Shown here: in pieces, positions 1-64,000 of the stretch | Layout: every line of letters begins with the position of its first letter | Position numbering within the stretch: position 1 is the first letter of the stretch | From: a virus | DNA: 64,000 bases | IMG/VR virus record: IMGVR_UViG_3300005805_000050 | Location: 58,087 to 122,086 of that record | Strand: one strand, 5' to 3' | Position numbers and translations under genes: made by a program | The notes under the pieces: generated by a model | Databases searched by the model: none | What the model was told of the DNA's origin: nothing | What the model saw: the letters and a program-made list of their open reading frames with translations, nothing else

Positions 1-23
1 CAATCTTAATATATTTATAGGTA

Positions 24-455
24 ATGGTTGCGGAATTTGAAAACATAGAATTGACACAAGAGATGTTAAAAAATAAACTATTCTGTACCTTTACCACAGA
101 AGAAAAGTTAGAAGAGCTTATAGAGAGCATAGGTAAAGAGTACAAGGTTCTCTACAACAAGATATTCGTCCTGTCCTCGCCGGACTCTAAAGAGTTACTG
201 TGCACATACAATATAGATACAGAGAATTCACAGCCCAGGATAATGAAGAATACGATCCTGGTTCATCGAAAGAAGGACACTAATACATTGTACACAATAA
301 ATTCTCTCAACGCCCTGATCATGGAGTTGAACGGAGGAGTGCTTGACACTAAGTACGCCATAAATTGGGAGGATTACAAGAATTCCATTCTGCTGGTACA
401 GGACTCGAAATTTAGAAAGCTCAATACGCAAGTAAAGAAAATTGTGAACTTGTAA
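24..455 (+). CDS. hypothetical phage protein, 143 aa
   Basis: Open frame with ATATTTATA motif at 11-19 just upstream; no recognised catalytic motif. Confidence 0.75.
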   Translation: MVAEFENIELTQEMLKNKLFCTFTTEEKLEELIESIGKEYKVLYNKIFVLSSPDSKELLCTYNIDTENSQPRIMKNTILVHRKKDTNTLYTINSLNALIMELNGGVLDTKYAINWEDYKNSILLVQDSKFRKLNTQVKKIVNL

Positions 456-458
456 GAT

Positions 459-493
459 AAATTTACATGTTCGAACATAAAAGGTTATATTCA
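459..493 (+). promoter_or_regulatory. Bacteroidota sigma-A-like promoter AAATTT-N21-TATATTCA
   Basis: Same spacing as promoters at 7822, 15960, 45369, 56609; resembles the TTTG / TAnnTTTG consensus. Confidence 0.55.
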
Positions 494-516
494 CTTAATT
501 AAAACACGTTACGACT

Positions 517-1299
517 ATGGACATTTCCCAGTTACGGAGCAGACTTGCATCCCTGCAGAATCCGAAAGGTTCTCAAAAAGGCGAGTTAAAGAAAACCCTA
601 TGGTCACCTACCGTAGGTAAACATTCGGTGCGCTTGGTTCCTTCCGCGTACAACAAATCGAATCCATTCAAGGAACTCTATTTCCACTACGAATTCGGCA
701 AAACGATGATCGCTCTCACCAACTTCGGTGAAAAAGATCCCATCGTTGAGTTCGCTCAAGGCTTGCGTAAGTCCTCCAACAAAGAGGATTGGCAATTGGC
801 TAAGAAGCTCGAGCCGAAGATGAGAATTTTCGCTCCTGTAATTGTACGTGGCGAAGAAGAGAAAGGCGTTCTTTTATGGGGATTCGGTAAGCAAATCTAC
901 ATGGATCTGCTGTCGATCGCGGAAGACGAAGACGTAGGCGACTACACCGATCCTCTGCAAGGTCGCGATATTACCATCGAGACTCTTGACAAATCGAGCA
1001 CCGGTCTGACTTACGATAAGTCTACCGTTCGCATTCGCACAAAAGTCACTCCGCTTTCTGAGAGCGGTGACCAGATCAAAAAGTGGTTGACGGAACAACC
1101 CGATCCCACTACGCAGTTCAAACGCTACTCTTACGATGAGATGAAAGCTGCACTGCTCGCTTACTTGAATCCTGAGAACGAGGCCGAGGTGGCAGCAGCC
1201 ACTCCTGCACCGCCCGAGGAATCAAAGCCGCAGAAGTTCAGTCTGAGCACAACGCCCGCTGAAACTAACAAAAAAATAGACGATCTGTTTGACTTCTAA
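517..1299 (+). CDS. ssDNA-binding protein, T4 gp32-like
   Basis: gp32-type core (NPFKELYFHY, DPIVEF, WGFGKQIY, GDYTDPLQGRDI) and acidic tail IDDLFDF; precedes RecA. Confidence 0.85.
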   Translation: MDISQLRSRLASLQNPKGSQKGELKKTLWSPTVGKHSVRLVPSAYNKSNPFKELYFHYEFGKTMIALTNFGEKDPIVEFAQGLRKSSNKEDWQLAKKLEPKMRIFAPVIVRGEEEKGVLLWGFGKQIYMDLLSIAEDEDVGDYTDPLQGRDITIETLDKSSTGLTYDKSTVRIRTKVTPLSESGDQIKKWLTEQPDPTTQFKRYSYDEMKAALLAYLNPENEAEVAAATPAPPEESKPQKFSLSTTPAETNKKIDDLFDF

Positions 1300-1302
1300 T
1301 CA

Positions 1303-1324
1303 AAGCCCCGAAAGGGGCTTTTTT
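1303..1324 (+). terminator. intrinsic terminator
   Basis: AAGCCCC-GAAA-GGGGCTT followed by T tract. Confidence 0.85.
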
Positions 1325-1331
1325 AACACTT

Positions 1332-2417
1332 ATGGCAAAAAAAGCAAGCTTAAATGACGCTGTGTCCGCAGCAGTAAAGGACAAATCGCAATTCAACCTT
1401 GATAACTTCAAGAAGGGTAAGAATCTAAACACAGTATCCGTAAAATTCAAGGATCAACGGTGGATTACCTTATCGAAAGCTTTTCAAGACACATTGCAAA
1501 TCCCTGGAATTCCCATGGGACATATCACGCTCCTACGCGGTCACTCTGATACTGGCAAAACCACTGCTATGTTGGAAGCCGCAATTCAGTGCCAAAAGGC
1601 CGGAGTTCTACCCATTCTGATAATCACAGAGATGAAGTGGTCGTGGGAACACGCAAAGGAAATGGGACTTCAATTTGAAGAAGTGCCTGATACCGATACA
1701 GGCGAGATCATAGACTACAAAGGGTTCTTCCTCTACATCGATAGGGAAAAACTCAATTGCATAGAAGACGTTAGCGCTTTCATCATGGATATTCTTGACG
1801 AACAGAAGCGCGGTAATCTTCCTTACGATCTGTGTTTCTTCTGGGATTCGGTTGGATCCATACCATGTAGATTGTCCATAGAATCGAATAAGAACAACAA
1901 CGAGTGGAACGCAGGCGCAATGTCGCAGCAGTTCGGTAACTTCGTAAACCAGAAGATTGTGATGTCAAGGAAAGAAAGCTCTCCTTACACTAATACGTTT
2001 GTGGCTGTGAACAAAGTTTGGGTAGCAAAACCCGAAACTATCATGAGTCAGCCTAAGATGAAGAACAAAGGTGGAGACACAATGTTCTTTGACTCCTCGC
2101 TAGTCATCACGTTCGGAAATGTTACAAACTCAGGCACAAGCAAACTCAAGGCCACAAAGGGTGGAAAAGAGATTGAGTTCGCTAAGCGGACTAAAGTAAG
2201 TTGCGATAAGAATCACGTGACTGGAGTTACTGGAGTTGGAAGAATAATCGTCACCGTACACGGCTTCATTCCAGAGGAAAAGAAAGCATTGGAAGATTAC
2301 AAGAAGGCATACTCACACCAGTGGTTAAAAGTGTTAGGATCTAAAGACTTTGAAGTTATCGAAGAAGAGGATACTTCACAAGCAGCAGACATATTTGACA
2401 ATTCAGAAAACGACTAA
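1332..2417 (+). CDS. recA: RecA/UvsX-like recombinase
   Basis: Walker A GHSDTGKTT, Walker B FFWDSVG, N/Q-V and GGDTMFF loop motifs. Confidence 0.85.
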   Translation: MAKKASLNDAVSAAVKDKSQFNLDNFKKGKNLNTVSVKFKDQRWITLSKAFQDTLQIPGIPMGHITLLRGHSDTGKTTAMLEAAIQCQKAGVLPILIITEMKWSWEHAKEMGLQFEEVPDTDTGEIIDYKGFFLYIDREKLNCIEDVSAFIMDILDEQKRGNLPYDLCFFWDSVGSIPCRLSIESNKNNNEWNAGAMSQQFGNFVNQKIVMSRKESSPYTNTFVAVNKVWVAKPETIMSQPKMKNKGGDTMFFDSSLVITFGNVTNSGTSKLKATKGGKEIEFAKRTKVSCDKNHVTGVTGVGRIIVTVHGFIPEEKKALEDYKKAYSHQWLKVLGSKDFEVIEEEDTSQAADIFDNSEND

Positions 2418-3442
2418 TGACTCCCGAACAGAAGAAGATATTCGACTCCCTGTCGTCTAAAGAAGTTCCTGAAGAAAAGTTGTCTTTACACAGCCGGGTT
2501 CTCATAGTGGATTCTTTGAATACATTCATGAGGGCCTTCGCTGTGATAAGGCACGTGAATCACAATCTAACTCCCATCGGGGGTTTGACAGGATTTCTTA
2601 GATCTATGGCTTACGCTATAAATCTAGTAAGACCCACAAGAGTGATAGCAGTGTTTGACGGTCAAGGATCGTCGACGAATAAGAGGTACATATACCCAGA
2701 GTACAAAGCAAATAGACATCTCCGCCGCATAACAAACTGGGACCATTTCGAAAGTCAAGAGGCCGAATCAGAGGCGATAATCAATCAAGTGGTAAGACTC
2801 GTAGAGTATCTAAAGTGTTTACCTGTGGACATGATTACTATAGATAAGATCGAAGCAGATGATGTTATAGGATACATGGCTCAGAGAGTTGGACAAGATA
2901 CAACGATTATGTCAAGTGATAGGGATTACCTACAGCTAGTAAGCGACAGAGTCACTGTGTTTTCTCCTACGAAAAAGAAATTTTACACACCTAAGATGGT
3001 GCTGGAAGAATATGGAGTCACGCCAGAAAATTTCCTAATACAGAAGATGCTGCTAGGAGATTCAGGCGACAACGTACCAGGAGTTCAGGGACTTGGACCA
3101 AAAACACTAATAAAAGAATTCCCAGAATTGGGAGGTAAAGATCGAGTTTCGTTAAACGAGATCCTTACAAAGTGTAAAGAGGGAAAGAAAAAGGTGCACG
3201 GATCCATTAGAAACTTTGAACGTCAACTCGAAGTAAACAAGCTTCTAATGGACCTAGAAAATCCTAACATACCCGAAGAAGGAATAAAAGAGATAGAATC
3301 TTGCATACTCGAACCGTATAAGCAGTTTAATTCGCTGGAATTTGTCAGATTGTATAACGAAGATGATTTAGGAAACAGCATTCCAAACGTACAGAACTGG
3401 CTCTTCAATCATTTTCACACACTATCAAAATATAAAGAATGA
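2417..3442 (+). CDS. 5'-3' exonuclease / flap endonuclease (PolA N-terminal or T4 RNase H type)
   Basis: LIVDSLN, VFDG, YPEYKANR, EADDVIG, SSDRDYLQL, GDSGDNVPGVQGLGPKT. Confidence 0.92.
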   Translation: MTPEQKKIFDSLSSKEVPEEKLSLHSRVLIVDSLNTFMRAFAVIRHVNHNLTPIGGLTGFLRSMAYAINLVRPTRVIAVFDGQGSSTNKRYIYPEYKANRHLRRITNWDHFESQEAESEAIINQVVRLVEYLKCLPVDMITIDKIEADDVIGYMAQRVGQDTTIMSSDRDYLQLVSDRVTVFSPTKKKFYTPKMVLEEYGVTPENFLIQKMLLGDSGDNVPGVQGLGPKTLIKEFPELGGKDRVSLNEILTKCKEGKKKVHGSIRNFERQLEVNKLLMDLENPNIPEEGIKEIESCILEPYKQFNSLEFVRLYNEDDLGNSIPNVQNWLFNHFHTLSKYKE

Positions 3443-4815
3443 GTACACTAAACACGTTACAACAGTACGGGGTTTCGTTTCAACTAAAGGTTTTGTCGTC
3501 GCTGCTCAAGCACAAAGAGTTTCTACACAACATCTACGATATCCTGAATCCAGACGAATTTGATAATCCGTCTCACAAGTGGATTGTCAAAGAAACTTTG
3601 AAATACTATTCAAAGTACCACACCAATCCCACTCCAGAGTATCTCTCTGTTGAGGTCAAGAAGATCGATAACGATGTTCTTAAGGTCAGCGTAGCTGAAC
3701 AATTGAAGGAAGCTCTTAAAGCCATCAACGAAGATCGAGAGTACGTTGAAACAGAGTTTGCAAACTTCTGTAGAAATCAACAACTCAAAAAAGCTTTGAT
3801 GTCCTCTGTAGAGCTACTCACAAAGGGTCAATACGACGACATCAGATCCATCATCGACACAGCTCTAAAAGCTGGTCAAAGTAGAGACATCGGTCACGAA
3901 TACGAGAAAGACGTAGAGACTCGATACAGAGCCGAAGAGAGGAAGGCAGTTCCAACTGTGTGGCCCCACATCAACGAACTTCTCATGGGAGGTTTGGGCG
4001 CAGGAGACCTTGGAATGGTCTTAGGTTCCCCAGGCGGTGGCAAATCATGGTTCCTCATAAACCTAGGTGCCGCAGCGGTAAAAGCTGGATACAACGTGTG
4101 TCACTATACGCTAGAGCTTTCGCAAGACTATGTTGGTAAGAGATACGATTCCACTCTCACGGGCATAGAATTTCAAAGGATTCACTTGCACAGGGACGAG
4201 ATTGAGAAAGCCATAAATGCGCTACCTGGAAAACTCATAATCAAAGAATACCCCATGGGTAAGACAACACCGTCTACCATTGAGACTCACATACAGAAGT
4301 GCGAGACCATGGGCTTCAAACCTGATTTGGTGATCATAGACTACGTAGACCTGTTGAGATCCAAGATGCGCTCCACAGAACGAAAGGATGAGATCGATGA
4401 TGTATACACCTCCATAAAAGGACTCGCCAGACAGATCAAAACACCTATATGGACCGTATCTCAGGTGAACAGAATGGGATCCAAAGATGACATCATTGAA
4501 GCTGACAAAATTGCAGGATCTTATGACAAGATCATGATCGCAGACTTCGCCATGTCGCTCTCCAGAAAAAGGTCTGACAAATTAAATGGTACTGCGAGAA
4601 TACATGTCATAAAGAACAGGTTTGGTGCAGATGGCATGACATTTGGAGCTATGATAAATACATCAAATGGTCACATAGATATCAGCAATTCACAGATAGA
4701 CGACTCCGAATTGCAGGTTGAGGACAATCCAGTAAGAGCTATGCAGAATAGAATACAGCTGGGTGGAGAAGAAAAGAAGTACTTAGCGAATAAATTCTTT
4801 GAATTAGGATTGTAA
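3439..4815 (+). CDS. dnaB: replicative DNA helicase, DnaB/gp41 family
   Basis: GSPGGGKS, YTLEL, IIDYVDLL, SQVNR, KNRFG; no intein seen. Confidence 0.93.
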   Translation: MSTLNTLQQYGVSFQLKVLSSLLKHKEFLHNIYDILNPDEFDNPSHKWIVKETLKYYSKYHTNPTPEYLSVEVKKIDNDVLKVSVAEQLKEALKAINEDREYVETEFANFCRNQQLKKALMSSVELLTKGQYDDIRSIIDTALKAGQSRDIGHEYEKDVETRYRAEERKAVPTVWPHINELLMGGLGAGDLGMVLGSPGGGKSWFLINLGAAAVKAGYNVCHYTLELSQDYVGKRYDSTLTGIEFQRIHLHRDEIEKAINALPGKLIIKEYPMGKTTPSTIETHIQKCETMGFKPDLVIIDYVDLLRSKMRSTERKDEIDDVYTSIKGLARQIKTPIWTVSQVNRMGSKDDIIEADKIAGSYDKIMIADFAMSLSRKRSDKLNGTARIHVIKNRFGADGMTFGAMINTSNGHIDISNSQIDDSELQVEDNPVRAMQNRIQLGGEEKKYLANKFFELGL

Positions 4816-4858
4816 AGAACCAAAAGTTAGATATTTATAACTACAAAAACGATTGATT

Positions 4859-5080
4859 ATGCCAAGCATCTTTCAAAAATACGAAGCAGCACCAAAAGGT
4901 GACAACTTTAGAAGACCCGACAACTACGATGATTCGTATATCGATAGGTCTTTTGTAGAAGCTGCCGCCGCAGCCAGTTCAAACAAGGTGGTAAACCTTC
5001 AAGCGTTCTTTCAATCTACGAATAAGCAAACTTACGTAGAAAGTAAGAACACGAATCCTGGTAGCGTACCTCAGGGCTAA
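4859..5080 (+). CDS. small hypothetical protein
   Basis: Own ATATTTATA motif at 4831-4839; ATG 4859 preferred over 4853. Confidence 0.6.
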   Translation: MPSIFQKYEAAPKGDNFRRPDNYDDSYIDRSFVEAAAAASSNKVVNLQAFFQSTNKQTYVESKNTNPGSVPQG

Positions 5081-5195
5081 TCAAACCAATCTAATCGTTA
5101 TCTAATTTTTTAGACGCTAAGTCTAAGGGTCAAGAAAACTGTCAAAAAAACTAAAAACGTAAGAAATTACGAAGAAAATTATAGGCTATATACAT

Positions 5196-6173
5196 ATGAG
5201 TAAGTTATTCACAAAAAGGGTTAACATTCTTCCTTACGATTACCCATCGTTACTTAAATACAAAGACGCCATAAGGCACTCATATTGGATAGACACCGAG
5301 TACAATTTCACCACGGACATCAATGACTTCCACGTAAACATCACAGAAAACGAGAGGGATGTCATTAAAAAGACCATGCTTGCCATCGCCCAGATCGAGG
5401 TCAACGTCAAGACCTTTTGGGCTGACATGTACAAGCGCATGCCCATAACGGAGATCGGAGACGTTGGCATGACCTTCGCAGAGTCCGAAGTTCGCCACAA
5501 GGACGCTTACGCCAGATTGATACGCATTCTGGGTTTGGAAGACGAGTTCAAAAACGTAGTAGAAATACCGGCAATAAAAGACCGTATCAAATATCTCAGC
5601 AAGTACCTAGATGGTACTCGCAGTACAGATAATAAAATGTATACCAAATCGGTACTGCTCTTCTCTTTATTCATCGAGCACGTGTCGCTGTTCTCACAGT
5701 TCCTCATCATGATGTCGTTCAACAAGGACCGCAACGTTTTCAAGGGCATATCGAACGTTGTCGAAGCCACGTCAAAGGAGGAAGACATCCACGGAAACTT
5801 CGGAGCGGAGATCATCAACATCATCAAGCAGGAAAACCCCGAGTGGTTCGATTCAGAATTTGAAGCGCTGATCGATTCTGCGTGCAACAAAGCGTACAAA
5901 GCAGAGTGCAAGATACTGGACTGGATATTTGAGGGAGGAGAATTAGACTTCCTACCCAAGAAGACCATACAGCATTTTATCATGAACCGCTTTAATAACT
6001 CACTTCAGAAAATAGGCATGGAGCCCATATTCGAGGTAGATTCTGACGAGATCAAGAAAACCAAGTGGTTCGAGATAGAAACTACATCCACCAAAGAGGG
6101 AGATTTCTTCTATAAGAAACAAATTGATTATAGTAAGAAACAGAAGGCAATAACAGAAGACGACTTATTTTAA
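5196..6173 (+). CDS. nrdB: ribonucleotide reductase beta subunit, class Id-like
   Basis: Ferritin-like ligands E68, E98/H101, radical-site Y105, EHVSLF, EEDIHG; QIEVNVKTFW motif. Confidence 0.92.
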   Translation: MSKLFTKRVNILPYDYPSLLKYKDAIRHSYWIDTEYNFTTDINDFHVNITENERDVIKKTMLAIAQIEVNVKTFWADMYKRMPITEIGDVGMTFAESEVRHKDAYARLIRILGLEDEFKNVVEIPAIKDRIKYLSKYLDGTRSTDNKMYTKSVLLFSLFIEHVSLFSQFLIMMSFNKDRNVFKGISNVVEATSKEEDIHGNFGAEIINIIKQENPEWFDSEFEALIDSACNKAYKAECKILDWIFEGGELDFLPKKTIQHFIMNRFNNSLQKIGMEPIFEVDSDEIKKTKWFEIETTSTKEGDFFYKKQIDYSKKQKAITEDDLF

Positions 6174-6177
6174 GGTT

Positions 6178-7809
6178 ATGAAATACAAAGATTACTATTG
6201 GCTAAATAAAGAGGCTAGAAAATTCTTGTCTCGAGGATACATCACAGAAGAGGCTGAAGATCGCATAAAAGAAATTGCTATCACAGCAGAACGATACCTA
6301 GAAATTCCAGGGTTCGCAGAGAAGTTTGAACGCTATATGGCCAAAGGCTACTACAGCTTGGCAACTCCAGTGTGGATCAACTTTGGTAAAGAAAAGGGTT
6401 TGCCTATTTCTTGTTACGGATCCTACATCGAAGATTCGTTAGACAGTATGTTGTCCACAGCAAGAGAGATCGGCATGATGTCCAAATACGGTGGAGGAAC
6501 TTCTGCGTATTTAGGAGATATTAGACCCCGCGGCACAGACATAGCCACAGGAGGAAAAGCAGATGGACCCGTGCACTATGCACGATTATACGATACAGTA
6601 GTTGATGTGTGTAAACAGAGCGAAGCTCGCCGCGGCGCTTGCGCTGTATATCTACCGATAGAGCACAGCGACATCAATGAATTTTTGGACATTGGCACTG
6701 AAGGTAATCCCATACAAAACTTACAGTATGGAGTTACAGTCGGTGATCAATGGCTTTCTGAAATGAAAGCTGGTGACCCTGTTAAAAGAAAGGTGTGGGC
6801 GAAGGTGATACAACGCCGTTCGGAGTTTGGATACCCGTACATCATGTTCAGAGACAACTCGAACAACAACACGCCTTACAAAGAGTTGGGAAGGAAGATT
6901 ACTGCATCTAACTTGTGTAGCGAGATACAACTTCCAACCTCTGATAAGGAATCATTTGTCTGTTGCATCGGATCGATCAATCTCCTGCACTGGGACGAGA
7001 TAGAAAATACCGATGCTATTGAGGTTTACACGCAATTCCTCAACGCAGTGATGGATGAATTCTTAATCAAAGCAAAATCCAAACCAGGAATGAACAAGGC
7101 TTGGAACTTCGCTGTTAACCACAGAGCGATAGGCGTTGGAGTTCTTGGCTACCACTCGTTGTTGCAGTCTAAACTCATACCGTTCGAATCCCTTCAAGCG
7201 AAAGGATACAACGATAGGATATTTAGAACGCTGAAGGAGAGGACAGATGCAGCGTCTAAAAACTTGTACAAATCAGATCCTGACAGATACGAATGTATCA
7301 GACCTGGATTTGCTAACACCACGCTAATAGCAATCGCACCCACTAAATCGTCTTCGTTCATACTCGGTCAAGTTTCTATGGGTATCGAACCCATCAAGTC
7401 AAACTATTTCATCAAGGACCTTTCCAAGATCAAGACCATTTACAAGAATCCTTACCTTATTGAAGAACTCAAGAAGTACGATCTCGACAAAGAGGGAATA
7501 TGGGACAGCATCATGAAGAAGGACGGTTCCGTACAACACCTAGATTTCCCCACCAAGGAAGTGTTCAAGACGTTCCTTGAGATATCACCTAAAGAAATAA
7601 TCATACAGACTGCTCAAAGGCAAAAATACATCGATCAATCGCAAAGCGTGAACTTGATGATTCACCCCACCATTCCAGCAAAAGACATAAATTCCTTGTA
7701 CCTATATGCTCACGAAGAAGGTGTGAAAACTCTTTACTACCAATACTCTCAAAATTCGGCGCAAGCGTTCGCTAGGAATATTCTCGAGTGTGTCAACTGT
7801 GAGGCCTAA
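6178..7809 (+). CDS. nrdA: ribonucleotide reductase alpha subunit, short, no ATP cone
   Basis: LPISC, SNLCSEI, APTKSSS, KTLYY, C-terminal CVNCEA. Confidence 0.93.
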   Translation: MKYKDYYWLNKEARKFLSRGYITEEAEDRIKEIAITAERYLEIPGFAEKFERYMAKGYYSLATPVWINFGKEKGLPISCYGSYIEDSLDSMLSTAREIGMMSKYGGGTSAYLGDIRPRGTDIATGGKADGPVHYARLYDTVVDVCKQSEARRGACAVYLPIEHSDINEFLDIGTEGNPIQNLQYGVTVGDQWLSEMKAGDPVKRKVWAKVIQRRSEFGYPYIMFRDNSNNNTPYKELGRKITASNLCSEIQLPTSDKESFVCCIGSINLLHWDEIENTDAIEVYTQFLNAVMDEFLIKAKSKPGMNKAWNFAVNHRAIGVGVLGYHSLLQSKLIPFESLQAKGYNDRIFRTLKERTDAASKNLYKSDPDRYECIRPGFANTTLIAIAPTKSSSFILGQVSMGIEPIKSNYFIKDLSKIKTIYKNPYLIEELKKYDLDKEGIWDSIMKKDGSVQHLDFPTKEVFKTFLEISPKEIIIQTAQRQKYIDQSQSVNLMIHPTIPAKDINSLYLYAHEEGVKTLYYQYSQNSAQAFARNILECVNCEA

Positions 7810-7821
7810 CACCAAAAACCA

Positions 7822-7856
7822 AGATTTTACCATATAAACCTAATGTTGTATATTTA
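7822..7856 (+). promoter_or_regulatory. sigma-A-like promoter AGATTT-N21-TATATTTA
   Basis: Intergenic, 13 nt upstream of the ATG at 7870. Confidence 0.6.
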
Positions 7857-7869
7857 AGAAACACAAGTT

Positions 7870-8892
7870 ATGAAATTAGAAAAGTACGAGAAACTAAAAC
7901 AGCGGTTAGAGGTACTCAAACTCGAAAAGAATTTCTTTCCACTCAATACGACCCTGTACTGGTTTTCGTTTTTGGGTAACATCTTTTTGATTTACTTCGG
8001 TTACTTCTTCATAAGAACAATCACCGATACCCTTCCCGAATTATTTCCCTACCAAGACCAATTTTTTATGGTCTTCATCGCTCTATTCCTTACTGGATAC
8101 GAGTTGACTAAGCGATTTGTTATAGACCAAACTGCCAACTCTTTAGTGGGTCCCAAAAGATCTATCACTTTCGGAGTCGTATTCGGCATAATAGTGTCAT
8201 TACTCATGATATTGGGATCTTTCTATATGTCCATAAAGGGCGCGCATAGATTGGTGGACAATAAGGACGTGATCACACAACAGATAGATTCCACAAGTAA
8301 TAAGAAGATAGAAGAGATCACACAGTATTACGATAAAGAAATATCTTATTATAGATCCCAACCCGCCAGAACAAGAGCTGATAGAGAATACAGGGATTCC
8401 ATAGTTGCAAACTTACAAATACAAAAGGATCAGAAGATAGAGGCTGAAGAAACTAAAACGGTGACAAGGGCTGAAACGTCATTGGAAGAGAACGCAGAGA
8501 ACGATTTCGCTTTCATGGTCATTACGTTCTTCTTAGAGATCATAGTGATACTTGGCGTTGCATTCAATGCGTACTACACAGTGTCCACCTTCGAAGAGAC
8601 GGGCAAATTGCTACAAACGCCTAAGTACAAACAGTACATGAACAACCTACAACTGTTGAAGTTGTATTACGCCAACGGTAAGAAAGAATCGAGTGAGATA
8701 GCCATATCATACAGCAAGCTCATGTCCCTAGCAAAAAATTCAAAGCTAGGCATAACTAACTCAGAAATTAAAGACTTCGTGTCCATGTGTATCGAACTTG
8801 GGGTGACTAAAGAAACCCAAAACAAGAGAAAGCAACTAGTCATGTCTTACGACGACGCGAAAAAAGCTTTTCAAAAGGACGACATATTTTAG
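7870..8892 (+). CDS. membrane protein with about 4 TM segments and a coiled-coil loop
   Basis: Three N-terminal hydrophobic segments, a charged helical middle, one more TM segment. Confidence 0.7.
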   Translation: MKLEKYEKLKQRLEVLKLEKNFFPLNTTLYWFSFLGNIFLIYFGYFFIRTITDTLPELFPYQDQFFMVFIALFLTGYELTKRFVIDQTANSLVGPKRSITFGVVFGIIVSLLMILGSFYMSIKGAHRLVDNKDVITQQIDSTSNKKIEEITQYYDKEISYYRSQPARTRADREYRDSIVANLQIQKDQKIEAEETKTVTRAETSLEENAENDFAFMVITFFLEIIVILGVAFNAYYTVSTFEETGKLLQTPKYKQYMNNLQLLKLYYANGKKESSEIAISYSKLMSLAKNSKLGITNSEIKDFVSMCIELGVTKETQNKRKQLVMSYDDAKKAFQKDDIF

Positions 8893-8904
8893 TAGATTAA
8901 GGTT

Positions 8905-11211
8905 ATGATAAATAAGAGTTATGTAATGGTGGATACCATGGAGAAGTTTCGCGCCATGGCCGACCACGTAAAGAAGCACGACATAGTCGCCTTCGACACA
9001 GAAACAACCTCCCTAAACCCAAGAAAAGGCAAGATCATAGGATTCTCTGTAAGCGCAGAGATCGGATACGGATATTACGTACCGACCATGATATTCAAAG
9101 ACGGGGAACTGAACGATGCATACATAGACGGACAGAGTGCACACGAGTTGGCAAAGCGATTCATCACAGCATTGACGACTAAGAAGCTTGTAATGCACAA
9201 TGCGTCATTCGACTGTAGATTCGTAAAGGCGTTTTACGATATAGATCTCACGCCAAGCTTGCACGCCGATACCATACTATTGGTACACACGCTCATGGAA
9301 GAGGGCGCAGGATACATGTCGAAATCGCCCTTCGCTCTCAAAGAAATCGCCAAGAGCATTCAAACGGAATTGGGTCTTGACGTAGAGAAGGAAGCTAACG
9401 AAGAGCAGATCGAACTCAAGAATTCCATAAAGAACAACGGAGGTTCGATAACTAAGGAGAACTACGAGATCTGGAAAGCGGACATCGATATCCTCTCAAA
9501 GTACGCTGCCGCCGATACTGACTTGACTCTACGTGTGTACAACTACTTCGAACCACAGCTAGACGTTCAAGGTCTTAGAAAGTTCTATTACGAGGACGAA
9601 GTCATGCCGCTGTACAAAGAAGTGACCATTCCCATGGAAAGCAGAGGCGTTAGACTCGACATGCCACTGATCACAGACGCCAAGCGTAAGATAAGCGAAG
9701 ATCTAAAGAAGTACCACGAACTGGTCATAAAGGAATTGCTTACGAATCCAGACGTTCGTACGTGGGTTATTTACAAAGCCACCGAAGCTTATCCTCCCAA
9801 CCACAAAGGCGCATACGCTCAGGAGTTGGCAGAGATGCACAACTTGGACATACCAAAATCAAAGAAGAACGGCAAGTACAGCATAACAACAGCTAACGTA
9901 TCTCAACTTCCCGATAGTCCCATAAAGGAATTTCTAGTGACAGGTAACGCTGATTCTTTACCCGAAGACATTCGCTTGAAAGTCAGCATGAAACTTTGGA
10001 AGGAGGACAACGATGGCTCTTACTTCAACATACAGTCTAAGGATCACATGGGCGAAATAGCCTTTGCGGTGCTGGGAATACAGCCTTTGTCAGAAACCAA
10101 GACAGGTAAACCCCAATTCGACGAGGACATGATACAACTCATAGCCGAGGATTACGAGTGGGCTAAACACCTCAGAGTGTACAACAAGCTGATGAAGATT
10201 AGTTCCACGTACATCGATAGGTTCTTAGAGAGCAACGAAGACGGCAAGTACTATTTCTCCTACAAGCAACACGGTACTGTGTCGGGTCGTTACGGATCGG
10301 ACGCTCAACAGTTGCCTAGACCTAAAGAGGAAGGCGACGACGATCAAGTCATTGTGGATTACAACAACTTGGTAAGAGCGTTCTTCATACCTTATGATGG
10401 AAACACGTTCATCGATAACGACTACGAATCTCTTGAACCCAAGACGTTCTCTCACGTATCAGGCGACGAAGGTCTTATGGACATCTTTAGAAACGGTTGG
10501 GACTTTTATTCCACCATCGCAATCAAAACCGAGAAACTGAACCAGTATTCTCCTGACAAAAAGGCTCCGAATTACTTGAGAAAGTTGGCTCCGCAATTGC
10601 GTAACAAGGCGAAAGCGTATTCCCTCGGAATTCCTTATGGCATGGGGCCTTACGCTCTTGGTAAGAACATCGGAGTGAAGACTAAGGAAGCAGAAGAGTT
10701 GGTAAATGGATACCTCGATGGATTTCCAAACCTGAAGAAGTGGATGCAGGATTCTAAAGCTTTCGCCAAGGAAAACGGCTACATCAAAACCCAAGTAGGT
10801 CGCATTCGACACTTGCCCAAAGTGCAACTGTTGTACAGCAAGTACGGAGACAAACTACTTGACTTCAAGTTCAAGATGCAGTTGGAAAAGCAGAAAGGTA
10901 AAGACCACGTGACAAACATGGTGAGAGACTACAAAAATGGTCTCAACAACAGTCTAAACGTGCAGATCCAGGGACTCGCAGCTTCAATAGTAAACCGCGC
11001 AGCTATCGCAATCAACCGAAGATACAAAGAAGCCGGTATAAAAGGTCAGGTCGTAGCACAGATTCACGACCAGCTGATCGTAGAGGTAGAAGAAGCAAGA
11101 TCTAAAGAGGCAGCAGAAATCATGCAGGATTGTATGGAAAACACAACCAAGCTGCGCATACCTTTGGTAGCAATTCCCTCTATTGCGCACAACTGGCGCG
11201 ACGGTCACTGA
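8905..11211 (+). CDS. polA: family A DNA polymerase (3'-5' exonuclease + polymerase)
   Basis: ExoI FDTETT, HNASFD, YAAADTD; motif A DYESLEPK; motif B RNKAKAYSLGIPYG; motif C QIHDQL. Confidence 0.95.
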   Translation: MINKSYVMVDTMEKFRAMADHVKKHDIVAFDTETTSLNPRKGKIIGFSVSAEIGYGYYVPTMIFKDGELNDAYIDGQSAHELAKRFITALTTKKLVMHNASFDCRFVKAFYDIDLTPSLHADTILLVHTLMEEGAGYMSKSPFALKEIAKSIQTELGLDVEKEANEEQIELKNSIKNNGGSITKENYEIWKADIDILSKYAAADTDLTLRVYNYFEPQLDVQGLRKFYYEDEVMPLYKEVTIPMESRGVRLDMPLITDAKRKISEDLKKYHELVIKELLTNPDVRTWVIYKATEAYPPNHKGAYAQELAEMHNLDIPKSKKNGKYSITTANVSQLPDSPIKEFLVTGNADSLPEDIRLKVSMKLWKEDNDGSYFNIQSKDHMGEIAFAVLGIQPLSETKTGKPQFDEDMIQLIAEDYEWAKHLRVYNKLMKISSTYIDRFLESNEDGKYYFSYKQHGTVSGRYGSDAQQLPRPKEEGDDDQVIVDYNNLVRAFFIPYDGNTFIDNDYESLEPKTFSHVSGDEGLMDIFRNGWDFYSTIAIKTEKLNQYSPDKKAPNYLRKLAPQLRNKAKAYSLGIPYGMGPYALGKNIGVKTKEAEELVNGYLDGFPNLKKWMQDSKAFAKENGYIKTQVGRIRHLPKVQLLYSKYGDKLLDFKFKMQLEKQKGKDHVTNMVRDYKNGLNNSLNVQIQGLAASIVNRAAIAINRRYKEAGIKGQVVAQIHDQLIVEVEEARSKEAAEIMQDCMENTTKLRIPLVAIPSIAHNWRDGH

Positions 11212-11222
11212 TATTTATTGAC

Positions 11223-11327
11223 ATGCAACTGACAAAGAGAGAAAGAAAAGCCAAAGCTAGAAAGCGCATGCAGAAGGAGAACCGACGCATAAACCAGCGA
11301 AAGGGTCTGCACCTGAAGCACACATAA
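11223..11327 (+). CDS. 34-aa highly basic peptide
   Basis: MQLTKRERKAKARKRMQKENRRINQRKGLHLKHT; ATATTTATT at 11211-11219 directly upstream. Confidence 0.55.
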   Translation: MQLTKRERKAKARKRMQKENRRINQRKGLHLKHT

Positions 11328-11369
11328 TTTTTACAGAGCATTACATATTTATAAAAAAACCTAAAGAAC

Positions 11370-11546
11370 ATGGAAATACTATTTTGGATCTTAGTTGGCG
11401 GAGTCATTTGTTTCATCGCCGTAAAAGCAGTAGAACTCAATAAGAAATCAGACGCTCCCCAGAGCGGTAACACTTCCGGTGGAGGTGGCTACACAGGCGT
11501 TGGAGGGGACGTAGCAGGAGAATTACCTAAAGAAAACAAAAAATAA
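11370..11546 (+). CDS. 58-aa single-pass membrane protein with Gly-rich tail
   Basis: MEILFWILVGGVICFIAV...; ATATTTATA at 11345-11353; below the ORF-track cutoff. Confidence 0.7.
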   Translation: MEILFWILVGGVICFIAVKAVELNKKSDAPQSGNTSGGGGYTGVGGDVAGELPKENKK

Positions 11547-11550
11547 GAGC

Positions 11551-12078
11551 ATGAAAAAGCTATTAAACGAAGTCAAAAGGATGCAAAAGATCGCGGGCAT
11601 CATCAGCGAAAGCCAGTACGAAGAGAGCGCAGACCTAGCAGATGAAAGCGAAATCAAAGGCGTAAAAGAGGCGAGAAATCAAGTACCCACTGTTCCCGGT
11701 AAACTGGAAATAGACGCCCAAGACCTAGGAGACGATCCGCGATCTTACCAAGACTCGGCTAGAGCGATAAAGACATATCTCACGAAAGCTGGTATCAAAG
11801 CCAAGGTCACAGGCGACTCCAATTTTGGAATGATTTACATACAATTGGCCGATCCGAAACAAGCTGCAAAAGCCACAAAAGTAATTCAAGACGAACTCGG
11901 ATACGAAGCCGTACCCTCACTTGACGACTCACCGGCCAGAATCGACTACGATCCAGACTATAAGGGACCCAGATGGGGCGAACCTACACGCGACGACTCA
12001 GGACCAGCCAGAATCGACTACGATCCCGACTATGCGGGACCCAGATGGGGCGAACAGCCGTTTTGGAAAAATAAATGA
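11551..12078 (+). CDS. hypothetical protein with C-terminal RIDYDPDYxGPRW repeats; possible readthrough to 12144
   Basis: N-terminal MKKLLNEVKRMQKIAGI; two repeats before the TGA and a third in frame after it. Confidence 0.75.
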   Translation: MKKLLNEVKRMQKIAGIISESQYEESADLADESEIKGVKEARNQVPTVPGKLEIDAQDLGDDPRSYQDSARAIKTYLTKAGIKAKVTGDSNFGMIYIQLADPKQAAKATKVIQDELGYEAVPSLDDSPARIDYDPDYKGPRWGEPTRDDSGPARIDYDPDYAGPRWGEQPFWKNK

Positions 12079-12141
12079 CCTACACACGAAGTCTCACCAA
12101 CTAGGATCGACTACGATCCCAACTATAAGGGACCTAGGTGG
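11911..12141 (+). repeat. three copies of a ~63-72 bp coding repeat
   Basis: Shared core a(g/a)(a/g)atcgactacgatcc(a/c)(g/a)actat...ggacc.ag.tgg near 11938, 12010 and 12103. Confidence 0.9.
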
Positions 12142-12160
12142 TAATAGCCTAAACAAAAAC

Positions 12161-12187
12161 AAAAGAGGGACTTCGGTCCCTTTTTTT
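12161..12187 (+). terminator. intrinsic terminator
   Basis: AAAAGAGGGAC-TTCG-GTCCC followed by T7. Confidence 0.9.
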
Positions 12188-12245
12188 ATGTCACTACGAA
12201 TGAAAATAGCTATACATTCTTGAAATTGTGTATATTTATAATAAA

Positions 12246-12800
12246 TAAACGATAAAGGTACGACAGGCCTTTAAGTTATGATTAGTTAAATTATTATTAA
12301 CCAAAAACAACGTCACAGGAGGACGTAGAACTATGACACAATTAACTAAATTCGCAGGTTTTGATCTTGATCCATTCGATCTGTTGTGGAAGAATTTCAT
12401 CGACCACGACTCAAGATTCAATACACTATTAGAAAAAGTAAACTATCCCACGGATATTTACGAAACCGCTGACGGCATCACATTCGAATTAGCCGTCGTT
12501 GGCCTCGACTCAAAAGACATCGTAATCGAAACACAGGGCGAGGTGCTGAGAATCAAGTACAACAAGGAAAAGCACGAAGACGAAACCAAGTACATTTACA
12601 AGGGCATCGCTAAACGTTCTTTCGACCTTGCTTGGAAAGTATCTTCTAAATTCGACCTCCCCAAACTGGAAGCGCAGTTGGAAAAGGGTCTGTTAACCAT
12701 TAAGGTTCCGTTTGCCGAGACTGCAAAAGCGAAAACGATTCAAATCAAAGAAATCAAGTCTCTAAATTAAGGTAAGGGGCCTGTCTTCCTTTATCGTTTA
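12246..12800 (+). repeat. long-range inverted repeat bracketing hsp20
   Basis: TAAACGATAAAGG-tac-GACAGGCC (12246-12269) is complementary to GGCCTGTC-tt-CCTTTATCGTTTA (12778-12800). Confidence 0.85.
12333..12770 (+). CDS. small heat shock protein Hsp20
   Basis: Alpha-crystallin domain: YPTDIYE, ELAVVG, YIYKGIAKRSF, LEKGLLTIKVP, C-terminal IQI. Confidence 0.92.
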   Translation: MTQLTKFAGFDLDPFDLLWKNFIDHDSRFNTLLEKVNYPTDIYETADGITFELAVVGLDSKDIVIETQGEVLRIKYNKEKHEDETKYIYKGIAKRSFDLAWKVSSKFDLPKLEAQLEKGLLTIKVPFAETAKAKTIQIKEIKSLN

Positions 12801-12804
12801 AGTT

Positions 12805-13002
12805 ATGCCATCTTTCAACATTACAAGAAACATCATAGAAGTCAACGATCAACTCTTCGAAGTCAAAAAGACTTTCAAGGAGGAGAGTGTTAAAGATCCC
12901 GTGGGACTCAAGGAGTTCTTCGGCTACGATGCCTTGTTTAAGAAAGATGGAGTGCTGTACTTTTGTAACCTAATTGTAGAACCAGAAATAGTAACCGATT
13001 AA
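12805..13002 (+). CDS. hypothetical protein, 65 aa
   Basis: aagttATG start; sits inside the chaperone operon. Confidence 0.7.
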   Translation: MPSFNITRNIIEVNDQLFEVKKTFKEESVKDPVGLKEFFGYDALFKKDGVLYFCNLIVEPEIVTD

Positions 13003-13010
13003 ACAAACAT

Positions 13011-13304
13011 ATGAGTAAATTAACACCACTGAACGGAAACGTAGTGCTCAAGAAAGTAGAAGAGTCTGAGCAGACCTACGGACAAATTGTTATTCCAGAC
13101 ATGGGCAAGGAAAAGCCCGAACTTGGAGAAGTAGTAGCCACTAGCGAGACGTACAACTGGCACAAGGGATCTTTCACCAAATCAAATTTGGAAGTGGGAC
13201 AACTTGTGTTGATTCCAAAAATGGGAGCGATGTCATTCTCTATAGACACAGAGGACTACATCGTCATTAAGGAAACTGAAGTATTAGCAATCGTAAAGAA
13301 ATAA
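13011..13304 (+). CDS. groS: co-chaperonin GroES
   Basis: LTPLNGNVVLK, GQIVIPD, GEVVA, ETEVLAIV. Confidence 0.92.
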   Translation: MSKLTPLNGNVVLKKVEESEQTYGQIVIPDMGKEKPELGEVVATSETYNWHKGSFTKSNLEVGQLVLIPKMGAMSFSIDTEDYIVIKETEVLAIVKK

Positions 13305-13305
13305 C

Positions 13306-14928
13306 ATGAGCACAACTAAAAACGTATTCGGCACAGAACTCAAGGAGAAGCTGTTGGCCGGCATAGAAAAACTAAACGAATCGGTTTCATCAACGCTTGG
13401 ACCAGGCGGCCGCACTGTTCTTATTCGCGAACCTAACGGAGAAGTGAAGATTACGAAAGACGGCGTCACGTGCGCTAAAGCGTTTCACAAACTGGAGGAC
13501 GACATCGAGGACATCGGAGCCCAATTGGTCAAACAGGTGAGTATCAAATCCGCTAACGAAGCGGGTGACGGTACAACCACTTCGACTCTCATCGCAACCG
13601 AACTCGTAAAAGAGGGTTTGAAGGAGATCAGAGGCGGAGCAAACGCTGTGGCTGTGAAGCGAGAATTGGATCGTCTAGCGTCAGCGGTTATCGAAGACAT
13701 TAAGAAGATCGCCATTGATGTCTCTTCAGAAGAACAGATCAAGCAAGTAGCAACCATCTCAGGCAACAACGACGAAGAGGTGGGTAATCTCATCGCTTCA
13801 GCTATCGATAAAGTTGGCAGAGAGGGCGTAGTTACTATCGAAGAGTCCAAAACTGGAGAAACCACGCTTGAAGCAGTAGAGGGTATGCAGTTTGAAAGGG
13901 GATACAAGAGCCCTTATTTCGTTACGAACAACACCACTATGCAAGCCGTGTTGGAAGACTGTTACGTCATGCTTTTCGACGGTCGAATTTCTACCGCTCA
14001 AGAGCTTTTACAGGTTCTGACAAAGGCCAATTCTGAAAGCAAACCGCTTCTCATCGTAGCTGAAGATTTCGGAGACGAGGCACTAGCCACTCTCATCGTA
14101 AATAAAATGAGAGGCATCGTACAAGTGTGCGCAGTGAAAGCTCCAGAGTTTGGCGAACGCAAGACGCTTGTACTCGAAGACATCGCTATCATCACTGGCG
14201 GTCAAGTCATATCGAAGGACAAGGGTCACAAGCTCGACAAGATTCCAGCAGCACAGTTGTCTCAATACCTTGGTAAAGCCCGCATGGTAACAGTATCTAA
14301 AGAGGATACTACTATCGTAGACGGAAAAGGGTCGGCTGAAGCAATCGAAGCCCGTGCTAACGAGATCAAAGATCAAATTGAAAAAGCACAGTCGTTCTTC
14401 GAAAAGGAGAAATTACAAGAGCGTCTTGGTAAAATGGTCGGAGGCGTAGCAGTGATTAGCGTAGGAGGAAATTCCGAGATCGAGATCAAAGAGAAGAAAG
14501 ATCGATTGGAAGACGCACTCTATGCAACTAAAGCGGCTCTCGTAGATGGAGTAGTGCCAGGCGGAGGAGCAACACTATTCCGCATTGCGCTGAAGCACAG
14601 AGGATGCGAGAGCAGAGAAGCCGATATTGCAGACGCCATTCTTAAAGACGCTATACAATCTCCTTTCAAGAAAATTCTACTCAACGCAGGTATCGAGAAT
14701 TGGTGGCAAAACATCCCCACTTCAGACAAAGACGTGTACGATGCAAAGTCGCACAAGCTTGTAGATGCATTTGAAGCAGGCATTCTTGATCCAGCTAAGG
14801 TCGTGATCACAGCTGTAAAAAACGCAGTATCGGTCGCAGGCACAATCCTCACTACTGAGTCCGTAGTCTTCGAGAAAAAAGACAAAGACGAAAAGGATAA
14901 TCAGTCGGGAGGAATGCCGATGATGTAA
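13306..14928 (+). CDS. groL: chaperonin GroEL
   Basis: TLGPGGR, TKDGVT, AGDGTTT, GMQFERGY, GVVPGGG, GILDP, GGMPMM tail. Confidence 0.97.
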   Translation: MSTTKNVFGTELKEKLLAGIEKLNESVSSTLGPGGRTVLIREPNGEVKITKDGVTCAKAFHKLEDDIEDIGAQLVKQVSIKSANEAGDGTTTSTLIATELVKEGLKEIRGGANAVAVKRELDRLASAVIEDIKKIAIDVSSEEQIKQVATISGNNDEEVGNLIASAIDKVGREGVVTIEESKTGETTLEAVEGMQFERGYKSPYFVTNNTTMQAVLEDCYVMLFDGRISTAQELLQVLTKANSESKPLLIVAEDFGDEALATLIVNKMRGIVQVCAVKAPEFGERKTLVLEDIAIITGGQVISKDKGHKLDKIPAAQLSQYLGKARMVTVSKEDTTIVDGKGSAEAIEARANEIKDQIEKAQSFFEKEKLQERLGKMVGGVAVISVGGNSEIEIKEKKDRLEDALYATKAALVDGVVPGGGATLFRIALKHRGCESREADIADAILKDAIQSPFKKILLNAGIENWWQNIPTSDKDVYDAKSHKLVDAFEAGILDPAKVVITAVKNAVSVAGTILTTESVVFEKKDKDEKDNQSGGMPMM

Positions 14929-14937
14929 ATTAGGGAT

Positions 14938-15045
14938 AGTCAGGTGGCGGAATTGGTAACGCACACGTAACGAGCTGATGTACACAGCACCCATAAAGAG
15001 AGTTACGTGGTGGTATAAATACAGGTTCGAATCCTGTCCTGACTA
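14938..15045 (+). tRNA. aberrant tRNA-like RNA with an extended anticodon arm
   Basis: Acceptor AGTCAGG/CCTGACT + A73; D arm GCGGAATTGGTAACGC; T arm ACAGG-TTCGAAT-CCTGT; 8-bp stem CACGTAAC/GTTACGTG enclosing 30 nt; no CCA. Confidence 0.75.
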
Positions 15046-15074
15046 CAAAAATTAGTTATGAAAAATAAAACAAC

Positions 15075-15956
15075 ATGTTCCTAAACAAAGCAACAGACCA
15101 GTCCAACTTGGACACCGAGGGAGGCAGGGATTTGAACTACTACCTCGAGATGACCAAGGACTACAAACCCGATTTTGAATTCAAGGTAAAACAGTTGGAA
15201 GGGTTCAACGTCATAGACGACGGAGAATTCCAATACGGTACCAAATCCAAGATGGGAGATTTCATGATCTCTCAAGTTAAAGAAGATACACTAGTATACG
15301 TGGCGCCGAGAACGGGATACGCGCCTTACTCTCTGACTTACCTCGCAAAGAAGTACAACAAGAAGCTTGTGTTGTTCATGCCCGCTTGCAAAGAAATCTC
15401 TGAACACCAACTGAGGGTCATAGAGGACGGAGCAACACCGATATTCATCAAGACGCCTGCAATGCCAACACTAAACTTATGGGCCAAGGAGTTCGCTAAG
15501 AAGACAGGCGCAAAGTACTTGCCCTTCGGTCTCAAGCACGAGCAGGTGGTTGCAGGCGGAGTGAAGATATTCTACGAGGCATTCAAAAACCAAAACATCG
15601 ATACGATGTGGACTGTATTCTCAACTGGTGTGCTGTCCAGAACTCTTCAGATCGCGCTATCTAACACAGCCTTTAATGCTGTTGCTGTTGCAAGAAACGT
15701 TCAACCAGGCGAGCTCGGTAGAGCACACTTTTACAGCTACGATAAAGCATTCACAAAGGAAACCAAAGCCCACGTTCCATTCGATTGCATCAAAACCTAC
15801 GACGCAAAGGGTTGGGAGTACATGAAAAAGTATGGCAAGGAAGGCGACTGGTTTTGGAACGTGGCTAGAAACATGCCGAAGGCCAGCATAAAGCCAAGCG
15901 ATGTGGACTCTGAACGCAAGTGGGGAGACAAGTCCGACATGGACAAGTACCTATAA
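15075..15956 (+). CDS. PLP-dependent fold-type II (PALP) enzyme
   Basis: GTK(S)K Schiff-base Lys region, TLVYVAPRTGYA, VFSTGVLS phosphate loop, YDAKGW, FWNV. Confidence 0.7.
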   Translation: MFLNKATDQSNLDTEGGRDLNYYLEMTKDYKPDFEFKVKQLEGFNVIDDGEFQYGTKSKMGDFMISQVKEDTLVYVAPRTGYAPYSLTYLAKKYNKKLVLFMPACKEISEHQLRVIEDGATPIFIKTPAMPTLNLWAKEFAKKTGAKYLPFGLKHEQVVAGGVKIFYEAFKNQNIDTMWTVFSTGVLSRTLQIALSNTAFNAVAVARNVQPGELGRAHFYSYDKAFTKETKAHVPFDCIKTYDAKGWEYMKKYGKEGDWFWNVARNMPKASIKPSDVDSERKWGDKSDMDKYL

Positions 15957-15959
15957 GAT

Positions 15960-15994
15960 AGATTTCATTATTCAATCCAACATCAGTAAATTAC
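15960..15994 (+). promoter_or_regulatory. sigma-A-like promoter AGATTT-N21-TAAATTAC
   Basis: Same spacing as the other four; degenerate -7 box. Confidence 0.4.
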
Positions 15995-15998
15995 AGTT

Positions 15999-16268
15999 AT
16001 GAATATCATAGAAGAAGCAAACCAGATCGTAAACAAAAGATCACAAGAAAAAGAGCGCCAATACGGTCCCTTCCAAGAGGGCATGGAGCGAGCGGCAATG
16101 ATTTTCCGAGGAGCAACAGGCAAGGACATTACAGCTGAAGACATGTACATAGCGTTAGTTGCGCTCAAGCTGTCGCGTCACAGCTACAACTACAAACGAG
16201 ACAATCTGCTCGATGCTGTGGCGTACTTAGGAGCGCTCGATAACCACATATCTAACAAGAAGAAATGA
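15999..16268 (+). CDS. DUF6378-like all-alpha NTP pyrophosphohydrolase-related protein
   Basis: R..QYGPF, LKLSR, DNLLDAVAY pattern. Confidence 0.7.
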   Translation: MNIIEEANQIVNKRSQEKERQYGPFQEGMERAAMIFRGATGKDITAEDMYIALVALKLSRHSYNYKRDNLLDAVAYLGALDNHISNKKK

Positions 16269-16603
16269 ATTTATTTTATGGTATGTTGGCGGGTGTGTTT
16301 GCCCAAATCATAACATTTTTACAACTGCAAGGCAGTGCAAAATGGGGATGGTATAATAAGTATCCTGTACTTATGTTATTGTTGGGATTACCCATATCCT
16401 ATCTATTCATAAAGTCTGTAGAGAACATAATCATCGCCTATAACGGAGAGATATGGCCAAGTAGATTGATAGGTTTCGGAATAGGCATCATAGTGTTCTA
16501 TCTTATGAGTTATTTCATGTTCAATGAGTCTATCACGCTTAAAACATTCGTGTGCCTCTTCTTATCAGTCTGCATAATACTGATTCAACTGTTTTGGAAA
16601 TGA
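16265..16603 (+). CDS. 4-TM SMR/DMT-like membrane protein
   Basis: 112 aa, four hydrophobic helices, W..R..GFGIG and FNESITLK. Confidence 0.6.
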   Translation: MNLFYGMLAGVFAQIITFLQLQGSAKWGWYNKYPVLMLLLGLPISYLFIKSVENIIIAYNGEIWPSRLIGFGIGIIVFYLMSYFMFNESITLKTFVCLFLSVCIILIQLFWK

Positions 16604-16812
16604 TGCTGGAGTTTAGAAATCCCATACCGGTGGTAGTGGAAGGCGACAAAGAGGCATATGCGATATACGTTAGGGACGGGGGTACATTTGAGAACGATGT
16701 GTGGTGCGTAGTACACTGCGAAGGCGGATACATAAGGCACTATAGAACTGATCAAATAAAACTTCACAGAAACGAAACTTACCAACTTACAAAACCAACT
16801 GAACCGAAATGA
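16600..16812 (+). CDS. hypothetical protein
   Basis: ATGA overlap with the upstream stop; the track start at 16552 is probably too long. Confidence 0.65.
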   Translation: MMLEFRNPIPVVVEGDKEAYAIYVRDGGTFENDVWCVVHCEGGYIRHYRTDQIKLHRNETYQLTKPTEPK

Positions 16813-16946
16813 AAGGCTTTTTACTTGGCACACTAGGCGTTATATTGGCTTTTGTAATTCCATTGGGAATATTGAAATTAGCAACTAAATTATTAGATAC
16901 CACAAACAAAAAACAACATGAAGATAAAGAAAATCAGGGACGTTAA
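16809..16946 (+). CDS. 45-aa single-pass membrane protein
   Basis: MKGFLLGTLGVILAFVIPLGIL...; ATGA overlap; runs into the dut start. Confidence 0.45.
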   Translation: MKGFLLGTLGVILAFVIPLGILKLATKLLDTTNKKQHEDKENQGR

Positions 16947-17355
16947 GACTCCCACCAGAGGCACACCCGATAGCGCAGGTACAGATCTGTATATTCCTAA
17001 GGACTACACTTCTAAGCCAATACAATTAGAACCAGGAGAATCCCTGTTCATTCCCAGCGGCATAAAAGCACACGTACCAAAGGGTCACGCTTGGGTTGCA
17101 ATGAATAAAAGCGGGGTGGCGGTTAAACAAGGTCTATCAGTAGGCGCACAGGTTGTAGATGCCGATTACGACGGAGAAATTCATATCCATGTATTCAACG
17201 TCTCAGATAGAATACAAGAAATACAACCCGAACAGAAGATCATCCAAATGGTTTTACTGCCAGTAAACTTCGACAACGTAGAGGTGGTAGATCAGTTACC
17301 TGATAGAAACACAGAACGTGGAACTGGAGGATTTGGAAGCACAGGACTTCAGTAA
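16918..17355 (+). CDS. dut: trimeric dUTPase
   Basis: SAGTDL, NKSG, VVDADYDGEI, RGTGGFGSTG. Confidence 0.95.
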   Translation: MKIKKIRDVKTPTRGTPDSAGTDLYIPKDYTSKPIQLEPGESLFIPSGIKAHVPKGHAWVAMNKSGVAVKQGLSVGAQVVDADYDGEIHIHVFNVSDRIQEIQPEQKIIQMVLLPVNFDNVEVVDQLPDRNTERGTGGFGSTGLQ

Positions 17356-17356
17356 T

Positions 17357-17839
17357 ATGGGAAGGGAAGAATACATACAAGATTTGAGTGACCGCGCGCA
17401 TGAGAAAATGCATAAGCTCGATACTGTGTACATGAATATAGCTAAAGAGGTAGCTACTCTATCTCACTGTAGAAGAAGCAAAGTAGGAGCTATACTTGTC
17501 AAAGACGGTAATATCATTTCAATGGGTTACAATGGCACTCCAAAGGGTTTTGACAATTGTTGTGAAGAGGGCCAAGTGGATTGGAACGATGAAATAACTC
17601 TAGTAACCAAGAAGGAGGTACTGCATGCCGAAATGAATGCGGTATTGAAAGCTGCAAGAACTGGAAACTCTGTAGAAGGATCAACGCTGTATATAACTTT
17701 ATCCCCCTGTGTAGATTGCTCGAAATATTTATTGCAATCTGGAATCAAAAGAGTTGTATATTTAGAAGATTACCGCGATACGAATGGAGTCGAGTTACTA
17801 AAAAATTACATGAAAATAGAAAAATATGTTTCTGAATAA
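17357..17839 (+). CDS. dCMP deaminase
   Basis: GYNGTP, HAEMNA, LSPCVDC zinc motif; ATG 17357 preferred over 17318. Confidence 0.92.
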   Translation: MGREEYIQDLSDRAHEKMHKLDTVYMNIAKEVATLSHCRRSKVGAILVKDGNIISMGYNGTPKGFDNCCEEGQVDWNDEITLVTKKEVLHAEMNAVLKAARTGNSVEGSTLYITLSPCVDCSKYLLQSGIKRVVYLEDYRDTNGVELLKNYMKIEKYVSE

Positions 17840-18461
17840 CGTTACGCAGGCATTCGAACTGCTTTATCACGATATAAACACCCGTGGACAAAAATTCGCT
17901 GACACTAAAGCCATGTTCAATGCATCATTCACAGTATTAGACGTCAAAGATCGCGAAGTAACAACTCCCGCAAGATCATTCAAAGCAGATTATGCCGAGT
18001 ACGAATTCAATTGGTATTTGACTGGTAACAGAGACGCAAAGGAAATTTCTGAGCGTGCTAAGATGTGGAAGAAGATGATGGTTGGAGATACTACAGAAGT
18101 GAATTCTAATTACGGATACTTTTGGAAATACAACGATCAATTAGACAGAGTCATCAAAGATCTCAAAGAGAATCCTAATACACGTAGAGCTATAGTTGTA
18201 CACTACGACATCAATGAGTTAGATAGATACAAGTACGATACTCCGTGCAACGATGCACTAAACTTCTATGTAAAAGACGGTAAACTAGAACTTACCGTAT
18301 TTGCCAGAAGCATTGATTTGTGGTTCGGATTTTGCAACGATTTCTACACCTTTTCAAGATTGCAAGAAATCGTAGCCAAAGAAACCGGTTACAAACTTGG
18401 AAGTATGCATTGGTTCATAACAAACTTACACATATATGAAAGACACTTCGACAAACTATGA
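17826..18461 (+). CDS. thymidylate synthase superfamily enzyme with Asp specificity residue (dCMP hydroxymethylase/methylase-like)
   Basis: NSNYG, TRRA, DTPC(141), RSIDLWFGFCND(172), NLHIYERH. Confidence 0.85.
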   Translation: MFLNNVTQAFELLYHDINTRGQKFADTKAMFNASFTVLDVKDREVTTPARSFKADYAEYEFNWYLTGNRDAKEISERAKMWKKMMVGDTTEVNSNYGYFWKYNDQLDRVIKDLKENPNTRRAIVVHYDINELDRYKYDTPCNDALNFYVKDGKLELTVFARSIDLWFGFCNDFYTFSRLQEIVAKETGYKLGSMHWFITNLHIYERHFDKL

Positions 18462-18768
18462 AGAACAGGGAATTCCTGATGGAAAATATCCCATAGTGAA
18501 ATGCGTGATGGGTCACGAGGAAATTGGTCTAAAATTAGGGCATCACTACACTGTCACACGAACAACTAAAGACGGTCACTTAGAACTCCTCGAAACAAGC
18601 CCACCATTACCTTATACTTGTTTTCACAAGGAACGTTTCGAATACACTGGAGAGGCTCTCACATTATTTGAAATATTTCCTGAATACCTAAATCCAGAAT
18701 ACTATCCGAATGAGGATTATTTTGTAGATTCTGATAAACAACAAGACAATGGAAACACCCAAAACTAA
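18436..18768 (+). CDS. hypothetical protein
   Basis: Open frame overlapping both neighbours. Confidence 0.55.
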   Translation: MKDTSTNYEEQGIPDGKYPIVKCVMGHEEIGLKLGHHYTVTRTTKDGHLELLETSPPLPYTCFHKERFEYTGEALTLFEIFPEYLNPEYYPNEDYFVDSDKQQDNGNTQN

Positions 18769-18985
18769 TCTAAACATTACACTAGACAAGACAATTCCCA
18801 TGTCATGTGAAGCATGTGAATCTAGTGTATTTCATGAAGTGGTCATGATCAGAAAAGCATCTAAGTTTTTGATCGGAGCCGCTCAAGATGCTCTAATCCC
18901 CATACCTGTCTTTGCTTGCGCTAAGTGCAATCACGTCAATAGTGATTTGTTGCCTCCGGATGTAAGGAAAGAAATGGAGGGATGA
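18749..18985 (+). CDS. zinc-ribbon protein
   Basis: CEAC...CAKC. Confidence 0.7.
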   Translation: METPKTNLNITLDKTIPMSCEACESSVFHEVVMIRKASKFLIGAAQDALIPIPVFACAKCNHVNSDLLPPDVRKEMEG

Positions 18986-18988
18986 GTC

Positions 18989-19894
18989 GTGGAAAAGCAA
19001 AAACTAGAAATCAATCACGCTTACCAGAAAAGCGTGTCGTACAGCCAATTCTCCATGTACACGAATTGTCAATATTCGTGGTACCTTGCGTACGTTAAGA
19101 AGAAAAAGGTATTCAAACCCGGAATCCATCTACTATATGGCACATCTTTGCACGAGACTTTGCAAAACTACTTGCATGTCATGTATAACGAGTCCGTCAA
19201 AGCGGCAGACGAAATCAATCTTGCTGCATATTTAGAAGATAGGATGATAGCCAATTATAAGGCGGACCTGGAAAATAACGATAAACAACACTATTGTACT
19301 AAAGAGGAGTTCAAAGAATTTTTAGAAGACGGAGTCGCATCGCTCGAGTGGTTCAAGAAACATCGTGGTAAGTACTTCTCCAAGAAAGACACAGAGCTCG
19401 TAGGCATAGAGATCCCCGTACTTCAATCCATAACTGATTACTCTCCAAATGTTCTCATTCAGGGCTACATCGATTTTATTCTTTATCACAAAGATACCGA
19501 TAGTTATACTATATTTGATATCAAAACGTCTACGCGAGGCTGGAAGGATAAAGAGAAGAGGGATGCTACGAAGCTCAGCCAAATCCTCCTCTACAAGCAC
19601 TTTTACTCTAAAGCCCTCAACATACCAGAGGACAAGATCGAGGTTAAGTTCTTCATCGTAAAGAGAAAAATTTTCGAATCAGAGGATTTTGTAGTACCGC
19701 GCATACAGGAATTTGTGCCGGCCAATAAGACTAAGAAAGTCAAGACAGCTTTCACAAACTTTGAGAACTTTGTAAAAGAGTGCTTTACTCCAGAGGCAAA
19801 GTACAAAGAAGATCGTGTGTACGTAAAAAATACCGATGCGTGTAAGTACTGTCCCTACAAAGATAAACCTGAACTTTGTGACCGTAAAAACTAG
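18989..19894 (+). CDS. PD-(D/E)XK exonuclease, Cas4/RecB-like
   Basis: SYSQ..C, GTSLHETL, GYIDF, FDIKT, QILLY, CKYCPY...C. Confidence 0.85.
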   Translation: MEKQKLEINHAYQKSVSYSQFSMYTNCQYSWYLAYVKKKKVFKPGIHLLYGTSLHETLQNYLHVMYNESVKAADEINLAAYLEDRMIANYKADLENNDKQHYCTKEEFKEFLEDGVASLEWFKKHRGKYFSKKDTELVGIEIPVLQSITDYSPNVLIQGYIDFILYHKDTDSYTIFDIKTSTRGWKDKEKRDATKLSQILLYKHFYSKALNIPEDKIEVKFFIVKRKIFESEDFVVPRIQEFVPANKTKKVKTAFTNFENFVKECFTPEAKYKEDRVYVKNTDACKYCPYKDKPELCDRKN

Positions 19895-19936
19895 TGTAAT
19901 TCCATATTTACATATATTTATAATAAACAGGTAAGT

Positions 19937-20161
19937 ATGGACAAAAAGTTTTCTACGACAACGGTTAAGATACCAGAAAAGATGTATCAAGACTACAAAA
20001 TAATGAACATCAGAACCAATATCAACTTACAAGACTTGGTTCATAGATCGATGTATCTGTATCTCACGGACTCAGAGTTCAGAATGAGAATACATCAGAC
20101 GTATTCCACCTACTACACTGGAAGCGATATGATGAATGCTATTACTAATTTCAAAATTTAA
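19937..20161 (+). CDS. small ribbon-helix-helix-like DNA-binding protein
   Basis: TTTVKIPEKMY alternating strand then helices; ATATTTATA at 19914-19922; leads the glycan operon. Confidence 0.5.
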   Translation: MDKKFSTTTVKIPEKMYQDYKIMNIRTNINLQDLVHRSMYLYLTDSEFRMRIHQTYSTYYTGSDMMNAITNFKI

Positions 20162-20166
20162 CACCC

Positions 20167-21615
20167 ATGGAAGTTACGAAAGAGGGTTACATTCCTAGAG
20201 ATAGTCGAAAGAAAATACTACTAATGTGCGACGATATACGAATGCACTCGGGTATTGCTACAATGGCAAGGGAAATCGTGATGGGAACCTGTCACACGTA
20301 TAATTGGGTAAATTTGGGGGCAGCGCTACAACATCCTGATCTAGGAAAAAGATTAGATCTATCTGAAGATACAGGTAGACACGCTGGAATCCCTGACGCG
20401 AGTGTCTACGTTTATCCTATAAACGGATACGGAACAGTAGAACTAGTTAGGCAATTGATGGTAGATGAGAAGCCAGATGCTATCATGATATTCACCGATC
20501 CACGTTATTGGGTGTGGTTCTTTCAAATGGAGAACGAAGTTAGAAAACACATACCTGTGTTTTATTTGTCTATATGGGATGATTATCCTGCACCCAATTA
20601 TAACAAAGCCTATTACGAATCTTGTGATTTGCTAATGTCAATATCCAAACAGACACAAAACATACATAAGTTAGTTTTAGGAGAAAAAGCCAAGGATAAA
20701 ATAATCACATACGTACCTCACGGAATAAACGAAAATCAGTTTTATCCAATAGTACAAAGAGACATAAAAGAGCAAGAGGCCTTCGAAGAATTTAAGAAGA
20801 ACGTATTCGGAGAAGCGTCACCAGAATTTGTAGTATTCTATAATTCAAGGAACATTCGTAGAAAGTGCACATCAGACCTCATATTTGCCTATTCTGTATT
20901 TTGCGATAAGATAGGAAAAGAGCGCGCGAAACAGTGTGCCTTATTATTACATACCGCTAGAATGGACGAAAACGGTACAAACCTACAGGCGGTAGTTGAC
21001 TTAGTGTGTGATCCCGAATATCAAAAGGTTTACTTCTCAGAAAACCCCATATCAACAAGTATAATGAACATGCTATATAACATGTCGGATGTAACGGCGT
21101 TGATATCCTCTAACGAGGGGTGGGGACTTTCACTAACAGAGTCTATGATGGCGGGAACTATGATATTAGGAAACGTCACTGGTGGAATGCAAGACCAAAT
21201 GAGATTTGAGGATGAGAATGGCAAGTGGATAGATTTCGATGAGAACTTCCCCTCTAATCATACAGGAAAATATAAGAAGTGTGGAGAATGGGCAATACCC
21301 GTGTTTCCATCTAATATAAGCGTTTTGGGATCCATACCAACTCCGTACATATATGATGATAGATGCGATTTTAGAGAAGTCGCCAGTGCGATTGAGCATG
21401 TATATAATATGCCTAAACAAGAAAGAATCCGACGCGGATTATCAGGTCGAGATTGGGTTCTATCTAACGAATCTATGATGAGCGCGAAGAGCATGTGTAA
21501 GAATGTCATTGATTCCATTGAGTCGTGCTTCGATAATTTCAAACCCAAATCATTCGAATTGATAAAGATAGAAAAATTGCCGAGAAAAAAGATTACTCAC
21601 AAACTACTATACTAA
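20167..21615 (+). CDS. glycosyltransferase, GT-B / GT4-like
   Basis: SGIATMARE, NSRNIRRK, SSNEGWGLSLTES, TGGMQDQ. Confidence 0.88.
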   Translation: MEVTKEGYIPRDSRKKILLMCDDIRMHSGIATMAREIVMGTCHTYNWVNLGAALQHPDLGKRLDLSEDTGRHAGIPDASVYVYPINGYGTVELVRQLMVDEKPDAIMIFTDPRYWVWFFQMENEVRKHIPVFYLSIWDDYPAPNYNKAYYESCDLLMSISKQTQNIHKLVLGEKAKDKIITYVPHGINENQFYPIVQRDIKEQEAFEEFKKNVFGEASPEFVVFYNSRNIRRKCTSDLIFAYSVFCDKIGKERAKQCALLLHTARMDENGTNLQAVVDLVCDPEYQKVYFSENPISTSIMNMLYNMSDVTALISSNEGWGLSLTESMMAGTMILGNVTGGMQDQMRFEDENGKWIDFDENFPSNHTGKYKKCGEWAIPVFPSNISVLGSIPTPYIYDDRCDFREVASAIEHVYNMPKQERIRRGLSGRDWVLSNESMMSAKSMCKNVIDSIESCFDNFKPKSFELIKIEKLPRKKITHKLLY

Positions 21616-21618
21616 GTT

Positions 21619-22914
21619 ATGAATAAACCATATTGCGTGATATCGTGTCCAATAGATACTTACTCTGGATACGGAAGTCGGAGTAGAGATTTTGTGAAAG
21701 CCATTTATGAGCTGATGAATCAAGAGTGGGAGATCAATGTCTTGCCCCAAAGGTGGGGAAACACCACTTGGAATTTCATAGAGAATGAGAAAGAAACTTG
21801 GGGATTTCTAAAGAGCATGATCATAAAGGGAAATCTAACTCGCCAACCGGATTACTGGTTCCAGATTACGGTTCCTAATGAGTTTCAACCGATAGGAAAA
21901 CTATTTAGTGTTGGTGTAACAGCAGGTATAGAAACTACAATATGTCATCCATCTTGGTTAGACGGAATAAATAAGATGCCACTGACGTTAGTGTCCTCTA
22001 ATCACGCAAAGCATGTATTTGTTAATTCTAGATTTGAAGAGAAGGATCAGAATAATCCTGAAGTTGTTAAGAGAAGAATTGTGTGCGAGAAACCTGTAGA
22101 AGTGTTGTTCGAAGGCGTTGATACAACTAAATACTATCACATAGAGCCAGCCAAACTTCCAGAAACAGAATTAGTGCATCGGCTAAATGACATAGAGGAG
22201 AGTTTTAACTATTTATTTGTGGGACATTGGTTACCAGGAGAAGTTGGACAAGACAGGAAAAACGTTTCTGGTATGATCAAACTTTTCTTAGAGACCTTTA
22301 AGGACCAAAAGAAGAAACCCGGTTTGGTCATAAAGACTACTCGTGTTACAAATAGCGTGTTGGATAGAGACGATATACTGCAAAGCATAGACACGATACG
22401 AAACACAGTAGATTCTAAGGATCTCCCCAACATTTACCTCTTACATGGAGACATGAGCGATTCAGAAATGAATGTGTTGTACAATCACCCCAAAATAAAA
22501 GCTATGCTATACTTGGGAAAAGGAGAGGGATACGGAAGACCACTTCTAGAATTTAGCATATCAAAGAAACCCATAATAGCAAGCGGTTGGTCAGGGCATC
22601 TAGATTTCCTAAAACAAGAATTTAACTGTTTGGTACCAGGTAAATTAGAACCCGTACACCCCAGCGCTCTAGTCAACAACATCATCATAAAAGAATCGGC
22701 GTGGTTCACACCAGATGAAACTTCGGCCAAAGCTTTGATGGAAGTTGTATTCGATAAGTACGATAGGTATTTGGAGAATTCCAAGAGACAAGCTTATAGA
22801 AGTAAGACAGAATTTTCTTACGAAGCTATGAAAACCAGTCTAAAGTCTATAATAGACAAATTTCCAAAGTCCATACCTCTACAATTACCAAAGTTGAAAA
22901 AGATAGGATCATGA
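21619..22914 (+). CDS. glycosyltransferase, GT4-like
   Basis: SGYGSRSRD, LFVGHW, RKN, GEGYGRPLLE, WSGHLDF. Confidence 0.88.
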   Translation: MNKPYCVISCPIDTYSGYGSRSRDFVKAIYELMNQEWEINVLPQRWGNTTWNFIENEKETWGFLKSMIIKGNLTRQPDYWFQITVPNEFQPIGKLFSVGVTAGIETTICHPSWLDGINKMPLTLVSSNHAKHVFVNSRFEEKDQNNPEVVKRRIVCEKPVEVLFEGVDTTKYYHIEPAKLPETELVHRLNDIEESFNYLFVGHWLPGEVGQDRKNVSGMIKLFLETFKDQKKKPGLVIKTTRVTNSVLDRDDILQSIDTIRNTVDSKDLPNIYLLHGDMSDSEMNVLYNHPKIKAMLYLGKGEGYGRPLLEFSISKKPIIASGWSGHLDFLKQEFNCLVPGKLEPVHPSALVNNIIIKESAWFTPDETSAKALMEVVFDKYDRYLENSKRQAYRSKTEFSYEAMKTSLKSIIDKFPKSIPLQLPKLKKIGS

Positions 22915-23135
22915 TAGATAAGATAAAAGAGATCGTAACAGCTTACGCGTCAGCCATAAATCCTACAGAAGAACAAAAAAAGGTGGCAGAAGAACGACTG
23001 AAAATATGCATGACTTGCGAAAATTGGGAAGATTCTCCAATTGCTAGATGCAAGCTGTGCGGATGTTTAACAAAGGGAAAGGTATTCTCTCCTAACGGAC
23101 CCGATGCCTGTCCCGCAAAAAAATGGACAGTATGA
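22911..23135 (+). CDS. small Cys-rich Zn-binding protein (DUF6171-like)
   Basis: RLKICMTC...CKLCGC...CPAKKW. Confidence 0.7.
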   Translation: MIDKIKEIVTAYASAINPTEEQKKVAEERLKICMTCENWEDSPIARCKLCGCLTKGKVFSPNGPDACPAKKWTV

Positions 23136-23359
23136 ATAAAGACACATTTCAAACTTGGTTACTTGGATTTGTTACTGCATGCGGAGAAAATCCGCCAAAT
23201 AAAGAGCAGTGGAATACTCTATTAGAGGCCGTAAAATCACTTCATAAGCAAGACGCAAAGGTGTATCCCCCAAAGTGGACATACACCGCTGATTTCAACA
23301 TCAATAAATCTCAAGACGGTAAAGATTTTGAAGTAAAAAAAGATTTGCTGCATGACTAA
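23123..23359 (+). CDS. hypothetical protein
   Basis: Open frame, overlapping start/stop. Confidence 0.6.
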   Translation: MDSMNKDTFQTWLLGFVTACGENPPNKEQWNTLLEAVKSLHKQDAKVYPPKWTYTADFNINKSQDGKDFEVKKDLLHD

Positions 23360-23798
23360 AGACAATCTCATAGACTGCCCCCTGTGTTCAGAACCTGGAG
23401 CGTGTTATGCCTCTATTATAAACGAAGCTAACAAGATGTCCTATTTTTGTTTTGGATGTGGTTACCACAGTAATGATCTTATGATCAGCGGAGAATTTGA
23501 TACAGACGATTACGAAAAGCAACTACCAGAATTGTACAAAGACATTAAGCGTGTTGATAACGATAATCGTGTGTGGTATCCTACGGCTATAAATCTGCAG
23601 GAAAAGGGCACAGTCTTTGCAAATGGAAAAAATCCAGACGAGTGGCAATGGGCTGCTATAAAAAATATACCCCTTTCAGAGGAAGACAAAGAAAAATTGA
23701 TCTTTAAGGGAAAGACTCATAAGTCTGACTCTAAGTCTCTAAAGAATTTTGGAAAGGATTTCCTATCAGCACTAGAATACATTGAAGTAGAGATTTGA
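23352..23798 (+). CDS. hypothetical protein with N-terminal Zn ribbon
   Basis: CPLC...CFGCG. Confidence 0.7.
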   Translation: MTKDNLIDCPLCSEPGACYASIINEANKMSYFCFGCGYHSNDLMISGEFDTDDYEKQLPELYKDIKRVDNDNRVWYPTAINLQEKGTVFANGKNPDEWQWAAIKNIPLSEEDKEKLIFKGKTHKSDSKSLKNFGKDFLSALEYIEVEI

Positions 23799-23799
23799 T

Positions 23800-24423
23800 A
23801 TGAATGTAAGTTATGCTATAACGGTTTGTAATGAGCTTGAAGAAATTCAAAAGCTATTACCTCTGTTGATAAATCACAAGAAAATTAACGACGAAATCGT
23901 AATGCTATATGATGAAAAGAATGGATCTCAAAAAGTACTGGAATATTTGTTGCCATATAACATACGACCAAATGTCCAAGTATGGAGAAATTTTTTCGAT
24001 CACAATTTTGCAGCTGCTAAAAATAAACTGAACGCGTATTGCAAAAATCCTTGGATATTTCAATTGGACGCAGATGAGACCATATCAGAGGCTCTAATAC
24101 AAAACATCGGCGATATATTGGAATCAAACGCTGATGTGGATATGATAAAAGTTCCACGAATTAACATTGTTAACGGCATCACGGAAGAGCATATCAAAGT
24201 CTGGAACTGGAGAGTGAACGATAAGGGATGGATAAATTTCCCAGATTATCAGAGCCGGATATACAAGAATTCTGTAAACATTCGTTGGGAAGGAAAGGTT
24301 CACGAAAGAATAGTAGGCGCCACTCGACTATCAGAGTTTCCTCTTGATGAAGAATATTGTATATTACATGTAAAGGACATAAAGAGGCAAGAGCGTCAAA
24401 ATAATTACTATACCACGTTATGA
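23800..24423 (+). CDS. glycosyltransferase family 2
   Basis: SYAITVCNE, QLDADE, VPRIN, FPDYQSRI, VHE. Confidence 0.88.
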   Translation: MNVSYAITVCNELEEIQKLLPLLINHKKINDEIVMLYDEKNGSQKVLEYLLPYNIRPNVQVWRNFFDHNFAAAKNKLNAYCKNPWIFQLDADETISEALIQNIGDILESNADVDMIKVPRINIVNGITEEHIKVWNWRVNDKGWINFPDYQSRIYKNSVNIRWEGKVHERIVGATRLSEFPLDEEYCILHVKDIKRQERQNNYYTTL

Positions 24424-25736
24424 AAGAAATACTAGAACAAGTAGAAAAGTACATACAAGAAAAACATAAACAAAAAACTTGGGAAGCTGGCAAAGATTGG
24501 GTTCAGTATGCTGGACCCTACTTTGATTCCCAAGAATACGTTGCGGCTGTGAAGAGCTTGCTCAACGAGTGGCTAGTGCTTGGTAACGACGCCATTAAAT
24601 TTGAGCGCTCATTCCCAAAATTGTTTGGCAAAAAACTTGGACTGCTGACCAACTCAGGATCCAGCGCCAACCTTCTCATGATGTTGACGATGACATCTAA
24701 GAGAGGGTATAACTTTCCCAAGGGCACAAAAGTCATCACGCCTATCGCGGGTTTTCCCACTACCATAAATCCCATACTACAACTGGGATTCAAACCTGTT
24801 TTTGTAGACATCGAGATGGACACGCTGAACCTCGACCTCAATGGGGTTGAGAAGGCTTGCGAACAGAATCCCGACGCAAAGATCATCACGTTCGCTCACG
24901 TGTTGGGTAATCCTCCCGACATGGATCGCCTAATGCAAATAGTTGAGAAGTACAAGCTGATCCTTTTGGAGGACTGCTGCGACGCTCTCGGTTCGACTTA
25001 CAAAGGTAAACCTCTCGGTTCCTTCGGAGAACTCGCAAGCTGTTCGTTCTATCCTGCCCACCACATCACGATGGGAGAGGGAGGTTTCGTAGCATGTAAC
25101 ACACTCGAGAATGAGCGCATCATCCGCAGCTTCAGAGAATGGGGCCGCGGATGCTGGTGCGTGGGTAAAGCAAACCTATTGGAGAACGGAACTTGCGGAT
25201 GCAGATTCAGCAATTGGTTACCTTCTTTGCCAGACGATACATTTGATCACAAGTATACATACTCAGAGATCGGATACAACCTCAAGCCTATAGAGCTGCA
25301 GGCTTCTATGGGCCTTGTGCAGATGACCAAGCTTGAAGCTATCGGAGTCAAGCGCAGAGAGAACTACAAGAACCTGTTCAAGGCATTCGTGAAATATCAA
25401 GACTTATTTCATCTACACCCCGCGCAACCGGGTTCCGATCCAGATTGGTTCGCCTTTCCAGTGACTGTAAAAGATTCCGCTCCGTTCAAGCGTTCGGACA
25501 TCTGCCAATACTTCGAAGCCAATCGCATACAGACCAGACCGTACTTCGCTGGCAACATCATGCTGCAGCCCGCTTACGAAGGCTTGATGGATCCTAAGGA
25601 AGTTATAGAGAAGTATCCCGTGGCAAGAAAGGTGACTACAGATACGTTCTTCTTGGGAACTTCACCGGTCATAGACAAACAGAAGACAGATTACATTAGT
25701 GAAGTACTAGATAGATTCATAAAAGAAAATATGTAA
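24420..25736 (+). CDS. rfbH: CDP-4-keto-6-deoxyglucose 3-dehydrase (E1, RfbH/DdhC)
   Basis: TNSGSSANL, EDCCDALGS, SFYPAHHITMGEGG (His in place of Lys), WGRGCWC Fe-S Cys cluster, FAGN. Confidence 0.9.
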   Translation: MKEILEQVEKYIQEKHKQKTWEAGKDWVQYAGPYFDSQEYVAAVKSLLNEWLVLGNDAIKFERSFPKLFGKKLGLLTNSGSSANLLMMLTMTSKRGYNFPKGTKVITPIAGFPTTINPILQLGFKPVFVDIEMDTLNLDLNGVEKACEQNPDAKIITFAHVLGNPPDMDRLMQIVEKYKLILLEDCCDALGSTYKGKPLGSFGELASCSFYPAHHITMGEGGFVACNTLENERIIRSFREWGRGCWCVGKANLLENGTCGCRFSNWLPSLPDDTFDHKYTYSEIGYNLKPIELQASMGLVQMTKLEAIGVKRRENYKNLFKAFVKYQDLFHLHPAQPGSDPDWFAFPVTVKDSAPFKRSDICQYFEANRIQTRPYFAGNIMLQPAYEGLMDPKEVIEKYPVARKVTTDTFFLGTSPVIDKQKTDYISEVLDRFIKENM

Positions 25737-25738
25737 TC

Positions 25739-26587
25739 GTGGCGTATGTAACGAGTAATATATTAGGAGTCGATCATACAGCGGGAATAGGGTCTCAATT
25801 GTATCACTATGCGTGTTTGTATGGCATATCTAAAGATACAGGAAAAGGCATAGCTCTACCTACAGAAGTAATAGATCATGCAAATGTAGGAATCACAGTT
25901 GATAAGATTATAGACATAGACATAACACATCTATCCAAGTCAGAGATAGCTAGCTTTACAAAAATACAGTGTAATCCAATCAGCCTTGAATTTGAAACTG
26001 CGTGTAGTGATACTAGTGATACTAATTACAATTTTGTAGGATCCTTTTATAACTACCGTCATTTCTCTCCAAAATATGACTTCGACATTAGATCCATCAA
26101 ATGGAACAAAGAGTTGTATCAAACAGCTCTGAATAAGTATAATATGTATAAAGACACCAGAGAAACTGTCGCTGTACATGTAAGATTGGGGGATTACGTA
26201 TCCCACAAATCCTATTGTCACTATGAAAATACAGACTATTACGAAAAGGCGGTAAGCACGCACTTCTCAGATCAAGACAGGTTTAACTTACTTGTATTCT
26301 CAAACGAAATAAATACGTGTAAACAAAAATATGCTTCTAGAAAAAACATGGTGTTCGTAGATTGCGAGGGAGATGATGCAGTAGATCTAATAGTAATGAG
26401 TATGTGTGATCATCAAATAATAGCAAATAGTACATACAGTTGGTGGTCTGCCTACAAAAATGGAAATCCTGATAAAGTGGTGGTATGTCCCAGAAATTTT
26501 CTCAGTCCATATCACAATTTACATGTTTATCTAAATGATAAGTACTATTTGAAAGATTGGAAAGTAATAGACGCTGAATGTGTATGA
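25739..26587 (+). CDS. alpha-1,2-fucosyltransferase-like (GT11)
   Basis: GIGSQL, HVRLGDY, DLIVMSMCDHQIIANSTYSWWSAY. Confidence 0.88.
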   Translation: MAYVTSNILGVDHTAGIGSQLYHYACLYGISKDTGKGIALPTEVIDHANVGITVDKIIDIDITHLSKSEIASFTKIQCNPISLEFETACSDTSDTNYNFVGSFYNYRHFSPKYDFDIRSIKWNKELYQTALNKYNMYKDTRETVAVHVRLGDYVSHKSYCHYENTDYYEKAVSTHFSDQDRFNLLVFSNEINTCKQKYASRKNMVFVDCEGDDAVDLIVMSMCDHQIIANSTYSWWSAYKNGNPDKVVVCPRNFLSPYHNLHVYLNDKYYLKDWKVIDAECV

Positions 26588-28224
26588 AGAACGATTTGGA
26601 ATTTATCATATTGATAGCGAGCTATAACAATGAGCCATGGATAGAATACAATCTAGCTAGTGTACTCAATCAGACCTATACTAAGTATCAAGTGTATTAC
26701 ATAGATGATGCATCTATTGATAATACATATGAAATTGCCAAGAGCATTGTAGGCGATGATAGTAGATTTCATATGATCAAGAATGATCATAATATGGGAG
26801 GTACATATAATCACATTAGATACTTTGATTTAATAGAAGACGAACAAGTGTGCGTGCTCCTCGATGGGGACGATTGGTTCTTTGATGATAGTGTTTTAGA
26901 AAAGCTAAATCAGTATTATAAGGACAAAGATTACTGGATGACCTATGGAAAATTTTACGCATACGATGGCAACTCCGCGGTATTGGGCGCTCCTCAAAAC
27001 ACAGAATATCCTGGATTTGTACATGATCATAAGCTATACAGAATGGATCTGTGGAGAGCATCCCATTTGAGAACTTACAAAGGAAAATTATTGAAGGCAA
27101 TCGACAAGAAAGATTTCGTATCTATTCACGATAACAAGTTGTTTTGGCACGCTGGAGATTTGATGTTAGCATTTCCCTGTTTGGAGATGTGTCCAAAAGA
27201 TAAGATAGGCGTAGTAGATTTTCCCGCTTACGTTTACAACACATCAAATCAAAATGCAAAAAGAACACAAGAAAGAGAATCCTCAGATAACCAAAAATAC
27301 GAAACAGAGATTCGCAATAAGAAGAAGTATACAGAGGGATTATCAGGAAAAAAGAAGCCTCAAGTAAACGTTATAGGATATTTCCAGGAAACCAACTACA
27401 TACCTAAGAATTTTTCTTTCGTGTACGGATTAGATAGAGGGGAGTTTGACGTAACTATAATAAATGACGCTGAGTTGTTGCCGTATTTGCTTGGACAAAA
27501 ATCTTTTCCTAAGGGTAAGATAGTCGCTGATCTTCATGAAACTCGTCAATACAACGAATCGCAAAACAGAATATATGATTTGGTATATGATAATCACAAC
27601 CTATTCGATCTCATAATAACTCATGACGAAAAGCTATTGTCGTTACCTAATGCAGAACTTAGATTGTGCATGTGGAGATGTTTGAACAAAAACATACACA
27701 CGAGAGAGTGGCCCACACTCGCAGATAATTCCTTGTACGCACTATACGATAAGACAAAGAAAGTGTCCTGTGTATCGTCAAATAAGTCCTTCCTCCCAGG
27801 CCACAAAAAAAGATTAGAATTCGTAAATCACATCATCAATAGAGGCGGAGTTGATGTGTTTGGAATGGGGATAAATCCCATCGTAGGAAAAATTGATGCG
27901 TTAAGAGACTACAGATTTTCGGTAGCTATAGAGAATACTTTGGGTAATAACGAATGCACCGAAAAACTAAGTGATTGTTTCTTGACGGGCACTGTACCTA
28001 TATATTACGGATGTCCTAATGTTGGAAATTACTTTGACACATCAGCAATACTATCATTTAACACTATAGAAGAACTCAACGAAATTCTAAATCGGATAGA
28101 TACGGAAGGAGATAAGATGTATAGGGACATGTATAACGGCGTTAAGAACAATTTCAACCTTGTAGACATGTACTCGATAAACTCTGATCAATGGTTTGAA
28201 AAATACATAGCAAAAATTCTATAA
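26578..28224 (+). CDS. GT2 + GT10-like bifunctional glycosyltransferase
   Basis: N-terminal YIDDAS and LLDGDDW; C-terminal YRFSVAIEN, TEKLSDCFLTGTVPIYYG. Confidence 0.8.
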   Translation: MCMKNDLEFIILIASYNNEPWIEYNLASVLNQTYTKYQVYYIDDASIDNTYEIAKSIVGDDSRFHMIKNDHNMGGTYNHIRYFDLIEDEQVCVLLDGDDWFFDDSVLEKLNQYYKDKDYWMTYGKFYAYDGNSAVLGAPQNTEYPGFVHDHKLYRMDLWRASHLRTYKGKLLKAIDKKDFVSIHDNKLFWHAGDLMLAFPCLEMCPKDKIGVVDFPAYVYNTSNQNAKRTQERESSDNQKYETEIRNKKKYTEGLSGKKKPQVNVIGYFQETNYIPKNFSFVYGLDRGEFDVTIINDAELLPYLLGQKSFPKGKIVADLHETRQYNESQNRIYDLVYDNHNLFDLIITHDEKLLSLPNAELRLCMWRCLNKNIHTREWPTLADNSLYALYDKTKKVSCVSSNKSFLPGHKKRLEFVNHIINRGGVDVFGMGINPIVGKIDALRDYRFSVAIENTLGNNECTEKLSDCFLTGTVPIYYGCPNVGNYFDTSAILSFNTIEELNEILNRIDTEGDKMYRDMYNGVKNNFNLVDMYSINSDQWFEKYIAKIL

Positions 28225-28225
28225 C

Positions 28226-28642
28226 ATGGAAAAAATCTACAGCAAAATACAACCAGAAAAATTACTGCACGTCATAGTCAGAAAAACAGATCTAGTTCCA
28301 GGTAGGACCGATGTAGTATCAGAGGACAATTTCATACAGTGCGCCATATTGAACATGTCGAATGGCAAAACTTTCCGACCGCATAAGCACATATGGAAAG
28401 AAAGAACAAGAAATGTTATTGCACAAGAAAGTTGGATAGTAATACAGGGAAGAGTAAAGTGTATATTCTATGACATAGATGATAAAGTGATAAGCACGCC
28501 AACACTATTTCCTGGAGATGCATCATTTACTTTAGAGGGAGCACACACATACGAGATACTTGAGGATGAAACTCTTGTGTACGAGTATAAGACAGGTCCC
28601 TACGAAGGTCAAGCTTTGGATAAAGTATTTTTAGATGAGTGA
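28226..28642 (+). CDS. WbuC-like cupin
   Basis: FRPHKH, QESWIVIQG, GAHTY, EYKTGPY. Confidence 0.8.
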   Translation: MEKIYSKIQPEKLLHVIVRKTDLVPGRTDVVSEDNFIQCAILNMSNGKTFRPHKHIWKERTRNVIAQESWIVIQGRVKCIFYDIDDKVISTPTLFPGDASFTLEGAHTYEILEDETLVYEYKTGPYEGQALDKVFLDE

Positions 28643-29141
28643 TTTTTACATACATAAAGACGTAGAATTCAAAATAGATCCCATTATTGGGAATCACGTT
28701 GCAATTGATAAGGGCGTGTATGTCACTGTCAATTGTAAGATAGGTGATTATGTTCACATATCTCCATATGTTACAATAATCGGCGGAAAAACTGCCTACT
28801 TCGAATGTAAAGGATTCAATAACATAATGGCTGGAGCCAGAATAATTTGTGGATCTGATAGATTCGATGGCAGCGGATTATTTGGTGCAATGATTCCACA
28901 ACACCTAAAGGGCAAGCAAATAATAGAGCCAGTTGTAATGGAGAAATTCTCTAATGTAGGAACAAATGCCATAGTAATGCCTGGTTCTGTACTTAGAACG
29001 GGAGTTTTATTGGCCGCTGGTAGCTTGCTTATAGGAGATACAGAAGAGTGGGGAGTTTATAAAGGAAATCCTGCTAAGTTAGTTAAAAAAATATCTGAGG
29101 ACAAGATACTCGAAAACGCAAAACTTCTATATGAACTTTAA
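28635..29141 (+). CDS. hexapeptide-repeat (LbH) sugar acetyltransferase
   Basis: IGNHVAI, IGDYVHISP, VGTNAIVMPG, GNPAKLVK. Confidence 0.88.
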   Translation: MSDFYIHKDVEFKIDPIIGNHVAIDKGVYVTVNCKIGDYVHISPYVTIIGGKTAYFECKGFNNIMAGARIICGSDRFDGSGLFGAMIPQHLKGKQIIEPVVMEKFSNVGTNAIVMPGSVLRTGVLLAAGSLLIGDTEEWGVYKGNPAKLVKKISEDKILENAKLLYEL

Positions 29142-29721
29142 CACAGTCACAGTATTTGAAAATGAGATCGCAAAATTCTTTGGATCTAAATACGCCATAG
29201 CCACAGATAGTTGTACTCACGGTATAGAACTGTGTTTACGATACACTAAAGCCGAGAGCATAGTGTGTCCAAAGAGAACTTATCTATCTGTGCCGTTTCT
29301 ATCTCATAAGTTAGGAATAACACTAGCATGGAAAGATCAAGATTGGATGAACTACTATTACGTTACTCCTAGTGTCATCGACGCGGCTGTCTTATGGAAA
29401 AAAGACAGTTACTTACCTAACACGTATATGTGTATAAGTTTTCAATACCAAAAACACCTATCATTAGGCCGAGGAGGTATCATATTAACTGATAATGAAG
29501 AAGCAGCAATTCAATTGAAAAAGATGTCATACGATGGTAGAATACCAAATATTCCGTGGAGAGATCAAAACATTGACACGGTTGGATACCACTACTACAT
29601 GACACCAGAAACGGCTCAATTGGGATTAGACAAATTACAAGCTGCAATAAATACTAAGCCAAAACAGTGGGTACCCACCGACTGGCCTGATTTAACAACC
29701 ATGACTATATTTAAGCAATGA
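29131..29721 (+). CDS. short DegT/DnrJ-family aminotransferase
   Basis: ATDSCTHGIELCL, IDAA, SFQYQKHL..GRGG, GYHYYM. Confidence 0.8.
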   Translation: MNFNTVTVFENEIAKFFGSKYAIATDSCTHGIELCLRYTKAESIVCPKRTYLSVPFLSHKLGITLAWKDQDWMNYYYVTPSVIDAAVLWKKDSYLPNTYMCISFQYQKHLSLGRGGIILTDNEEAAIQLKKMSYDGRIPNIPWRDQNIDTVGYHYYMTPETAQLGLDKLQAAINTKPKQWVPTDWPDLTTMTIFKQ

Positions 29722-30689
29722 AAAAAGCCTTCATCACAGGAATAGCTGGCCAAGATGGCAGTTATTTAACAGAGTACTTATTGAATTTGGGATATGAAGT
29801 CTATGGCATCGTGAGAAGAAACTCAGTGCCGGAAAATCAACAGACTCGATTAGAGAGCGTGCGCGACAGAGTAAAAATCCACTATGGAGATCTCAGCGAC
29901 CAATCCAGCATAGAACATTTATTGGACAAGGTTCAACCTGACGAAATATACAACATAGCCGCTCAAAGCCACGTGCGAATAAGCTTCGATGTGCCTCAGT
30001 ACACGGCACAAATAAATGCGTTAGGCGTATTGAATGTATTAGAGGCGTATAGAAGATCGTGTCCCTCTGCAAGATTTTACCAAGCAAGCAGTTCAGAAAT
30101 GTTTGGATCTGCATGTGATTTAGACGGATACCAAAGAGAGACCACGCCTATGAATCCCGTATCGCCTTACGGTTGTTCAAAGGTGTTCGGTTACAATATA
30201 GTTAGAAACTATCGCAATGCGTATAAGCTTCATGCGTCCAACGGTATACTGTTTAACCATGAATCACCCCGTAGGGGATCTAACTTCGTTACGAATAAGG
30301 TCGTAAAAACTGCAGTGATGATAAGTCTTGGGTTAACTGATAAATTGGAGTTGGGTAATCTGGACTCATATAGAGATTGGGGACACAGCAAAGACTATGT
30401 ACGAGCAATGCACTTAATCATACAACAAGACGCGCCTGGCGATTATGTGGTAGCAACAGGAGAAACCAGATCGGTTAGAGATATGTGTAAGTATGTATTC
30501 TCAAAATTGGGTATGGATTACGAAAAGTATGTGGTGCAAAATCCCAGTTTTTTAAGGCCCGAAGAATTACCATACTTGAAAGGAGATTCGCAAAAGATAA
30601 GAACCACCCTCGGTTGGAAACCTGAGTATACCTTCGAAGCAATGATGGACGAAATGATAGAGTATTGGAAATCTGTGTATAGCAAATAA
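29718..30689 (+). CDS. gmd: GDP-mannose 4,6-dehydratase
   Basis: ITGIAGQDGSYL, AQSHVRISF, QASSSEMFG, SPYGCSK, NHESPRRG, RDWGHSKDYV. Confidence 0.95.
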   Translation: MKKAFITGIAGQDGSYLTEYLLNLGYEVYGIVRRNSVPENQQTRLESVRDRVKIHYGDLSDQSSIEHLLDKVQPDEIYNIAAQSHVRISFDVPQYTAQINALGVLNVLEAYRRSCPSARFYQASSSEMFGSACDLDGYQRETTPMNPVSPYGCSKVFGYNIVRNYRNAYKLHASNGILFNHESPRRGSNFVTNKVVKTAVMISLGLTDKLELGNLDSYRDWGHSKDYVRAMHLIIQQDAPGDYVVATGETRSVRDMCKYVFSKLGMDYEKYVVQNPSFLRPEELPYLKGDSQKIRTTLGWKPEYTFEAMMDEMIEYWKSVYSK

Positions 30690-30693
30690 ACGT

Positions 30694-31722
30694 ATGTTAA
30701 CAGTTAATATGTTCGATAGGGGTTGCGCTCACATGTTCAATGGACAATACATGGATCCGTATCAAACTCCGTCTAAACGTATTAACGAAAAGATAAAGTG
30801 GATAAAACACCCCACCAAAAATCAAGGCTTGGAAAAATGGGAAGGCATAACGGTAGTTGTAGACTCTTGGATACTGGAGGTGGGAGAAGATTTTTCCAGA
30901 AGCAATTTAATCAGTCGAGTAGATACGAAACACAAGATAGGAATACTCATAGAACCCATGTACACTCAAGCCTCGGAGTTAGAACACAATGTGTACATTA
31001 AAAATTTTGATGCTATAAAAAATCACTATGATTTCATACTCACATGGAATTCATACTTGTTGAAAAAATATCCTGATCATACTAGACTTTGTCCCGCTGC
31101 TTACACGTGGGTAAAAAAGGAAAACATAGGTGTTCATAAGAAGACTAAAAATGTGTCTATGATATATTCGTACAAACAAGCTTACGAAGGTCATCTGATT
31201 AGACACTCTGTCGCAGAACACTATCAAAAGAAATACGATAGTTGGTTCGATGATATTAGACACGACTCTGTGAAACATACAGGAATATCAATGCAATTTC
31301 CGGAAATCGATCTATACGGCACAGGGCAAAAAAATAGAGACGGCAGCATAAATTGGCAGAAGAGTCCTTACAGCAAACCCAATCAATTTTTACATGATAA
31401 AGAAGACGCATTGAAGGACTATCGTTTTTCTGTGGTCATAGAAAATGTAAACATCGACAACGGATTTACTGAAAAGTTTATAGACTGTTTGTTAACGGGC
31501 ACTGTACCCATTTATTGGGGAGTGGAGAATATAGGTGACTTCTTTGACATTAGAGGCATAGTGCAAGTTAAGAGCAAAGAAGATATAGTAAACGCAATTG
31601 ATAATTTGACTGAGGAAGATTACGTACGAATGTTGCCTTACGTCAAACTTAATTTTCAAGAGGCTATGAAATACGAGTACTTTGAAAATTCTGTCTACGA
31701 AAACATAAAACACCTGATATGA
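30694..31722 (+). CDS. GT10-like glycosyltransferase
   Basis: DYRFSVVIEN, FTEKFIDCLLTGTVPIYWG; paralogous to the C-terminus of 26578. Confidence 0.75.
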   Translation: MLTVNMFDRGCAHMFNGQYMDPYQTPSKRINEKIKWIKHPTKNQGLEKWEGITVVVDSWILEVGEDFSRSNLISRVDTKHKIGILIEPMYTQASELEHNVYIKNFDAIKNHYDFILTWNSYLLKKYPDHTRLCPAAYTWVKKENIGVHKKTKNVSMIYSYKQAYEGHLIRHSVAEHYQKKYDSWFDDIRHDSVKHTGISMQFPEIDLYGTGQKNRDGSINWQKSPYSKPNQFLHDKEDALKDYRFSVVIENVNIDNGFTEKFIDCLLTGTVPIYWGVENIGDFFDIRGIVQVKSKEDIVNAIDNLTEEDYVRMLPYVKLNFQEAMKYEYFENSVYENIKHLI

Positions 31723-32705
31723 AGATAGCATTTCTTACAGAGATGGGATTTAGAGGCAAGATACCTCACGATCACCCAAACATGAGGACTGAGTTTGCTT
31801 GGATGCATGCTATGGACGCAGAGCACAGAGATATAAGATACTACAAAGACCTACACGATTTTGATCACGTATTCATCATATTCCCTAAAGGGCGTTTATA
31901 CTTATCCGCAGAAGGAAGCAAGATAAAGAACGATCACAACCCAGTATCAGATTTGCTATCAGCAAACATAATAGATCATTTGAAATCTAGAAACAAGAGA
32001 GTTTATTACATACAAGAAGGTCCATCTTGGTGGTTCAATGATTACGAGATTTACGACCAGATTCACTTCTTCAACTTACTTACTCAAGTGGATGCCATAT
32101 TTTGTCACAATGAAAGCGACAAATCGTTTTATCAAGGTTTGGTAGGTACAAATAAAGTTCACGTGATGAGGTCACTGATGATAGATGACCAACTCAAATC
32201 TATACAGTCTAATATAGAAGATAAGTGCATAATAGGGGGAAACTTCTCTCGTTGGTACGGAGGTTTTCAAAGTTACATGGTAGCGCAGCACTTTGAATTA
32301 CCTATATGGGCTCAAACATCCCACTCAACGAGAGATTACGAAGATCAAATGGTGAATCACCTTCCTAGACTTCTGTGGAAAGATTGGATGCAAGCACTAA
32401 GTGGTTTCAAATTTGCAGTACACCTCATGCCAACAGTCGCAGCCGGAACATTCAGTTTGAATTGCGCCTATTTTGGTATACCATGCATAGGAAATGAGAG
32501 AGTAGACACACAAAAGATTTGCCACCCAGAATTATCTGTAGATGTCGAAGATGTCAAGAAAGCAAAAGACTTGGCCATAAAACTAAAGAGGGACCAATCA
32601 TTCTATAATCATTGTAGCAAACTAGCCACTCAAAATTACGAAAAATACTATCGCATAGATTTTTTTAAGTCAGAAATTTTTAGTATATTACAACAATATG
32701 AGTAA
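31719..32705 (+). CDS. putative GT-B glycosyltransferase
   Basis: MKIAF start, C-terminal GTFSLNCAYFGIPCIG resembling a GT-B donor-binding motif. Confidence 0.6.
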   Translation: MKIAFLTEMGFRGKIPHDHPNMRTEFAWMHAMDAEHRDIRYYKDLHDFDHVFIIFPKGRLYLSAEGSKIKNDHNPVSDLLSANIIDHLKSRNKRVYYIQEGPSWWFNDYEIYDQIHFFNLLTQVDAIFCHNESDKSFYQGLVGTNKVHVMRSLMIDDQLKSIQSNIEDKCIIGGNFSRWYGGFQSYMVAQHFELPIWAQTSHSTRDYEDQMVNHLPRLLWKDWMQALSGFKFAVHLMPTVAAGTFSLNCAYFGIPCIGNERVDTQKICHPELSVDVEDVKKAKDLAIKLKRDQSFYNHCSKLATQNYEKYYRIDFFKSEIFSILQQYE

Positions 32706-33558
32706 GGTATCTGTCTTTGGTGGATATGGGTTTATAGGAGGAAGGTACTCTGATATGTATTCCGATCAAGTGATAAGGATACACAGAGATCATCATGAAC
32801 CTTCTACTAAAGATATACTGTATTTTATAAGTACCATAGATAACTATCACATACACGACAACATTCACATAGACGTTGACACTAATTTGACTGTGTTATT
32901 GAATGTGTTAGATAACGTTAAGAAGAATTACACAGAGAAGGACAAACCAACCATAAATTTCATAAGCTCATGGTTTGTGTACGGCAAGAATAACAACATT
33001 CCATTTAGTGAGGACTCTTACTGCAATCCCACAGGTTTCTATTCCATCACGAAGAGATGCGCTGAACAGCTATTGATTTGTTTCTGTGAAACTTTTGGGT
33101 ATAACTATAGAATAATCAGATTAGCGAATGTCATAGGAGAAGGCGATACGAAGATCTCTAAAAAGAAAAACGCCCTACAATTCTTTGTAAAGGAGATAGT
33201 TCGTAATAGAGACGTAGATCTGTATTACGGAGGAGATGTGTATAGAGATTACATATACGTGGACGATGTGTGTAGAGCCATAAATCTAATCTTACAAAAG
33301 GGTGAATTGAACACCATATATAATATAGGAAGCGGAAAACCCTACAAATTCTTGGACATGATAAACTTCGCTATAGACTACGCGAAGTCCAAATCCAAAA
33401 TAAACGACATCCCAGCCACAAGATTTCACAATATAGTGCAAGTAAGGAATTCGTACTTAGACGTTCAAAAACTGAAATCTCTTGGATTTGAACCAAAGTA
33501 TGATATCAACTCAGCCATAATGCAATTAGTAGATTTTTACAAGAGAACAAACAAATGA
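32698..33558 (+). CDS. NAD-dependent sugar epimerase/dehydratase
   Basis: GGYGFIG, FISSWFVYG, YSITK, RDYIYVDD. Confidence 0.9.
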   Translation: MSKVSVFGGYGFIGGRYSDMYSDQVIRIHRDHHEPSTKDILYFISTIDNYHIHDNIHIDVDTNLTVLLNVLDNVKKNYTEKDKPTINFISSWFVYGKNNNIPFSEDSYCNPTGFYSITKRCAEQLLICFCETFGYNYRIIRLANVIGEGDTKISKKKNALQFFVKEIVRNRDVDLYYGGDVYRDYIYVDDVCRAINLILQKGELNTIYNIGSGKPYKFLDMINFAIDYAKSKSKINDIPATRFHNIVQVRNSYLDVQKLKSLGFEPKYDINSAIMQLVDFYKRTNK

Positions 33559-33562
33559 ACAC

Positions 33563-34525
33563 ATGAAAAAGATAGTATACGTAACTGGATGTTTTGGATT
33601 TATAGGATCCTACATAACTAGAGAGTGCCTTAAACTGGGATGGTATGTGATGGGAATAGACAAGTGCACGTACGCCTCGAACGAGGAACTAATATGGGAT
33701 CTCTCAGCTGAATATCCCGACACATTCTCTTTTATAAGAGAAGACATCAACGATCTTAAGTTTTTGTACGAGTGCGATTATATCATAAACACTGCCGCAG
33801 AAACCCACGTAGGTAATTCAATAGTCGACAGCAAAGAGTTCATGCATTCGAATGTACACGGCGTGTATAACTTACTTGAGCTCATAAAAAAGTATAGATT
33901 AGAGACAAGCAAAAAACCCGCGCTCTTACACCTCTCTACTGACGAAGTGTATGGAGATATAGAAGACGGATCTCATGCAGAGACAGACATGTTGAGACCT
34001 TCGAATCCTTATTCTGCCACTAAAGCCGCCGCAGACATGTTGATATTGGCTTGGGCAAGAACATACGATCTGCCGTATGTCATAGTTAGGCCAACAAATA
34101 ATTATGGAAAAGGCCAATACGTAGAGAAGTTAATACCAAAAACTTGTAAAATGTTACACTTAGGTAAAAGAATACCTCTACACAACAATGGCACCCCAAC
34201 AAGAAACTGGTTGCACGCATCAGACACCGCAGAAGCTGTGATAAAGATAATAGAGTCTGGCAAAACCAATGAGATATACAATATCTGCGGAGGATTTGAA
34301 CAAACCAATTATGACACTGTTAAGAAGATAATCCAAACTTACTATAAAGACGAAACAGTGGATGTCAATAACTACTTAGATCTGTCCTATAAGAGACCGG
34401 GTGTGGATGTGAGGTATGCATTGGACGATTCAAAGCTGAGATCTTTGGGTTGGGAACCCAAGAAAAAATTTGACGAAGAACTTTCAGAAATCGTTGATCA
34501 CTATAAAAATAATTTCATATGGTAA
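33563..34525 (+). CDS. rfbB: NDP-glucose 4,6-dehydratase (RmlB-like)
   Basis: TGCFGFIG, AAETHV, STDEVYG, YSATK, RPTNNYG, RNWLH. Confidence 0.88.
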   Translation: MKKIVYVTGCFGFIGSYITRECLKLGWYVMGIDKCTYASNEELIWDLSAEYPDTFSFIREDINDLKFLYECDYIINTAAETHVGNSIVDSKEFMHSNVHGVYNLLELIKKYRLETSKKPALLHLSTDEVYGDIEDGSHAETDMLRPSNPYSATKAAADMLILAWARTYDLPYVIVRPTNNYGKGQYVEKLIPKTCKMLHLGKRIPLHNNGTPTRNWLHASDTAEAVIKIIESGKTNEIYNICGGFEQTNYDTVKKIIQTYYKDETVDVNNYLDLSYKRPGVDVRYALDDSKLRSLGWEPKKKFDEELSEIVDHYKNNFIW

Positions 34526-35133
34526 CGCCTGAGTACTCCGTAGACTGGTTTAGTTTACACATTCCCAATTGGGACAAATTGTTTGATTACTACCAACTAA
34601 GAGGCAAAAATAACCTCAGATTCTTAGAGATAGGATGCTTTGAAGGCAGATCTACCAATTACCTTTTAGACAATATATTAACGGGGGAGGGATCTTCTAT
34701 AGATGTTGTAGATACTTTTGGAGGGTCTAGAGACGAGGCTGGTATGAATTGGGATATTGATTATGATTTCAATGCACTCTACAAAAAGTTTGTACATAAT
34801 ATATCAAATCACAAAGACAAGGTGCACATACACAAAGGACTGTCAGGAGACATACTTAAAAAGGATTTTGTACCTAATACGTTTGACTTCATTTATATAG
34901 ACGGATCACATACGGCGTACGATGTGTTACAAGACGCCGTACTTGCACATCCGCTATTAAAATCAGGAGGCATATTGATGTTTGACGATTTTGGCTGGAA
35001 AGACCCTAATAACCTGCATCCCACAAATAGTCCTGAAATGGGTATAACGTGCTTTTACAACGCGTATGAAATTTTCTACGAACCTATATTTCAAGGCTAT
35101 CAAATAGCACTTATTAAAAAACAGCAGTTATGA
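34519..35133 (+). CDS. class I SAM methyltransferase (Methyltransf_24-like)
   Basis: LEIGCFEGRS, DFIYIDGSH, GGILMFDD. Confidence 0.88.
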   Translation: MVTPEYSVDWFSLHIPNWDKLFDYYQLRGKNNLRFLEIGCFEGRSTNYLLDNILTGEGSSIDVVDTFGGSRDEAGMNWDIDYDFNALYKKFVHNISNHKDKVHIHKGLSGDILKKDFVPNTFDFIYIDGSHTAYDVLQDAVLAHPLLKSGGILMFDDFGWKDPNNLHPTNSPEMGITCFYNAYEIFYEPIFQGYQIALIKKQQL

Positions 35134-35756
35134 ATAAAGAAGATCTAATAAACTTCGAAGAGGAAATTGCCAAACTATTCAATGCGGGCAAAATAAAATC
35201 CCCTGTGCATCTTTATAGTGGAAATGAAGATCAGATCATAGATGTATTTCAAGCTATCGACATAGAAAATGATTGGGTCTGTGCAACTTGGAGAAATCAT
35301 TATCAAGCGTTATTAAAAGGAATTCCAAAAGATGTGATAAAAGATCACATCATTAGAGGAAAATCCATGGTTATGAATTTACCAGAATATAAATTTGTAT
35401 GCAGTTCTATAGTTGGAGGAATATTCTCTATAGCTACTGGAATTGCTTATTCTATAAAATTACAAAACAAGAAAGAGAGAGTTTGGTGTTGGGCTGGAGA
35501 TATGTCGGCAGAAACTGGAGCTTTTCATGAAGCTTACAAGTACAGTAAAAATCACAACTTGCCAATTATATTCGTTGTGGAAGATAACATGAAATCAGTA
35601 CTAACTCCCACTAATGAAATATGGAAAAGAGATACTCCCTACTACTTAGACAAAGAATACTCTAATGGAGTGGTAAGACAACCCCATCTATACTATTATC
35701 AATACAACAATCAAAAATATCCACACGCTGGAGCTGGGCAAAGAGTACAATTTTAA
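35130..35756 (+). CDS. ThDP-dependent dehydrogenase E1 alpha-like subunit
   Basis: PVHLYSG, TWRNH, SIVGG, GDMSAETG...EDN ThDP motif. Confidence 0.85.
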   Translation: MNKEDLINFEEEIAKLFNAGKIKSPVHLYSGNEDQIIDVFQAIDIENDWVCATWRNHYQALLKGIPKDVIKDHIIRGKSMVMNLPEYKFVCSSIVGGIFSIATGIAYSIKLQNKKERVWCWAGDMSAETGAFHEAYKYSKNHNLPIIFVVEDNMKSVLTPTNEIWKRDTPYYLDKEYSNGVVRQPHLYYYQYNNQKYPHAGAGQRVQF

Positions 35757-35759
35757 CAT

Positions 35760-36296
35760 ATGAGATACTTCGAAGAATTGAAACGGGCCATGACAATGTT
35801 ATCTGAAAATCCCAAAACGATTTTTATAGGACAAGCCGTAAAATATGCAGGAACAGGATTATACGACTCACTCTGCCACGTACCAGAAGAAAAAAGAATA
35901 GAATTGCCAGTAGCGGAATATCTGCAAGCTGGCCTAGCTAACGGGATGGCCATAGAAGGGTTAATACCCATATCAGTGTATCCCAGATGGAACTTTTTAT
36001 TGATGGGAACCGATCAAATCGTAAATCACCTTGATAAGTTTGATAGTGTGTCTGACGGTAAATGTAAACCTAAAGTTATAATTAGAGTTGCGGTTGGTAG
36101 TGAAAGACCCATAGATCCTCAGTGTCAACACAAAGGTAACTTCTCATCAGCATTCAAATCGATGTGCAAAAACATAAATATAGTGGAACTCATAAACGCA
36201 GAGGACGTAGTTAGAGAGTACGAATGGGCTTTGAATAGACCCGACGGAAAGAGCACTATATTAGTGGAATACGCAGATTACGCGAAAGAAAAATAA
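35760..36296 (+). CDS. ThDP-dependent E1 beta / transketolase pyrimidine-binding subunit
   Basis: FIGQAV, ELPVAE..QAGLANGMA, DQIVNH, QH. Confidence 0.85.
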   Translation: MRYFEELKRAMTMLSENPKTIFIGQAVKYAGTGLYDSLCHVPEEKRIELPVAEYLQAGLANGMAIEGLIPISVYPRWNFLLMGTDQIVNHLDKFDSVSDGKCKPKVIIRVAVGSERPIDPQCQHKGNFSSAFKSMCKNINIVELINAEDVVREYEWALNRPDGKSTILVEYADYAKEK

Positions 36297-36325
36297 ATCA
36301 CAATAATTTACACAAACTACAAATC

Positions 36326-37087
36326 ATGAAATACTACGAAAAATCAAAATCAATTCCGGAATTATACTGTCCGGAAAAAACACTTAGTGAACTTGCGAAT
36401 CATTATGAAACTGACAAAGGCACTGCGGATTCTAAAACTTTGACTTGGGGATATTCTCACTCTGGACATTTTACCTGGGGATATACTGAAGTGTACGAAA
36501 AGTATATGAAACATTTTAGAGACACTAAGGATCCTGTACAGTTTTTAGAAGTAGGCATTCTTGATGGTAGATTTCCTTTGGCTTCACCTAAAGTTTGGTT
36601 ATCATATTTCAAAAATCTAAATCTATACTGCATAGATAATTTTTGGGGCGCTCCTCCTAATGACGATATCGCAGCAGAAATATGTTCTCTAGGTGTCAAC
36701 TTTTTCTACGCAGATCAGGGATCTGAAGAACATTGGAATGAAATACAGAAACAAATTTCACAGCCGCTGGATTTTATAGTGGAAGACGGCAGTCATTGGC
36801 CTAATCACATGTTGTACACCTTGTGGAGAAGTATACCACTAATGAGGTCAGGAGGTTTCTATTTTATGGAAGATCTACAACATGAGACTACTCAAGGCGT
36901 GTATGGTTATAACAATCACGATTTGTATCACTCAATGTTGAAATTCAAATCGACAGGGGTTTTTGAATCACAAATACTATCTTATGATATATGCAAAGAC
37001 ATAGAGTCGGCTTTTACCGTTACAGATATCCATTTAGGCGGACCTTCACACAATATCACAGTGCTTTGTGCACTACAAAAAAAATAA
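36326..37087 (+). CDS. sugar O-methyltransferase-like (MycE/TylE-like)
   Basis: ETDKG, LEVG, DQGS, VEDGSH, GGFYFMEDL. Confidence 0.75.
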   Translation: MKYYEKSKSIPELYCPEKTLSELANHYETDKGTADSKTLTWGYSHSGHFTWGYTEVYEKYMKHFRDTKDPVQFLEVGILDGRFPLASPKVWLSYFKNLNLYCIDNFWGAPPNDDIAAEICSLGVNFFYADQGSEEHWNEIQKQISQPLDFIVEDGSHWPNHMLYTLWRSIPLMRSGGFYFMEDLQHETTQGVYGYNNHDLYHSMLKFKSTGVFESQILSYDICKDIESAFTVTDIHLGGPSHNITVLCALQKK

Positions 37088-37090
37088 CAT

Positions 37091-37891
37091 ATGAAGACGC
37101 GAGAATTCAAATGCGTAAAAATCCTCACCGATCTTATTGAGAGCGACGGCCTTATCGGGATAAAGACCAGTTTTGAAGACGAAGGCGCCATGTTCGATGA
37201 AACCATCAGACTCAAGGAAATCTGCAACCAAGCCAAGACAAAGGTAACTCTTAAGATAGGCGGGCCAGAGGCCATAAGAGACATCAAAGAGTCTTGTATT
37301 ATAGGCGTTAAGGGATTGGTGGCGCCCATGGTCGAATCCCCCTTTGGACTCAAGAAGTTCATTCAAGCTGTCAACAGTAATCTACCTAAGGACGTAGTGG
37401 ATTCCCTACAGCTCAACGTAAACATAGAGACCATATCAGCGGCCAAGTCAGCTGATCAAATACTATCCATACCCGAGGCAAACCAACTTTACGGAGTTAC
37501 TGTGGGCAGGGTAGATTTGGTTTCCTCCATGGGAAAGGACAGAGCTTACGTGAACAGCGATGAAGTATTGTCCCTTGCGGAGAACGTTTTCACCTTCGCC
37601 AAAGAGAAGGGATTGAAGGCATGTTTGGGAGGCGCGGTTTCTACGGACTCTTATGAGTTCATCAAGAAGCTGCACTCTAAAAGGCTGTTGGACAAGTTTG
37701 AGACTCGTTACGCCATCTTCGATCCTTCCATAGCGTTGAAGAATCTGTCTCGCGCCCTATCAAAAGCGCAGATGTTCGAGTACGAGTGGCTCATGGTTAA
37801 ACACGAACACTACACAGCTTACGCCAACCAAGACATTAAACGCATCAAAATGATCCAAGAGCGGATCAATCAATCGCTGAGTGTGGAATGA
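37091..37891 (+). CDS. HpcH/HpaI aldolase / citrate lyase-family protein
   Basis: LKIGGPEA, APMVES, NIET, GRVDLVSS. Confidence 0.78.
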   Translation: MKTREFKCVKILTDLIESDGLIGIKTSFEDEGAMFDETIRLKEICNQAKTKVTLKIGGPEAIRDIKESCIIGVKGLVAPMVESPFGLKKFIQAVNSNLPKDVVDSLQLNVNIETISAAKSADQILSIPEANQLYGVTVGRVDLVSSMGKDRAYVNSDEVLSLAENVFTFAKEKGLKACLGGAVSTDSYEFIKKLHSKRLLDKFETRYAIFDPSIALKNLSRALSKAQMFEYEWLMVKHEHYTAYANQDIKRIKMIQERINQSLSVE

Positions 37892-38526
37892 GGGTGCTCT
37901 TAACAGGCGGCAGTAGAGGAATCGGTCTCGCGATAAAGAAAAAGTTCGAGGGAGAAGGTCACGACGTGTACGCTCCAACTCGAGAAGAGATGGATCTGTG
38001 CGATGTGCCTTACATAGAGGATCCCGCGTACGACATAGTAATAAACAACGCCGGCGTGAATCCACTATCCGAGTTGGTAGAATTTAACTATGAGGAGGAT
38101 TACGCGATGAAGGTCAACTACTTCTCTCCTTTGCACATCATAAAGCAATGCTTGCCTTACATGATAGAGAGAGGCTACGGTAGGATAGTGAACATAGGAA
38201 GCGTGTGGACCAAACTGTCGAAAGCAAAGAGATCGAACTACAGCGCAAGCAAGTGTGCGTTGGATTCCCTCTCCAGATCCATCACTGCTGAATACGCAAG
38301 GTACGGAGTGCTATGCAATACCGTTTCCCCAGGCTTCATACTCACTGACATGACCCTCGACAACAACACAGAAGAGGAATTAGAGGGCATAAAGAGCACC
38401 GTACCAGTAAATAGATTGGGAGACTGCAAAGAGATAGCAGACCTTGTTTACTACCTAACGGTCAACAACACTTTCATATCGGGACAAAACATATTCATAG
38501 ACGGAGGGTACGCATGCGTAGCTTAG
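37888..38526 (+). CDS. SDR oxidoreductase
   Basis: TGGSRGIG, NNAG, YSASK, PGFILTDM, DGGY. Confidence 0.92.
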   Translation: MRVLLTGGSRGIGLAIKKKFEGEGHDVYAPTREEMDLCDVPYIEDPAYDIVINNAGVNPLSELVEFNYEEDYAMKVNYFSPLHIIKQCLPYMIERGYGRIVNIGSVWTKLSKAKRSNYSASKCALDSLSRSITAEYARYGVLCNTVSPGFILTDMTLDNNTEEELEGIKSTVPVNRLGDCKEIADLVYYLTVNNTFISGQNIFIDGGYACVA

Positions 38527-39542
38527 ACATAAAATCCAGATCGGGAAACTACAGCGTAGTTTTTACTGACATCGATAAGACCATAGATTTCATTAAAGAC
38601 ATGACTGTGGTCGTAGATTCTAACGTGTACGATCTGTACCAAAACCGCTTCGCTGGTTTGGACGTCGTAAAGTTCAGGTGCGAAGAGGACAACAAGACTC
38701 TCGACGGTGCTGCTTTCATAATGGAGCAATTCGTAGAGAGAAAGTTGAAGTCTAACGCAACAGTGGCTGTGGTGGGAGGAGGCATACTCCAAGACTCAGC
38801 GGGTTTCGCCTGTTCAGTTTACTGCAGAGGCATTAAGTACGTATTGGTTCCCACGACTCTGCTGTCCCAATGCGACAGCTGCATAGGAGGCAAGACATCC
38901 ATAAACTTCTGCTCGGTAAAAAATATCTTGGGAACCTTCTACCCTCCTCAAGAGATACTTATCTGCACAGAATTTCTAAACACCCTTACTCAATCCGACT
39001 ACCTCAGTGGGTTGGGTGAGATAGTCAAGTTCAATCTGCTCGATTCAAAGCTGGATTGGTTTCTTTCAAAAGACACCAGATCTGACGTTGAGGAACTGAT
39101 CTACACATCTCTGTTGTACAAGAGCAGAATCATAGAGATTGACGAGTTCGATAAGAAGGAGAGGAAATTCTTGAACTTCGGTCACACTTTCGGTCACGCG
39201 CTGGAGTCCACATCTCACTATGGAGTACCGCACGGCACAGCTGTACTGATAGGCATCGCCATAGCAAACAGAGTATCTCAGAAGTTGGGACATTTGAAGG
39301 AAGACAGATCATTAGATATCATACTTAAGTACACCGAACACCAACACTTGAATCCCGCTTGGTTTGATTTCGCCAACCTACTAGAGGTCATAAAGCTGGA
39401 CAAGAAGAGCACAGGTTCCATCAACATGGTGCTCCTTACGGACTCGAAACCCATTCTTCAAAAGATAGAAAATTTGATTATATTAGAGGAAGCAGTAAAA
39501 GAAATTTATGAGACTCTCAGACTACGTAATAAAGTATCTTAA
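38514..39542 (+). CDS. 3-dehydroquinate synthase-like sugar-phosphate cyclase
   Basis: GGGILQD, PTTLL..CDSCIGGKT, KNILG, LNFGHTFGHALE, HG.AV. Confidence 0.88.
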   Translation: MRSLDIKSRSGNYSVVFTDIDKTIDFIKDMTVVVDSNVYDLYQNRFAGLDVVKFRCEEDNKTLDGAAFIMEQFVERKLKSNATVAVVGGGILQDSAGFACSVYCRGIKYVLVPTTLLSQCDSCIGGKTSINFCSVKNILGTFYPPQEILICTEFLNTLTQSDYLSGLGEIVKFNLLDSKLDWFLSKDTRSDVEELIYTSLLYKSRIIEIDEFDKKERKFLNFGHTFGHALESTSHYGVPHGTAVLIGIAIANRVSQKLGHLKEDRSLDIILKYTEHQHLNPAWFDFANLLEVIKLDKKSTGSINMVLLTDSKPILQKIENLIILEEAVKEIYETLRLRNKVS

Positions 39543-41247
39543 AGAAGTCGAAGGTATCGACACCGTATTCACTGTATCGGGAGGTGGTTGCATATTTCTC
39601 GTTGATTCTCTATCTAATGTAGAGGGTTTGAAATACATCGCTACTCATCACGAACAAGCCGCTGCAATGGCCGCAGAAGGATATGCAAGAATGAGTGGAA
39701 AAATGGGAGCTTGCGTAGTAACTTCTGGACCCGGCGCTACAAACGCCATAACTGGAGTATTAGGTGCGTGGCTAGATTCCATACCAGTAATGGTAATAAG
39801 CGGTCAAGTTAATAAGGAAATGACCACTAACTACACGCGCCTGAACCTCAGACAACTCGGAGATCAGGAATTTAATGTTGTTGAAACGGTTAAGAACATG
39901 ACAAAGTACGCCGTACAAGTCAACGATGAAAAAGAAATTCGATATCACATAGAGAAAGCGTGTTCACTAGCCAAATCAGGCAGACCAGGTCCAGTGTGGT
40001 TAGACATACCACTAAACATACAATCAGCCAACATAGAGCCTGAAACTTTAGTCGGGTATGATAATTTATATTCTGTACCTGAACCCACGAACAATCAACT
40101 CGATTTAATTGTAGAAAAACTAAGACATGCAAAGAAACCACTATTGATAGTTGGTAACGGTATAAGATTGAGCGGAGCAATTAAAAGCTTGCACGAATTA
40201 TTACAGAGGATACAGATACCCGTAATATCTGCTGTCAATGGAAACGACTTAGTAAATGATGATTACGAAGGGTACTGTGGAAGATTTGGAACACACGCTC
40301 AAATATGTGCAAACAGTCTCCTCTCTGAGGCAGATTTCCTATTGTCAATAGGTTCTAGATTGTATGTTAGACAAGTTGGTCATAATTTCAAGGCTTTCGG
40401 CAAAAATGCTTTCAGAGTGTATGTAGACATAGACGAGAACGAACTGAACAAACCCACACTCTTTCCAGACCTGGCCGTCCATTCAGACGCTAATGCGTTC
40501 ATTCGTGGTTTACTAAATAAAAACCTTTCTCAAACGGATTCTAAGTGGTTATCGTATTGTTCAAACAAGTATAAAACAACACCAACCGTATTGGAGAAAC
40601 ACAGAAAGAAGGCGCATACAGTAAGTCACTACTATTTCATAGAGCAGTTAAGCAAAGTCTTAACAAAGGATGATCACATAGTTACAAGTGACGGCTCCGC
40701 AAATGTGGTGACCATGCAAGTAATGAAGTTGAAAGGAGGCCAGAGACTAATCACAAATACAGGTAACGCTCCAATGGGATATGGTCTTCCAGCTGCCATA
40801 GGGGCCAGTTCTACAGGAACACCTATAATATGTATAGAAGGCGATGGTAGTTTGCACATGAATATACATGAGCTTCAAACAATGAAGCACAACAAACTTC
40901 CAATAAAGCTGATCATATTAAACAACGACGGTTACACGTCCATAAAGATATCTCAGAAAACATTCTTTAAGGGTAAGTTCGTAGCATCAGAAAAGAATAG
41001 CGGCGTGTCACTGCCAAATTTTAAGAAGATAGTAGAAGCTTATGAACTGCCATATTACTCAATAATAGATCACGACTCTGTCGCCAAGGGATTATACCAA
41101 TTCTTAAATCACGAAGGTCCCTGCGTACTAGAGGTATTCACGGATCCAGAAGAGTTTCATGAACCAAAGGTGGCAGCAAAATTAGGATTAGACGGAAAAT
41201 TTATACCAGGAAACTTAGAAGACATTAAATGGATATCTGAATCATGA
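39508..41247 (+). CDS. ThDP-dependent acetolactate synthase-like carboligase (YerE-like)
   Basis: HHEQAAAMAAEGYAR, TSGPGATN, SGQV, MGYGLPAAIG, GDGS...NNDGY. Confidence 0.88.
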   Translation: MRLSDYVIKYLKEVEGIDTVFTVSGGGCIFLVDSLSNVEGLKYIATHHEQAAAMAAEGYARMSGKMGACVVTSGPGATNAITGVLGAWLDSIPVMVISGQVNKEMTTNYTRLNLRQLGDQEFNVVETVKNMTKYAVQVNDEKEIRYHIEKACSLAKSGRPGPVWLDIPLNIQSANIEPETLVGYDNLYSVPEPTNNQLDLIVEKLRHAKKPLLIVGNGIRLSGAIKSLHELLQRIQIPVISAVNGNDLVNDDYEGYCGRFGTHAQICANSLLSEADFLLSIGSRLYVRQVGHNFKAFGKNAFRVYVDIDENELNKPTLFPDLAVHSDANAFIRGLLNKNLSQTDSKWLSYCSNKYKTTPTVLEKHRKKAHTVSHYYFIEQLSKVLTKDDHIVTSDGSANVVTMQVMKLKGGQRLITNTGNAPMGYGLPAAIGASSTGTPIICIEGDGSLHMNIHELQTMKHNKLPIKLIILNNDGYTSIKISQKTFFKGKFVASEKNSGVSLPNFKKIVEAYELPYYSIIDHDSVAKGLYQFLNHEGPCVLEVFTDPEEFHEPKVAAKLGLDGKFIPGNLEDIKWISES

Positions 41248-42032
41248 AAATACTAGTTACAGGAGCAGGAGGTTACATAGGAAAATCTATAGTAAACGCT
41301 TTAAGGGAGATCCACGATGTGGATGGTATCACCCGCGCAGACTTAGATTTATTAAACACAAACGATGTACTGAAATTTTTCAAAAAGAAGTATTACGATG
41401 TTGTGATACATTGCGCAGTGGCAGGGGGCAGTAGATTAAAGCAAGATAGTTGGCAAGTGTTGGATCAAAATCTAATCATGTACTATAATCTAGTGAGTTG
41501 TAGAGGATCATACGAGAGGCTTATACACTTTGGATCGGGCGCAGAGATTTACATGTTTGATACACCGTATGGATACAGTAAGAGTGTCATATCAAAATCA
41601 ATGAAGAACGATTCGCAGTTCTATAACATAAGGATATTTGCGCTTTTTGACGAGAACGAACTGGATACCAGATTTATAAAAGCATCTCTCTTGAACTACA
41701 TAAACAAGAGACCTATAGTAATACATAAGAATCGATACATGGATTTCTTCTATATGAAAGATCTAATTAGCGTTGTAAATTACTACATCACTGAAGAAGA
41801 ACCTACTTTTAGAGAGTACAACTGTAGTTATTTGTCTCATAACAACATGCAAACTTTAGAGAGCATAGCTAATTACATAAACACTCTAAACAATTACACG
41901 GTTCCTATCAATATAAATGATCACTTTATGGATATGGACTACATTTCAAAAACTACCCAATCTATAAAAGACATACAGTATATAGGACTTTTCGAGGGTA
42001 TTAAACAAACATATCAAAAACTAAGCAAATGA
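41244..42032 (+). CDS. NAD-dependent epimerase/reductase
   Basis: TGAGGYIG, FGSGAE, YGYSK, MDFFY. Confidence 0.85.
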   Translation: MKILVTGAGGYIGKSIVNALREIHDVDGITRADLDLLNTNDVLKFFKKKYYDVVIHCAVAGGSRLKQDSWQVLDQNLIMYYNLVSCRGSYERLIHFGSGAEIYMFDTPYGYSKSVISKSMKNDSQFYNIRIFALFDENELDTRFIKASLLNYINKRPIVIHKNRYMDFFYMKDLISVVNYYITEEEPTFREYNCSYLSHNNMQTLESIANYINTLNNYTVPININDHFMDMDYISKTTQSIKDIQYIGLFEGIKQTYQKLSK

Positions 42033-43312
42033 AACCAATAAGTTTTCTCATTAACACATCTATCAATACACTTGATCACCTTAAACTGCTATTAAGATCG
42101 CTAAGAGAGAATCTTCACAGCAAGGACCACGAAATCCTGATATTCGTAGATTCAGATAATGAGGGAACATACGAGTATTTGAAAGCACAGAAACAACACT
42201 TTAACAATTTAAGAATTATCACACATGATTTGAAACCATGTATAGGATATTCGAGAAATAATAACCTATTGGTAGAACTAGCTTCCAACGAAATAGTCAC
42301 GTACCTTCAATCAGACATGGTAGTTTGCAAGGATTACGACTTAAATGTGTTAGAAGATTTAGAAGAGAATTGCGTACTGAGCATAACACGAATAGAGCCT
42401 CCCTTGCATGGATCATCGGAGACCACCATAACACAGAATTTTGGAGTGGATCCAAATCAGTTTGATTGGGATGGCTTCATAAATTTTTCCAATACAAAAA
42501 AACAAGACAAGCAACTGCAATACTTTTTTGCACCCTTTGTATTTCACAAAAGTACCTGGTTGAGTTTAGGTGGCTACGATACAATGTATAGAAGATCAAG
42601 AGAGGATTCAGATTTACTCCAACGGTTCATTCATGCTGGTGTAAAGATAAAGCAAACGTTCAAAGCCAACGTATATCACTTCTCGTGTGTAACATCGAGA
42701 GGTAAAAACTGGTTTGATCAGAGTAATGCATCAGCCCAAGAAAGGGTTAAAATACAGGGTTACGCAGATAGGGTAGAATTAAGACGGTTCATCAGAAGGT
42801 GGGGAGGTTTTAACCACGGAGAACAGAAGTTACGTAAGTACGATGTAGATCTAGTTATTAAGGGAGAAGGTCCATTTAACTATGAAAGCATAATAAACAT
42901 AGAGCCATTCTTTTCTCGAGTGTGGATTAGTTCACATACCGCTATAAATCACGTGTGCGATGTATTAGACGTAACTGAACATACATACGCCAATATGCTA
43001 TTGAATTTTACCGAAGACGATTGGAAGATTGCTTCCAAATACTACAATCAAACAGACTACTCATCTATATTCCTATACGGATCACCTGAAAATTGGAATG
43101 TTAAAATAGAAATAAATTGTTCTTTATTGAGTAGTAATACGTTTGTCACTACTAATCCACAAACAGTCTATGATGTTATAGACGCAACTGAGGAGGGGCA
43201 ATACGAGACCGAAGACGGAGTAGTGATAGATATAAAGACTAAACTTTATAATGTACCTAATCTGCGGGTGGAAAATCCTCCTTTTGATATGAACCTATTA
43301 CACATAGAATAA
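42029..43312 (+). CDS. glycosyltransferase family 2
   Basis: IFVDSDNEGT, YLQSDM, RIEPPLH, GGYD, EDSD, YHF. Confidence 0.85.
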   Translation: MKPISFLINTSINTLDHLKLLLRSLRENLHSKDHEILIFVDSDNEGTYEYLKAQKQHFNNLRIITHDLKPCIGYSRNNNLLVELASNEIVTYLQSDMVVCKDYDLNVLEDLEENCVLSITRIEPPLHGSSETTITQNFGVDPNQFDWDGFINFSNTKKQDKQLQYFFAPFVFHKSTWLSLGGYDTMYRRSREDSDLLQRFIHAGVKIKQTFKANVYHFSCVTSRGKNWFDQSNASAQERVKIQGYADRVELRRFIRRWGGFNHGEQKLRKYDVDLVIKGEGPFNYESIINIEPFFSRVWISSHTAINHVCDVLDVTEHTYANMLLNFTEDDWKIASKYYNQTDYSSIFLYGSPENWNVKIEINCSLLSSNTFVTTNPQTVYDVIDATEEGQYETEDGVVIDIKTKLYNVPNLRVENPPFDMNLLHIE

Positions 43313-43342
43313 CACACCAACAACGATATTTATTATAAAAAC

Positions 43343-43642
43343 ATGAGCCATCCCAGATACACCGTAACTTTAGAAGGACAAAAATACACGGTACAATTCG
43401 ATACCGAAGACTCTCCAACCAAACGAGGCATAAACATGCAGTTCATAATGCCAGAAGTTCCCGATGATCCCAGAAAGAAGCAAGAATTGGCCAATAAGAT
43501 CACCGTTGCCCTTCAAAAAAAATTCAGTCAGTCTGATATAGCGGTCGATTATAACGAGAGAAACCCGTACGAGAACGTCATAAGCTACATAATACCCCTT
43601 TCTGAGATATCGAACATGTTGATGGGCATACTAAAGAAATAA
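43343..43642 (+). CDS. hypothetical protein
   Basis: ATATTTATT at 43326 upstream. Confidence 0.75.
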   Translation: MSHPRYTVTLEGQKYTVQFDTEDSPTKRGINMQFIMPEVPDDPRKKQELANKITVALQKKFSQSDIAVDYNERNPYENVISYIIPLSEISNMLMGILKK

Positions 43643-43661
43643 ACTATGAAACAAACAAGTT

Positions 43662-44006
43662 ATGGAAAAGAAAAGAAAGGTGAGAGCCAACATACAAGGC
43701 GTTGACACAATAACTCACGAAGACCTTAAAAAATCGGTCATCCTCAAGGACCTTGTAATTAAAGAAACTCCCAATGCTATAGAAGAGGCTATAGCCAATA
43801 GAAACAATTTCGCTAGCGTATTTGAAGTTAACGATTCAGGCAACTACGTCGAGATACACCGTAGGGATTGGATACCTGCTTTAGAGGCGTGTCTAATGCA
43901 TTCAGTACAGAAAGAGGATTACGAATCCTGTTCGAAGATAAACAAGTTAATAGACAAATTGAAGCTAGTCAACACCGCAATAAAAATAAAGAAAACCCAT
44001 GAATGA
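43662..44006 (+). CDS. hypothetical protein with UVR-like C-terminal helix pair
   Basis: EDYESCSKINKLI. Confidence 0.6.
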   Translation: MEKKRKVRANIQGVDTITHEDLKKSVILKDLVIKETPNAIEEAIANRNNFASVFEVNDSGNYVEIHRRDWIPALEACLMHSVQKEDYESCSKINKLIDKLKLVNTAIKIKKTHE

Positions 44007-44406
44007 ACCATACAAAAATCTAAAAATGACTGTAGACGAAATACTAAACTCCAATTCCATAGTAAGGAAGCGGCGCAAGACGGAATCAGATAAGAACACT
44101 GAGATGTTTAGACAGATCATAAACAATATAGAGTACATAAACAATAGATCTTACTTGGTCCACCAAGAATTTGGAATGGACATGAACACGTATGACGAAA
44201 AGTTTCTTGAGGTAATAGACGTCATGCTGTACATGATGTACGGTAAAGACTGTTACGAGCTAATAAGCTTCTACCTGTTCCACAGGTTGAACGAAGACGG
44301 CACCATAAATCCAGTAATAATAGAGGAGACGGGACAGGAAGTCAGATTAGAAAGCCCTTACGAGCTTTACAACCTAATGAAGGAGATAAATCCCAAGATA
44401 AAGTAG
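43999..44406 (+). CDS. hypothetical protein
   Basis: Open frame, overlapping junctions. Confidence 0.7.
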   Translation: MNEPYKNLKMTVDEILNSNSIVRKRRKTESDKNTEMFRQIINNIEYINNRSYLVHQEFGMDMNTYDEKFLEVIDVMLYMMYGKDCYELISFYLFHRLNEDGTINPVIIEETGQEVRLESPYELYNLMKEINPKIK

Positions 44407-45146
44407 TGGATTCTGAGTACAAATACTTTCCAAACCAAGTAGGAAATTGGTACAATGCCGGTCTTCAAATACCGGAGGAAAAGATCCGCGAGGCAATGTC
44501 TAAGACAACGAGCAACATGAAAGCCGCTCAATACTTGGAAGTCTCGTATCCCACGTACAAGAAGTATGCTAAAGGGTATGTGGATATGGAAACTGGAAAG
44601 ACTCTATTTGAACTTCACCAAAACCAAGCCATGAAGGGTATAGTAGGTCGGACATGGGTTGGAGGTAAGATGAGATTGAATTGGGACAACATACTTTCCC
44701 AAAACCAGAAGGCCACGCCAGAGAGGATACAAAAACTAAAGGACAATCTAAAACAACACAATAAACTGGAAGAGCGGTGTTATCGCTGCGATTTTGACGA
44801 ACGGCGTGTTGAAGACAATAAGTGTCCACTCATACTTAATTTCAAAAACGGGGACAAGACAGATTGGAGAATACAGAACTTAGAGTTCGTTTGTTACAAT
44901 TGCGCGTACCTCCATTGCCTAGACTTCTACGAGGACTCCGTCATTGAGAAGGTTGAAACGCTATCTATGACCGCACCCCAAGGGAAGAAGGAGCGAAAGG
45001 ATTTCTACGAGTTGGACGACTTCTACTTAGATCACATAAAGAAGTTGGGTATAACAACTGAAGAAGATCGCACACCCGTTGAGGCACAAAAGAAAGAAAA
45101 AGTTACCAATACCGATGATTTTTCGGACCTCATCGACTATGTATAA
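44406..45146 (+). CDS. HTH + degenerate HNH/Zn-finger protein
   Basis: SNMKAAQYLEVSYPTYKKY helix pair; CYRC...PLILNFKNGDKTDWRIQNLEFVCYNC. Confidence 0.65.
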   Translation: MDSEYKYFPNQVGNWYNAGLQIPEEKIREAMSKTTSNMKAAQYLEVSYPTYKKYAKGYVDMETGKTLFELHQNQAMKGIVGRTWVGGKMRLNWDNILSQNQKATPERIQKLKDNLKQHNKLEERCYRCDFDERRVEDNKCPLILNFKNGDKTDWRIQNLEFVCYNCAYLHCLDFYEDSVIEKVETLSMTAPQGKKERKDFYELDDFYLDHIKKLGITTEEDRTPVEAQKKEKVTNTDDFSDLIDYV

Positions 45147-45158
45147 TATAAAGAACTA

Positions 45159-45335
45159 ATGAAAACCAAAAAGAGTCGCGTCAAACGTGGATGCCAAATA
45201 TTCCAAATAGGCCTGAAAAAAGCCACCTCATACGAGATGGTCAAGGGTCGTTTAGGGTATAGGTTCTACAATCCGGACATGCTAAAGTCCAGGATGAATA
45301 TGACACCGAAAGAGTTCCAGGAGCTCACCAGTTGA
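45159..45335 (+). CDS. 58-aa basic protein
   Basis: A-rich start context; below the track cutoff. Confidence 0.45.
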   Translation: MKTKKSRVKRGCQIFQIGLKKATSYEMVKGRLGYRFYNPDMLKSRMNMTPKEFQELTS

Positions 45336-45368
45336 TTATCTGTGTATTAAATTTTACACTACAAAGCC

Positions 45369-45403
45369 ATATTTCCTTTTTAGGGCGGGATTGTCTATAT
45401 TTA
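45369..45403 (+). promoter_or_regulatory. sigma-A-like promoter ATATTT-N21-TATATTTA
   Basis: Shares CGGGATT-N4-TATATTTACC with the 56609 promoter. Confidence 0.6.
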
Positions 45404-45426
45404 CCTATAGATAATCAGGACAGACT

Positions 45427-46053
45427 ATGGCAAAATTTGTACAGACCCTATCTGACACCGAAAAGAATTTCTTAAAGTTTGTAAGATCCGAGTGCAGGAA
45501 GTACGGAGTGAAGTTAAAATTAAAGCACAAGGAAAAAATTCGTGTTGGAGAAAAAATGTGGGGTTCGGGATACTTCGACGAAATGACACCGGCGCTTGCA
45601 GTGGCAACACAGCGGCCTGACTGGCTAGAGATATTGGTGCATGAGTACTGCCACTTAACACAGTGGATAGATCAGTGCAAAGAGTGGAAGAAGGCGGAAC
45701 GACACGATTCCTGTTGGTACATGGAAAAGTGGTTGACGGGCCAATCTGTAAAGAATCCGTATTTCCACATCAATAACGTAAGAGACATAGAGCTGGATAA
45801 CGAGAAGCGGGCGGTCAAGACGATAAAAGATTTCGGCCTTGATAAAGTCATAAACATTGACAAGTACATTCAAAGAGCAAACGCATACATTGGCTACCAC
45901 AACTATATGAAGACAACAAGGAAGTGGATGTCGGCGGAAAACGCACCTTACGAAAATCGAAAGCTGGTCAAATCCATGCCCAAGAGTTTTAGAATGAATT
46001 ACCAGAAACTGAGCAAAAAGATGTTTGGAGTATTTGTAAAATCCGGAGTATGA
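45427..46053 (+). CDS. zincin-like metallopeptidase domain protein
   Basis: LVHEYCHLTQW (HExxH) and downstream ELDNE. Confidence 0.7.
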   Translation: MAKFVQTLSDTEKNFLKFVRSECRKYGVKLKLKHKEKIRVGEKMWGSGYFDEMTPALAVATQRPDWLEILVHEYCHLTQWIDQCKEWKKAERHDSCWYMEKWLTGQSVKNPYFHINNVRDIELDNEKRAVKTIKDFGLDKVINIDKYIQRANAYIGYHNYMKTTRKWMSAENAPYENRKLVKSMPKSFRMNYQKLSKKMFGVFVKSGV

Positions 46054-46451
46054 TGAAGAAACAACACTTGACTAGAGGCCACGCCACTAAAATATTAGAT
46101 TGGTGCAAGCGGGAATACGGAATGTCGAAATACAAGAAGAGGTACCCAGATCTAGAGTTCAGAAAGATAAGGTATCCCGACGAGGAAGGTCAGGACGGGT
46201 ATTATGACGATTACGAGAATCTGATATTCGTAAATAGAGAATTTCATAATCACGTAAACCACCTAGCACAGACACTGATAGAGGAGTACACACACTTCCT
46301 CCAGTCAGACCGCCAGTATCAAAGGTTAGCTGAGCAGTACCCTTACAGCCAACATCCGATGGAAAGACAGGCCAAATACAGAGCCAACAAAGACTACAAG
46401 AGATGTGTAAAAGATCTTAAAAAGGTACACCTGTCATTCCAACTGTTATGA
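46050..46451 (+). CDS. zincin-like protein with degenerate EExxH motif
   Basis: GYYDD...IFVN...LIEEYTHFLQ...PME. Confidence 0.55.
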   Translation: MMKKQHLTRGHATKILDWCKREYGMSKYKKRYPDLEFRKIRYPDEEGQDGYYDDYENLIFVNREFHNHVNHLAQTLIEEYTHFLQSDRQYQRLAEQYPYSQHPMERQAKYRANKDYKRCVKDLKKVHLSFQLL

Positions 46452-46472
46452 GTGAAACATATTTATAGTCGT

Positions 46473-46688
46473 ATGAACCTGTTAATAGATTCTTTGGACA
46501 AGATTGCGGAGAAGTACATTCCGGAGGGCAGATCGAATCTGTTTCATGTACATTGTCGTACCGCGTGGGTGGAGACTGTGTACGAACTCATTGAGAATGG
46601 GCACATACAACCGACAAACAGTAACATAGAGTTTTTAGCAAAGTTTTGGGAACACGTTTTGGCAAAAAAATTCTCAACACTAAACTGA
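46473..46688 (+). CDS. hypothetical protein
   Basis: ATG 46473 follows ATATTTATA at 46459-46467. Confidence 0.6.
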   Translation: MNLLIDSLDKIAEKYIPEGRSNLFHVHCRTAWVETVYELIENGHIQPTNSNIEFLAKFWEHVLAKKFSTLN

Positions 46689-46695
46689 TAACTAA

Positions 46696-46974
46696 ATGGA
46701 TGATGTGGATATATTCTCATCTTTCGTAGGCACCATGCAATACGGAATACTAGGAATAGTTGCGCTGACCTTGGCCTATTTCGCAAAAAACCAATGGAAA
46801 AGATTGGAAGCTAAAAACAAAGAGCTAGAAGAAAAGGTAGATAAATTACAAGACGACATGCGAGTGCTTCTTACAGAAGACCGAGATCGTATGGCTACAC
46901 TCGTACAGGACAACACAAAGGCAATGCAAGAGCTTTCACGTATAGTCCTGGAATACATTGTCAATAAATCTTAG
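46696..46974 (+). CDS. single-TM + coiled-coil protein (holin-like topology)
   Basis: GILGIVALTLAYF then a heptad-rich tail. Confidence 0.6.
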   Translation: MDDVDIFSSFVGTMQYGILGIVALTLAYFAKNQWKRLEAKNKELEEKVDKLQDDMRVLLTEDRDRMATLVQDNTKAMQELSRIVLEYIVNKS

Positions 46975-46977
46975 CGT

Positions 46978-47191
46978 AACTTACTGGTAACCAACCAGTT
47001 GGAGATCCCCATTGGGAATCAATCAGTTACACAACTGGCTGAGTACCAAGCACTTGCGTGCAACCGCTTGGTAATCAATAGGAAAAAATTTTAGGGGGCC
47101 TATGTACTTTTAGCTGGGAATCGCGTACATTTGCCCTGTCAGTTGTGACCCGGGTACGTCCTATGCGCAACTGATTGGTTATCAATCACTT
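46978..47191 (+). promoter_or_regulatory. operator array 1: four 23-bp dyads, 30-bp core, TACATTTG box, fifth dyad downstream
   Basis: AACT-N3-TG(G/A)N3(C/T)CA-N3-A(G/C)TT units at 46978, 47006, 47033, 47062, 47169; core 47076-47105; -7 box 47126-47133. Confidence 0.8.
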
Positions 47192-47203
47192 AACAAATAG
47201 TTT

Positions 47204-47320
47204 ATGGTATCAGCGTTTTTGTTCCTCACAGCGGCTTATTATCTTAGTCGCACCACACCTCCACCTCACCACGATACGTGGGAGGAAATCGAAGCAAAAA
47301 TCAAAGCACGTAAGGCATGA
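47204..47320 (+). CDS. 38-aa small protein
   Basis: First ORF after array 1; ATGA overlap with the next gene. Confidence 0.4.
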   Translation: MVSAFLFLTAAYYLSRTTPPPHHDTWEEIEAKIKARKA

Positions 47321-47571
47321 AGAAAATCAAGATAGAAATGACGAGCTGCAAAAAGTGCGGTGGTCCCATGCCTCTCCTACGTGAGACGCTTTACGGATAC
47401 ACTAAATGCATAAAGTGCAGCGACGTCAAACCTTACGGTTGCGCACGCGTAACTAACCATAAGACAGGCAACGAAATCCAAATTTTACCATACGATGTAG
47501 CAGAGAAACACAATCGCATCGCCTCCAGACAGGGATACGGCGTATCAAACGGAATGAAATTCAAACACTAA
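47317..47571 (+). CDS. TraR/DksA-type Zn-finger protein
   Basis: CKKCGGPMPLLRETLYGYTKCIKCS. Confidence 0.6.
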   Translation: MKKIKIEMTSCKKCGGPMPLLRETLYGYTKCIKCSDVKPYGCARVTNHKTGNEIQILPYDVAEKHNRIASRQGYGVSNGMKFKH

Positions 47572-47586
47572 TCAATCAAAAAAGTT

Positions 47587-47811
47587 ATGACAAACCCATA
47601 CATCGACCAAAATCGCATCGACCGCACTCCTCAGATCGATGCAGCATTCAAGCCCACGATAGAGGACATCAAGAACGATCCAGCTTTTTACGCTGAGCTC
47701 GTCAACGATCTGCTTTACCACTGGACGTACGGCACTCGTGAAACCAAATTGATGCTGATGGCCCGTGAGAACGTGCTCATCGGTAACGGAGATCTTAAGA
47801 AAACCAAATAA
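47587..47811 (+). CDS. hypothetical protein
   Basis: aaagttATG start. Confidence 0.7.
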   Translation: MTNPYIDQNRIDRTPQIDAAFKPTIEDIKNDPAFYAELVNDLLYHWTYGTRETKLMLMARENVLIGNGDLKKTK

Positions 47812-47814
47812 GTT

Positions 47815-48246
47815 ATGAAAAGAGTCACAGTAAAACAACAGCTCGTCGACTACATGTTAGCGGCAGGCAACCCAGGTTTCACCTACACCGAGGTCATCAA
47901 GACAGTTCTCAAGCTAAAGTTCGGCAGCGGCTTCGTGTACGATCGCAGCTACAGAGGCTACTACTCGTGCGCGATCTCTGGCATCAACAACTACTTCATG
48001 AACGGTGCCGGCAAGTTCGGCCTCGAGAAGCGCGACGGCAAGTACTACGCCAAGTATTTCAGCAAGTGGGAACGCGTGTGGCGGGCCAAGAAGCTGATGA
48101 TGCGCAACATCGATTTCCTGACTGGCCGTGCCACTTACTACTATCCCCTGACTCGAGAGAGCGTGATCAGCGAGGGCATGGAAAAGATCAAGAACAGGTA
48201 CTTTAGCGCACTGAAGCGGATCGAAAAACAAACTGTAAACCAATAA
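47815..48246 (+). CDS. hypothetical protein
   Basis: aagttATG start; strongly C/G-ending codons. Confidence 0.75.
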   Translation: MKRVTVKQQLVDYMLAAGNPGFTYTEVIKTVLKLKFGSGFVYDRSYRGYYSCAISGINNYFMNGAGKFGLEKRDGKYYAKYFSKWERVWRAKKLMMRNIDFLTGRATYYYPLTRESVISEGMEKIKNRYFSALKRIEKQTVNQ

Positions 48247-48251
48247 AAGTT

Positions 48252-48494
48252 ATGACAACGAAATCAATCATCGCATCCATCATCCATGCCAAAAATGGTT
48301 GGGCAGTAGCCGAACAATTTGAAGACACGTGGCAACAGGACGAACCCTTCGAAGAACAGAACGGCAATGCACTGCGCCTCATAGAGAGCACGTGCGCTGA
48401 ACTACTCGAAAGCGGCATATTGGCAGAGAAGCCATACTATCAAGTGGTGGCGTATCTACACGAACTGCGTCAGTACCTCAATTCAGAAAAATAA
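48252..48494 (+). CDS. hypothetical protein
   Basis: aaagttATG start. Confidence 0.7.
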   Translation: MTTKSIIASIIHAKNGWAVAEQFEDTWQQDEPFEEQNGNALRLIESTCAELLESGILAEKPYYQVVAYLHELRQYLNSEK

Positions 48495-48499
48495 AAGTT

Positions 48500-48703
48500 A
48501 TGCATACACATTACACAAAACGAGAATTAGAAGACTTAGACACCATCGAACAGGCTTGGGACGGAGACGAGCTCAAGATCAAAGACGGCGATTACAGAGT
48601 GTGGCTTACACTCAGAGAGAATCGTGACTACAACGGAGATTACACCATAGAGAAAAAGATCGATGGTGTATGGACACAAGAATCTTATTATTTCAACCGA
48701 TAA
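48500..48703 (+). CDS. hypothetical protein
   Basis: aaagttATG start. Confidence 0.7.
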   Translation: MHTHYTKRELEDLDTIEQAWDGDELKIKDGDYRVWLTLRENRDYNGDYTIEKKIDGVWTQESYYFNR

Positions 48704-48713
48704 AATAAAAATC

Positions 48714-49007
48714 ATGAAACAGGAACACACATTCACGGCCACAGAGAGCCTATCGATGGAGAACTCCTTCACGGTTCTCAAAGAACAGGAGGACATCAAG
48801 CTCAACGTAACTGTGGGCATCAATAGCGACACCTACGGGTGGTTCGAGATCTACGACGACGAAACAGGAGGAGATGAGTGGTACGCTGAAGGAGGCATTT
48901 GGTTCGAGGATAAGCGAGTGACCGGTTACGACGGAGTGTTTGCCCTTCCCCTCTGCGTGGTGGAAAAACTCAAGGAATTAGGATACGACACAAAAGAAAT
49001 AGAATAA
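48714..49007 (+). CDS. acidic hypothetical protein
   Basis: aaaatcATG at 48714 preferred over the track start 48663. Confidence 0.65.
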   Translation: MKQEHTFTATESLSMENSFTVLKEQEDIKLNVTVGINSDTYGWFEIYDDETGGDEWYAEGGIWFEDKRVTGYDGVFALPLCVVEKLKELGYDTKEIE

Positions 49008-49008
49008 C

Positions 49009-49296
49009 ATGAGCAAGTTACCTAAAGTAAAATTTCTAGGCGAAGAGTGCACAGTGCACCTCGAAGCCTACATGCGGGGAGGACACGCGCTGCAGTTGAA
49101 GTGCGAAGACGGTTCTCCGATGGCGATGGCTACCACGTGGGTAGAAGGCCTCGGTCCGCAAGAGTTGGCCATCAAGGACTACTCGGAAAACGAGGGCATT
49201 TACGATCTGTTGCTTGAGGCGGGAGTCATACAGCCGTATCACCGCACCATCAACAGTGGTTTTACAACGCTTAAAGTGACAAAGCTAACTGAGTGA
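49009..49296 (+). CDS. hypothetical phage protein
   Basis: AIKDYSENEG motif; DUF4313-like recollection not verified. Confidence 0.7.
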   Translation: MSKLPKVKFLGEECTVHLEAYMRGGHALQLKCEDGSPMAMATTWVEGLGPQELAIKDYSENEGIYDLLLEAGVIQPYHRTINSGFTTLKVTKLTE

Positions 49297-49565
49297 TAAT
49301 TATTAACGATATGCAACAGAATCAAGAACCTTCGCAGCTTAGTATGAACTTGGCTATCGTAACGCTAACTTCATTTGTCATGTTTGTTATCCTCAAGGTA
49401 GGAGGCATCATAGACTGGAGTTGGTGGTGGGTGACCAGCCCACTGTGGATAGCAGTAATAGTTAATTTGATCGCCGTACTTGGCATATACTTGTCACTTA
49501 TGGTGCTTAGAAAATTGCTGGTCAAATTAGAAAATCAATTGAAACAAAAAGAAAACAACAAATAA
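49293..49565 (+). CDS. 2-TM membrane protein
   Basis: ILKVGGIIDWSWWWVTSPLW, a motif I recall from other phage membrane proteins. Confidence 0.75.
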   Translation: MIIINDMQQNQEPSQLSMNLAIVTLTSFVMFVILKVGGIIDWSWWWVTSPLWIAVIVNLIAVLGIYLSLMVLRKLLVKLENQLKQKENNK

Positions 49566-49568
49566 GTT

Positions 49569-49916
49569 ATGGTAAAGTGTCACGTAATCATTAAGGATCG
49601 TAAGAACAAAGTGTTGCTCGAGAAGGAGTTCGATAGCAAGAATCCCCACATCGCGGCTCAAAAGTTTTCGAAGATGTACCCAGAAGGTTGGGTAAATCTA
49701 AAGCAGATCGAAGGCCGAGGAGACTTGTATATTGCTCTGTCGCCTGAAAACATGCAAAAGGATCAAGAGAGGGTTGATAACGGAGATATGACCATCTCTG
49801 CCTTTGTAAGCAAGTGGTATCCGGGTAAGAAAGCAACGAAGCGAGACGTCAAATCTCAAATCACTAAAGAGTACGATACAGAAGATGTAGTAGAAGAATT
49901 CAATATTTACGAATAA
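49569..49916 (+). CDS. hypothetical protein
   Basis: aagttATG start. Confidence 0.7.
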   Translation: MVKCHVIIKDRKNKVLLEKEFDSKNPHIAAQKFSKMYPEGWVNLKQIEGRGDLYIALSPENMQKDQERVDNGDMTISAFVSKWYPGKKATKRDVKSQITKEYDTEDVVEEFNIYE

Positions 49917-49930
49917 TAAACAACAAGAAC

Positions 49931-50254
49931 ATGAAGAAACAAGCTCCCATAAAAAAGGCAACTAAGAAGCCAAAGAAGAAAGCAATAAGCAAAATGACTA
50001 AGGCCACGAAAAAGACCAAGGCCATCAAAAAAACTAAGACCGTTGACCATCTGTGTAAAGTTTGCGGTGAGATCATTCATCCAAAACGCGTAGAATTGGG
50101 ATATAAAGAAACGTGTGTCAAGCATTCGACCGCAGAGCGGTTTACCGCAGCCATATCCACAGTAAACATGGAAGGGGATACAGAAATCTCTATCATCCGT
50201 GATCCGAGAGTGGCAGAGCGTTTAGAGCAGCTTGACTATATTTATAAGAGATAA
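49931..50254 (+). CDS. TraR/DksA-type Zn-finger protein with Lys-rich N-tail
   Basis: CKVCGEIIHPKRVELGYKETCVKHS; K/A/T-rich first 36 aa. Confidence 0.65.
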   Translation: MKKQAPIKKATKKPKKKAISKMTKATKKTKAIKKTKTVDHLCKVCGEIIHPKRVELGYKETCVKHSTAERFTAAISTVNMEGDTEISIIRDPRVAERLEQLDYIYKR

Positions 50255-50265
50255 CACACATTACT

Positions 50266-50448
50266 ATGCCTAAGTTAGATAAACTCACACCAGAGAGACG
50301 CCAACAGCTCAAGGAGTATCTGGATTCTCTTCAAGAGATACACAAGGAGATACAGGAAATCTTGGGCGAGGCGAACATGTCTCTTAAAGAAGTCGGTGGA
50401 AATAAATCCACCGGCCTCAGGATGAACGAACGAAAGAAAAACAAATGA
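50266..50448 (+). CDS. small coiled-coil protein
   Basis: ATATTTATA at 50238-50246 upstream. Confidence 0.6.
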   Translation: MPKLDKLTPERRQQLKEYLDSLQEIHKEIQEILGEANMSLKEVGGNKSTGLRMNERKKNK

Positions 50449-50657
50449 ACGTAACAAAATACTTTCTCGCAAAGGTACAGTTTGTAACTGAGGACGAGAG
50501 ATCGGGCAAACTAAAGAAGGTCATGGTCCAATACCTTGTGGACGCTATGAGCTGTACCGAAGCAGAGGCCAGAGTGGTTAAATACCTAGACGGGGTATCC
50601 AACTACGAGGTTAAGTCCGTGGCTGAATCGCCAATATCGGCGATCATCGCGGCTTAA
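50445..50657 (+). CDS. DUF4494-like protein
   Basis: KKV..QYLVDAMSCTEAEARV matches the Bacteroidota DUF4494 pattern. Confidence 0.75.
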   Translation: MNVTKYFLAKVQFVTEDERSGKLKKVMVQYLVDAMSCTEAEARVVKYLDGVSNYEVKSVAESPISAIIAA

Positions 50658-50662
50658 AATAT

Positions 50663-51057
50663 GGGGGCGACTGGTATTGACAGGTGAGATCAGTTGTTAC
50701 TTGCAAGCAGAGTCAGATGGGAACTCTTAAATCCCCTATCGCAGAATAAACGGAGAACAAATCTCTACCTTTACCTTCGCAGATGCCATGGCATTTGTAG
50801 GTGCAGAAGAATACGCCCTAGCGGCCTAATCTCGTCCCGCATCGCTCGTGGGATGGTTAAACAAGAAGCGAAGCAGTTTTCTTGGTAGTCACAAAACCAA
50901 GTGGTGGATCCCGGACCTCCGGAGCCCAGTATGGCGCAGCGGCCAAGTCGAACCGCTGCCACCGTCAGTTCGAGCGGTGTGAGAATTCGAAACAAGCTTG
51001 TAAACGAGGGTAGCAGTTGAATTATTCTGGACGTGGGTTCGAGTCCCACCGCCTCCA
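50663..51057 (+). ncRNA. ssrA: tmRNA
   Basis: Acceptor GGGGGCG/CGCCTCC with G3-U70; T arm GTGGG-TTCGAGT-CCCAC; resume context ATAAAC-GGA; tag GEQISTFTFADAMAFVGAEEYALAA* at 50752-50829. Confidence 0.95.
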
Positions 51058-51115
51058 CTGATATTTATTGGAAAGGTTATACTAAGGGTTTATGTAAACC
51101 TAAACAGTATAACAC

Positions 51116-51373
51116 ATGAAACAATTCTTTAGAGATCTGTTCAGCGACGACAATCAAATCAACGAGAAGTCGTTCGTAGGTTTCGTAGCATTTGTCTGTA
51201 TGGTGATAGCACTATTCACCGACCTGGTTACAGGTTGGATGGGTAAGGAGCTAGTCGTTAACGAATTCATATTCGATGGTTTTATGGTCATCGTTCTCGG
51301 ATCGTTTGGCATCGGGTCGATTGACAAATTCATAAATGCCAGAAAAGGACAAAAAACCGAAACCGAAGAATAA
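51116..51373 (+). CDS. 2-TM membrane protein, holin candidate
   Basis: Two hydrophobic helices; ATATTTATT at 51061; precedes the lysin candidate. Confidence 0.6.
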   Translation: MKQFFRDLFSDDNQINEKSFVGFVAFVCMVIALFTDLVTGWMGKELVVNEFIFDGFMVIVLGSFGIGSIDKFINARKGQKTETEE

Positions 51374-51374
51374 C

Positions 51375-51953
51375 ATGAGCAATCACAAGTACAACAAGGA
51401 AAAGATCGAGAAGGCAGTAAAGGCAAAGGGCTACAAGTGGTTCGAAGACCAAGTCAACATTGTAGGCGTTAGAAACTCTGCCACAGGCAAGGACGTTACC
51501 AACGCATTCGATGACATGATAACCATATGCAAACTAGAGAACGGCGTGTGGAAGTATAACGAATGGCCTGCTACCACCGATCCAGGCAAAAGAGCCGTGT
51601 TAGAAGCAAAGAACCCCGCAGGCGTTGCGCGTCTTGTTCCGGGCCAATACATCAATTCCCACATAATCAGACTTCACAAAGGTAAGTACGAAGCCCTTGG
51701 TCAAAACAAACCCGTGAAAGTTTTCAGAGACGCAAACAAAGATTTGAAATATGACGAAACGAAAATTCAAGAAGGGGTATTTGGAATCAATATACACAAA
51801 GCTGGTGTGGATAGCACTATTGTGGAAAATTGGTCAGAGGGATGCCAAGTGTTTAAGAGAGAACAGGAATTCCTGGCTTTCATGGCTATAGCCAAGGCAT
51901 CGGGTCAAAAAGATTTTACTTACACTCTAATAGAGAGCAAAGACATAGCATAG
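51375..51953 (+). CDS. YkuD / L,D-transpeptidase-fold peptidoglycan enzyme, endolysin candidate
   Basis: TTDPG, LVPGQY, GINIHKAG...WSEGCQV (His...S.GC motif); ATG 51375 preferred. Confidence 0.65.
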   Translation: MSNHKYNKEKIEKAVKAKGYKWFEDQVNIVGVRNSATGKDVTNAFDDMITICKLENGVWKYNEWPATTDPGKRAVLEAKNPAGVARLVPGQYINSHIIRLHKGKYEALGQNKPVKVFRDANKDLKYDETKIQEGVFGINIHKAGVDSTIVENWSEGCQVFKREQEFLAFMAIAKASGQKDFTYTLIESKDIA

Positions 51954-51954
51954 C

Positions 51955-52227
51955 ATGAGTTCATCTAAAAACGTAACCAGCTTTTTGGGATCCCTTCTAG
52001 TGTTAGCTATAGCAATCAGCATATTCTTTATGTTGATGACTACAGAGATGCCCGCGAGTAACAGAGAGTTGCTGATAGCGTTCGTGTCTGTACTTTTTGG
52101 TGCAATGGCCGGATCAATAAAGAAGATCACAGGCGACGATGAAGCAGGTCAGATCGTAAAAGATCTTGAAGCAAAAAACCAAGCGTTGGAACAACGCATC
52201 AAAGATTTGATGGGAGGCAAGACCTAA
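51955..52227 (+). CDS. 2-TM + coiled-coil membrane protein
   Basis: Two TM helices and a charged tail; in the putative lysis cassette. Confidence 0.65.
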   Translation: MSSSKNVTSFLGSLLVLAIAISIFFMLMTTEMPASNRELLIAFVSVLFGAMAGSIKKITGDDEAGQIVKDLEAKNQALEQRIKDLMGGKT

Positions 52228-52515
52228 ATGAAAATAAGAGAGATCATAACTTTAGCAGTAGGCACTGTAGCAGTATTAGTATTTACGGGATTCATGTTCG
52301 ATTACTACCTGAGGGCTGAAGAGGTGCAGGTGATAAAGAGAGATATGTATTTCGATTCACTGATACTCAAGGAGCAAATGCACCTAAGGGTAAAAGACAG
52401 TCTGTTAGAGAAACACATACATGAGGAAGACGAACGCACGCGCAAAATCCTGCAGTACCACAACCACCAGATAAAAAAAATACAGGATCAGTTAAAAAAT
52501 ATCGAAAATAAATAA
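52228..52515 (+). CDS. 1-TM + coiled-coil protein, spanin-like topology
   Basis: N-terminal TM, helical C-terminus. Confidence 0.55.
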   Translation: MKIREIITLAVGTVAVLVFTGFMFDYYLRAEEVQVIKRDMYFDSLILKEQMHLRVKDSLLEKHIHEEDERTRKILQYHNHQIKKIQDQLKNIENK

Positions 52516-52574
52516 CACTCGAGATCAAGATTGTTATGTGATCTCGTTATTTGGTTTATTGAAAATAAAAACGC

Positions 52575-52841
52575 ATGTTATTAGTATTATACTTCACCGC
52601 TTCGTGGTGCGGACCCTGTAAGATGTTCGGACCCATCGTTTCACAAGTTCAATCTAAAGTTCCAAACGTCAACATATCTAAGGTTGATGTCGATGCCTCA
52701 GTGAATTCTCAATTGGTGACAACGTACAATGTTACCAGCGTACCCACTCTTATATTCGTTAAAGACGGAGTCCAAGTATTCAGGAAATCAGGCATAATGA
52801 CCGAACAAGAATTATTATCCACCATAAACAAGTATTCGTAA
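52575..52841 (+). CDS. trxA: thioredoxin
   Basis: FTASWCGPCK, VDVD, SVPTL. Confidence 0.95.
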   Translation: MLLVLYFTASWCGPCKMFGPIVSQVQSKVPNVNISKVDVDASVNSQLVTTYNVTSVPTLIFVKDGVQVFRKSGIMTEQELLSTINKYS

Positions 52842-52842
52842 T

Positions 52843-53079
52843 ATGAAAGCAGTTTTGAAATTTCAATTGCCCGAAGAGACACGTGAATTTGAATGCGCGT
52901 CGAAATCGTTAGAATTGGTGTTAGCACTATGGGACATGGATCAGTACCTTCGAAATAAGATGAAGTACGAATCCGAAAACATGAGCGAAGAAGTATATAA
53001 AACACACGAAGAGATTAGATCACACTTAATCAATTTGATGGAGGAGCGTGGTTTGAACTTCGATTTCCTAATGCACTAG
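52843..53079 (+). CDS. hypothetical phage protein
   Basis: MKAVLKFQLPEE...LWDMDQYLR. Confidence 0.75.
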   Translation: MKAVLKFQLPEETREFECASKSLELVLALWDMDQYLRNKMKYESENMSEEVYKTHEEIRSHLINLMEERGLNFDFLMH

Positions 53080-53088
53080 AAACATCTT

Positions 53089-53243
53089 AACTCGCTGATA
53101 ACCAATCAGTTGCGCAAAGCATTGGAAATCAACGCGTTGGATAACTCGTTGGAAATCAACACGATGCTTGCAACTGCTTGGTTTCCAATAGGAAAAAATT
53201 TTAGGGGGCCTATGTTATATTATAGCAGAATCGTGTAGGTTTG
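53089..53243 (+). promoter_or_regulatory. operator array 2: four 23-bp dyads, same 30-bp core, TAGGTTTG box
   Basis: Units at 53089, 53116, 53143, 53172; core 53186-53215 identical to 47076-47105; -7 box 53236-53243. Confidence 0.8.
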
Positions 53244-53296
53244 CTATGGATTTGTTCTGGGACAACTAACCATCCCCCGGCCTATCCAAAGTTAAT

Positions 53297-54280
53297 ATGG
53301 GTAAATCAAACTCCACTACCGCAAACTTGACCTACGCACAGCGCTACTACATTAAGATCAAAGCCGAACGTCTCGGTATGACCTTCGACGAGTACGTTAA
53401 CTCTGACCACTATCAAAAAGGTGGCAGCAAACGCAAGGCTTCCGCTACTGTAGGCTCTTCGCCTCGTGCACTAATCACAGAGCGCAACATCGCTTTCGAT
53501 CGTGTGTGCTCTCTCGATAAGCTTGCTGTCAACGATGACATGCTGCGTGTCAACAAAACTGGTTTGGCCCTCGATGCCATGTTCTCTCACGACGGTGGTA
53601 TACCCGTAGGCACTAACGTAATGTGTACCGGTGACCCAGGTGTAGGTAAAACTACGCTGCTCATGCACGCTATGTCCCACCTGCAGCACGAAAACAAGTC
53701 GCTCAAGTGTGTGTTCATCTCTGCCGAAATGTCGAAGATTCAGGTCTACAAATACATGAAGCGTTTCCCCGCCTTTGCGAATCTCGAGACGATGTTCACG
53801 TCAGACTTTTTGGACTACAATATGAAAGACGTCATCGAGCAATTGCTCCAGTCTGGCTACGACTACGTTCTCATGGACTCTATCGTCGAGGTGCTTGACT
53901 CTGTTAAGGAAGACAATCGATGGTCGCAAGGTCAGGCAGAAAAGTGGCTCATCGATCTGTGTGTTAAGCATAACGAAGCCAACAACAAGGCTAATAAGTA
54001 CACCACGTTCCTGCTCATTCAGCAAGTGACTAAGGCTGGTGTGTTCGTCGGTTCTAACAAGATGAAGCACATCACCGATGCACACTTAGAGATGAAGCGT
54101 GAGAGCGAGCGAGACGGCGGTGGCACATACCTTTACTTCGCTAAGAATCGTAACGGCCGTGCTGGTGTCAAGTATCCGTTCATGCTGAGCTCGAGCGAGA
54201 TCTACTACGATCCTACTGCAATCTTCGGCAATTCAGAAAGCGAAGAGCGTACGTTTCAATTGGAAAACCAAACACGATGA
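53297..54280 (+). CDS. RadA/Sms-like RecA-fold ATPase without Zn finger or Lon domain
   Basis: GDPGVGKTT, FISAEMS, LMDSI, QQVTK.G...G, H..DA, KNRNG. Confidence 0.8.
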   Translation: MGKSNSTTANLTYAQRYYIKIKAERLGMTFDEYVNSDHYQKGGSKRKASATVGSSPRALITERNIAFDRVCSLDKLAVNDDMLRVNKTGLALDAMFSHDGGIPVGTNVMCTGDPGVGKTTLLMHAMSHLQHENKSLKCVFISAEMSKIQVYKYMKRFPAFANLETMFTSDFLDYNMKDVIEQLLQSGYDYVLMDSIVEVLDSVKEDNRWSQGQAEKWLIDLCVKHNEANNKANKYTTFLLIQQVTKAGVFVGSNKMKHITDAHLEMKRESERDGGGTYLYFAKNRNGRAGVKYPFMLSSSEIYYDPTAIFGNSESEERTFQLENQTR

Positions 54281-54516
54281 GATATATCATAATGATCACG
54301 CTGCTCGTAATGTCAGCATCATGCGCTTCGACAAAAGTCAGAGCCAAAAAGAAGATTACGATAGAGGATTTGAAAATAGGAAATGAATTGTACGGCGTAA
54401 AAGACAACGCCTACTTTTATTTCATGATTGACAGTGTGGGTCGTAAGCACTTAGTAAAGACTCACATGATGAATTCTCAAAGAGTTATTTGGACAGAACC
54501 CCTTATCAAACAATAA
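54277..54516 (+). CDS. putative lipoprotein
   Basis: Signal peptide ending SASC. Confidence 0.6.
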   Translation: MRYIIMITLLVMSASCASTKVRAKKKITIEDLKIGNELYGVKDNAYFYFMIDSVGRKHLVKTHMMNSQRVIWTEPLIKQ

Positions 54517-54517
54517 T

Positions 54518-54856
54518 ATGAGTATAGTAAAAATCGAATCACACTTGCCTGCAGCTAGCTTCGAACTCGACGGCAAGTTTTGGTTGGCATGCGGTGCCAA
54601 CTGGATCGAAGTCGACCACGTCTACACGCCAGAGGAATTGAAGCAAGCGTGGGTATATAAGAAGCAGACGTACGATGCTCCTATCAAAAGCGTGGCCACA
54701 AAGGCCAAATCGTACAAGGTAGTAGGCAGTAAGGGCAATGTATACACCGTCAAGGTAAAAGACGGAAAATGGAGTTGCACTTGTCCCTCTGCGGCCTTCA
54801 GGCAATTCAACGAGTGTAAGCACATCAAATCATTAAAAGAAAAATATGGAGAATAA
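54518..54856 (+). CDS. SWIM Zn-finger protein
   Basis: WSCTCP...CKH. Confidence 0.85.
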   Translation: MSIVKIESHLPAASFELDGKFWLACGANWIEVDHVYTPEELKQAWVYKKQTYDAPIKSVATKAKSYKVVGSKGNVYTVKVKDGKWSCTCPSAAFRQFNECKHIKSLKEKYGE

Positions 54857-54998
54857 GAAGAGTTGTTTTGAAGTCTTATTGAATCTAATCTTTGGATTTG
54901 TGATAGGAATTCTAACTGTGTATGCGCTAATCATCGCAGCATCAGCCGTGATCATACTGGTATTTTTAGGAATAGTAATCAACGCTTTAATAAACTGA
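54846..54998 (+). CDS. 50-aa membrane protein
   Basis: Long hydrophobic stretch; below the track cutoff. Confidence 0.5.
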   Translation: MENKKSCFEVLLNLIFGFVIGILTVYALIIAASAVIILVFLGIVINALIN

Positions 54999-55070
54999 TA
55001 TGGTGGGCAGCAAAAGATTATTGGTACTCATGTGTGTGTTTCTCATCGTTAAAATCATACTATCACACTT

Positions 55071-55262
55071 ATGAACCCAGACAGACCAAAACCAGACGAA
55101 CGAGTGTGCTACAACTGTAAGCACATGTTGTGGATGGTAGGCATTGGCCAAGGCGTAAGATGTGGATACGTGATAGACGATAAAAAATTGCCACCTATGA
55201 TACCACACTTACGACACACGTGCGATAAATTTGAATTCAAAACTAAACAACAAGATCAATGA
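55071..55262 (+). CDS. small Cys-rich protein
   Basis: CYNCKH...C...C. Confidence 0.65.
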   Translation: MNPDRPKPDERVCYNCKHMLWMVGIGQGVRCGYVIDDKKLPPMIPHLRHTCDKFEFKTKQQDQ

Positions 55263-55633
55263 AAAACACTTACAAGTTCAAGAAAGATGTACCATTTCAA
55301 GAGTGGATGAAGGACATCATGGATGTTTGGGGAAAATACCTCATGGAAGATTTCGATAAGATAGGCATAGATCCTTACGCGCTGACTGAGGAGAATTTCT
55401 ATGAGACACTCAAGCCATTCGGAGAGCTGTACAACAGAGACTGGAATCTATATAGAATCGGCAAATACACCTCGGTCAGGAACTATAAGAGCAGTAGAGG
55501 CGAAACACTGCAGCAGTTCAACTTTGGTAGAGAGCTATCCAACTTTGGGCATTGGAGCAACGGTGAATACTTAGGTAGCTCTGTGTACGAAAATCCTAAT
55601 CCCAATATAGATACAAGTCGAGAGGGCACATAA
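55259..55633 (+). CDS. hypothetical protein
   Basis: ATGA overlap. Confidence 0.7.
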   Translation: MKNTYKFKKDVPFQEWMKDIMDVWGKYLMEDFDKIGIDPYALTEENFYETLKPFGELYNRDWNLYRIGKYTSVRNYKSSRGETLQQFNFGRELSNFGHWSNGEYLGSSVYENPNPNIDTSREGT

Positions 55634-55648
55634 TTAGAATAAAGAAGC

Positions 55649-56326
55649 ATGAATAAAGAACTGGTTATAGCCACATATAATAGCACATATGATTGGATAC
55701 AGAGCATTGGCTCTGAGGTGAAAGTCACTGTCTACAATAAGGGACACATAATAAATTCCAATGAGATCCCTTTATTAAACGTAGGAAGGGACGTACACAC
55801 GTTCTTTTACCATCTTGCCACGAACTACGATAAATTGGCCGATTATACATTCTTCTCTCAAGACAACCCTTTCGATCACGTTGAAAATTATGTAGAGGTA
55901 ATAAATTGCGAAGACGAATCGCTTCTGCACTATCATGCTAAAAAAATAATAGGCGGATGCTGGTTTTTTAACACGTACAGTGACGATTCATACAGAAAAT
56001 ACAACTTACACCTGCCTCCACACGAATGGAGAAACGATGTTGGACACGGATCTATAAAGGATTTGAGATGCGACAAACGCGGTGAAATCCATCACGGTGG
56101 TTTACAGGTGGAAGAGATGTGGAACGAGCTCTTCTTAAATGCTATGCCGAGCTACATATACTTCGTACCAGCTGGTCATTTCTGTGTAAGAAAGGATCAA
56201 GTATATAAGAGACCTAAATACTTCTATGAACGGGTGGTAACGCTGTTAGAGAAACATCCACAATCTCCGTGGATAATAGAAAGACTTGAAGGTTATGTAT
56301 TCGATAACAACTACATAATAAAATGA
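55649..56326 (+). CDS. DUF3431-like protein
   Basis: LVIATYN, LLNVGRD.HT...H....YD.L, F.Q.NPFDH, F.V.K..V, W..ER. Confidence 0.75.
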   Translation: MNKELVIATYNSTYDWIQSIGSEVKVTVYNKGHIINSNEIPLLNVGRDVHTFFYHLATNYDKLADYTFFSQDNPFDHVENYVEVINCEDESLLHYHAKKIIGGCWFFNTYSDDSYRKYNLHLPPHEWRNDVGHGSIKDLRCDKRGEIHHGGLQVEEMWNELFLNAMPSYIYFVPAGHFCVRKDQVYKRPKYFYERVVTLLEKHPQSPWIIERLEGYVFDNNYIIK

Positions 56327-56610
56327 TTTCATTATCTGTGGCTTTACAAATTCTCGGATCCCTATGCGTATTCGTAGGATATTACCTTAACTCGAAGAAC
56401 CACTCCAGACAGCATATGGCTTTCATAGGAGGCCACATATTTCTGTTACTATTCAGTATCGTTGAACAAAAGTGGGTACTTGCATTACTATCTGTGTTCA
56501 TAATTGTCATGCAATACAGGACATCGAAACGCAAGTGGAAATTCAAGAGGGATATGGTTCGAGTGAAGCGCATAAAGAAAAAGATTCCAGTGTATAAACC
56601 AAAAACTTAG
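56323..56610 (+). CDS. membrane protein
   Basis: Three hydrophobic segments and a basic tail. Confidence 0.65.
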   Translation: MISLSVALQILGSLCVFVGYYLNSKNHSRQHMAFIGGHIFLLLFSIVEQKWVLALLSVFIIVMQYRTSKRKWKFKRDMVRVKRIKKKIPVYKPKT

Positions 56611-56643
56611 ATTTTTTATTATCAACGGGATTTGATATATTTA
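56609..56643 (+). promoter_or_regulatory. sigma-A-like promoter AGATTT-N21-TATATTTA
   Basis: Intergenic; aggttATG downstream. Confidence 0.6.
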
Positions 56644-56666
56644 CCCAGATTTACAACAAAAAGGTT

Positions 56667-57125
56667 ATGTCACAGAAAACAAATTTCATTGAGGACGTGA
56701 AATCTCTTGGTCCTCACAGCAAACTCGAAGGCGACCACCTAAATTGTGCAGTGTTGGCCTTGAGTAAAGCCTTCCAAATTCCATACGACAAGGCGGACGA
56801 ATTCGCTACCATGTCTTGGCAAAGAAAACGTCGTCATACGACCAAACGTTCGAAGATCACTCAGAGCTTTACGGACTACAAAGACAACATGTTCGGCAAA
56901 CGAGTGAAAGAGGTCAGCGCACTTAACGAGTATAAAACTCCACAGAAGCTGATCAAATGCAGATCGAAGCTGTATACGTTCGCAGAGAAACATAAGACTG
57001 GAACGTATTACGTATTCGTACGTAAGCATTGCACAGTCATTCACGAAGGCAAGATATTAGACGACACGCTGCGGGGAATGCAAGTAGAAAAGGTGTATAA
57101 AGTAGAGCAAGCGCAAGCTAAATAA
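56667..57125 (+). CDS. hypothetical phage protein
   Basis: NCAVLALSKAFQIPYDKA and H..VI..G pattern; Cys/His dyad possible. Confidence 0.7.
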   Translation: MSQKTNFIEDVKSLGPHSKLEGDHLNCAVLALSKAFQIPYDKADEFATMSWQRKRRHTTKRSKITQSFTDYKDNMFGKRVKEVSALNEYKTPQKLIKCRSKLYTFAEKHKTGTYYVFVRKHCTVIHEGKILDDTLRGMQVEKVYKVEQAQAK

Positions 57126-57130
57126 GAGCT

Positions 57131-57343
57131 ATGATTAAAATAGAACTATGTCCCAATTGCGGAGGTCAAGGCACCACCGAATTGAGAGAGCGCGGAGGTT
57201 ACGTGACCACAAAATGCGATCGATGCGAAGGAACTGGTAGATTGCAACACGTGACTTACAGCACTTACATCCCATTCGGCGCCACATTGGATCCAAACAC
57301 AGACGAAAAAATACACAAACTAATAAACAAACTTAAAAAATGA
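57131..57343 (+). CDS. DnaJ-type CxxCxGxG Zn-finger protein
   Basis: CPNCGGQG and CDRCEGTG. Confidence 0.8.
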   Translation: MIKIELCPNCGGQGTTELRERGGYVTTKCDRCEGTGRLQHVTYSTYIPFGATLDPNTDEKIHKLINKLKK

Positions 57344-57651
57344 GCAAATTTAGAAGCACATACAGACCCGGCTTCACGATGACATTCGAGAACGGATGGA
57401 CAATCTCCGTACAGTGGCACACCGGTGCGTACTGCGATCGCAGATCTTTAGAACACGCTATCGACGATTTCAACGATAGGCCCGAGGGTCGAGGTCAAGC
57501 GGCAGAATCCACCACGGCAGAGATCGCCATATGGGACAAAGAAGGCAACTGGTACAACTTCGGAAGCGATGAGGTATTAGGTTACCAGACGGCAGATCAA
57601 GTAGCGAAATGGATCGAAGTAACTAAATCACTTAAACCAATAGAACAATGA
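57340..57651 (+). CDS. hypothetical phage protein
   Basis: FENGWTISVQW...AEIAIW. Confidence 0.7.
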   Translation: MSKFRSTYRPGFTMTFENGWTISVQWHTGAYCDRRSLEHAIDDFNDRPEGRGQAAESTTAEIAIWDKEGNWYNFGSDEVLGYQTADQVAKWIEVTKSLKPIEQ

Positions 57652-57827
57652 AATCAGAAGACATTATTATGTTAGTATTCGTAGGAATTATCGCAGTGGG
57701 TATACCCCTCCTCCTATGGTATATGTTCAACGAGAAGAAGAGGGAAGAGGAACGAGAACGAGAGGAGTGGAATCGTAAGAACTACGAGAAGTTGTACGGA
57801 AAACCGTATCCTGGAAAGAAGAAATGA
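57648..57827 (+). CDS. 59-aa single-pass membrane protein
   Basis: ATGA overlap; TM plus charged tail. Confidence 0.55.
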   Translation: MKSEDIIMLVFVGIIAVGIPLLLWYMFNEKKREEEREREEWNRKNYEKLYGKPYPGKKK

Positions 57828-57852
57828 GTAAGACAATTAAACAATAAAAGTT

Positions 57853-58326
57853 ATGGGATTAGACATGTATTTGTATCGTAAATCTTGGGTAGACAGCTCC
57901 GAGTGGGTGAAACCCGAGTACCGCGCAGAAATCAAGATGACAAAGGGCGGCAAGGAAGCGGACACCTCAAAGATCCGCTACATCGTGGAAGAGGTCGGTT
58001 ACTGGAGAAAGGCAAACGCCATCCATAAGTGGTTCGTTGAAAACGTGCAGAACGGAGAAGACGATTGTGGAGAGTACGAGGTGAGTCAAGAGCAACTAAA
58101 GGAACTCAGGGATTTGTGCGCCAAGGCCAAATACACTATGGAAATGGGGGATCACAGCGTTGCGCAGAAAGAGTTACCAACCCACTCTGGTTTCTTTTTC
58201 GGTGACACCGGCTACGGGGAGTATTACATAGAGGACCTTAATTCCACTATTGAAATCATCGATAGAATCTTGGTAAGCAAAGATCAGAATCTTATGAGTA
58301 CTTTCATGTATAGCTCTAGTTGGTAA
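57853..58326 (+). CDS. MGLDMYL-type phage protein
   Basis: MGLDMYL, YWRKANAIHKWF, GFFFGDT.Y...Y, YSSSW. Confidence 0.8.
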   Translation: MGLDMYLYRKSWVDSSEWVKPEYRAEIKMTKGGKEADTSKIRYIVEEVGYWRKANAIHKWFVENVQNGEDDCGEYEVSQEQLKELRDLCAKAKYTMEMGDHSVAQKELPTHSGFFFGDTGYGEYYIEDLNSTIEIIDRILVSKDQNLMSTFMYSSSW

Positions 58327-58354
58327 GCGTATATTTATAATAAACTAAAGTTGT

Positions 58355-58708
58355 ATGACAGAAAAAGAGAAATCAGTTTACGACGTTCTAATTCCTTGGG
58401 CTACTAGTATCCGAGACAGTAAGAAGAAGAACTTATCAAAAACAGAAGTTGTGGATATCATAGACACGGCTTTCAAAAACAAGCAGACAGTAGAAGTCAA
58501 CGTAGAACAACGTGGACCCGTAAAATTTGAAGGCCTTACTCAAGAACAGGTGGAGGTATTCTTAAAGATTTTTGACGGGTATAAAGCAGATCTCGACAGT
58601 AAATCAATGGTCGGAAAAGCAACCATCATAAAGAATACCCCTCCGTTGGAAGAGTTCGAAGAAGTAAAATCGAAAAATAAACCAAAGTCTACGCCACCCG
58701 TAGAATAA
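58355..58708 (+). CDS. hypothetical protein
   Basis: ATATTTATA at 58331-58339. Confidence 0.7.
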   Translation: MTEKEKSVYDVLIPWATSIRDSKKKNLSKTEVVDIIDTAFKNKQTVEVNVEQRGPVKFEGLTQEQVEVFLKIFDGYKADLDSKSMVGKATIIKNTPPLEEFEEVKSKNKPKSTPPVE

Positions 58709-58714
58709 ATCGTT

Positions 58715-59485
58715 ATGAGATACACAAGCTCAATGCACGAGATACTCAATCTCCACTGCAACCACCTGAATCAGGATGCCAAGAATTACTTCATAGACAA
58801 GTATCAGCGCGAGTTGCAGGAAATGTACAAGGGACACTTAGAATATATAGATAGTCCATACGACAAAGACGAAACTCCAGAAGAGTATATAATAGTGTCT
58901 GAGGATCCTAAGTTGCATTGGAAGTATTATGATGTCAAGGGTAAACGAGTATTGGATTTAGGATGCGGAAGGGCAGATGCCAGTTCTATAGAGCAAACCA
59001 CACCTTATTACTTTAATTCACAAGAGGCCGCATTTGTTGTAGCTGTGGACAGTTGGGAAGAAGACATAGAATACTTCAAAAAGAATCTGCATAACAAAGA
59101 CAAATTCGAATTCATTTACGATAGGATACACTCTGCTGACCAAATACGGGATTACATCAAGAGGTACAAGATCAATAGCGTGAAGTGTGATATAGAACAC
59201 ATGGAGAAAGTCCTATTAGAAATGACTAAAGAGGATTTTGAAGGCGTGGATAACATAGCTTTAGAAGTGCACACTCATCAATTGAAGGATGCATTGATAC
59301 CCAAACTAAAAGAGTTCGGATTCTATGTTAACGTTGAGGCTCCTCATACGGCTTGCGTATTCATTCAAGTGTTGTTTTGCACCAGAAAAAAAACATCAGA
59401 GCAACCCGCTCAAATTGAAATCGAACTTCCTAAATCCACGAAGAAAGTGTCTTCGGACCTAGAAGAGTTTTCTTACATGCTATGA
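58715..59485 (+). CDS. class I SAM methyltransferase-like protein
   Basis: KRVLDLGCG, VAVD, VKCDIE..E, LEVH (FkbM-like tail). Confidence 0.65.
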   Translation: MRYTSSMHEILNLHCNHLNQDAKNYFIDKYQRELQEMYKGHLEYIDSPYDKDETPEEYIIVSEDPKLHWKYYDVKGKRVLDLGCGRADASSIEQTTPYYFNSQEAAFVVAVDSWEEDIEYFKKNLHNKDKFEFIYDRIHSADQIRDYIKRYKINSVKCDIEHMEKVLLEMTKEDFEGVDNIALEVHTHQLKDALIPKLKEFGFYVNVEAPHTACVFIQVLFCTRKKTSEQPAQIEIELPKSTKKVSSDLEEFSYML

Positions 59486-59629
59486 GTACCATATTGGTAT
59501 TTTTTAATCCCATATTGGAACTCAATGAATTTTTGGTGTTTATTATTTCGCACCAAATACGCAATCACTAAGTTGGCACAGTATTTTGTTATATTAGAAA
59601 TGTAACAAACGCACAACCAAAAAAACACA

Positions 59630-60550
59630 ATGAAAACAATCAAATCAATCATCGCATTTGTCGCCATTATAGTAGTGGCCGCATCGTGCAATCTCCCTTT
59701 CGGAGATTCAACTAATCTCAACCCTAAGTATCCTACTGTGGATAACATGAATGCCTCAAGCGCAGCTCCTATCGCTGGTTCTTACGTCAACACTTTCACT
59801 AAGAGTACTGACAGCAAGACTCTGACGGTCACCATCGACCAGAGCACAGCGAAGAACATCAGCCACATCAACTTCACACTGACTGGTTGCGATGGAACTG
59901 CGCTCGACATCAATAACATCACAGGCTTCACTGCTAACGGAGTGGACGTGATGTCTAAACTGGGTACCACAGAGGGTCAAGGTAACTCCTGCTACGGTCT
60001 ATTGCCGAATCCGTTCGTTAAGTTGGACCTCGGTTTCACCACGCCGACAGTAACGTTGGTCATCACGCTCGACACGCCTGTGATGTCGGGTCAGATGCTC
60101 ATCAAGTCCGCTCAAGACTGTTGGGGACTCAACGATCCCAAGTTCATGTTCACTCTGACATGTCCAGATAAAGTAGCAAAGTGCTACCAAGATGAAACCG
60201 CGTGGGTTTCAGGCACACGCTATGTTACTCGTGGCAACTGGGCAACATATGCTGCGTATCAAGTTGGAACTGTAAATGTATACGCGGGTAAAAACCTATT
60301 CGCTGGAACTGCAACGTTCTCGGCTGTCGTGAATGGTAAAGTAACCATCACTATCGCGCTCAATGAGGGTTGGACCCTGCAAGAGGTAAGCAATCCGATT
60401 AAGATCCAGAACTACAGCGTGGCACCTACAGGCAATCCCTCACCCGGTCGCTTCGCATTCAAGGGATCTTCACTCACAGTTGAGGTACCCTTGGACAAGT
60501 TCTACGGCATACACCTTGACGTCAGACAAGCTGTTGACTGTCCGCTATGA
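59630..60550 (+). CDS. Bacteroidota-type surface lipoprotein, beta-rich
   Basis: Signal ending VAASC; Thr-rich strands; ETAW..GTRY...GNWATY. Confidence 0.75.
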   Translation: MKTIKSIIAFVAIIVVAASCNLPFGDSTNLNPKYPTVDNMNASSAAPIAGSYVNTFTKSTDSKTLTVTIDQSTAKNISHINFTLTGCDGTALDINNITGFTANGVDVMSKLGTTEGQGNSCYGLLPNPFVKLDLGFTTPTVTLVITLDTPVMSGQMLIKSAQDCWGLNDPKFMFTLTCPDKVAKCYQDETAWVSGTRYVTRGNWATYAAYQVGTVNVYAGKNLFAGTATFSAVVNGKVTITIALNEGWTLQEVSNPIKIQNYSVAPTGNPSPGRFAFKGSSLTVEVPLDKFYGIHLDVRQAVDCPL

Positions 60551-60652
60551 CAACTACTACTACAAGAGAACAGGAGCTGCTGGATAAACTCAAGAACGTC
60601 TTGTTCTACATATCAATAACACTATAATAAGGTTGGACATGTTACAGAATTT

Positions 60653-60675
60653 GGGGAGTGAAAGCTCCCCTTTTT
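60653..60675 (+). terminator. intrinsic terminator
   Basis: GGGGAG-TGAAAG-CTCCCC followed by T5. Confidence 0.8.
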
Positions 60676-60699
60676 CTTTTTCCCCGATATTTATTTAAT

Positions 60700-61059
60700 A
60701 TGATAAAGCTAGAATCTTTATTGAATGAACTGGAGTTTGGATCCGGATTGGGTTCCACTGAACCAGATTACAAGGAGGTTCCTATGTCAGTGAGCTTACA
60801 ATATGTTACTCGTAGCGGATATAAGGCCACACCTAAAACAGTAAGTGGTATGGGAAGATTAACAAATATATCAAATACTGCGTATCCTATAATTCAAATA
60901 GATGTAGAGGGAGACCATCCTATTAAGATCATATGGAAGAGCAATCTAAAGGCATATACGCTATTCAATGAGAACAATATAATCGTAGAACCCAATGACG
61001 AGAACTCTTTGAATATGATGATAAAATTACGTAAAAAATCAGAATACCAAGGATTATGA
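60700..61059 (+). CDS. hypothetical protein starting MIKLESLLNE
   Basis: ATG 60700 lies 5 nt after ATATTTAT (60687-60694). Confidence 0.7.
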   Translation: MIKLESLLNELEFGSGLGSTEPDYKEVPMSVSLQYVTRSGYKATPKTVSGMGRLTNISNTAYPIIQIDVEGDHPIKIIWKSNLKAYTLFNENNIIVEPNDENSLNMMIKLRKKSEYQGL

Positions 61060-61286
61060 CACCTAAAGAATTTTGCCTGTGGCTGGATGGTTACATACAG
61101 TCTCACAATAACATCGACGTCGATCACGATGAGTATGATTACGATTTTAAGATCGACATAATACAAAAATTCAAAGAGGTGGACTTTGAAAACTCGCGAG
61201 AGTGCTCATGCAAAATTAAATCACGTAGAGATCATCAAGAGTATTGGAAAGATGTTATAGACGATTTGGAACAGTGGGTAAAATAA
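61056..61286 (+). CDS. hypothetical phage protein
   Basis: MTPKEFCLWLDGY. Confidence 0.7.
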   Translation: MTPKEFCLWLDGYIQSHNNIDVDHDEYDYDFKIDIIQKFKEVDFENSRECSCKIKSRRDHQEYWKDVIDDLEQWVK

Positions 61287-61296
61287 ACAATGATTT

Positions 61297-62190
61297 ATGG
61301 TTATAAGCGAAAAAATATTGGTGTGTTATCACCCGTGTGGACCTACATTTAGAAAGAGCGTATATGATCACCTAGTTAAACACTATGTGGACGACGACAA
61401 TGTTTACTATTTCATATTAACGGACGACAAAGATTATTTCAAAGACGTTCCAAGAAAAAACGTAATAGCCAAAAATCTAAAGGACTTCTACGAAAGGTTT
61501 CCTGAAATAGAGCCATACGAAAGGTATTTAGAGAGTACGGATCAAAACGATTACGCCCAAAAATATTACGAACAAAACTTCTTATTTCCTTTTACGGTGC
61601 TTAGATTCTGTTATTTACAGGCCATAGATATGGGAATAACGAACGTAGCTATAATGTGCACGGACACAAAGGTCGATTTTGCTGTTATAGAGAGTTTGTT
61701 ACACACGAAACACTTTTTCCACGGTGCCATCAATAGGTGGTTCGAACCTAAAACGGATCCTCTAATAGCGGACGTAGTAGAGTGGATAAATAGTAAGGGT
61801 TTGCAAGTGAGCGATGAGGTCCCTGTGTGGGATTCTGCAGGTAAGCTGTTTCTATCTAGAAGCATTGAAGACATGAAACACTTCTTCAATCTTTGGCACG
61901 AATTGTGTATGTATCTTTGGGAAACAGGGAAGATGAATAAATATCCTCACAAAGGACACTACGTAATACACGACGAACACATCGTATCTCCATTATACAA
62001 TGTTGTAGGATTTGATATGTGGTTGTCTTATCAACATAGTCAACCTCACATATTCCATGTTCATCACAATCCAGATAAAGAGAGATGGTGGAACTCTCCA
62101 AATCCTAAGTATAAATTGTCCACTAACTTTGAAGAGTTTTTAGCGATCAATAACATAACCGAAGCTGATTTAGACAGATGGCCATCATAA
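61297..62190 (+). CDS. putative GT-A-like protein
   Basis: YFILTDD, F...RF, DTKVD (DxD-like), HDEH. Confidence 0.45.
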   Translation: MVISEKILVCYHPCGPTFRKSVYDHLVKHYVDDDNVYYFILTDDKDYFKDVPRKNVIAKNLKDFYERFPEIEPYERYLESTDQNDYAQKYYEQNFLFPFTVLRFCYLQAIDMGITNVAIMCTDTKVDFAVIESLLHTKHFFHGAINRWFEPKTDPLIADVVEWINSKGLQVSDEVPVWDSAGKLFLSRSIEDMKHFFNLWHELCMYLWETGKMNKYPHKGHYVIHDEHIVSPLYNVVGFDMWLSYQHSQPHIFHVHHNPDKERWWNSPNPKYKLSTNFEEFLAINNITEADLDRWPS

Positions 62191-62516
62191 AATATATCTT
62201 ACTACTTGCTTTGTTGCTCTCTTCGTGCGGTATCGTGATAGAAGTGCAAGACACAGACGATCTGTATATTCAGAGATCTATAGGAATGAAACCACGAGTG
62301 CACGTAAGATCATATGTGCCGGCAAACACCTATTACTATCCAGATATAGAACCATATTATAGTTACAGATATAACACGTGGTTCGTAAGACCAGTGGGCA
62401 CTATAATAATAAAAGAGGCTCCTAAATATGATTACGGCAAAAGACCAACTCGTGGCACTCGAGAGAATATTCACCACCAACAAAATAGCTCTACACACCG
62501 AAGAGGAAGACAGTAA
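62178..62516 (+). CDS. putative lipoprotein
   Basis: Signal ending LLSSC; Tyr/Arg-rich low-complexity tail. Confidence 0.65.
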   Translation: MAIIKYILLLALLLSSCGIVIEVQDTDDLYIQRSIGMKPRVHVRSYVPANTYYYPDIEPYYSYRYNTWFVRPVGTIIIKEAPKYDYGKRPTRGTRENIHHQQNSSTHRRGRQ

Positions 62517-62558
62517 TAATCTCACGGCAATTTGGTATATTTAATAAATGAAGCAGTT

Positions 62559-62729
62559 ATGACCACCGAAAACAGAAAAACAACAGCCACTATTTTACGA
62601 GTGCTAGCACTAATAATGTTAGTACTTGCTATATTATCTTGTGCTCACACCCAACGTGTAAGAAGTACAGAAGGTCGAAGCCTCGATAATCGGGGTTGGG
62701 AAGACGACGATGATCTCGAAATCTATTAA
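62559..62729 (+). CDS. small putative lipoprotein
   Basis: gttATG at 62559; signal ending AILSC. Confidence 0.55.
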   Translation: MTTENRKTTATILRVLALIMLVLAILSCAHTQRVRSTEGRSLDNRGWEDDDDLEIY

Positions 62730-62747
62730 CACTAAACACAAAAAGTT

Positions 62748-62954
62748 ATGGAACAAAACAAAAATACCCGATTAAAACAGACCGCAGTAGAATACCTACA
62801 TGATGTGTGGAAAACACGGGATTTAGAACCTTATCACTTTTTGAAGGCAAAGGAAATGGAGTACGAGCAGATCTGTGAGGCGTTTGATGGATTTCCTAAG
62901 GAGACCAAATCTGTACTCGGTGAAGACTACTACAGAACGGTTTATGGAGACTGA
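62748..62954 (+). CDS. hypothetical phage protein
   Basis: KQTAVE.L...KAKEME..QI. Confidence 0.7.
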   Translation: MEQNKNTRLKQTAVEYLHDVWKTRDLEPYHFLKAKEMEYEQICEAFDGFPKETKSVLGEDYYRTVYGD

Positions 62955-63147
62955 ACTTACAGCGGTTAATTTTCTAAAGGAAGAATTCAAGAAGTACGTA
63001 AATTGGCAGACGTACGCCATGAGCTATCGAGGATTGTCTCAGGAAGACGATATTCGGCAGGTCGAGTACTATACAACCAACCACTTCTTGAAAGCCCTGG
63101 AGAAAGCAGAAGAGATGGAGAGACAGCAGATACTTAAAGTTAAATAG
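62944..63147 (+). CDS. hypothetical protein, paralogous to 62748
   Basis: TAVNFL...KAEEMERQQI; ATG 62944 preferred. Confidence 0.6.
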   Translation: METELTAVNFLKEEFKKYVNWQTYAMSYRGLSQEDDIRQVEYYTTNHFLKALEKAEEMERQQILKVK

Positions 63148-63148
63148 A

Positions 63149-63433
63149 ATGATAAAGTGGATATATCCCCCGTGCGGTAATTGTCCAGTACAGGCAGAAG
63201 GCTATTTCATGGGTCAATACTTCTATTTCAGAAGTCGTGGCACCGTGGCAAGAATAGATTTCTCAAAGACAGAGACCTATTGGGACAAAGACCTCATTGA
63301 TACTAGATACGAACTGTGGCACACGCGGGTTGAGGGAGCAGCTGGATGGTTGCCTCGCTGGTTCTGTCGAGTGTTGATATGGTGGGGGTGCTTGAGATAT
63401 CTTTTTAAGAAAGATAAAAACAAAACTATATGA
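63149..63433 (+). CDS. hypothetical protein
   Basis: GNCPVQAEG...FYFRSRG. Confidence 0.7.
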   Translation: MIKWIYPPCGNCPVQAEGYFMGQYFYFRSRGTVARIDFSKTETYWDKDLIDTRYELWHTRVEGAAGWLPRWFCRVLIWWGCLRYLFKKDKNKTI

Positions 63434-63906
63434 AAGACGTAGTGATATTTCCCGGTTACAAAGACAAAGGAGGATTTGTACATTTCAGAGACATCACATT
63501 GAGTGATATTCGTGCAGTCTTCTTTCCTAAAAACTCTCACGAAAAGTATTCCTATTTGGGTTCAGTACCATCCGAACAAGAAGGTGACTTTTTCAAAGCA
63601 ATGGAGCCACTTGTGATATTCATGGACTACAAAGCAAGACCTTGGTGGTGTCCCCGTTTTGTGTTGAGGTTTCTACACCTTTTCGGCATGGACAATTCAT
63701 TAGTCCGAGTTCGTAACCGATGGATGGCAAACCTTTTGACACAATTAACAAAAGGCATCCTCCTATATGATTGGAAAACCAAATGGGAATGGTACGACCT
63801 ACGCATCAGCATCCATGGTACTGATCAGATGTGGTGGTTGGCTGACGCAATAGAGAGACACTACTACGAGGAAGGCAAAAGAAAAGAAGAGGAAGAAAAC
63901 AAATAA
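63430..63906 (+). CDS. hypothetical protein
   Basis: Open frame, Trp-rich. Confidence 0.7.
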   Translation: MKDVVIFPGYKDKGGFVHFRDITLSDIRAVFFPKNSHEKYSYLGSVPSEQEGDFFKAMEPLVIFMDYKARPWWCPRFVLRFLHLFGMDNSLVRVRNRWMANLLTQLTKGILLYDWKTKWEWYDLRISIHGTDQMWWLADAIERHYYEEGKRKEEEENK

Positions 63907-63912
63907 AAGTTA

Positions 63913-64000
63913 TGAAAGAATCAAACAAACCCAAGCTGGAATCTGCGTCATTTGTGTTTGAGCAAGACGGAAACTGTACAGATAGCGCAGAGTACGAGAC
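63913..64000 (+). CDS. partial ORF running off the window end
   Basis: aaagttATG then MKESNKPKLESASFVFEQDGNC... Confidence 0.55.

Follow-up and report, generated by a model that had tools for sequence, protein, structure and literature searches.

In the single-stranded RNA phage Qbeta (Qubevirus), the UGA that closes the coat gene is followed by an in-frame extension lacking a start of its own, and near-cognate decoding of this codon yields a minor isoform, the A1 protein, whose extension is a distinct and essential domain of about 200 amino acids that has been shown at the protein level. The locus analyzed here is similar in that a UGA is followed by in-frame codons without their own start, a minor isoform made by near-cognate decoding being hypothetical in this case. 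Unlike the A1 extension, the one considered here comprises 21 amino acids that repeat a motif present upstream of the stop, and it belongs to an orphan gene of a tailed DNA phage, known from sequence alone. Another point of comparison is the ordinary decay of a tandem-repeat protein, which likewise leaves an in-frame terminal unit behind a stop; at our locus the presumed old stops and the terminator have been kept. What sets the locus apart from such decay is that the truncated form is common to a relative at 4.6% protein divergence, and yet the copy behind the stop has acquired neither a stop nor an indel and its core is intact. The gene also invites comparison with phage T4 through its N-terminus. 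The head protease of T4, gp21, has the cleavage consensus L/I-x-E. In this phage, diverse internal proteins have only a capsid targeting sequence in common, and gp21 removes it by cutting after Glu (PMC3012670, PMC5694885, PMC9026906).

The gene and its genomic surroundings

The DNA analyzed, called the window in what follows, is a stretch of 64,000 nucleotides that forms the right-hand half of an IMG/VR virus record of 122 kb, itself about 75% complete. Its source is a freshwater tailed DNA phage of Bacteroidota, a polA-type relative of Flavobacterium phage that is not T4-like, and among cultured phages a Flavobacterium myovirus, 54% identical in polA, comes nearest to it. The gene under study lies between polA and hsp20, and its features are collected in Table 1.

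Table 1. Features of the orphan gene and its immediate surroundings (positions in the window).
Feature	Position	Strand	Basis and remarks
Small membrane-protein gene	11370-11546		Upstream; the orphan gene starts 4 nt past its stop
Orphan accessory gene, 175 aa	11551-12078	+	ORF listing, translation
N-terminal leader MKKLLNEVKRMQKIAGIISE	11551-11610	+	Leader alignment; putative capsid-targeting propeptide, predicted to be cut after Glu20
Beta-alpha-beta-beta-alpha-beta (ferredoxin/RRM-like) domain, residues 50-122	11698-11916	+	AlphaFold2 single-sequence model
Repeat copy 1 PSLDDSPARIDYDPDYKGPRWGE	11914-11982	+	Repeat finder, alignment; predicted disordered
Repeat copy 2 PTRDDSGPARIDYDPDYAGPRWGE	11983-12054	+	Repeat finder, alignment
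24-nt segment coding QPFWKNK plus TGA (TGA at 12076-12078)	12055-12078	+	In frame, exactly between two unit boundaries
Repeat copy 3 PTHEVSPTRIDYDPNYKGPRW	12079-12141	+	Translation, alignment; behind the stop, without an in-frame start of its own
Tandem stops TAA TAG, probably the ancestral ORF end	12142-12147	+	Sequence; terminator spacing
Intrinsic terminator (stem, UUCG loop, T-run)	12161-12188	+	Hairpin search

Profile searches with the 175-aa protein returned no Pfam and no PHROGs family. A single-sequence AlphaFold2 model gave a pLDDT of about 90 for residues 50-122 and a disordered repeat tail, and fold searches of the 175-aa protein retrieved only a generic ferredoxin/RRM/ACT/SPOR-like superfold (ESM Atlas; Foldseek, E>1e-3; VIA, Z 8-9.4). 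The product is most likely a strain-specific accessory protein, modeled as a cleavable leader followed by an acidic linker, a ferredoxin-like domain, and a disordered repeat tail.

The distribution of the gene is narrow. Among 55 polA-related IMG/VR loci (57-88% identity), neither the 175-aa protein nor the motif of its tail occurs in a single one, and no homolog of the gene was found in four relatives searched over their whole records, one of which is a complete genome of 183 kb. In L004 and L005, the closest relatives, the order is polA, small membrane protein, terminator, and hsp20, with no orphan gene; alignment with them shows the gene inserted between the stop of the membrane protein and an A-rich stretch before the terminator, similarity being picked up again directly after TAA TAG, and in both of them the position of the terminator is held by a different hairpin. 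The spacer between polA and hsp20 (11212-12332 in the window) is a hypervariable slot, because its length spans 78 to 3530 nt across the 55 relatives, and the orphan gene is, as judged from these alignments, a young and dispensable insert in this slot of variable cargo.

The repeat array and its motif

In the original prediction, the ORF ended in QPFWKNK-TGA, and the 21 in-frame codons that follow were a third copy of the upstream repeat, succeeded by TAA TAG and a terminator; this layout is correct. The repeat unit measures 21-24 aa, and the repeat finder and the alignment place the three copies in register. In fact, unit 2 ends in TGG GGC GAA and unit 3 begins with CCT ACA C, so that the 24-nt segment coding QPFWKNK and the TGA stands exactly between them; no second copy of this segment was found in the genome or in the loci of the relatives. 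The short motif of the tail has the consensus ARIDYDPDYxGPRWGE, the tail-motif peptide being ARIDYDPDYKGPRWGE.

This motif had been called undescribed, and the searches of 1.84 billion representative proteins, IMG/VR, JGI metagenomes, and GenBank phages, which brought up no other match, bear that description out. A degenerate pattern for the motif DNA had no match in IMG/VR; a DNA pattern for a shorter motif core gave six single, chance-like matches in GTDB genomes; and neither the gene nor the motif was matched in GenBank phages by blastn or tblastn. Scans of IMG/VR and JGI metagenomes with the 175-aa protein matched its N-terminal leader only. An exhaustive HMMER search of the 1.84 billion representatives recovered one relative (P0001, see below) and one leader match and nothing else, and word-index searches with the tail alone, for shorter and for longer proteins, gave no match. 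The core of the motif, D-Y-D-P-[DN]-Y (11944-11961, 12016-12033, and 12109-12126), has the D-x-D-x-[DN] spacing seen in calcium-binding loops. A calcium-binding reading was considered and set aside, as it consists of this resemblance, and no EF-hand or similar family was matched.

The TGA as a stop codon

The identical 175-aa protein is encoded on six contigs from JGI/IMG, Logan, and ENA. Moreover, two relatives known as proteins only, P0001 (207 aa) and P0003 (210 aa), which are 94% identical over the common body, both end in GEQPFWKNK. Because these two end at the same residue, the stop must be older than the split of the two lineages. It is therefore extremely improbable that the site holds a sense codon and that the TGA is an assembly or sequencing error, since six contigs from three sources agree and diverged relatives stop at the same residue; a homopolymer shift, for its part, could not restore the frame, copy 3 being in frame 0 already.

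TGA had also been taken as a normal stop in this phage, and rightly so: it terminates 35 of the 127 long ORFs of the genome. One of these is polA, whose TGA falls, as claimed, at the natural C-terminus, at the same residue as in the 88% identical homolog of L004 and one residue short of that of L005. A special meaning of the TGA at this one site, whether by code reassignment, by a suppressor tRNA of the phage or by selenocysteine, would have in its favor the open frame after the codon and nothing more, and can hardly be credited. Such recoding is rejected because of the stop usage just described, including a conserved polA end, and because neither a matching tRNA nor a SECIS was found: in the 122 kb of the record (about 75% of the genome) ARAGORN found no UCA tRNA, a single tRNA-like gene with an insert being present besides a tmRNA, and an Rfam E-value scan of 11000-15500 gave no SECIS. 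The nearest hairpin after the TGA starts 12-21 nt downstream and has the loop ACUA. The tmRNA gene called by ARAGORN occupies 50663-51058 of the window (108749-109144 of the genome) and has the tag peptide AEEYALAA. The tRNA-like gene (14938-15046) is of class II, scores 46 bits against the Rfam tRNA model, and carries an insert of about 30 nt in its anticodon arm; the intron mode of ARAGORN reads it as Ser(cga) with a 29-nt intron, the standard mode reports nothing, and as read it is not a UCA suppressor.

The context of the stop is AAA UGA C, that is, UGA with C at position +4. A C directly after UGA makes for weak termination (PMC7026636), and a passage of PMC5373646 cites Poole, Brown and Tate (1995) for it. 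The leaky context invoked in the original prediction thus stands as far as its weakness is concerned (PMC7026636), but not as independent evidence, because every repeat unit opens with a Pro codon and the +4 C is the first base of that codon. Across the genome, TGA-C accounts for 4 of the 35 TGA stops against a C content of 20%, and avoidance is not clear. As for the extension, copy 3 offers 21 codons without ATG, GTG or TTG before TAA TAG; at least 21 open codons follow the stop in 17% of the ORFs ended by TGA, and two other genes with TGA-C (59630-60550 and 60658-61059 in the window) have open extensions of 22 and 33 codons, respectively, which are evident junk. An open extension is in itself not unusual; the repeat copy is the sole unusual element.

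The leader peptide and the head protease

The N-terminal leader, MKxxLNE[IV]KRMQKLAG[IL][IL]xE, is about 20-27 aa long and heads at least 14 phage ORFs of 78-442 aa that are otherwise unrelated. Its sites include 11551-11631 of the window, 6762-7706 of the same genome, and L079 (2190-2603), L016 (6179-7279), L033 (4453-4827), L006 (1178-1504), and L065-L076; two of these ORFs (in L016 and L033) sit in the polA-hsp20 slot of relatives. The leader is conserved at the peptide level, since its wobble bases vary, and no family or paper describing it was found. At the level of sequence, 11 of the 12 aligned leaders carry [IL]-x-E, and similarity stops right after it. The same genome has a gene for a gp21-type prohead protease (PF03420, 82.5 bits, above the cut-off; phrog_207, 1.7e-46), which is flanked by those for the portal and the major head protein and is directly followed by a leader-bearing ORF of 314 aa; in the complete relative, a leader ORF of 137 aa lies two genes upstream of its protease.

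The likeness to the T4 internal proteins (IPI, IPII, IPIII, and Alt) consists of a short conserved N-terminal peptide on unrelated, fast-changing small proteins at variable loci, of a similarity that ends at a Glu fitting gp21-type cleavage, and of the presence of the protease in the same genome with leader ORFs inside the head-gene module. On the other hand, the T4 CTS (10 aa) and the leader described here (about 20 aa) have no sequence likeness, the phage is not T4-like, and packaging and cleavage are predictions in our case. Taken with the gp21-type head protease, the leader suggests a capsid-targeted internal protein, because it stops at a Glu site, because the protease is encoded, and because of the T4 parallel. 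By analogy, the chances appear about even that the 175-aa protein enters the head, loses its leader by a cut after Glu20, and is injected; the predicted new N-terminus after such a cut would be SQYEESADLADESEIK (SQYEES...). In P0001, residues 1-57 form a different N-terminal module that replaces the leader and is joined exactly at residue 28 (ADLADESE), which shows that modules are shuffled. This 57-aa module contains the string EFDYEDDPD, faintly like the tail motif.

Substitutions in the third copy

An ancestral repeat unit was reconstructed from the three copies, and copy 3 was compared against that unit; the reconstruction is supported by a His present both in copy 2 of the relative and in copy 3 of the window, where copy 2 of the window has Arg. 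The codon differences reported earlier for copy 3 (AGA to AGG twice, CCC to CCT, and D to N) are correct, but the protein-level selection that had been read from them is not borne out. Copy 3 has eight changes, which in frame 0 are four synonymous and four non-synonymous, and in each of the other frames two and six. A neutral simulation of eight substitutions with a matching transition/transversion mix yields at least four synonymous changes with P=0.14 and no stop with P=0.72, so that the result is not significant. The linker part of the copy has three non-synonymous changes out of four, and its 13-residue core differs from the ancestral unit by the D to N change and three synonymous ones (four when compared with copy 1). 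The branch of copy 3 is eight changes long and that of the coding copy 1 six, and on a rough Poisson estimate the copy-3 branch is only about twice as well explained by constraint through most of the past as by prolonged neutral drift. Any synonymous bias in copy 3 could date from before the stop arose. The repeated AGA to AGG change was also considered as a shift in codon preference and is uninformative, and an alternative-frame ORF (11921-12223) was rejected: it crosses the terminator, and six of the eight changes in copy 3 are non-synonymous in that frame.

Origin and fate of the third copy

On balance, copy 3 is probably the stranded repeat of a once longer protein, with at most an incidental leak through the stop. 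The ancestral ORF would have run through three repeats to the tandem TAA TAG, and an in-frame, stop-bearing segment of 24 nt, or else a nonsense change within a longer linker, would have cut it after repeat 2. The product of today would then be essentially the 175-aa form with two repeats, released at UGA by RF2, and repeat 3 would be an untranslated leftover in the 3' UTR whose decay is still to come. Near-cognate misreading of UGA, probably by tRNA-Trp, may add a small and unselected share of a 197-aa form with three repeats, which would be harmless because a motif already present is repeated once more before the tandem stops end the chain. The order of events and the amount of leak given here are those that we infer. 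Several observations agree with this account. The stop is real and not brand new, as the six contigs and the relatives with the same C-terminus show, and the 24-nt segment between the unit boundaries fits the place where an insertion into a three-unit array would sit. The terminator lies 15 nt past TAA TAG and 84 nt past the TGA, the other clean terminators of the genome being 3-22 nt past their ORF; from this spacing and from the similarity that resumes after TAA TAG, position 12147 appears to be the former end of the ORF. Copy 3 gives no significant indication of being under selection as protein at present, three of its eight changes add RNA base pairs instead, and no recoding machinery was found (no UCA tRNA and no SECIS, with TGA ending 35 of 127 ORFs). 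A truncation would have been tolerated because the gene is a young and dispensable insert in a variable slot. What speaks against a stranded repeat is that copy 3 is fully intact and its core near-unchanged, that its branch (8 changes) is about equal in length to the branch of the coding copy 1 (6), with selection fitting about twice as well on the Poisson estimate, and that UGA-C is a weak termination context (PMC7026636). In addition, copy 3 has survived for some time behind the stop, since the stop persists across a protein divergence of 4.6% to the relative.

These last points are also those on which a programmed, that is, selected, readthrough would draw, in which a near-cognate tRNA decodes UGA-C and a 197-aa form with three copies is made beside the 175-aa form with two, so that the valency of the tail changes. 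The weak context (PMC7026636) would serve it, as would a third copy that is in frame, abuts the stop, has no start of its own, and keeps an intact core on a branch as short as that of a coding copy; so would the same protein end in the 94% identical relative and the tandem TAA TAG that closes the extension. A hairpin, moreover, starts 12-21 nt past the TGA, although we know of no structure-stimulated readthrough established in bacteria. Nevertheless, the selection test (P=0.14) is not significant and does not tell an earlier constraint from a current one, the +4 C follows from the Pro codon at the start of the unit, the genome shows no clear avoidance of TGA-C (4 of 35 against 20% C), two other TGA-C genes have equally long junk extensions, and it is not evident how a three-copy form making up a few percent of the protein would be of benefit. 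We regard programmed readthrough as possible though unlikely, the stranded leftover being the more likely of the two. Slightly less likely again is the fuller proposal for this tailed DNA phage of Bacteroidota, in which selection would maintain the TGA as a leaky stop, a capsid-targeted, injected accessory protein would come in forms of different valency, one with two copies and one with three of a binding motif found nowhere else, and copy 3 would persist because the rare long form is selected for. A frameshift or transcriptional slippage at the A-run was dropped because copy 3 is in frame 0 already, and ribosomal bypass was rejected, there being no matched take-off and landing design. A role at the RNA level has also been weighed, in which copy 3, lying ahead of the terminator, would be retained for its structure as part of the 3' UTR, e.g., for mRNA stability. 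The RNA of copy 3 (12079-12147) folds into a nested hairpin (-17.7 kcal/mol, z -2.1, MFE share 0.29) and does so better than copies 1 and 2, copy 1 being unstructured (z +1.7). Its private changes create a perfect GGAUCG/CGAUCC stem; A14T, A27G, and A60G each add one base pair, their reversion costing 2 to 4.9 kcal/mol, and two of the copy-3 changes make the palindrome ACCTAGGT. However, random sets of eight substitutions reach equal energy 5.4% of the time, which is marginal and post hoc, and the 3' end is already protected by the terminator hairpin, so this role seems quite improbable. An alternative hairpin between 12127-12134 and the 3' arm of the terminator was discarded, being much weaker than the UUCG terminator.

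Biological significance

If readthrough were true, very few cases from tailed DNA phages would stand beside it, and it would be the first known to us in which a leaky stop determines how many short binding motifs a protein carries. On present evidence, however, the better reading of the feature is that a repeat protein encoded by a disposable gene has undergone ordinary decay, and it calls for caution against over-reading in-frame repeats behind stops. The leader set, together with the T4-type head protease, points to capsid-packaged and probably injected proteins in uncultured freshwater phages; it parallels the internal proteins of T4, which act as anti-defence proteins, and may be a more useful result than the stop question.

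Follow-up and report, generated by a model that had tools for sequence, protein, structure and literature searches.

A freshwater phage gene island that probably encodes enzymes for C4-branched deoxysugars of the caryophyllose kind

C-branched rare deoxysugars, and the chemistry that builds them, are known from bacterial surfaces such as that of Mycobacterium marinum. The LOS locus of M. marinum contains a DHQS-family gene (MMAR_2329), an aldolase (MMAR_2331), a ThDP enzyme (MMAR_2332) and a GT2 glycosyltransferase (MMAR_2333), and it also holds RfbF, RfbH and a CDP-glucose 4,6-dehydratase. Mutants in MMAR_2331-2333 lose caryophyllose, and in the product of the locus the branch is an open chain that ends in a methyl group (PMC9306805). 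Steitz 2022 explained the caryophyllose donor by the aldolase alone and gave the DHQS-family gene no role (PMC9306805). YerE-like enzymes accept gamma-hydroxy keto acids as donors (PMC9306805), and it is established that E1 alpha/beta enzymes lacking E2 and E3 add acetyl branches to NDP-ketosugars (PMC12247030). Here we describe a phage-borne locus of related content.

The window we analyzed is a stretch of 64,000 nucleotides from an uncultured freshwater phage genome (IMGVR_UViG_3300005805_000050), whose source record spans 122 kb and is rated 75% complete. It includes a glycan island of ~25 kb (20167 to ~45146) encoded entirely on the plus strand, to which all coordinates below refer. Each enzyme type listed in an earlier note on this DNA is present as an intact, co-directional ORF, mostly with overlaps of 4-35 nt. 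Judged from its gene content, the island is more probably than otherwise a phage factory that makes NDP-activated deoxysugars branched at C4 and also supplies the transferases acting on these sugars, and the enzymes in it that resemble those of amino-acid synthesis are probably sugar enzymes.

The route proposed previously to a 3,6-dideoxy-4-keto sugar is represented by both of its enzymes. The first (24420..25736) is an E1-type (RfbH/DdhC) PMP- and Fe-S-dependent NDP-4-keto-6-deoxyhexose 3-dehydrase, which matches NF011936 at 462 bits (cut-off 423), scores 332 bits to PDB entry 3bcx and 164 bits to ColD, and keeps the catalytic His (AHHITMGEGG motif) as well as the CC and CxC...C cysteines. 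The second is an RmlB-like NDP-glucose 4,6-dehydratase (33563..34525; TIGR01181 303 bits, cut-off 365; CDP-type model 78 bits) with TDEVYG and YSATK motifs. Between them, these predicted enzymes can give an NDP-3,6-dideoxy-4-ketohexose. No sugar nucleotidyltransferase was found in the 122-kb record (75% complete). The RmlB-like gene is 58-74% identical across ~130 loci and forms the left edge of a slot for branching enzymes. Directly upstream of it there often lie homologues of the extended-SDR NDP-sugar epimerase/reductase at 32698..33558 (PF01370 E 1.3e-26; Rossmann and YxxxK motifs).

Additional tailoring functions surround this core. A GDP-mannose 4,6-dehydratase-like enzyme (Gmd, 29718..30689; TIGR01472 392.5 bits, cut-off 415; PF16363 E 2e-117) follows a run of three genes (28226..29721) for a WbuC-type cupin (TIGR04366 42.7 bits, cut-off 42), a hexapeptide acetyltransferase of the NeuD/PglB/VioB type (28635-29141; TIGR03570 51.6 bits) and a DegT-like PLP protein (29131-29721; PF01041 E 1.4e-17). 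The four genes form a block that is 66-81% identical in L088, L089, L111 and L156, and this Gmd module would supply a further amino sugar. Thus the acetyltransferase named in the earlier note is present, while its aminotransferase is only partly borne out: the DegT-like gene is there, but its product is a short protein of just 196 aa. Both expected methyltransferases were also recovered, one by Pfam (34519..35133; SAM-dependent, Methyltransf_24, PF13578 E 8e-19) and one by Atlas only (36326..37087; class I SAM type, no Pfam match, Atlas feature score 0.95, structure TM 0.72-0.76 to Methyltransf_24-type clusters). Homologues of the latter lie ahead of HpcH in at least 10 loci, and both enzymes would tailor the sugar products.

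As had been suggested, the island encodes an E1 alpha/beta ThDP pair, and E2 (PF00198) is absent from the 122-kb record. The pair consists of a mini E1 alpha-like protein (35130-35756; 208 aa, PP domain, PF00676 E 1.3e-18) and a mini E1 beta-like protein (35760-36296; 178 aa, Pyr domain, PF02779 E 6e-7). The GD...N motif and the beta-subunit Glu are present and both halves match phrog_34187; unlike known branching E1 enzymes, the pair is without C-terminal halves. Such pairs are found in 473 IMG/VR stretches, and in 39 distinct loci the pair fills the slot between the RmlB-like gene and a reductase. By gene order, it is an alternative occupant of the slot otherwise held by an HpcH/SDR/DHQS/YerE module. 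The earlier view that two branching systems exceed the needs of one sugar finds no support in this comparison, which points to alternative modules for a single genomic position. This phage, one of few to carry both modules together, still has one RmlB-like dehydratase and one reductase at the slot edge. The mini E1 pair probably acts as a C2-branching carboligase; it would transfer a pyruvate-derived acetyl group to a ketosugar of the same type, and the product would be a yersiniose-type sugar.

A different role for the pair would be that of a pyruvate-driven electron donor, standing in for the E3 reductase that the Fe-S dehydrase RfbH lacks here. Indeed, an E3-type reductase was not found in the 122-kb record (75% complete), and many loci carry RfbH, the RmlB-like enzyme, E1 alpha, E1 beta and the reductase as a compact group of five genes that matches rfbG, rfbH, rfbI and rfbJ gene by gene. 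RfbH also has divergent mini ThDP pairs as neighbours in L134, L135 and L138. However, in six of 10 related contigs tested, two of the six being rated 100% complete, the pair occurs without an Fe-S-type RfbH. The sole homologue in these six contigs is ColD-type, having the His and lacking every Fe-S cysteine, and therefore needs no reductase. Moreover, SpnQ, an E1 homologue, functions with general reductases of the cell, and we know of no precedent for an E1 enzyme that feeds a foreign Fe-S cluster. We consider electron donation very unlikely and retain the carboligase assignment.

The second branching module begins with an HpcH/HpaI-fold class II pyruvate aldolase (37091..37891; PF03328 41.8 bits). 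Its profile matches YfaU with the metal-binding Glu and Asp aligned, its AlphaFold model has a pLDDT of 94, and all of the top 25 Foldseek matches are HpcH/HpaI class II pyruvate aldolases; the enzyme is 66-78% identical in phage loci. It is predicted to make a 4-hydroxy-2-keto acid. Downstream are a short classical SDR of 212 aa (37888..38526; PF00106 E 5.5e-34), a DHQS-family enzyme (38514..39542) and a YerE-like ThDP carboligase of the ALS-fold decarboxylase superfamily (39508..41247). A divergent extended SDR of 262 aa (41244..42032; PF01370 E 6.6e-18; closest PDB matches RmlD and GDP-fucose synthase, 20-30 bits) forms the right edge of the slot. This SDR always follows the branching module and is probably a YerF-like ketoreductase. 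The aldolase, the short SDR, the DHQS-like enzyme and the two further extended SDRs reported earlier are real plus-strand ORFs.

Two members of this module invite another explanation, in which the DHQS-like and ALS-like genes are plain aroB and ilvB copies, auxiliary metabolic genes by which the infecting phage would raise host synthesis of aromatic and branched-chain amino acids. Besides TIGR04425 (326 bits, under its cut-off), the best NCBIfam names are aroB and acetolactate synthase large subunit, and the DHQS active site is intact. Yet the respective scores, 255 and 366 bits, do not reach the curated cut-offs (305 and 538 bits). The ALS-like protein misses all AHAS equivalog cut-offs and resembles the YerE homologue JanthE (8rph, 378 bits) much more closely than it does AHAS-type entries (273 bits to 5ahk, and 240 bits); both the canonical GDG motif and the Glu of HHEQ are present in it. 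This upholds its earlier assignment as YerE-like. Additionally, shikimate dehydrogenase is absent from the 122-kb record, and both genes are locked among aldolase, SDR and sugar genes, not only in ~60 phage contigs but also in RfbH loci of bacteria. The cassette-linked DHQS-like copies also form a separate clade (support 0.86), apart from bacterial AroB homologues without an adjacent SDR. We therefore give almost no credence to ordinary amino-acid enzymes here.

What the DHQS-like enzyme contributes is central to the proposed pathway. Of the 13 active-site residues of DHQS it keeps every one, those that bind carboxylate and phosphate among them; these 13 residues do not vary across 42 phage cassette copies, so that at residue level the active site is indistinguishable from that of true DHQS. 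Against structures it scores 153 bits to DHQS chains and 84 bits to ValA, and solved sedoheptulose-7-phosphate cyclases score lower than DHQS. The short SDR lies directly upstream of its gene in nearly all viral loci and in 18 bacterial loci. Where HpcH is missing, the neighbour of YerE, SDR and DHQS is a NeuB-family enzyme (L124, L137), an HMGL-like pyruvate aldolase (L001, L002, L008) or PanB (L210), all of which make 2-keto acids. FGGY kinases adjoin the DHQS-like gene in L008 and L010, which fits the need for a phosphate ester. The retained active site, the pairing with the SDR and the replacement of HpcH by keto-acid makers together argue that the enzyme tailors a DAHP-like keto acid, from which we propose that it eliminates phosphate to leave a terminal methyl group.

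Under this scheme, the HpcH aldolase would join pyruvate to a phosphorylated aldose, such as erythrose 4-phosphate, giving a DAHP-like 3-deoxy-2-ulosonate phosphate. The DHQS-like enzyme would carry out oxidation, phosphate elimination and reduction to a terminal methyl ketone, which the partner SDR would reduce ahead of cyclisation. The YerE-like enzyme would then decarboxylate the keto acid and add the remainder to the C4 ketone of the sugar, and the 262-aa SDR would reduce the branch carbonyl. The predicted product is a 4-C-(1,3,4,5-tetrahydroxyhexyl)-3,6-dideoxyhexose, the constitution of caryophyllose.

The earlier note had listed a carbocycle as one option, and the DHQS-like enzyme does hold all the catalytic residues of a true cyclising DHQS. 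The last steps of DHQS are largely spontaneous, making cyclisation the default fate of the eliminated intermediate. In such a pathway, which we think unlikely, the enzyme would fully cyclise the aldolase product to a dehydroquinate-like ring, leading to a caryose- or bradyrhizose-type sugar. After its reduction the ring would be joined to an NDP-sugar or take the place of one; YerE-type enzymes do accept cyclic ketones as acceptors (PMC12247030). A YerE donor must be a 2-keto acid; a dehydroquinate-like product is not one and so cannot serve. The near-constant SDR partner fits the trapping of a methyl ketone, an enzyme that could activate a free carbocycle is missing from the cassette, and the lower scores of the sedoheptulose-7-phosphate cyclases point the same way. 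Finally, the M. marinum locus, with the same gene content, yields the open-chain branch (PMC9306805).

In the comparison with M. marinum, which had been recommended, the gene content of the core cassette matches the caryophyllose sub-locus MMAR_2329-2336. The order RmlB-like/HpcH/SDR/DHQS/YerE/reductase/GT2 is conserved at 40-78% identity in ~60 IMG/VR contigs, and SDR-DHQS-YerE occurs, with or without RfbH and HpcH, in bacterial loci L001-L010, L020, L057, L064 and L067. A YerE-type C4-branching enzyme accompanied by an aldolase and reductases resembles the erwiniose/caryophyllose kind (Steitz 2022, PMC9306805). The previous claim of a higher-carbon sugar is accordingly supported for that kind and unsupported for the carbocyclic caryose/bradyrhizose kind. 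The earlier note's claim of a pathway undescribed in phages stands for the literature searched, and the YerE-like enzyme has no close relative among 50,697 deposited phage records; the chemistry itself is of a known kind.

Beyond the enzymes listed in the earlier note, the island encodes at least eight glycosyltransferases in addition to the cupin. Two paralogous phage glycosyltransferases of 482 and 431 aa (20167..22914; phrog_2170, E 3e-13 and 1.5e-12) form its conserved left frame and are syntenic in many related contigs. These are followed by a small Zn-ribbon protein (23352..23798; weak CHC2 zinc-finger match, 19 bits, under the cut-off), conserved between glycosyltransferases at 29-56% identity in related loci, and by a GT2 enzyme (23800..24423; PF00535 E 6.7e-11). 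Farther along lie a GT11-like fucosyltransferase-type enzyme and a two-domain GT2 + GT10 protein (25739..28224; PF01531 E 2.4e-18, then PF00535 E 2.3e-21 and PF00852 E 1.6e-9). A GT10-like enzyme (PF00852 E 6.5e-6) and a GT-B-fold phage glycosyltransferase share 30694..32705; the latter has no Pfam match, and the Atlas clusters closest to it (TM 0.91-0.92) are labelled as GT1-domain proteins. A further GT2 (42029..43312; PF00535 E 3e-7) comes after the reductase in many loci, at the place matching MMAR_2333, and is the candidate for transferring the branched sugar.

None of the 29 island proteins has a membrane-span-like segment; all of them look soluble, and the transferases would assemble the glycan on a cytoplasmic acceptor. 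Our first guess for this acceptor is a virion protein and our second is hydroxymethylcytosine DNA. Phage glycosyltransferases that place diverse glycans on DNA have been reported (Pyle 2024, as cited in PMC12619734). The pathway assignments would hold equally if the glycan were built on 5-hydroxymethylcytosine, for which the solubility of all island proteins and the Zn-ribbon protein among the transferases speak. In contrast, no island transferase is linked to DNA-glycosyltransferase families. At least eight transferases and several rare sugars also look more complex than known DNA glycans, and we regard DNA as a possible but doubtful target, with virion protein preferred. Beyond the last GT2, four small ORFs of 99, 114, 135 and 246 aa (43343..45146; no Pfam match) close the syntenic frame. 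They are conserved at 31-65% downstream of GT2 in many loci, and the last has a weak HNH-like PHROG match.

The window covers the final 64 kb of an IMG/VR virus record that is 122 kb long and has a completeness rating of 75%; the large ORFs of the window lie on the + strand throughout. Its glycan gene block, here called the island (20167-45146), is preceded by phage replication genes encoding a UvsX-like recombinase, a DnaB-like helicase, ribonucleotide reductase, DNA polymerase and GroEL. The G+C content of the island (0.36-0.45) is like that of the remainder of the window, and one of the island proteins recurs with identical sequence on a 177-kb contig. The island is phage DNA and not a bacterial insert. 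When the island and the replication region were compared by megablast with 50,697 phage records, 0 matches were returned. Searches of Pfam, NCBIfam and PDB sequences, together with a single fold prediction, recovered all of the enzyme types that an earlier note on this DNA had named, in an island that extends beyond the range given there and includes at least 8 glycosyltransferases. Two ORFs without a Pfam match were assigned through the Atlas, one as a class I methyltransferase and the other as a GT-B glycosyltransferase. To compare gene contexts, related loci were retrieved and their ORFs called anew. In many relatives the RfbH gene is immediately upstream of the RmlB-like gene, while in the window (compared over 24420-33563) approximately 8 kb lies between the two, containing GT11, GT2/GT10, a cupin-acetyltransferase-DegT-Gmd block, two further transferases and one SDR. 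This comparison, made with related loci L166, L168, L183 and L193, suggests that modules have been inserted into a fixed genomic frame.

The RfbH homologue scores 462 bits against NF011936, exceeding the equivalog threshold of 423, and scores 332 bits to CDP-6-deoxy-L-threo-D-glycero-4-hexulose 3-dehydrase (3bcx) compared with 164 to ColD. Aligned to 3bcx, the protein keeps AHHITMGEGG, CC and CxC...C and substitutes a His for the PLP Lys; as predicted from its sequence, it is an E1 type Fe-S 3-dehydrase. The 320-aa RmlB-like SDR (33563-34525) carries the 4,6-dehydratase signatures TDEVYG and YSATK and is of the RmlB class (303 bits, versus 78 for the CDP-type model). The 4,6-dehydratase and E1 of an NDP-3,6-dideoxy-4-ketohexose set were found, but the set is incomplete, with 0 matches in the 122-kb record (75% complete) to a sugar nucleotidyltransferase (PF00483, PF12804) or an E3-type reductase (PF00175). 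These two functions may come from the host or lie on the absent quarter of the genome. Phages at four related loci (L242-L245, on contigs G004, G008, G003 and G006) are without Fe-S RfbH and encode a ColD-type homologue of ∼380 aa with the active-site His and zero Fe-S cysteines. The two kinds of 3-dehydratase, Fe-S RfbH and ColD-type, alternate inside this phage group.

An aminotransferase had also been claimed for the island. A DegT-like gene is indeed present (29131-29721), but its product is short, at 196 aa. The SF..xK...GGI-type PLP-lysine motif is kept and the entire C-terminal domain is missing. This length is stable in several phages (195–198 aa, 61–72% identity), and the gene adjoins those for a WbuC-type cupin, a NeuD/PglB/VioB-type acetyltransferase and Gmd, forming a block. 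The protein could be either a minimal aminotransferase or else a non-catalytic remnant.

The stretch between the RmlB-like gene and the gene for a 262-aa extended SDR (41244-42032) acts as a slot. In the window it holds a pair of short E1 alpha-like (E1a, 35130-35756) and E1 beta-like (E1b, 35760-36296) genes, the mini E1 pair, followed by a long-branch cassette of HpcH-type aldolase (37091-37891), 212-aa SDR (37888-38526), DHQS-like (38514-39542) and YerE-like (39508-41247) genes. Among distinct loci, the slot contains E1a-E1b alone in 39, HpcH-SDR-DHQS-YerE with or without methyltransferases in 29 and NeuB-type variants in ∼10, counts that are not frequencies because the loci were selected by these same genes. 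Both modules are found together only in L118/L171, L173 and this window. The slot is modular, accepting the long-branch module, the short-branch mini E1 module, or both. The 262-aa slot reductase, which has a distant likeness to RmlD and GDP-fucose synthase, is invariably 3' of the branching module and is a candidate YerF-like NAD(P)H reductase for the branch carbonyl.

The mini E1 subunits are 208 aa (alpha, PF00676, PP domain) and 178 aa (beta, PF02779, Pyr domain), with the ThDP motif GD(x)28N in alpha and the VAE catalytic Glu in beta. Profile coverage (16-179 of 315 for alpha, 7-154 of 327 for beta) takes in only the first half of each true E1 subunit. In IMG/VR, 473 relatives of the alpha subunit were found, and a 1.84-billion-protein library contains 91 representative clusters at E <= 1e-30, mostly of ∼200–220 aa, and both halves match PHROG 34187. 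These searches indicate that the mini E1 proteins form a family of their own that is widespread in phages. The same PHROG includes a 'transketolase central region-containing protein' of cyanophages S-SM2 (SSM2_198) and P-TIM68, with ∼37% identity to mini E1 alpha. Similar to the phage mini E1 genes, SSM2_198 is found among sugar genes, in the S-SM2 sugar/LPS gene cluster; however, the two halves are fused in S-SM2 (∼402 aa), the neighbors are heptose-type rather than RfbH, RmlB and YerE, and the database entry gives the protein no specific function.

The earlier note described the E1-alpha/beta pair as lacking an E2, and PF00198 has no match in the 122-kb record. Acetyl branching of NDP-ketosugars is an established activity of E1 alpha/beta enzymes that lack E2 and E3 (PMC12247030). 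Given this precedent and the absence of E2 from the record, the simple E1a-E1b cassette reads as a yersiniose-type pathway. The alpha-KADH2-type enzymes, which use pyruvate to place an acetyl branch on C3 or C4 (e.g. KbDH-alpha/beta, PMC12247030), resemble the phage pair as two-subunit ThDP enzymes without E2/E3, encoded beside NDP-sugar dehydratases and a ketoreductase. Their subunits are full-length, ∼320–370 aa with the beta C-terminal domain included, whereas the phage pair is 208 + 178 aa. From this analogy, and because the pair lies between a 4,6-dehydratase and a reductase at 39 distinct loci, we infer that it transfers acetyl from pyruvate to an NDP-ketosugar. In the yersiniose A pathway of Yersinia pseudotuberculosis (YerE/YerF), a ThDP enzyme puts a pyruvate-derived C2 on C4 of an E1-made 3,6-dideoxy-4-ketohexose and a reductase completes the sugar, as one would in the phage. 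In contrast to yersiniose A, the short-branch role in the phage more likely belongs to the mini E1 pair than to the YerE-like enzyme. The pair, at 386 aa in two chains, is a lead to a very small and widespread ThDP carboligase; there is active demand for ThDP carboligases yielding tertiary alcohols as biocatalysts (PMC12247030).

We also considered the mini E1 pair as a substitute for the E3 reductase of RfbH. This reading is weakened because, of ten related contigs tested, six carry the pair together with only a ColD-type homologue, which has the His and no Fe-S cysteines; two of these six contigs are rated complete. Separately, very divergent split ThDP pairs of ∼215 + 158 aa, Transketolase_N/Transket_pyr or weakly E1 beta-like, adjoin RfbH, RmlB and reductase genes at four related loci (L185:9961-11078, L134:2178-3282, L135:1886-3017 and L138:3131-4235). 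In L185 the divergent pair is present besides E1a-E1b.

Within the long-branch cassette, the YerE-like protein is closest to JanthE (8rph), a YerE homologue, at 378 bits compared with 273 for 5ahk and 240 for E. coli AHAS I. It keeps the GDG motif and the catalytic Glu, scores 366.5 bits against the IlvB model TIGR00118 (cut-off 538) and is also under the cut-offs of the remaining AHAS models. No close homologue was found among 50,697 deposited phage records, and a 2025 review names viruses as an unexplored source for such enzymes. Two genes upstream is the aldolase gene. The HpcH-like protein alone had no match among PDB sequences; its fold was resolved by profile search and a model (pLDDT 94), and the first 25 Foldseek matches are class II pyruvate aldolases.

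To define cassette order, we searched all island proteins by tblastn against 160 retrieved loci. Approximately 60 viral contigs share a fixed order of RmlB-like, optional methyltransferases, HpcH, SDR, DHQS-like, YerE-like, 262-aa SDR, GT2 and four small ORFs. The DHQS-like profile finds 134 relatives in IMG/VR with identity up to 62%, and at most 45% in cellular genomes. SDR-DHQS-YerE occurs in Clostridia, a Polyangiaceae MAG and Actinomycetota MAGs, several of which also have RfbH and HpcH. The tightest unit is the SDR-DHQS pair. Loci without HpcH have another 2-keto-acid-making gene: NeuB family in L124 and L137, an HMGL-like pyruvate aldolase in L001, L002 and L008, and PanB in L210. FGGY kinases are found next to the DHQS-like gene in L008 and L010. 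Because the YerE-like gene is grouped with keto-acid-making genes, its product probably uses a long donor, as do ErwE and MMAR_2332. In L210, a PanB-type ketopantoate hydroxymethyltransferase gene (10984-11910, 327 bits) lies between the YerE-like gene and the slot reductase, directly 3' of E1a-E1b, which hints at a dimethyl-branched hydroxy keto-acid donor. For the window, a YerE-type acyl-branched pathway would fit in carboligase, aldolase, dehydratase and E1, but not in nucleotidyltransferase and E3; its product would be a deoxysugar with an acyl branch at C4.

The DHQS-like protein has the fold and family of AroB, and its best solved relatives are DHQS chains (153 bits), compared with 83.7 bits for ValA (4p53) and 81.8 for 5tpr; solved DOIS, EEVS and DDGS chains likewise score under DHQS. 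Unlike AroB, its gene always occurs with an SDR in sugar clusters, and the protein is below the AroB cut-off (TIGR01357, 254.8 bits, cut-off 305) as well as that of TIGR04425, an AroB-related putative phospholyase (325.9 bits, cut-off 400). Thirteen residues do not vary among the cassette copies from phages (42) and bacteria (nine), nor among 54 bacterial AroB homologues whose genes have no SDR beside them: R105, D121, K127, N137, E169, K172, K203, R217, N221, H224, H228, H240 and K297/298. We take these positions to be the DHQS active site (Zn ligands, phosphate binders and the carboxylate-holding Lys and Arg), mapping them to the A. nidulans numbering by matching spacings. Proteins linked to the cassette, 77 sequences in all, group in one clade with a support of 0.86, which contains 0 of the AroB homologues that are without an SDR neighbor. 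No shikimate dehydrogenase was found in the 122-kb record, and the neighbors of the DHQS-like gene are sugar genes at every locus.

Two readings of this enzyme set were rejected. An ilvB/aroB role as amino-acid auxiliary genes is out because of the sub-cut-off scores, the proximity to JanthE, the lack of a shikimate dehydrogenase and the separate DHQS-like clade. This cautions against calling phage 'aroB' and 'ilvB' genes amino-acid auxiliary metabolic genes. A carbocycle-forming cyclase of the sedoheptulose-7-phosphate type (valiolone/gadusol type) does not hold either, since such cyclases score lower than DHQS and the carboxylate-binding Lys and Arg are retained. Instead, the DHQS active-site residues and higher DHQS scores imply that the substrate should be a DAHP-like 3-deoxy-2-ulosonate phosphate rather than sedoheptulose 7-phosphate.

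Branched higher-carbon sugars like caryophyllose are known from a small number of bacterial surfaces, and how they are made is understood only in outline. The branch of caryophyllose is a 1,3,4,5-tetrahydroxyhexyl chain. We propose that phosphate elimination from a DAHP-like C7 acid by the DHQS-like enzyme would create a terminal methyl, with the enzyme halting, or its product being intercepted, ahead of ring closure. The SDR would then reduce the ketone of the phosphate-free acid, and decarboxylative addition of the keto acid to the sugar would leave a 2'-deoxy branch. Together these three changes would yield exactly the caryophyllose branch, with every cassette gene accounted for. An enzyme whose active site equals that of a true DHQS might instead perform the full ring closure, which we consider unlikely. 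That ring closure is real and the phage sugar bears, or is fused to, a carbocycle from the aldolase product (caryose- or bradyrhizose-like) seems to us unlikely; if true, a carbocyclic-sugar pathway would have assigned genes for the first time, and it would be borne by a phage.

The nearest known system to the proposed caryophyllose-type route is the M. marinum caryophyllose sub-locus MMAR_2329-2336, in the 'unifying scheme' of Steitz 2022 (PMC9306805). Judged from annotations, the two share a DHQS-family protein, an HpcH/citrate-lyase-type aldolase, a YerE-like ThDP enzyme, a GT2, RfbH and an NDP-glucose 4,6-dehydratase. A supplement table on M. marinum LOS lists MMAR_2332 as a ThDP-binding protein, MMAR_2333 as GT2, MMAR_2335 as RfbH and MMAR_2336 as CDP-glucose 4,6-dehydratase (PMC12395582). 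Mutants in 2331-2333 are without caryophyllose, and the MMAR_2332 donors are gamma-hydroxy keto acids (PMC9306805). The proposed logic is common to both: a keto-acid donor, a 4-ketosugar acceptor and reduction last. However, the phage dehydratase is RmlB-type rather than CDP-type (303 vs 78 bits), the phage record is without a cytidylyltransferase or E3-type reductase, the gene order is another, and the mini E1 pair and two methyltransferases are phage extras. No role is assigned to MMAR_2329 in PMC9306805, and literature searches found no discussion of it. Searches for dehydroquinate synthase with caryophyllose, LOS or O-antigen clusters returned nothing, the only link being the supplement annotation table (PMC12395582). 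The phage cassette gives MMAR_2329 a testable role. The branched-sugar gene set, DHQS-family gene included, is common in large freshwater phages and modular, and three outcomes matter most: that the slot is modular, that the mini E1 proteins form a family and that the DHQS-family enzyme has a testable role.

A second cassette has the SDR-DHQS pair without YerE or aldolase (viral loci L133-L136, L138, L139, L142, L148, L150, L157 and L159, at ∼7000–13000). It also encodes a CTP_transf_3 cytidylyltransferase with or without a fused cupin, a class III aminotransferase, and SIS-like, MptE/Maf-like and GT29-like proteins, and the K197-equivalent of its DHQS-like gene is changed to His. This cassette looks like a putative route to a CMP-activated amino-deoxy ulosonic acid from a DAHP-like precursor.

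Lastly, we asked where the glycan is attached. A lipid-linked glycan was sought through membrane proteins and set aside, as the island proteins have no transmembrane-like segments and a flippase, polymerase or priming transferase was likewise not seen. The acceptor is therefore probably cytoplasmic. Phages are known with virion glycosylation and likewise with glycan hypermodification of DNA, and, judging from the island, some phages may modify themselves or their own DNA with very unusual sugars. One small protein (23352-23798), kept between glycosyltransferase genes in many related phages, has a weak match to a primase-type CHC2 zinc ribbon; nucleic-acid binding, if true, would bear on DNA glycosylation. 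The final conserved ORF of the frame (44406-45146, 246 aa) has a Cys-rich stretch and a weak HNH-endonuclease PHROG match (E 7.5e-6).
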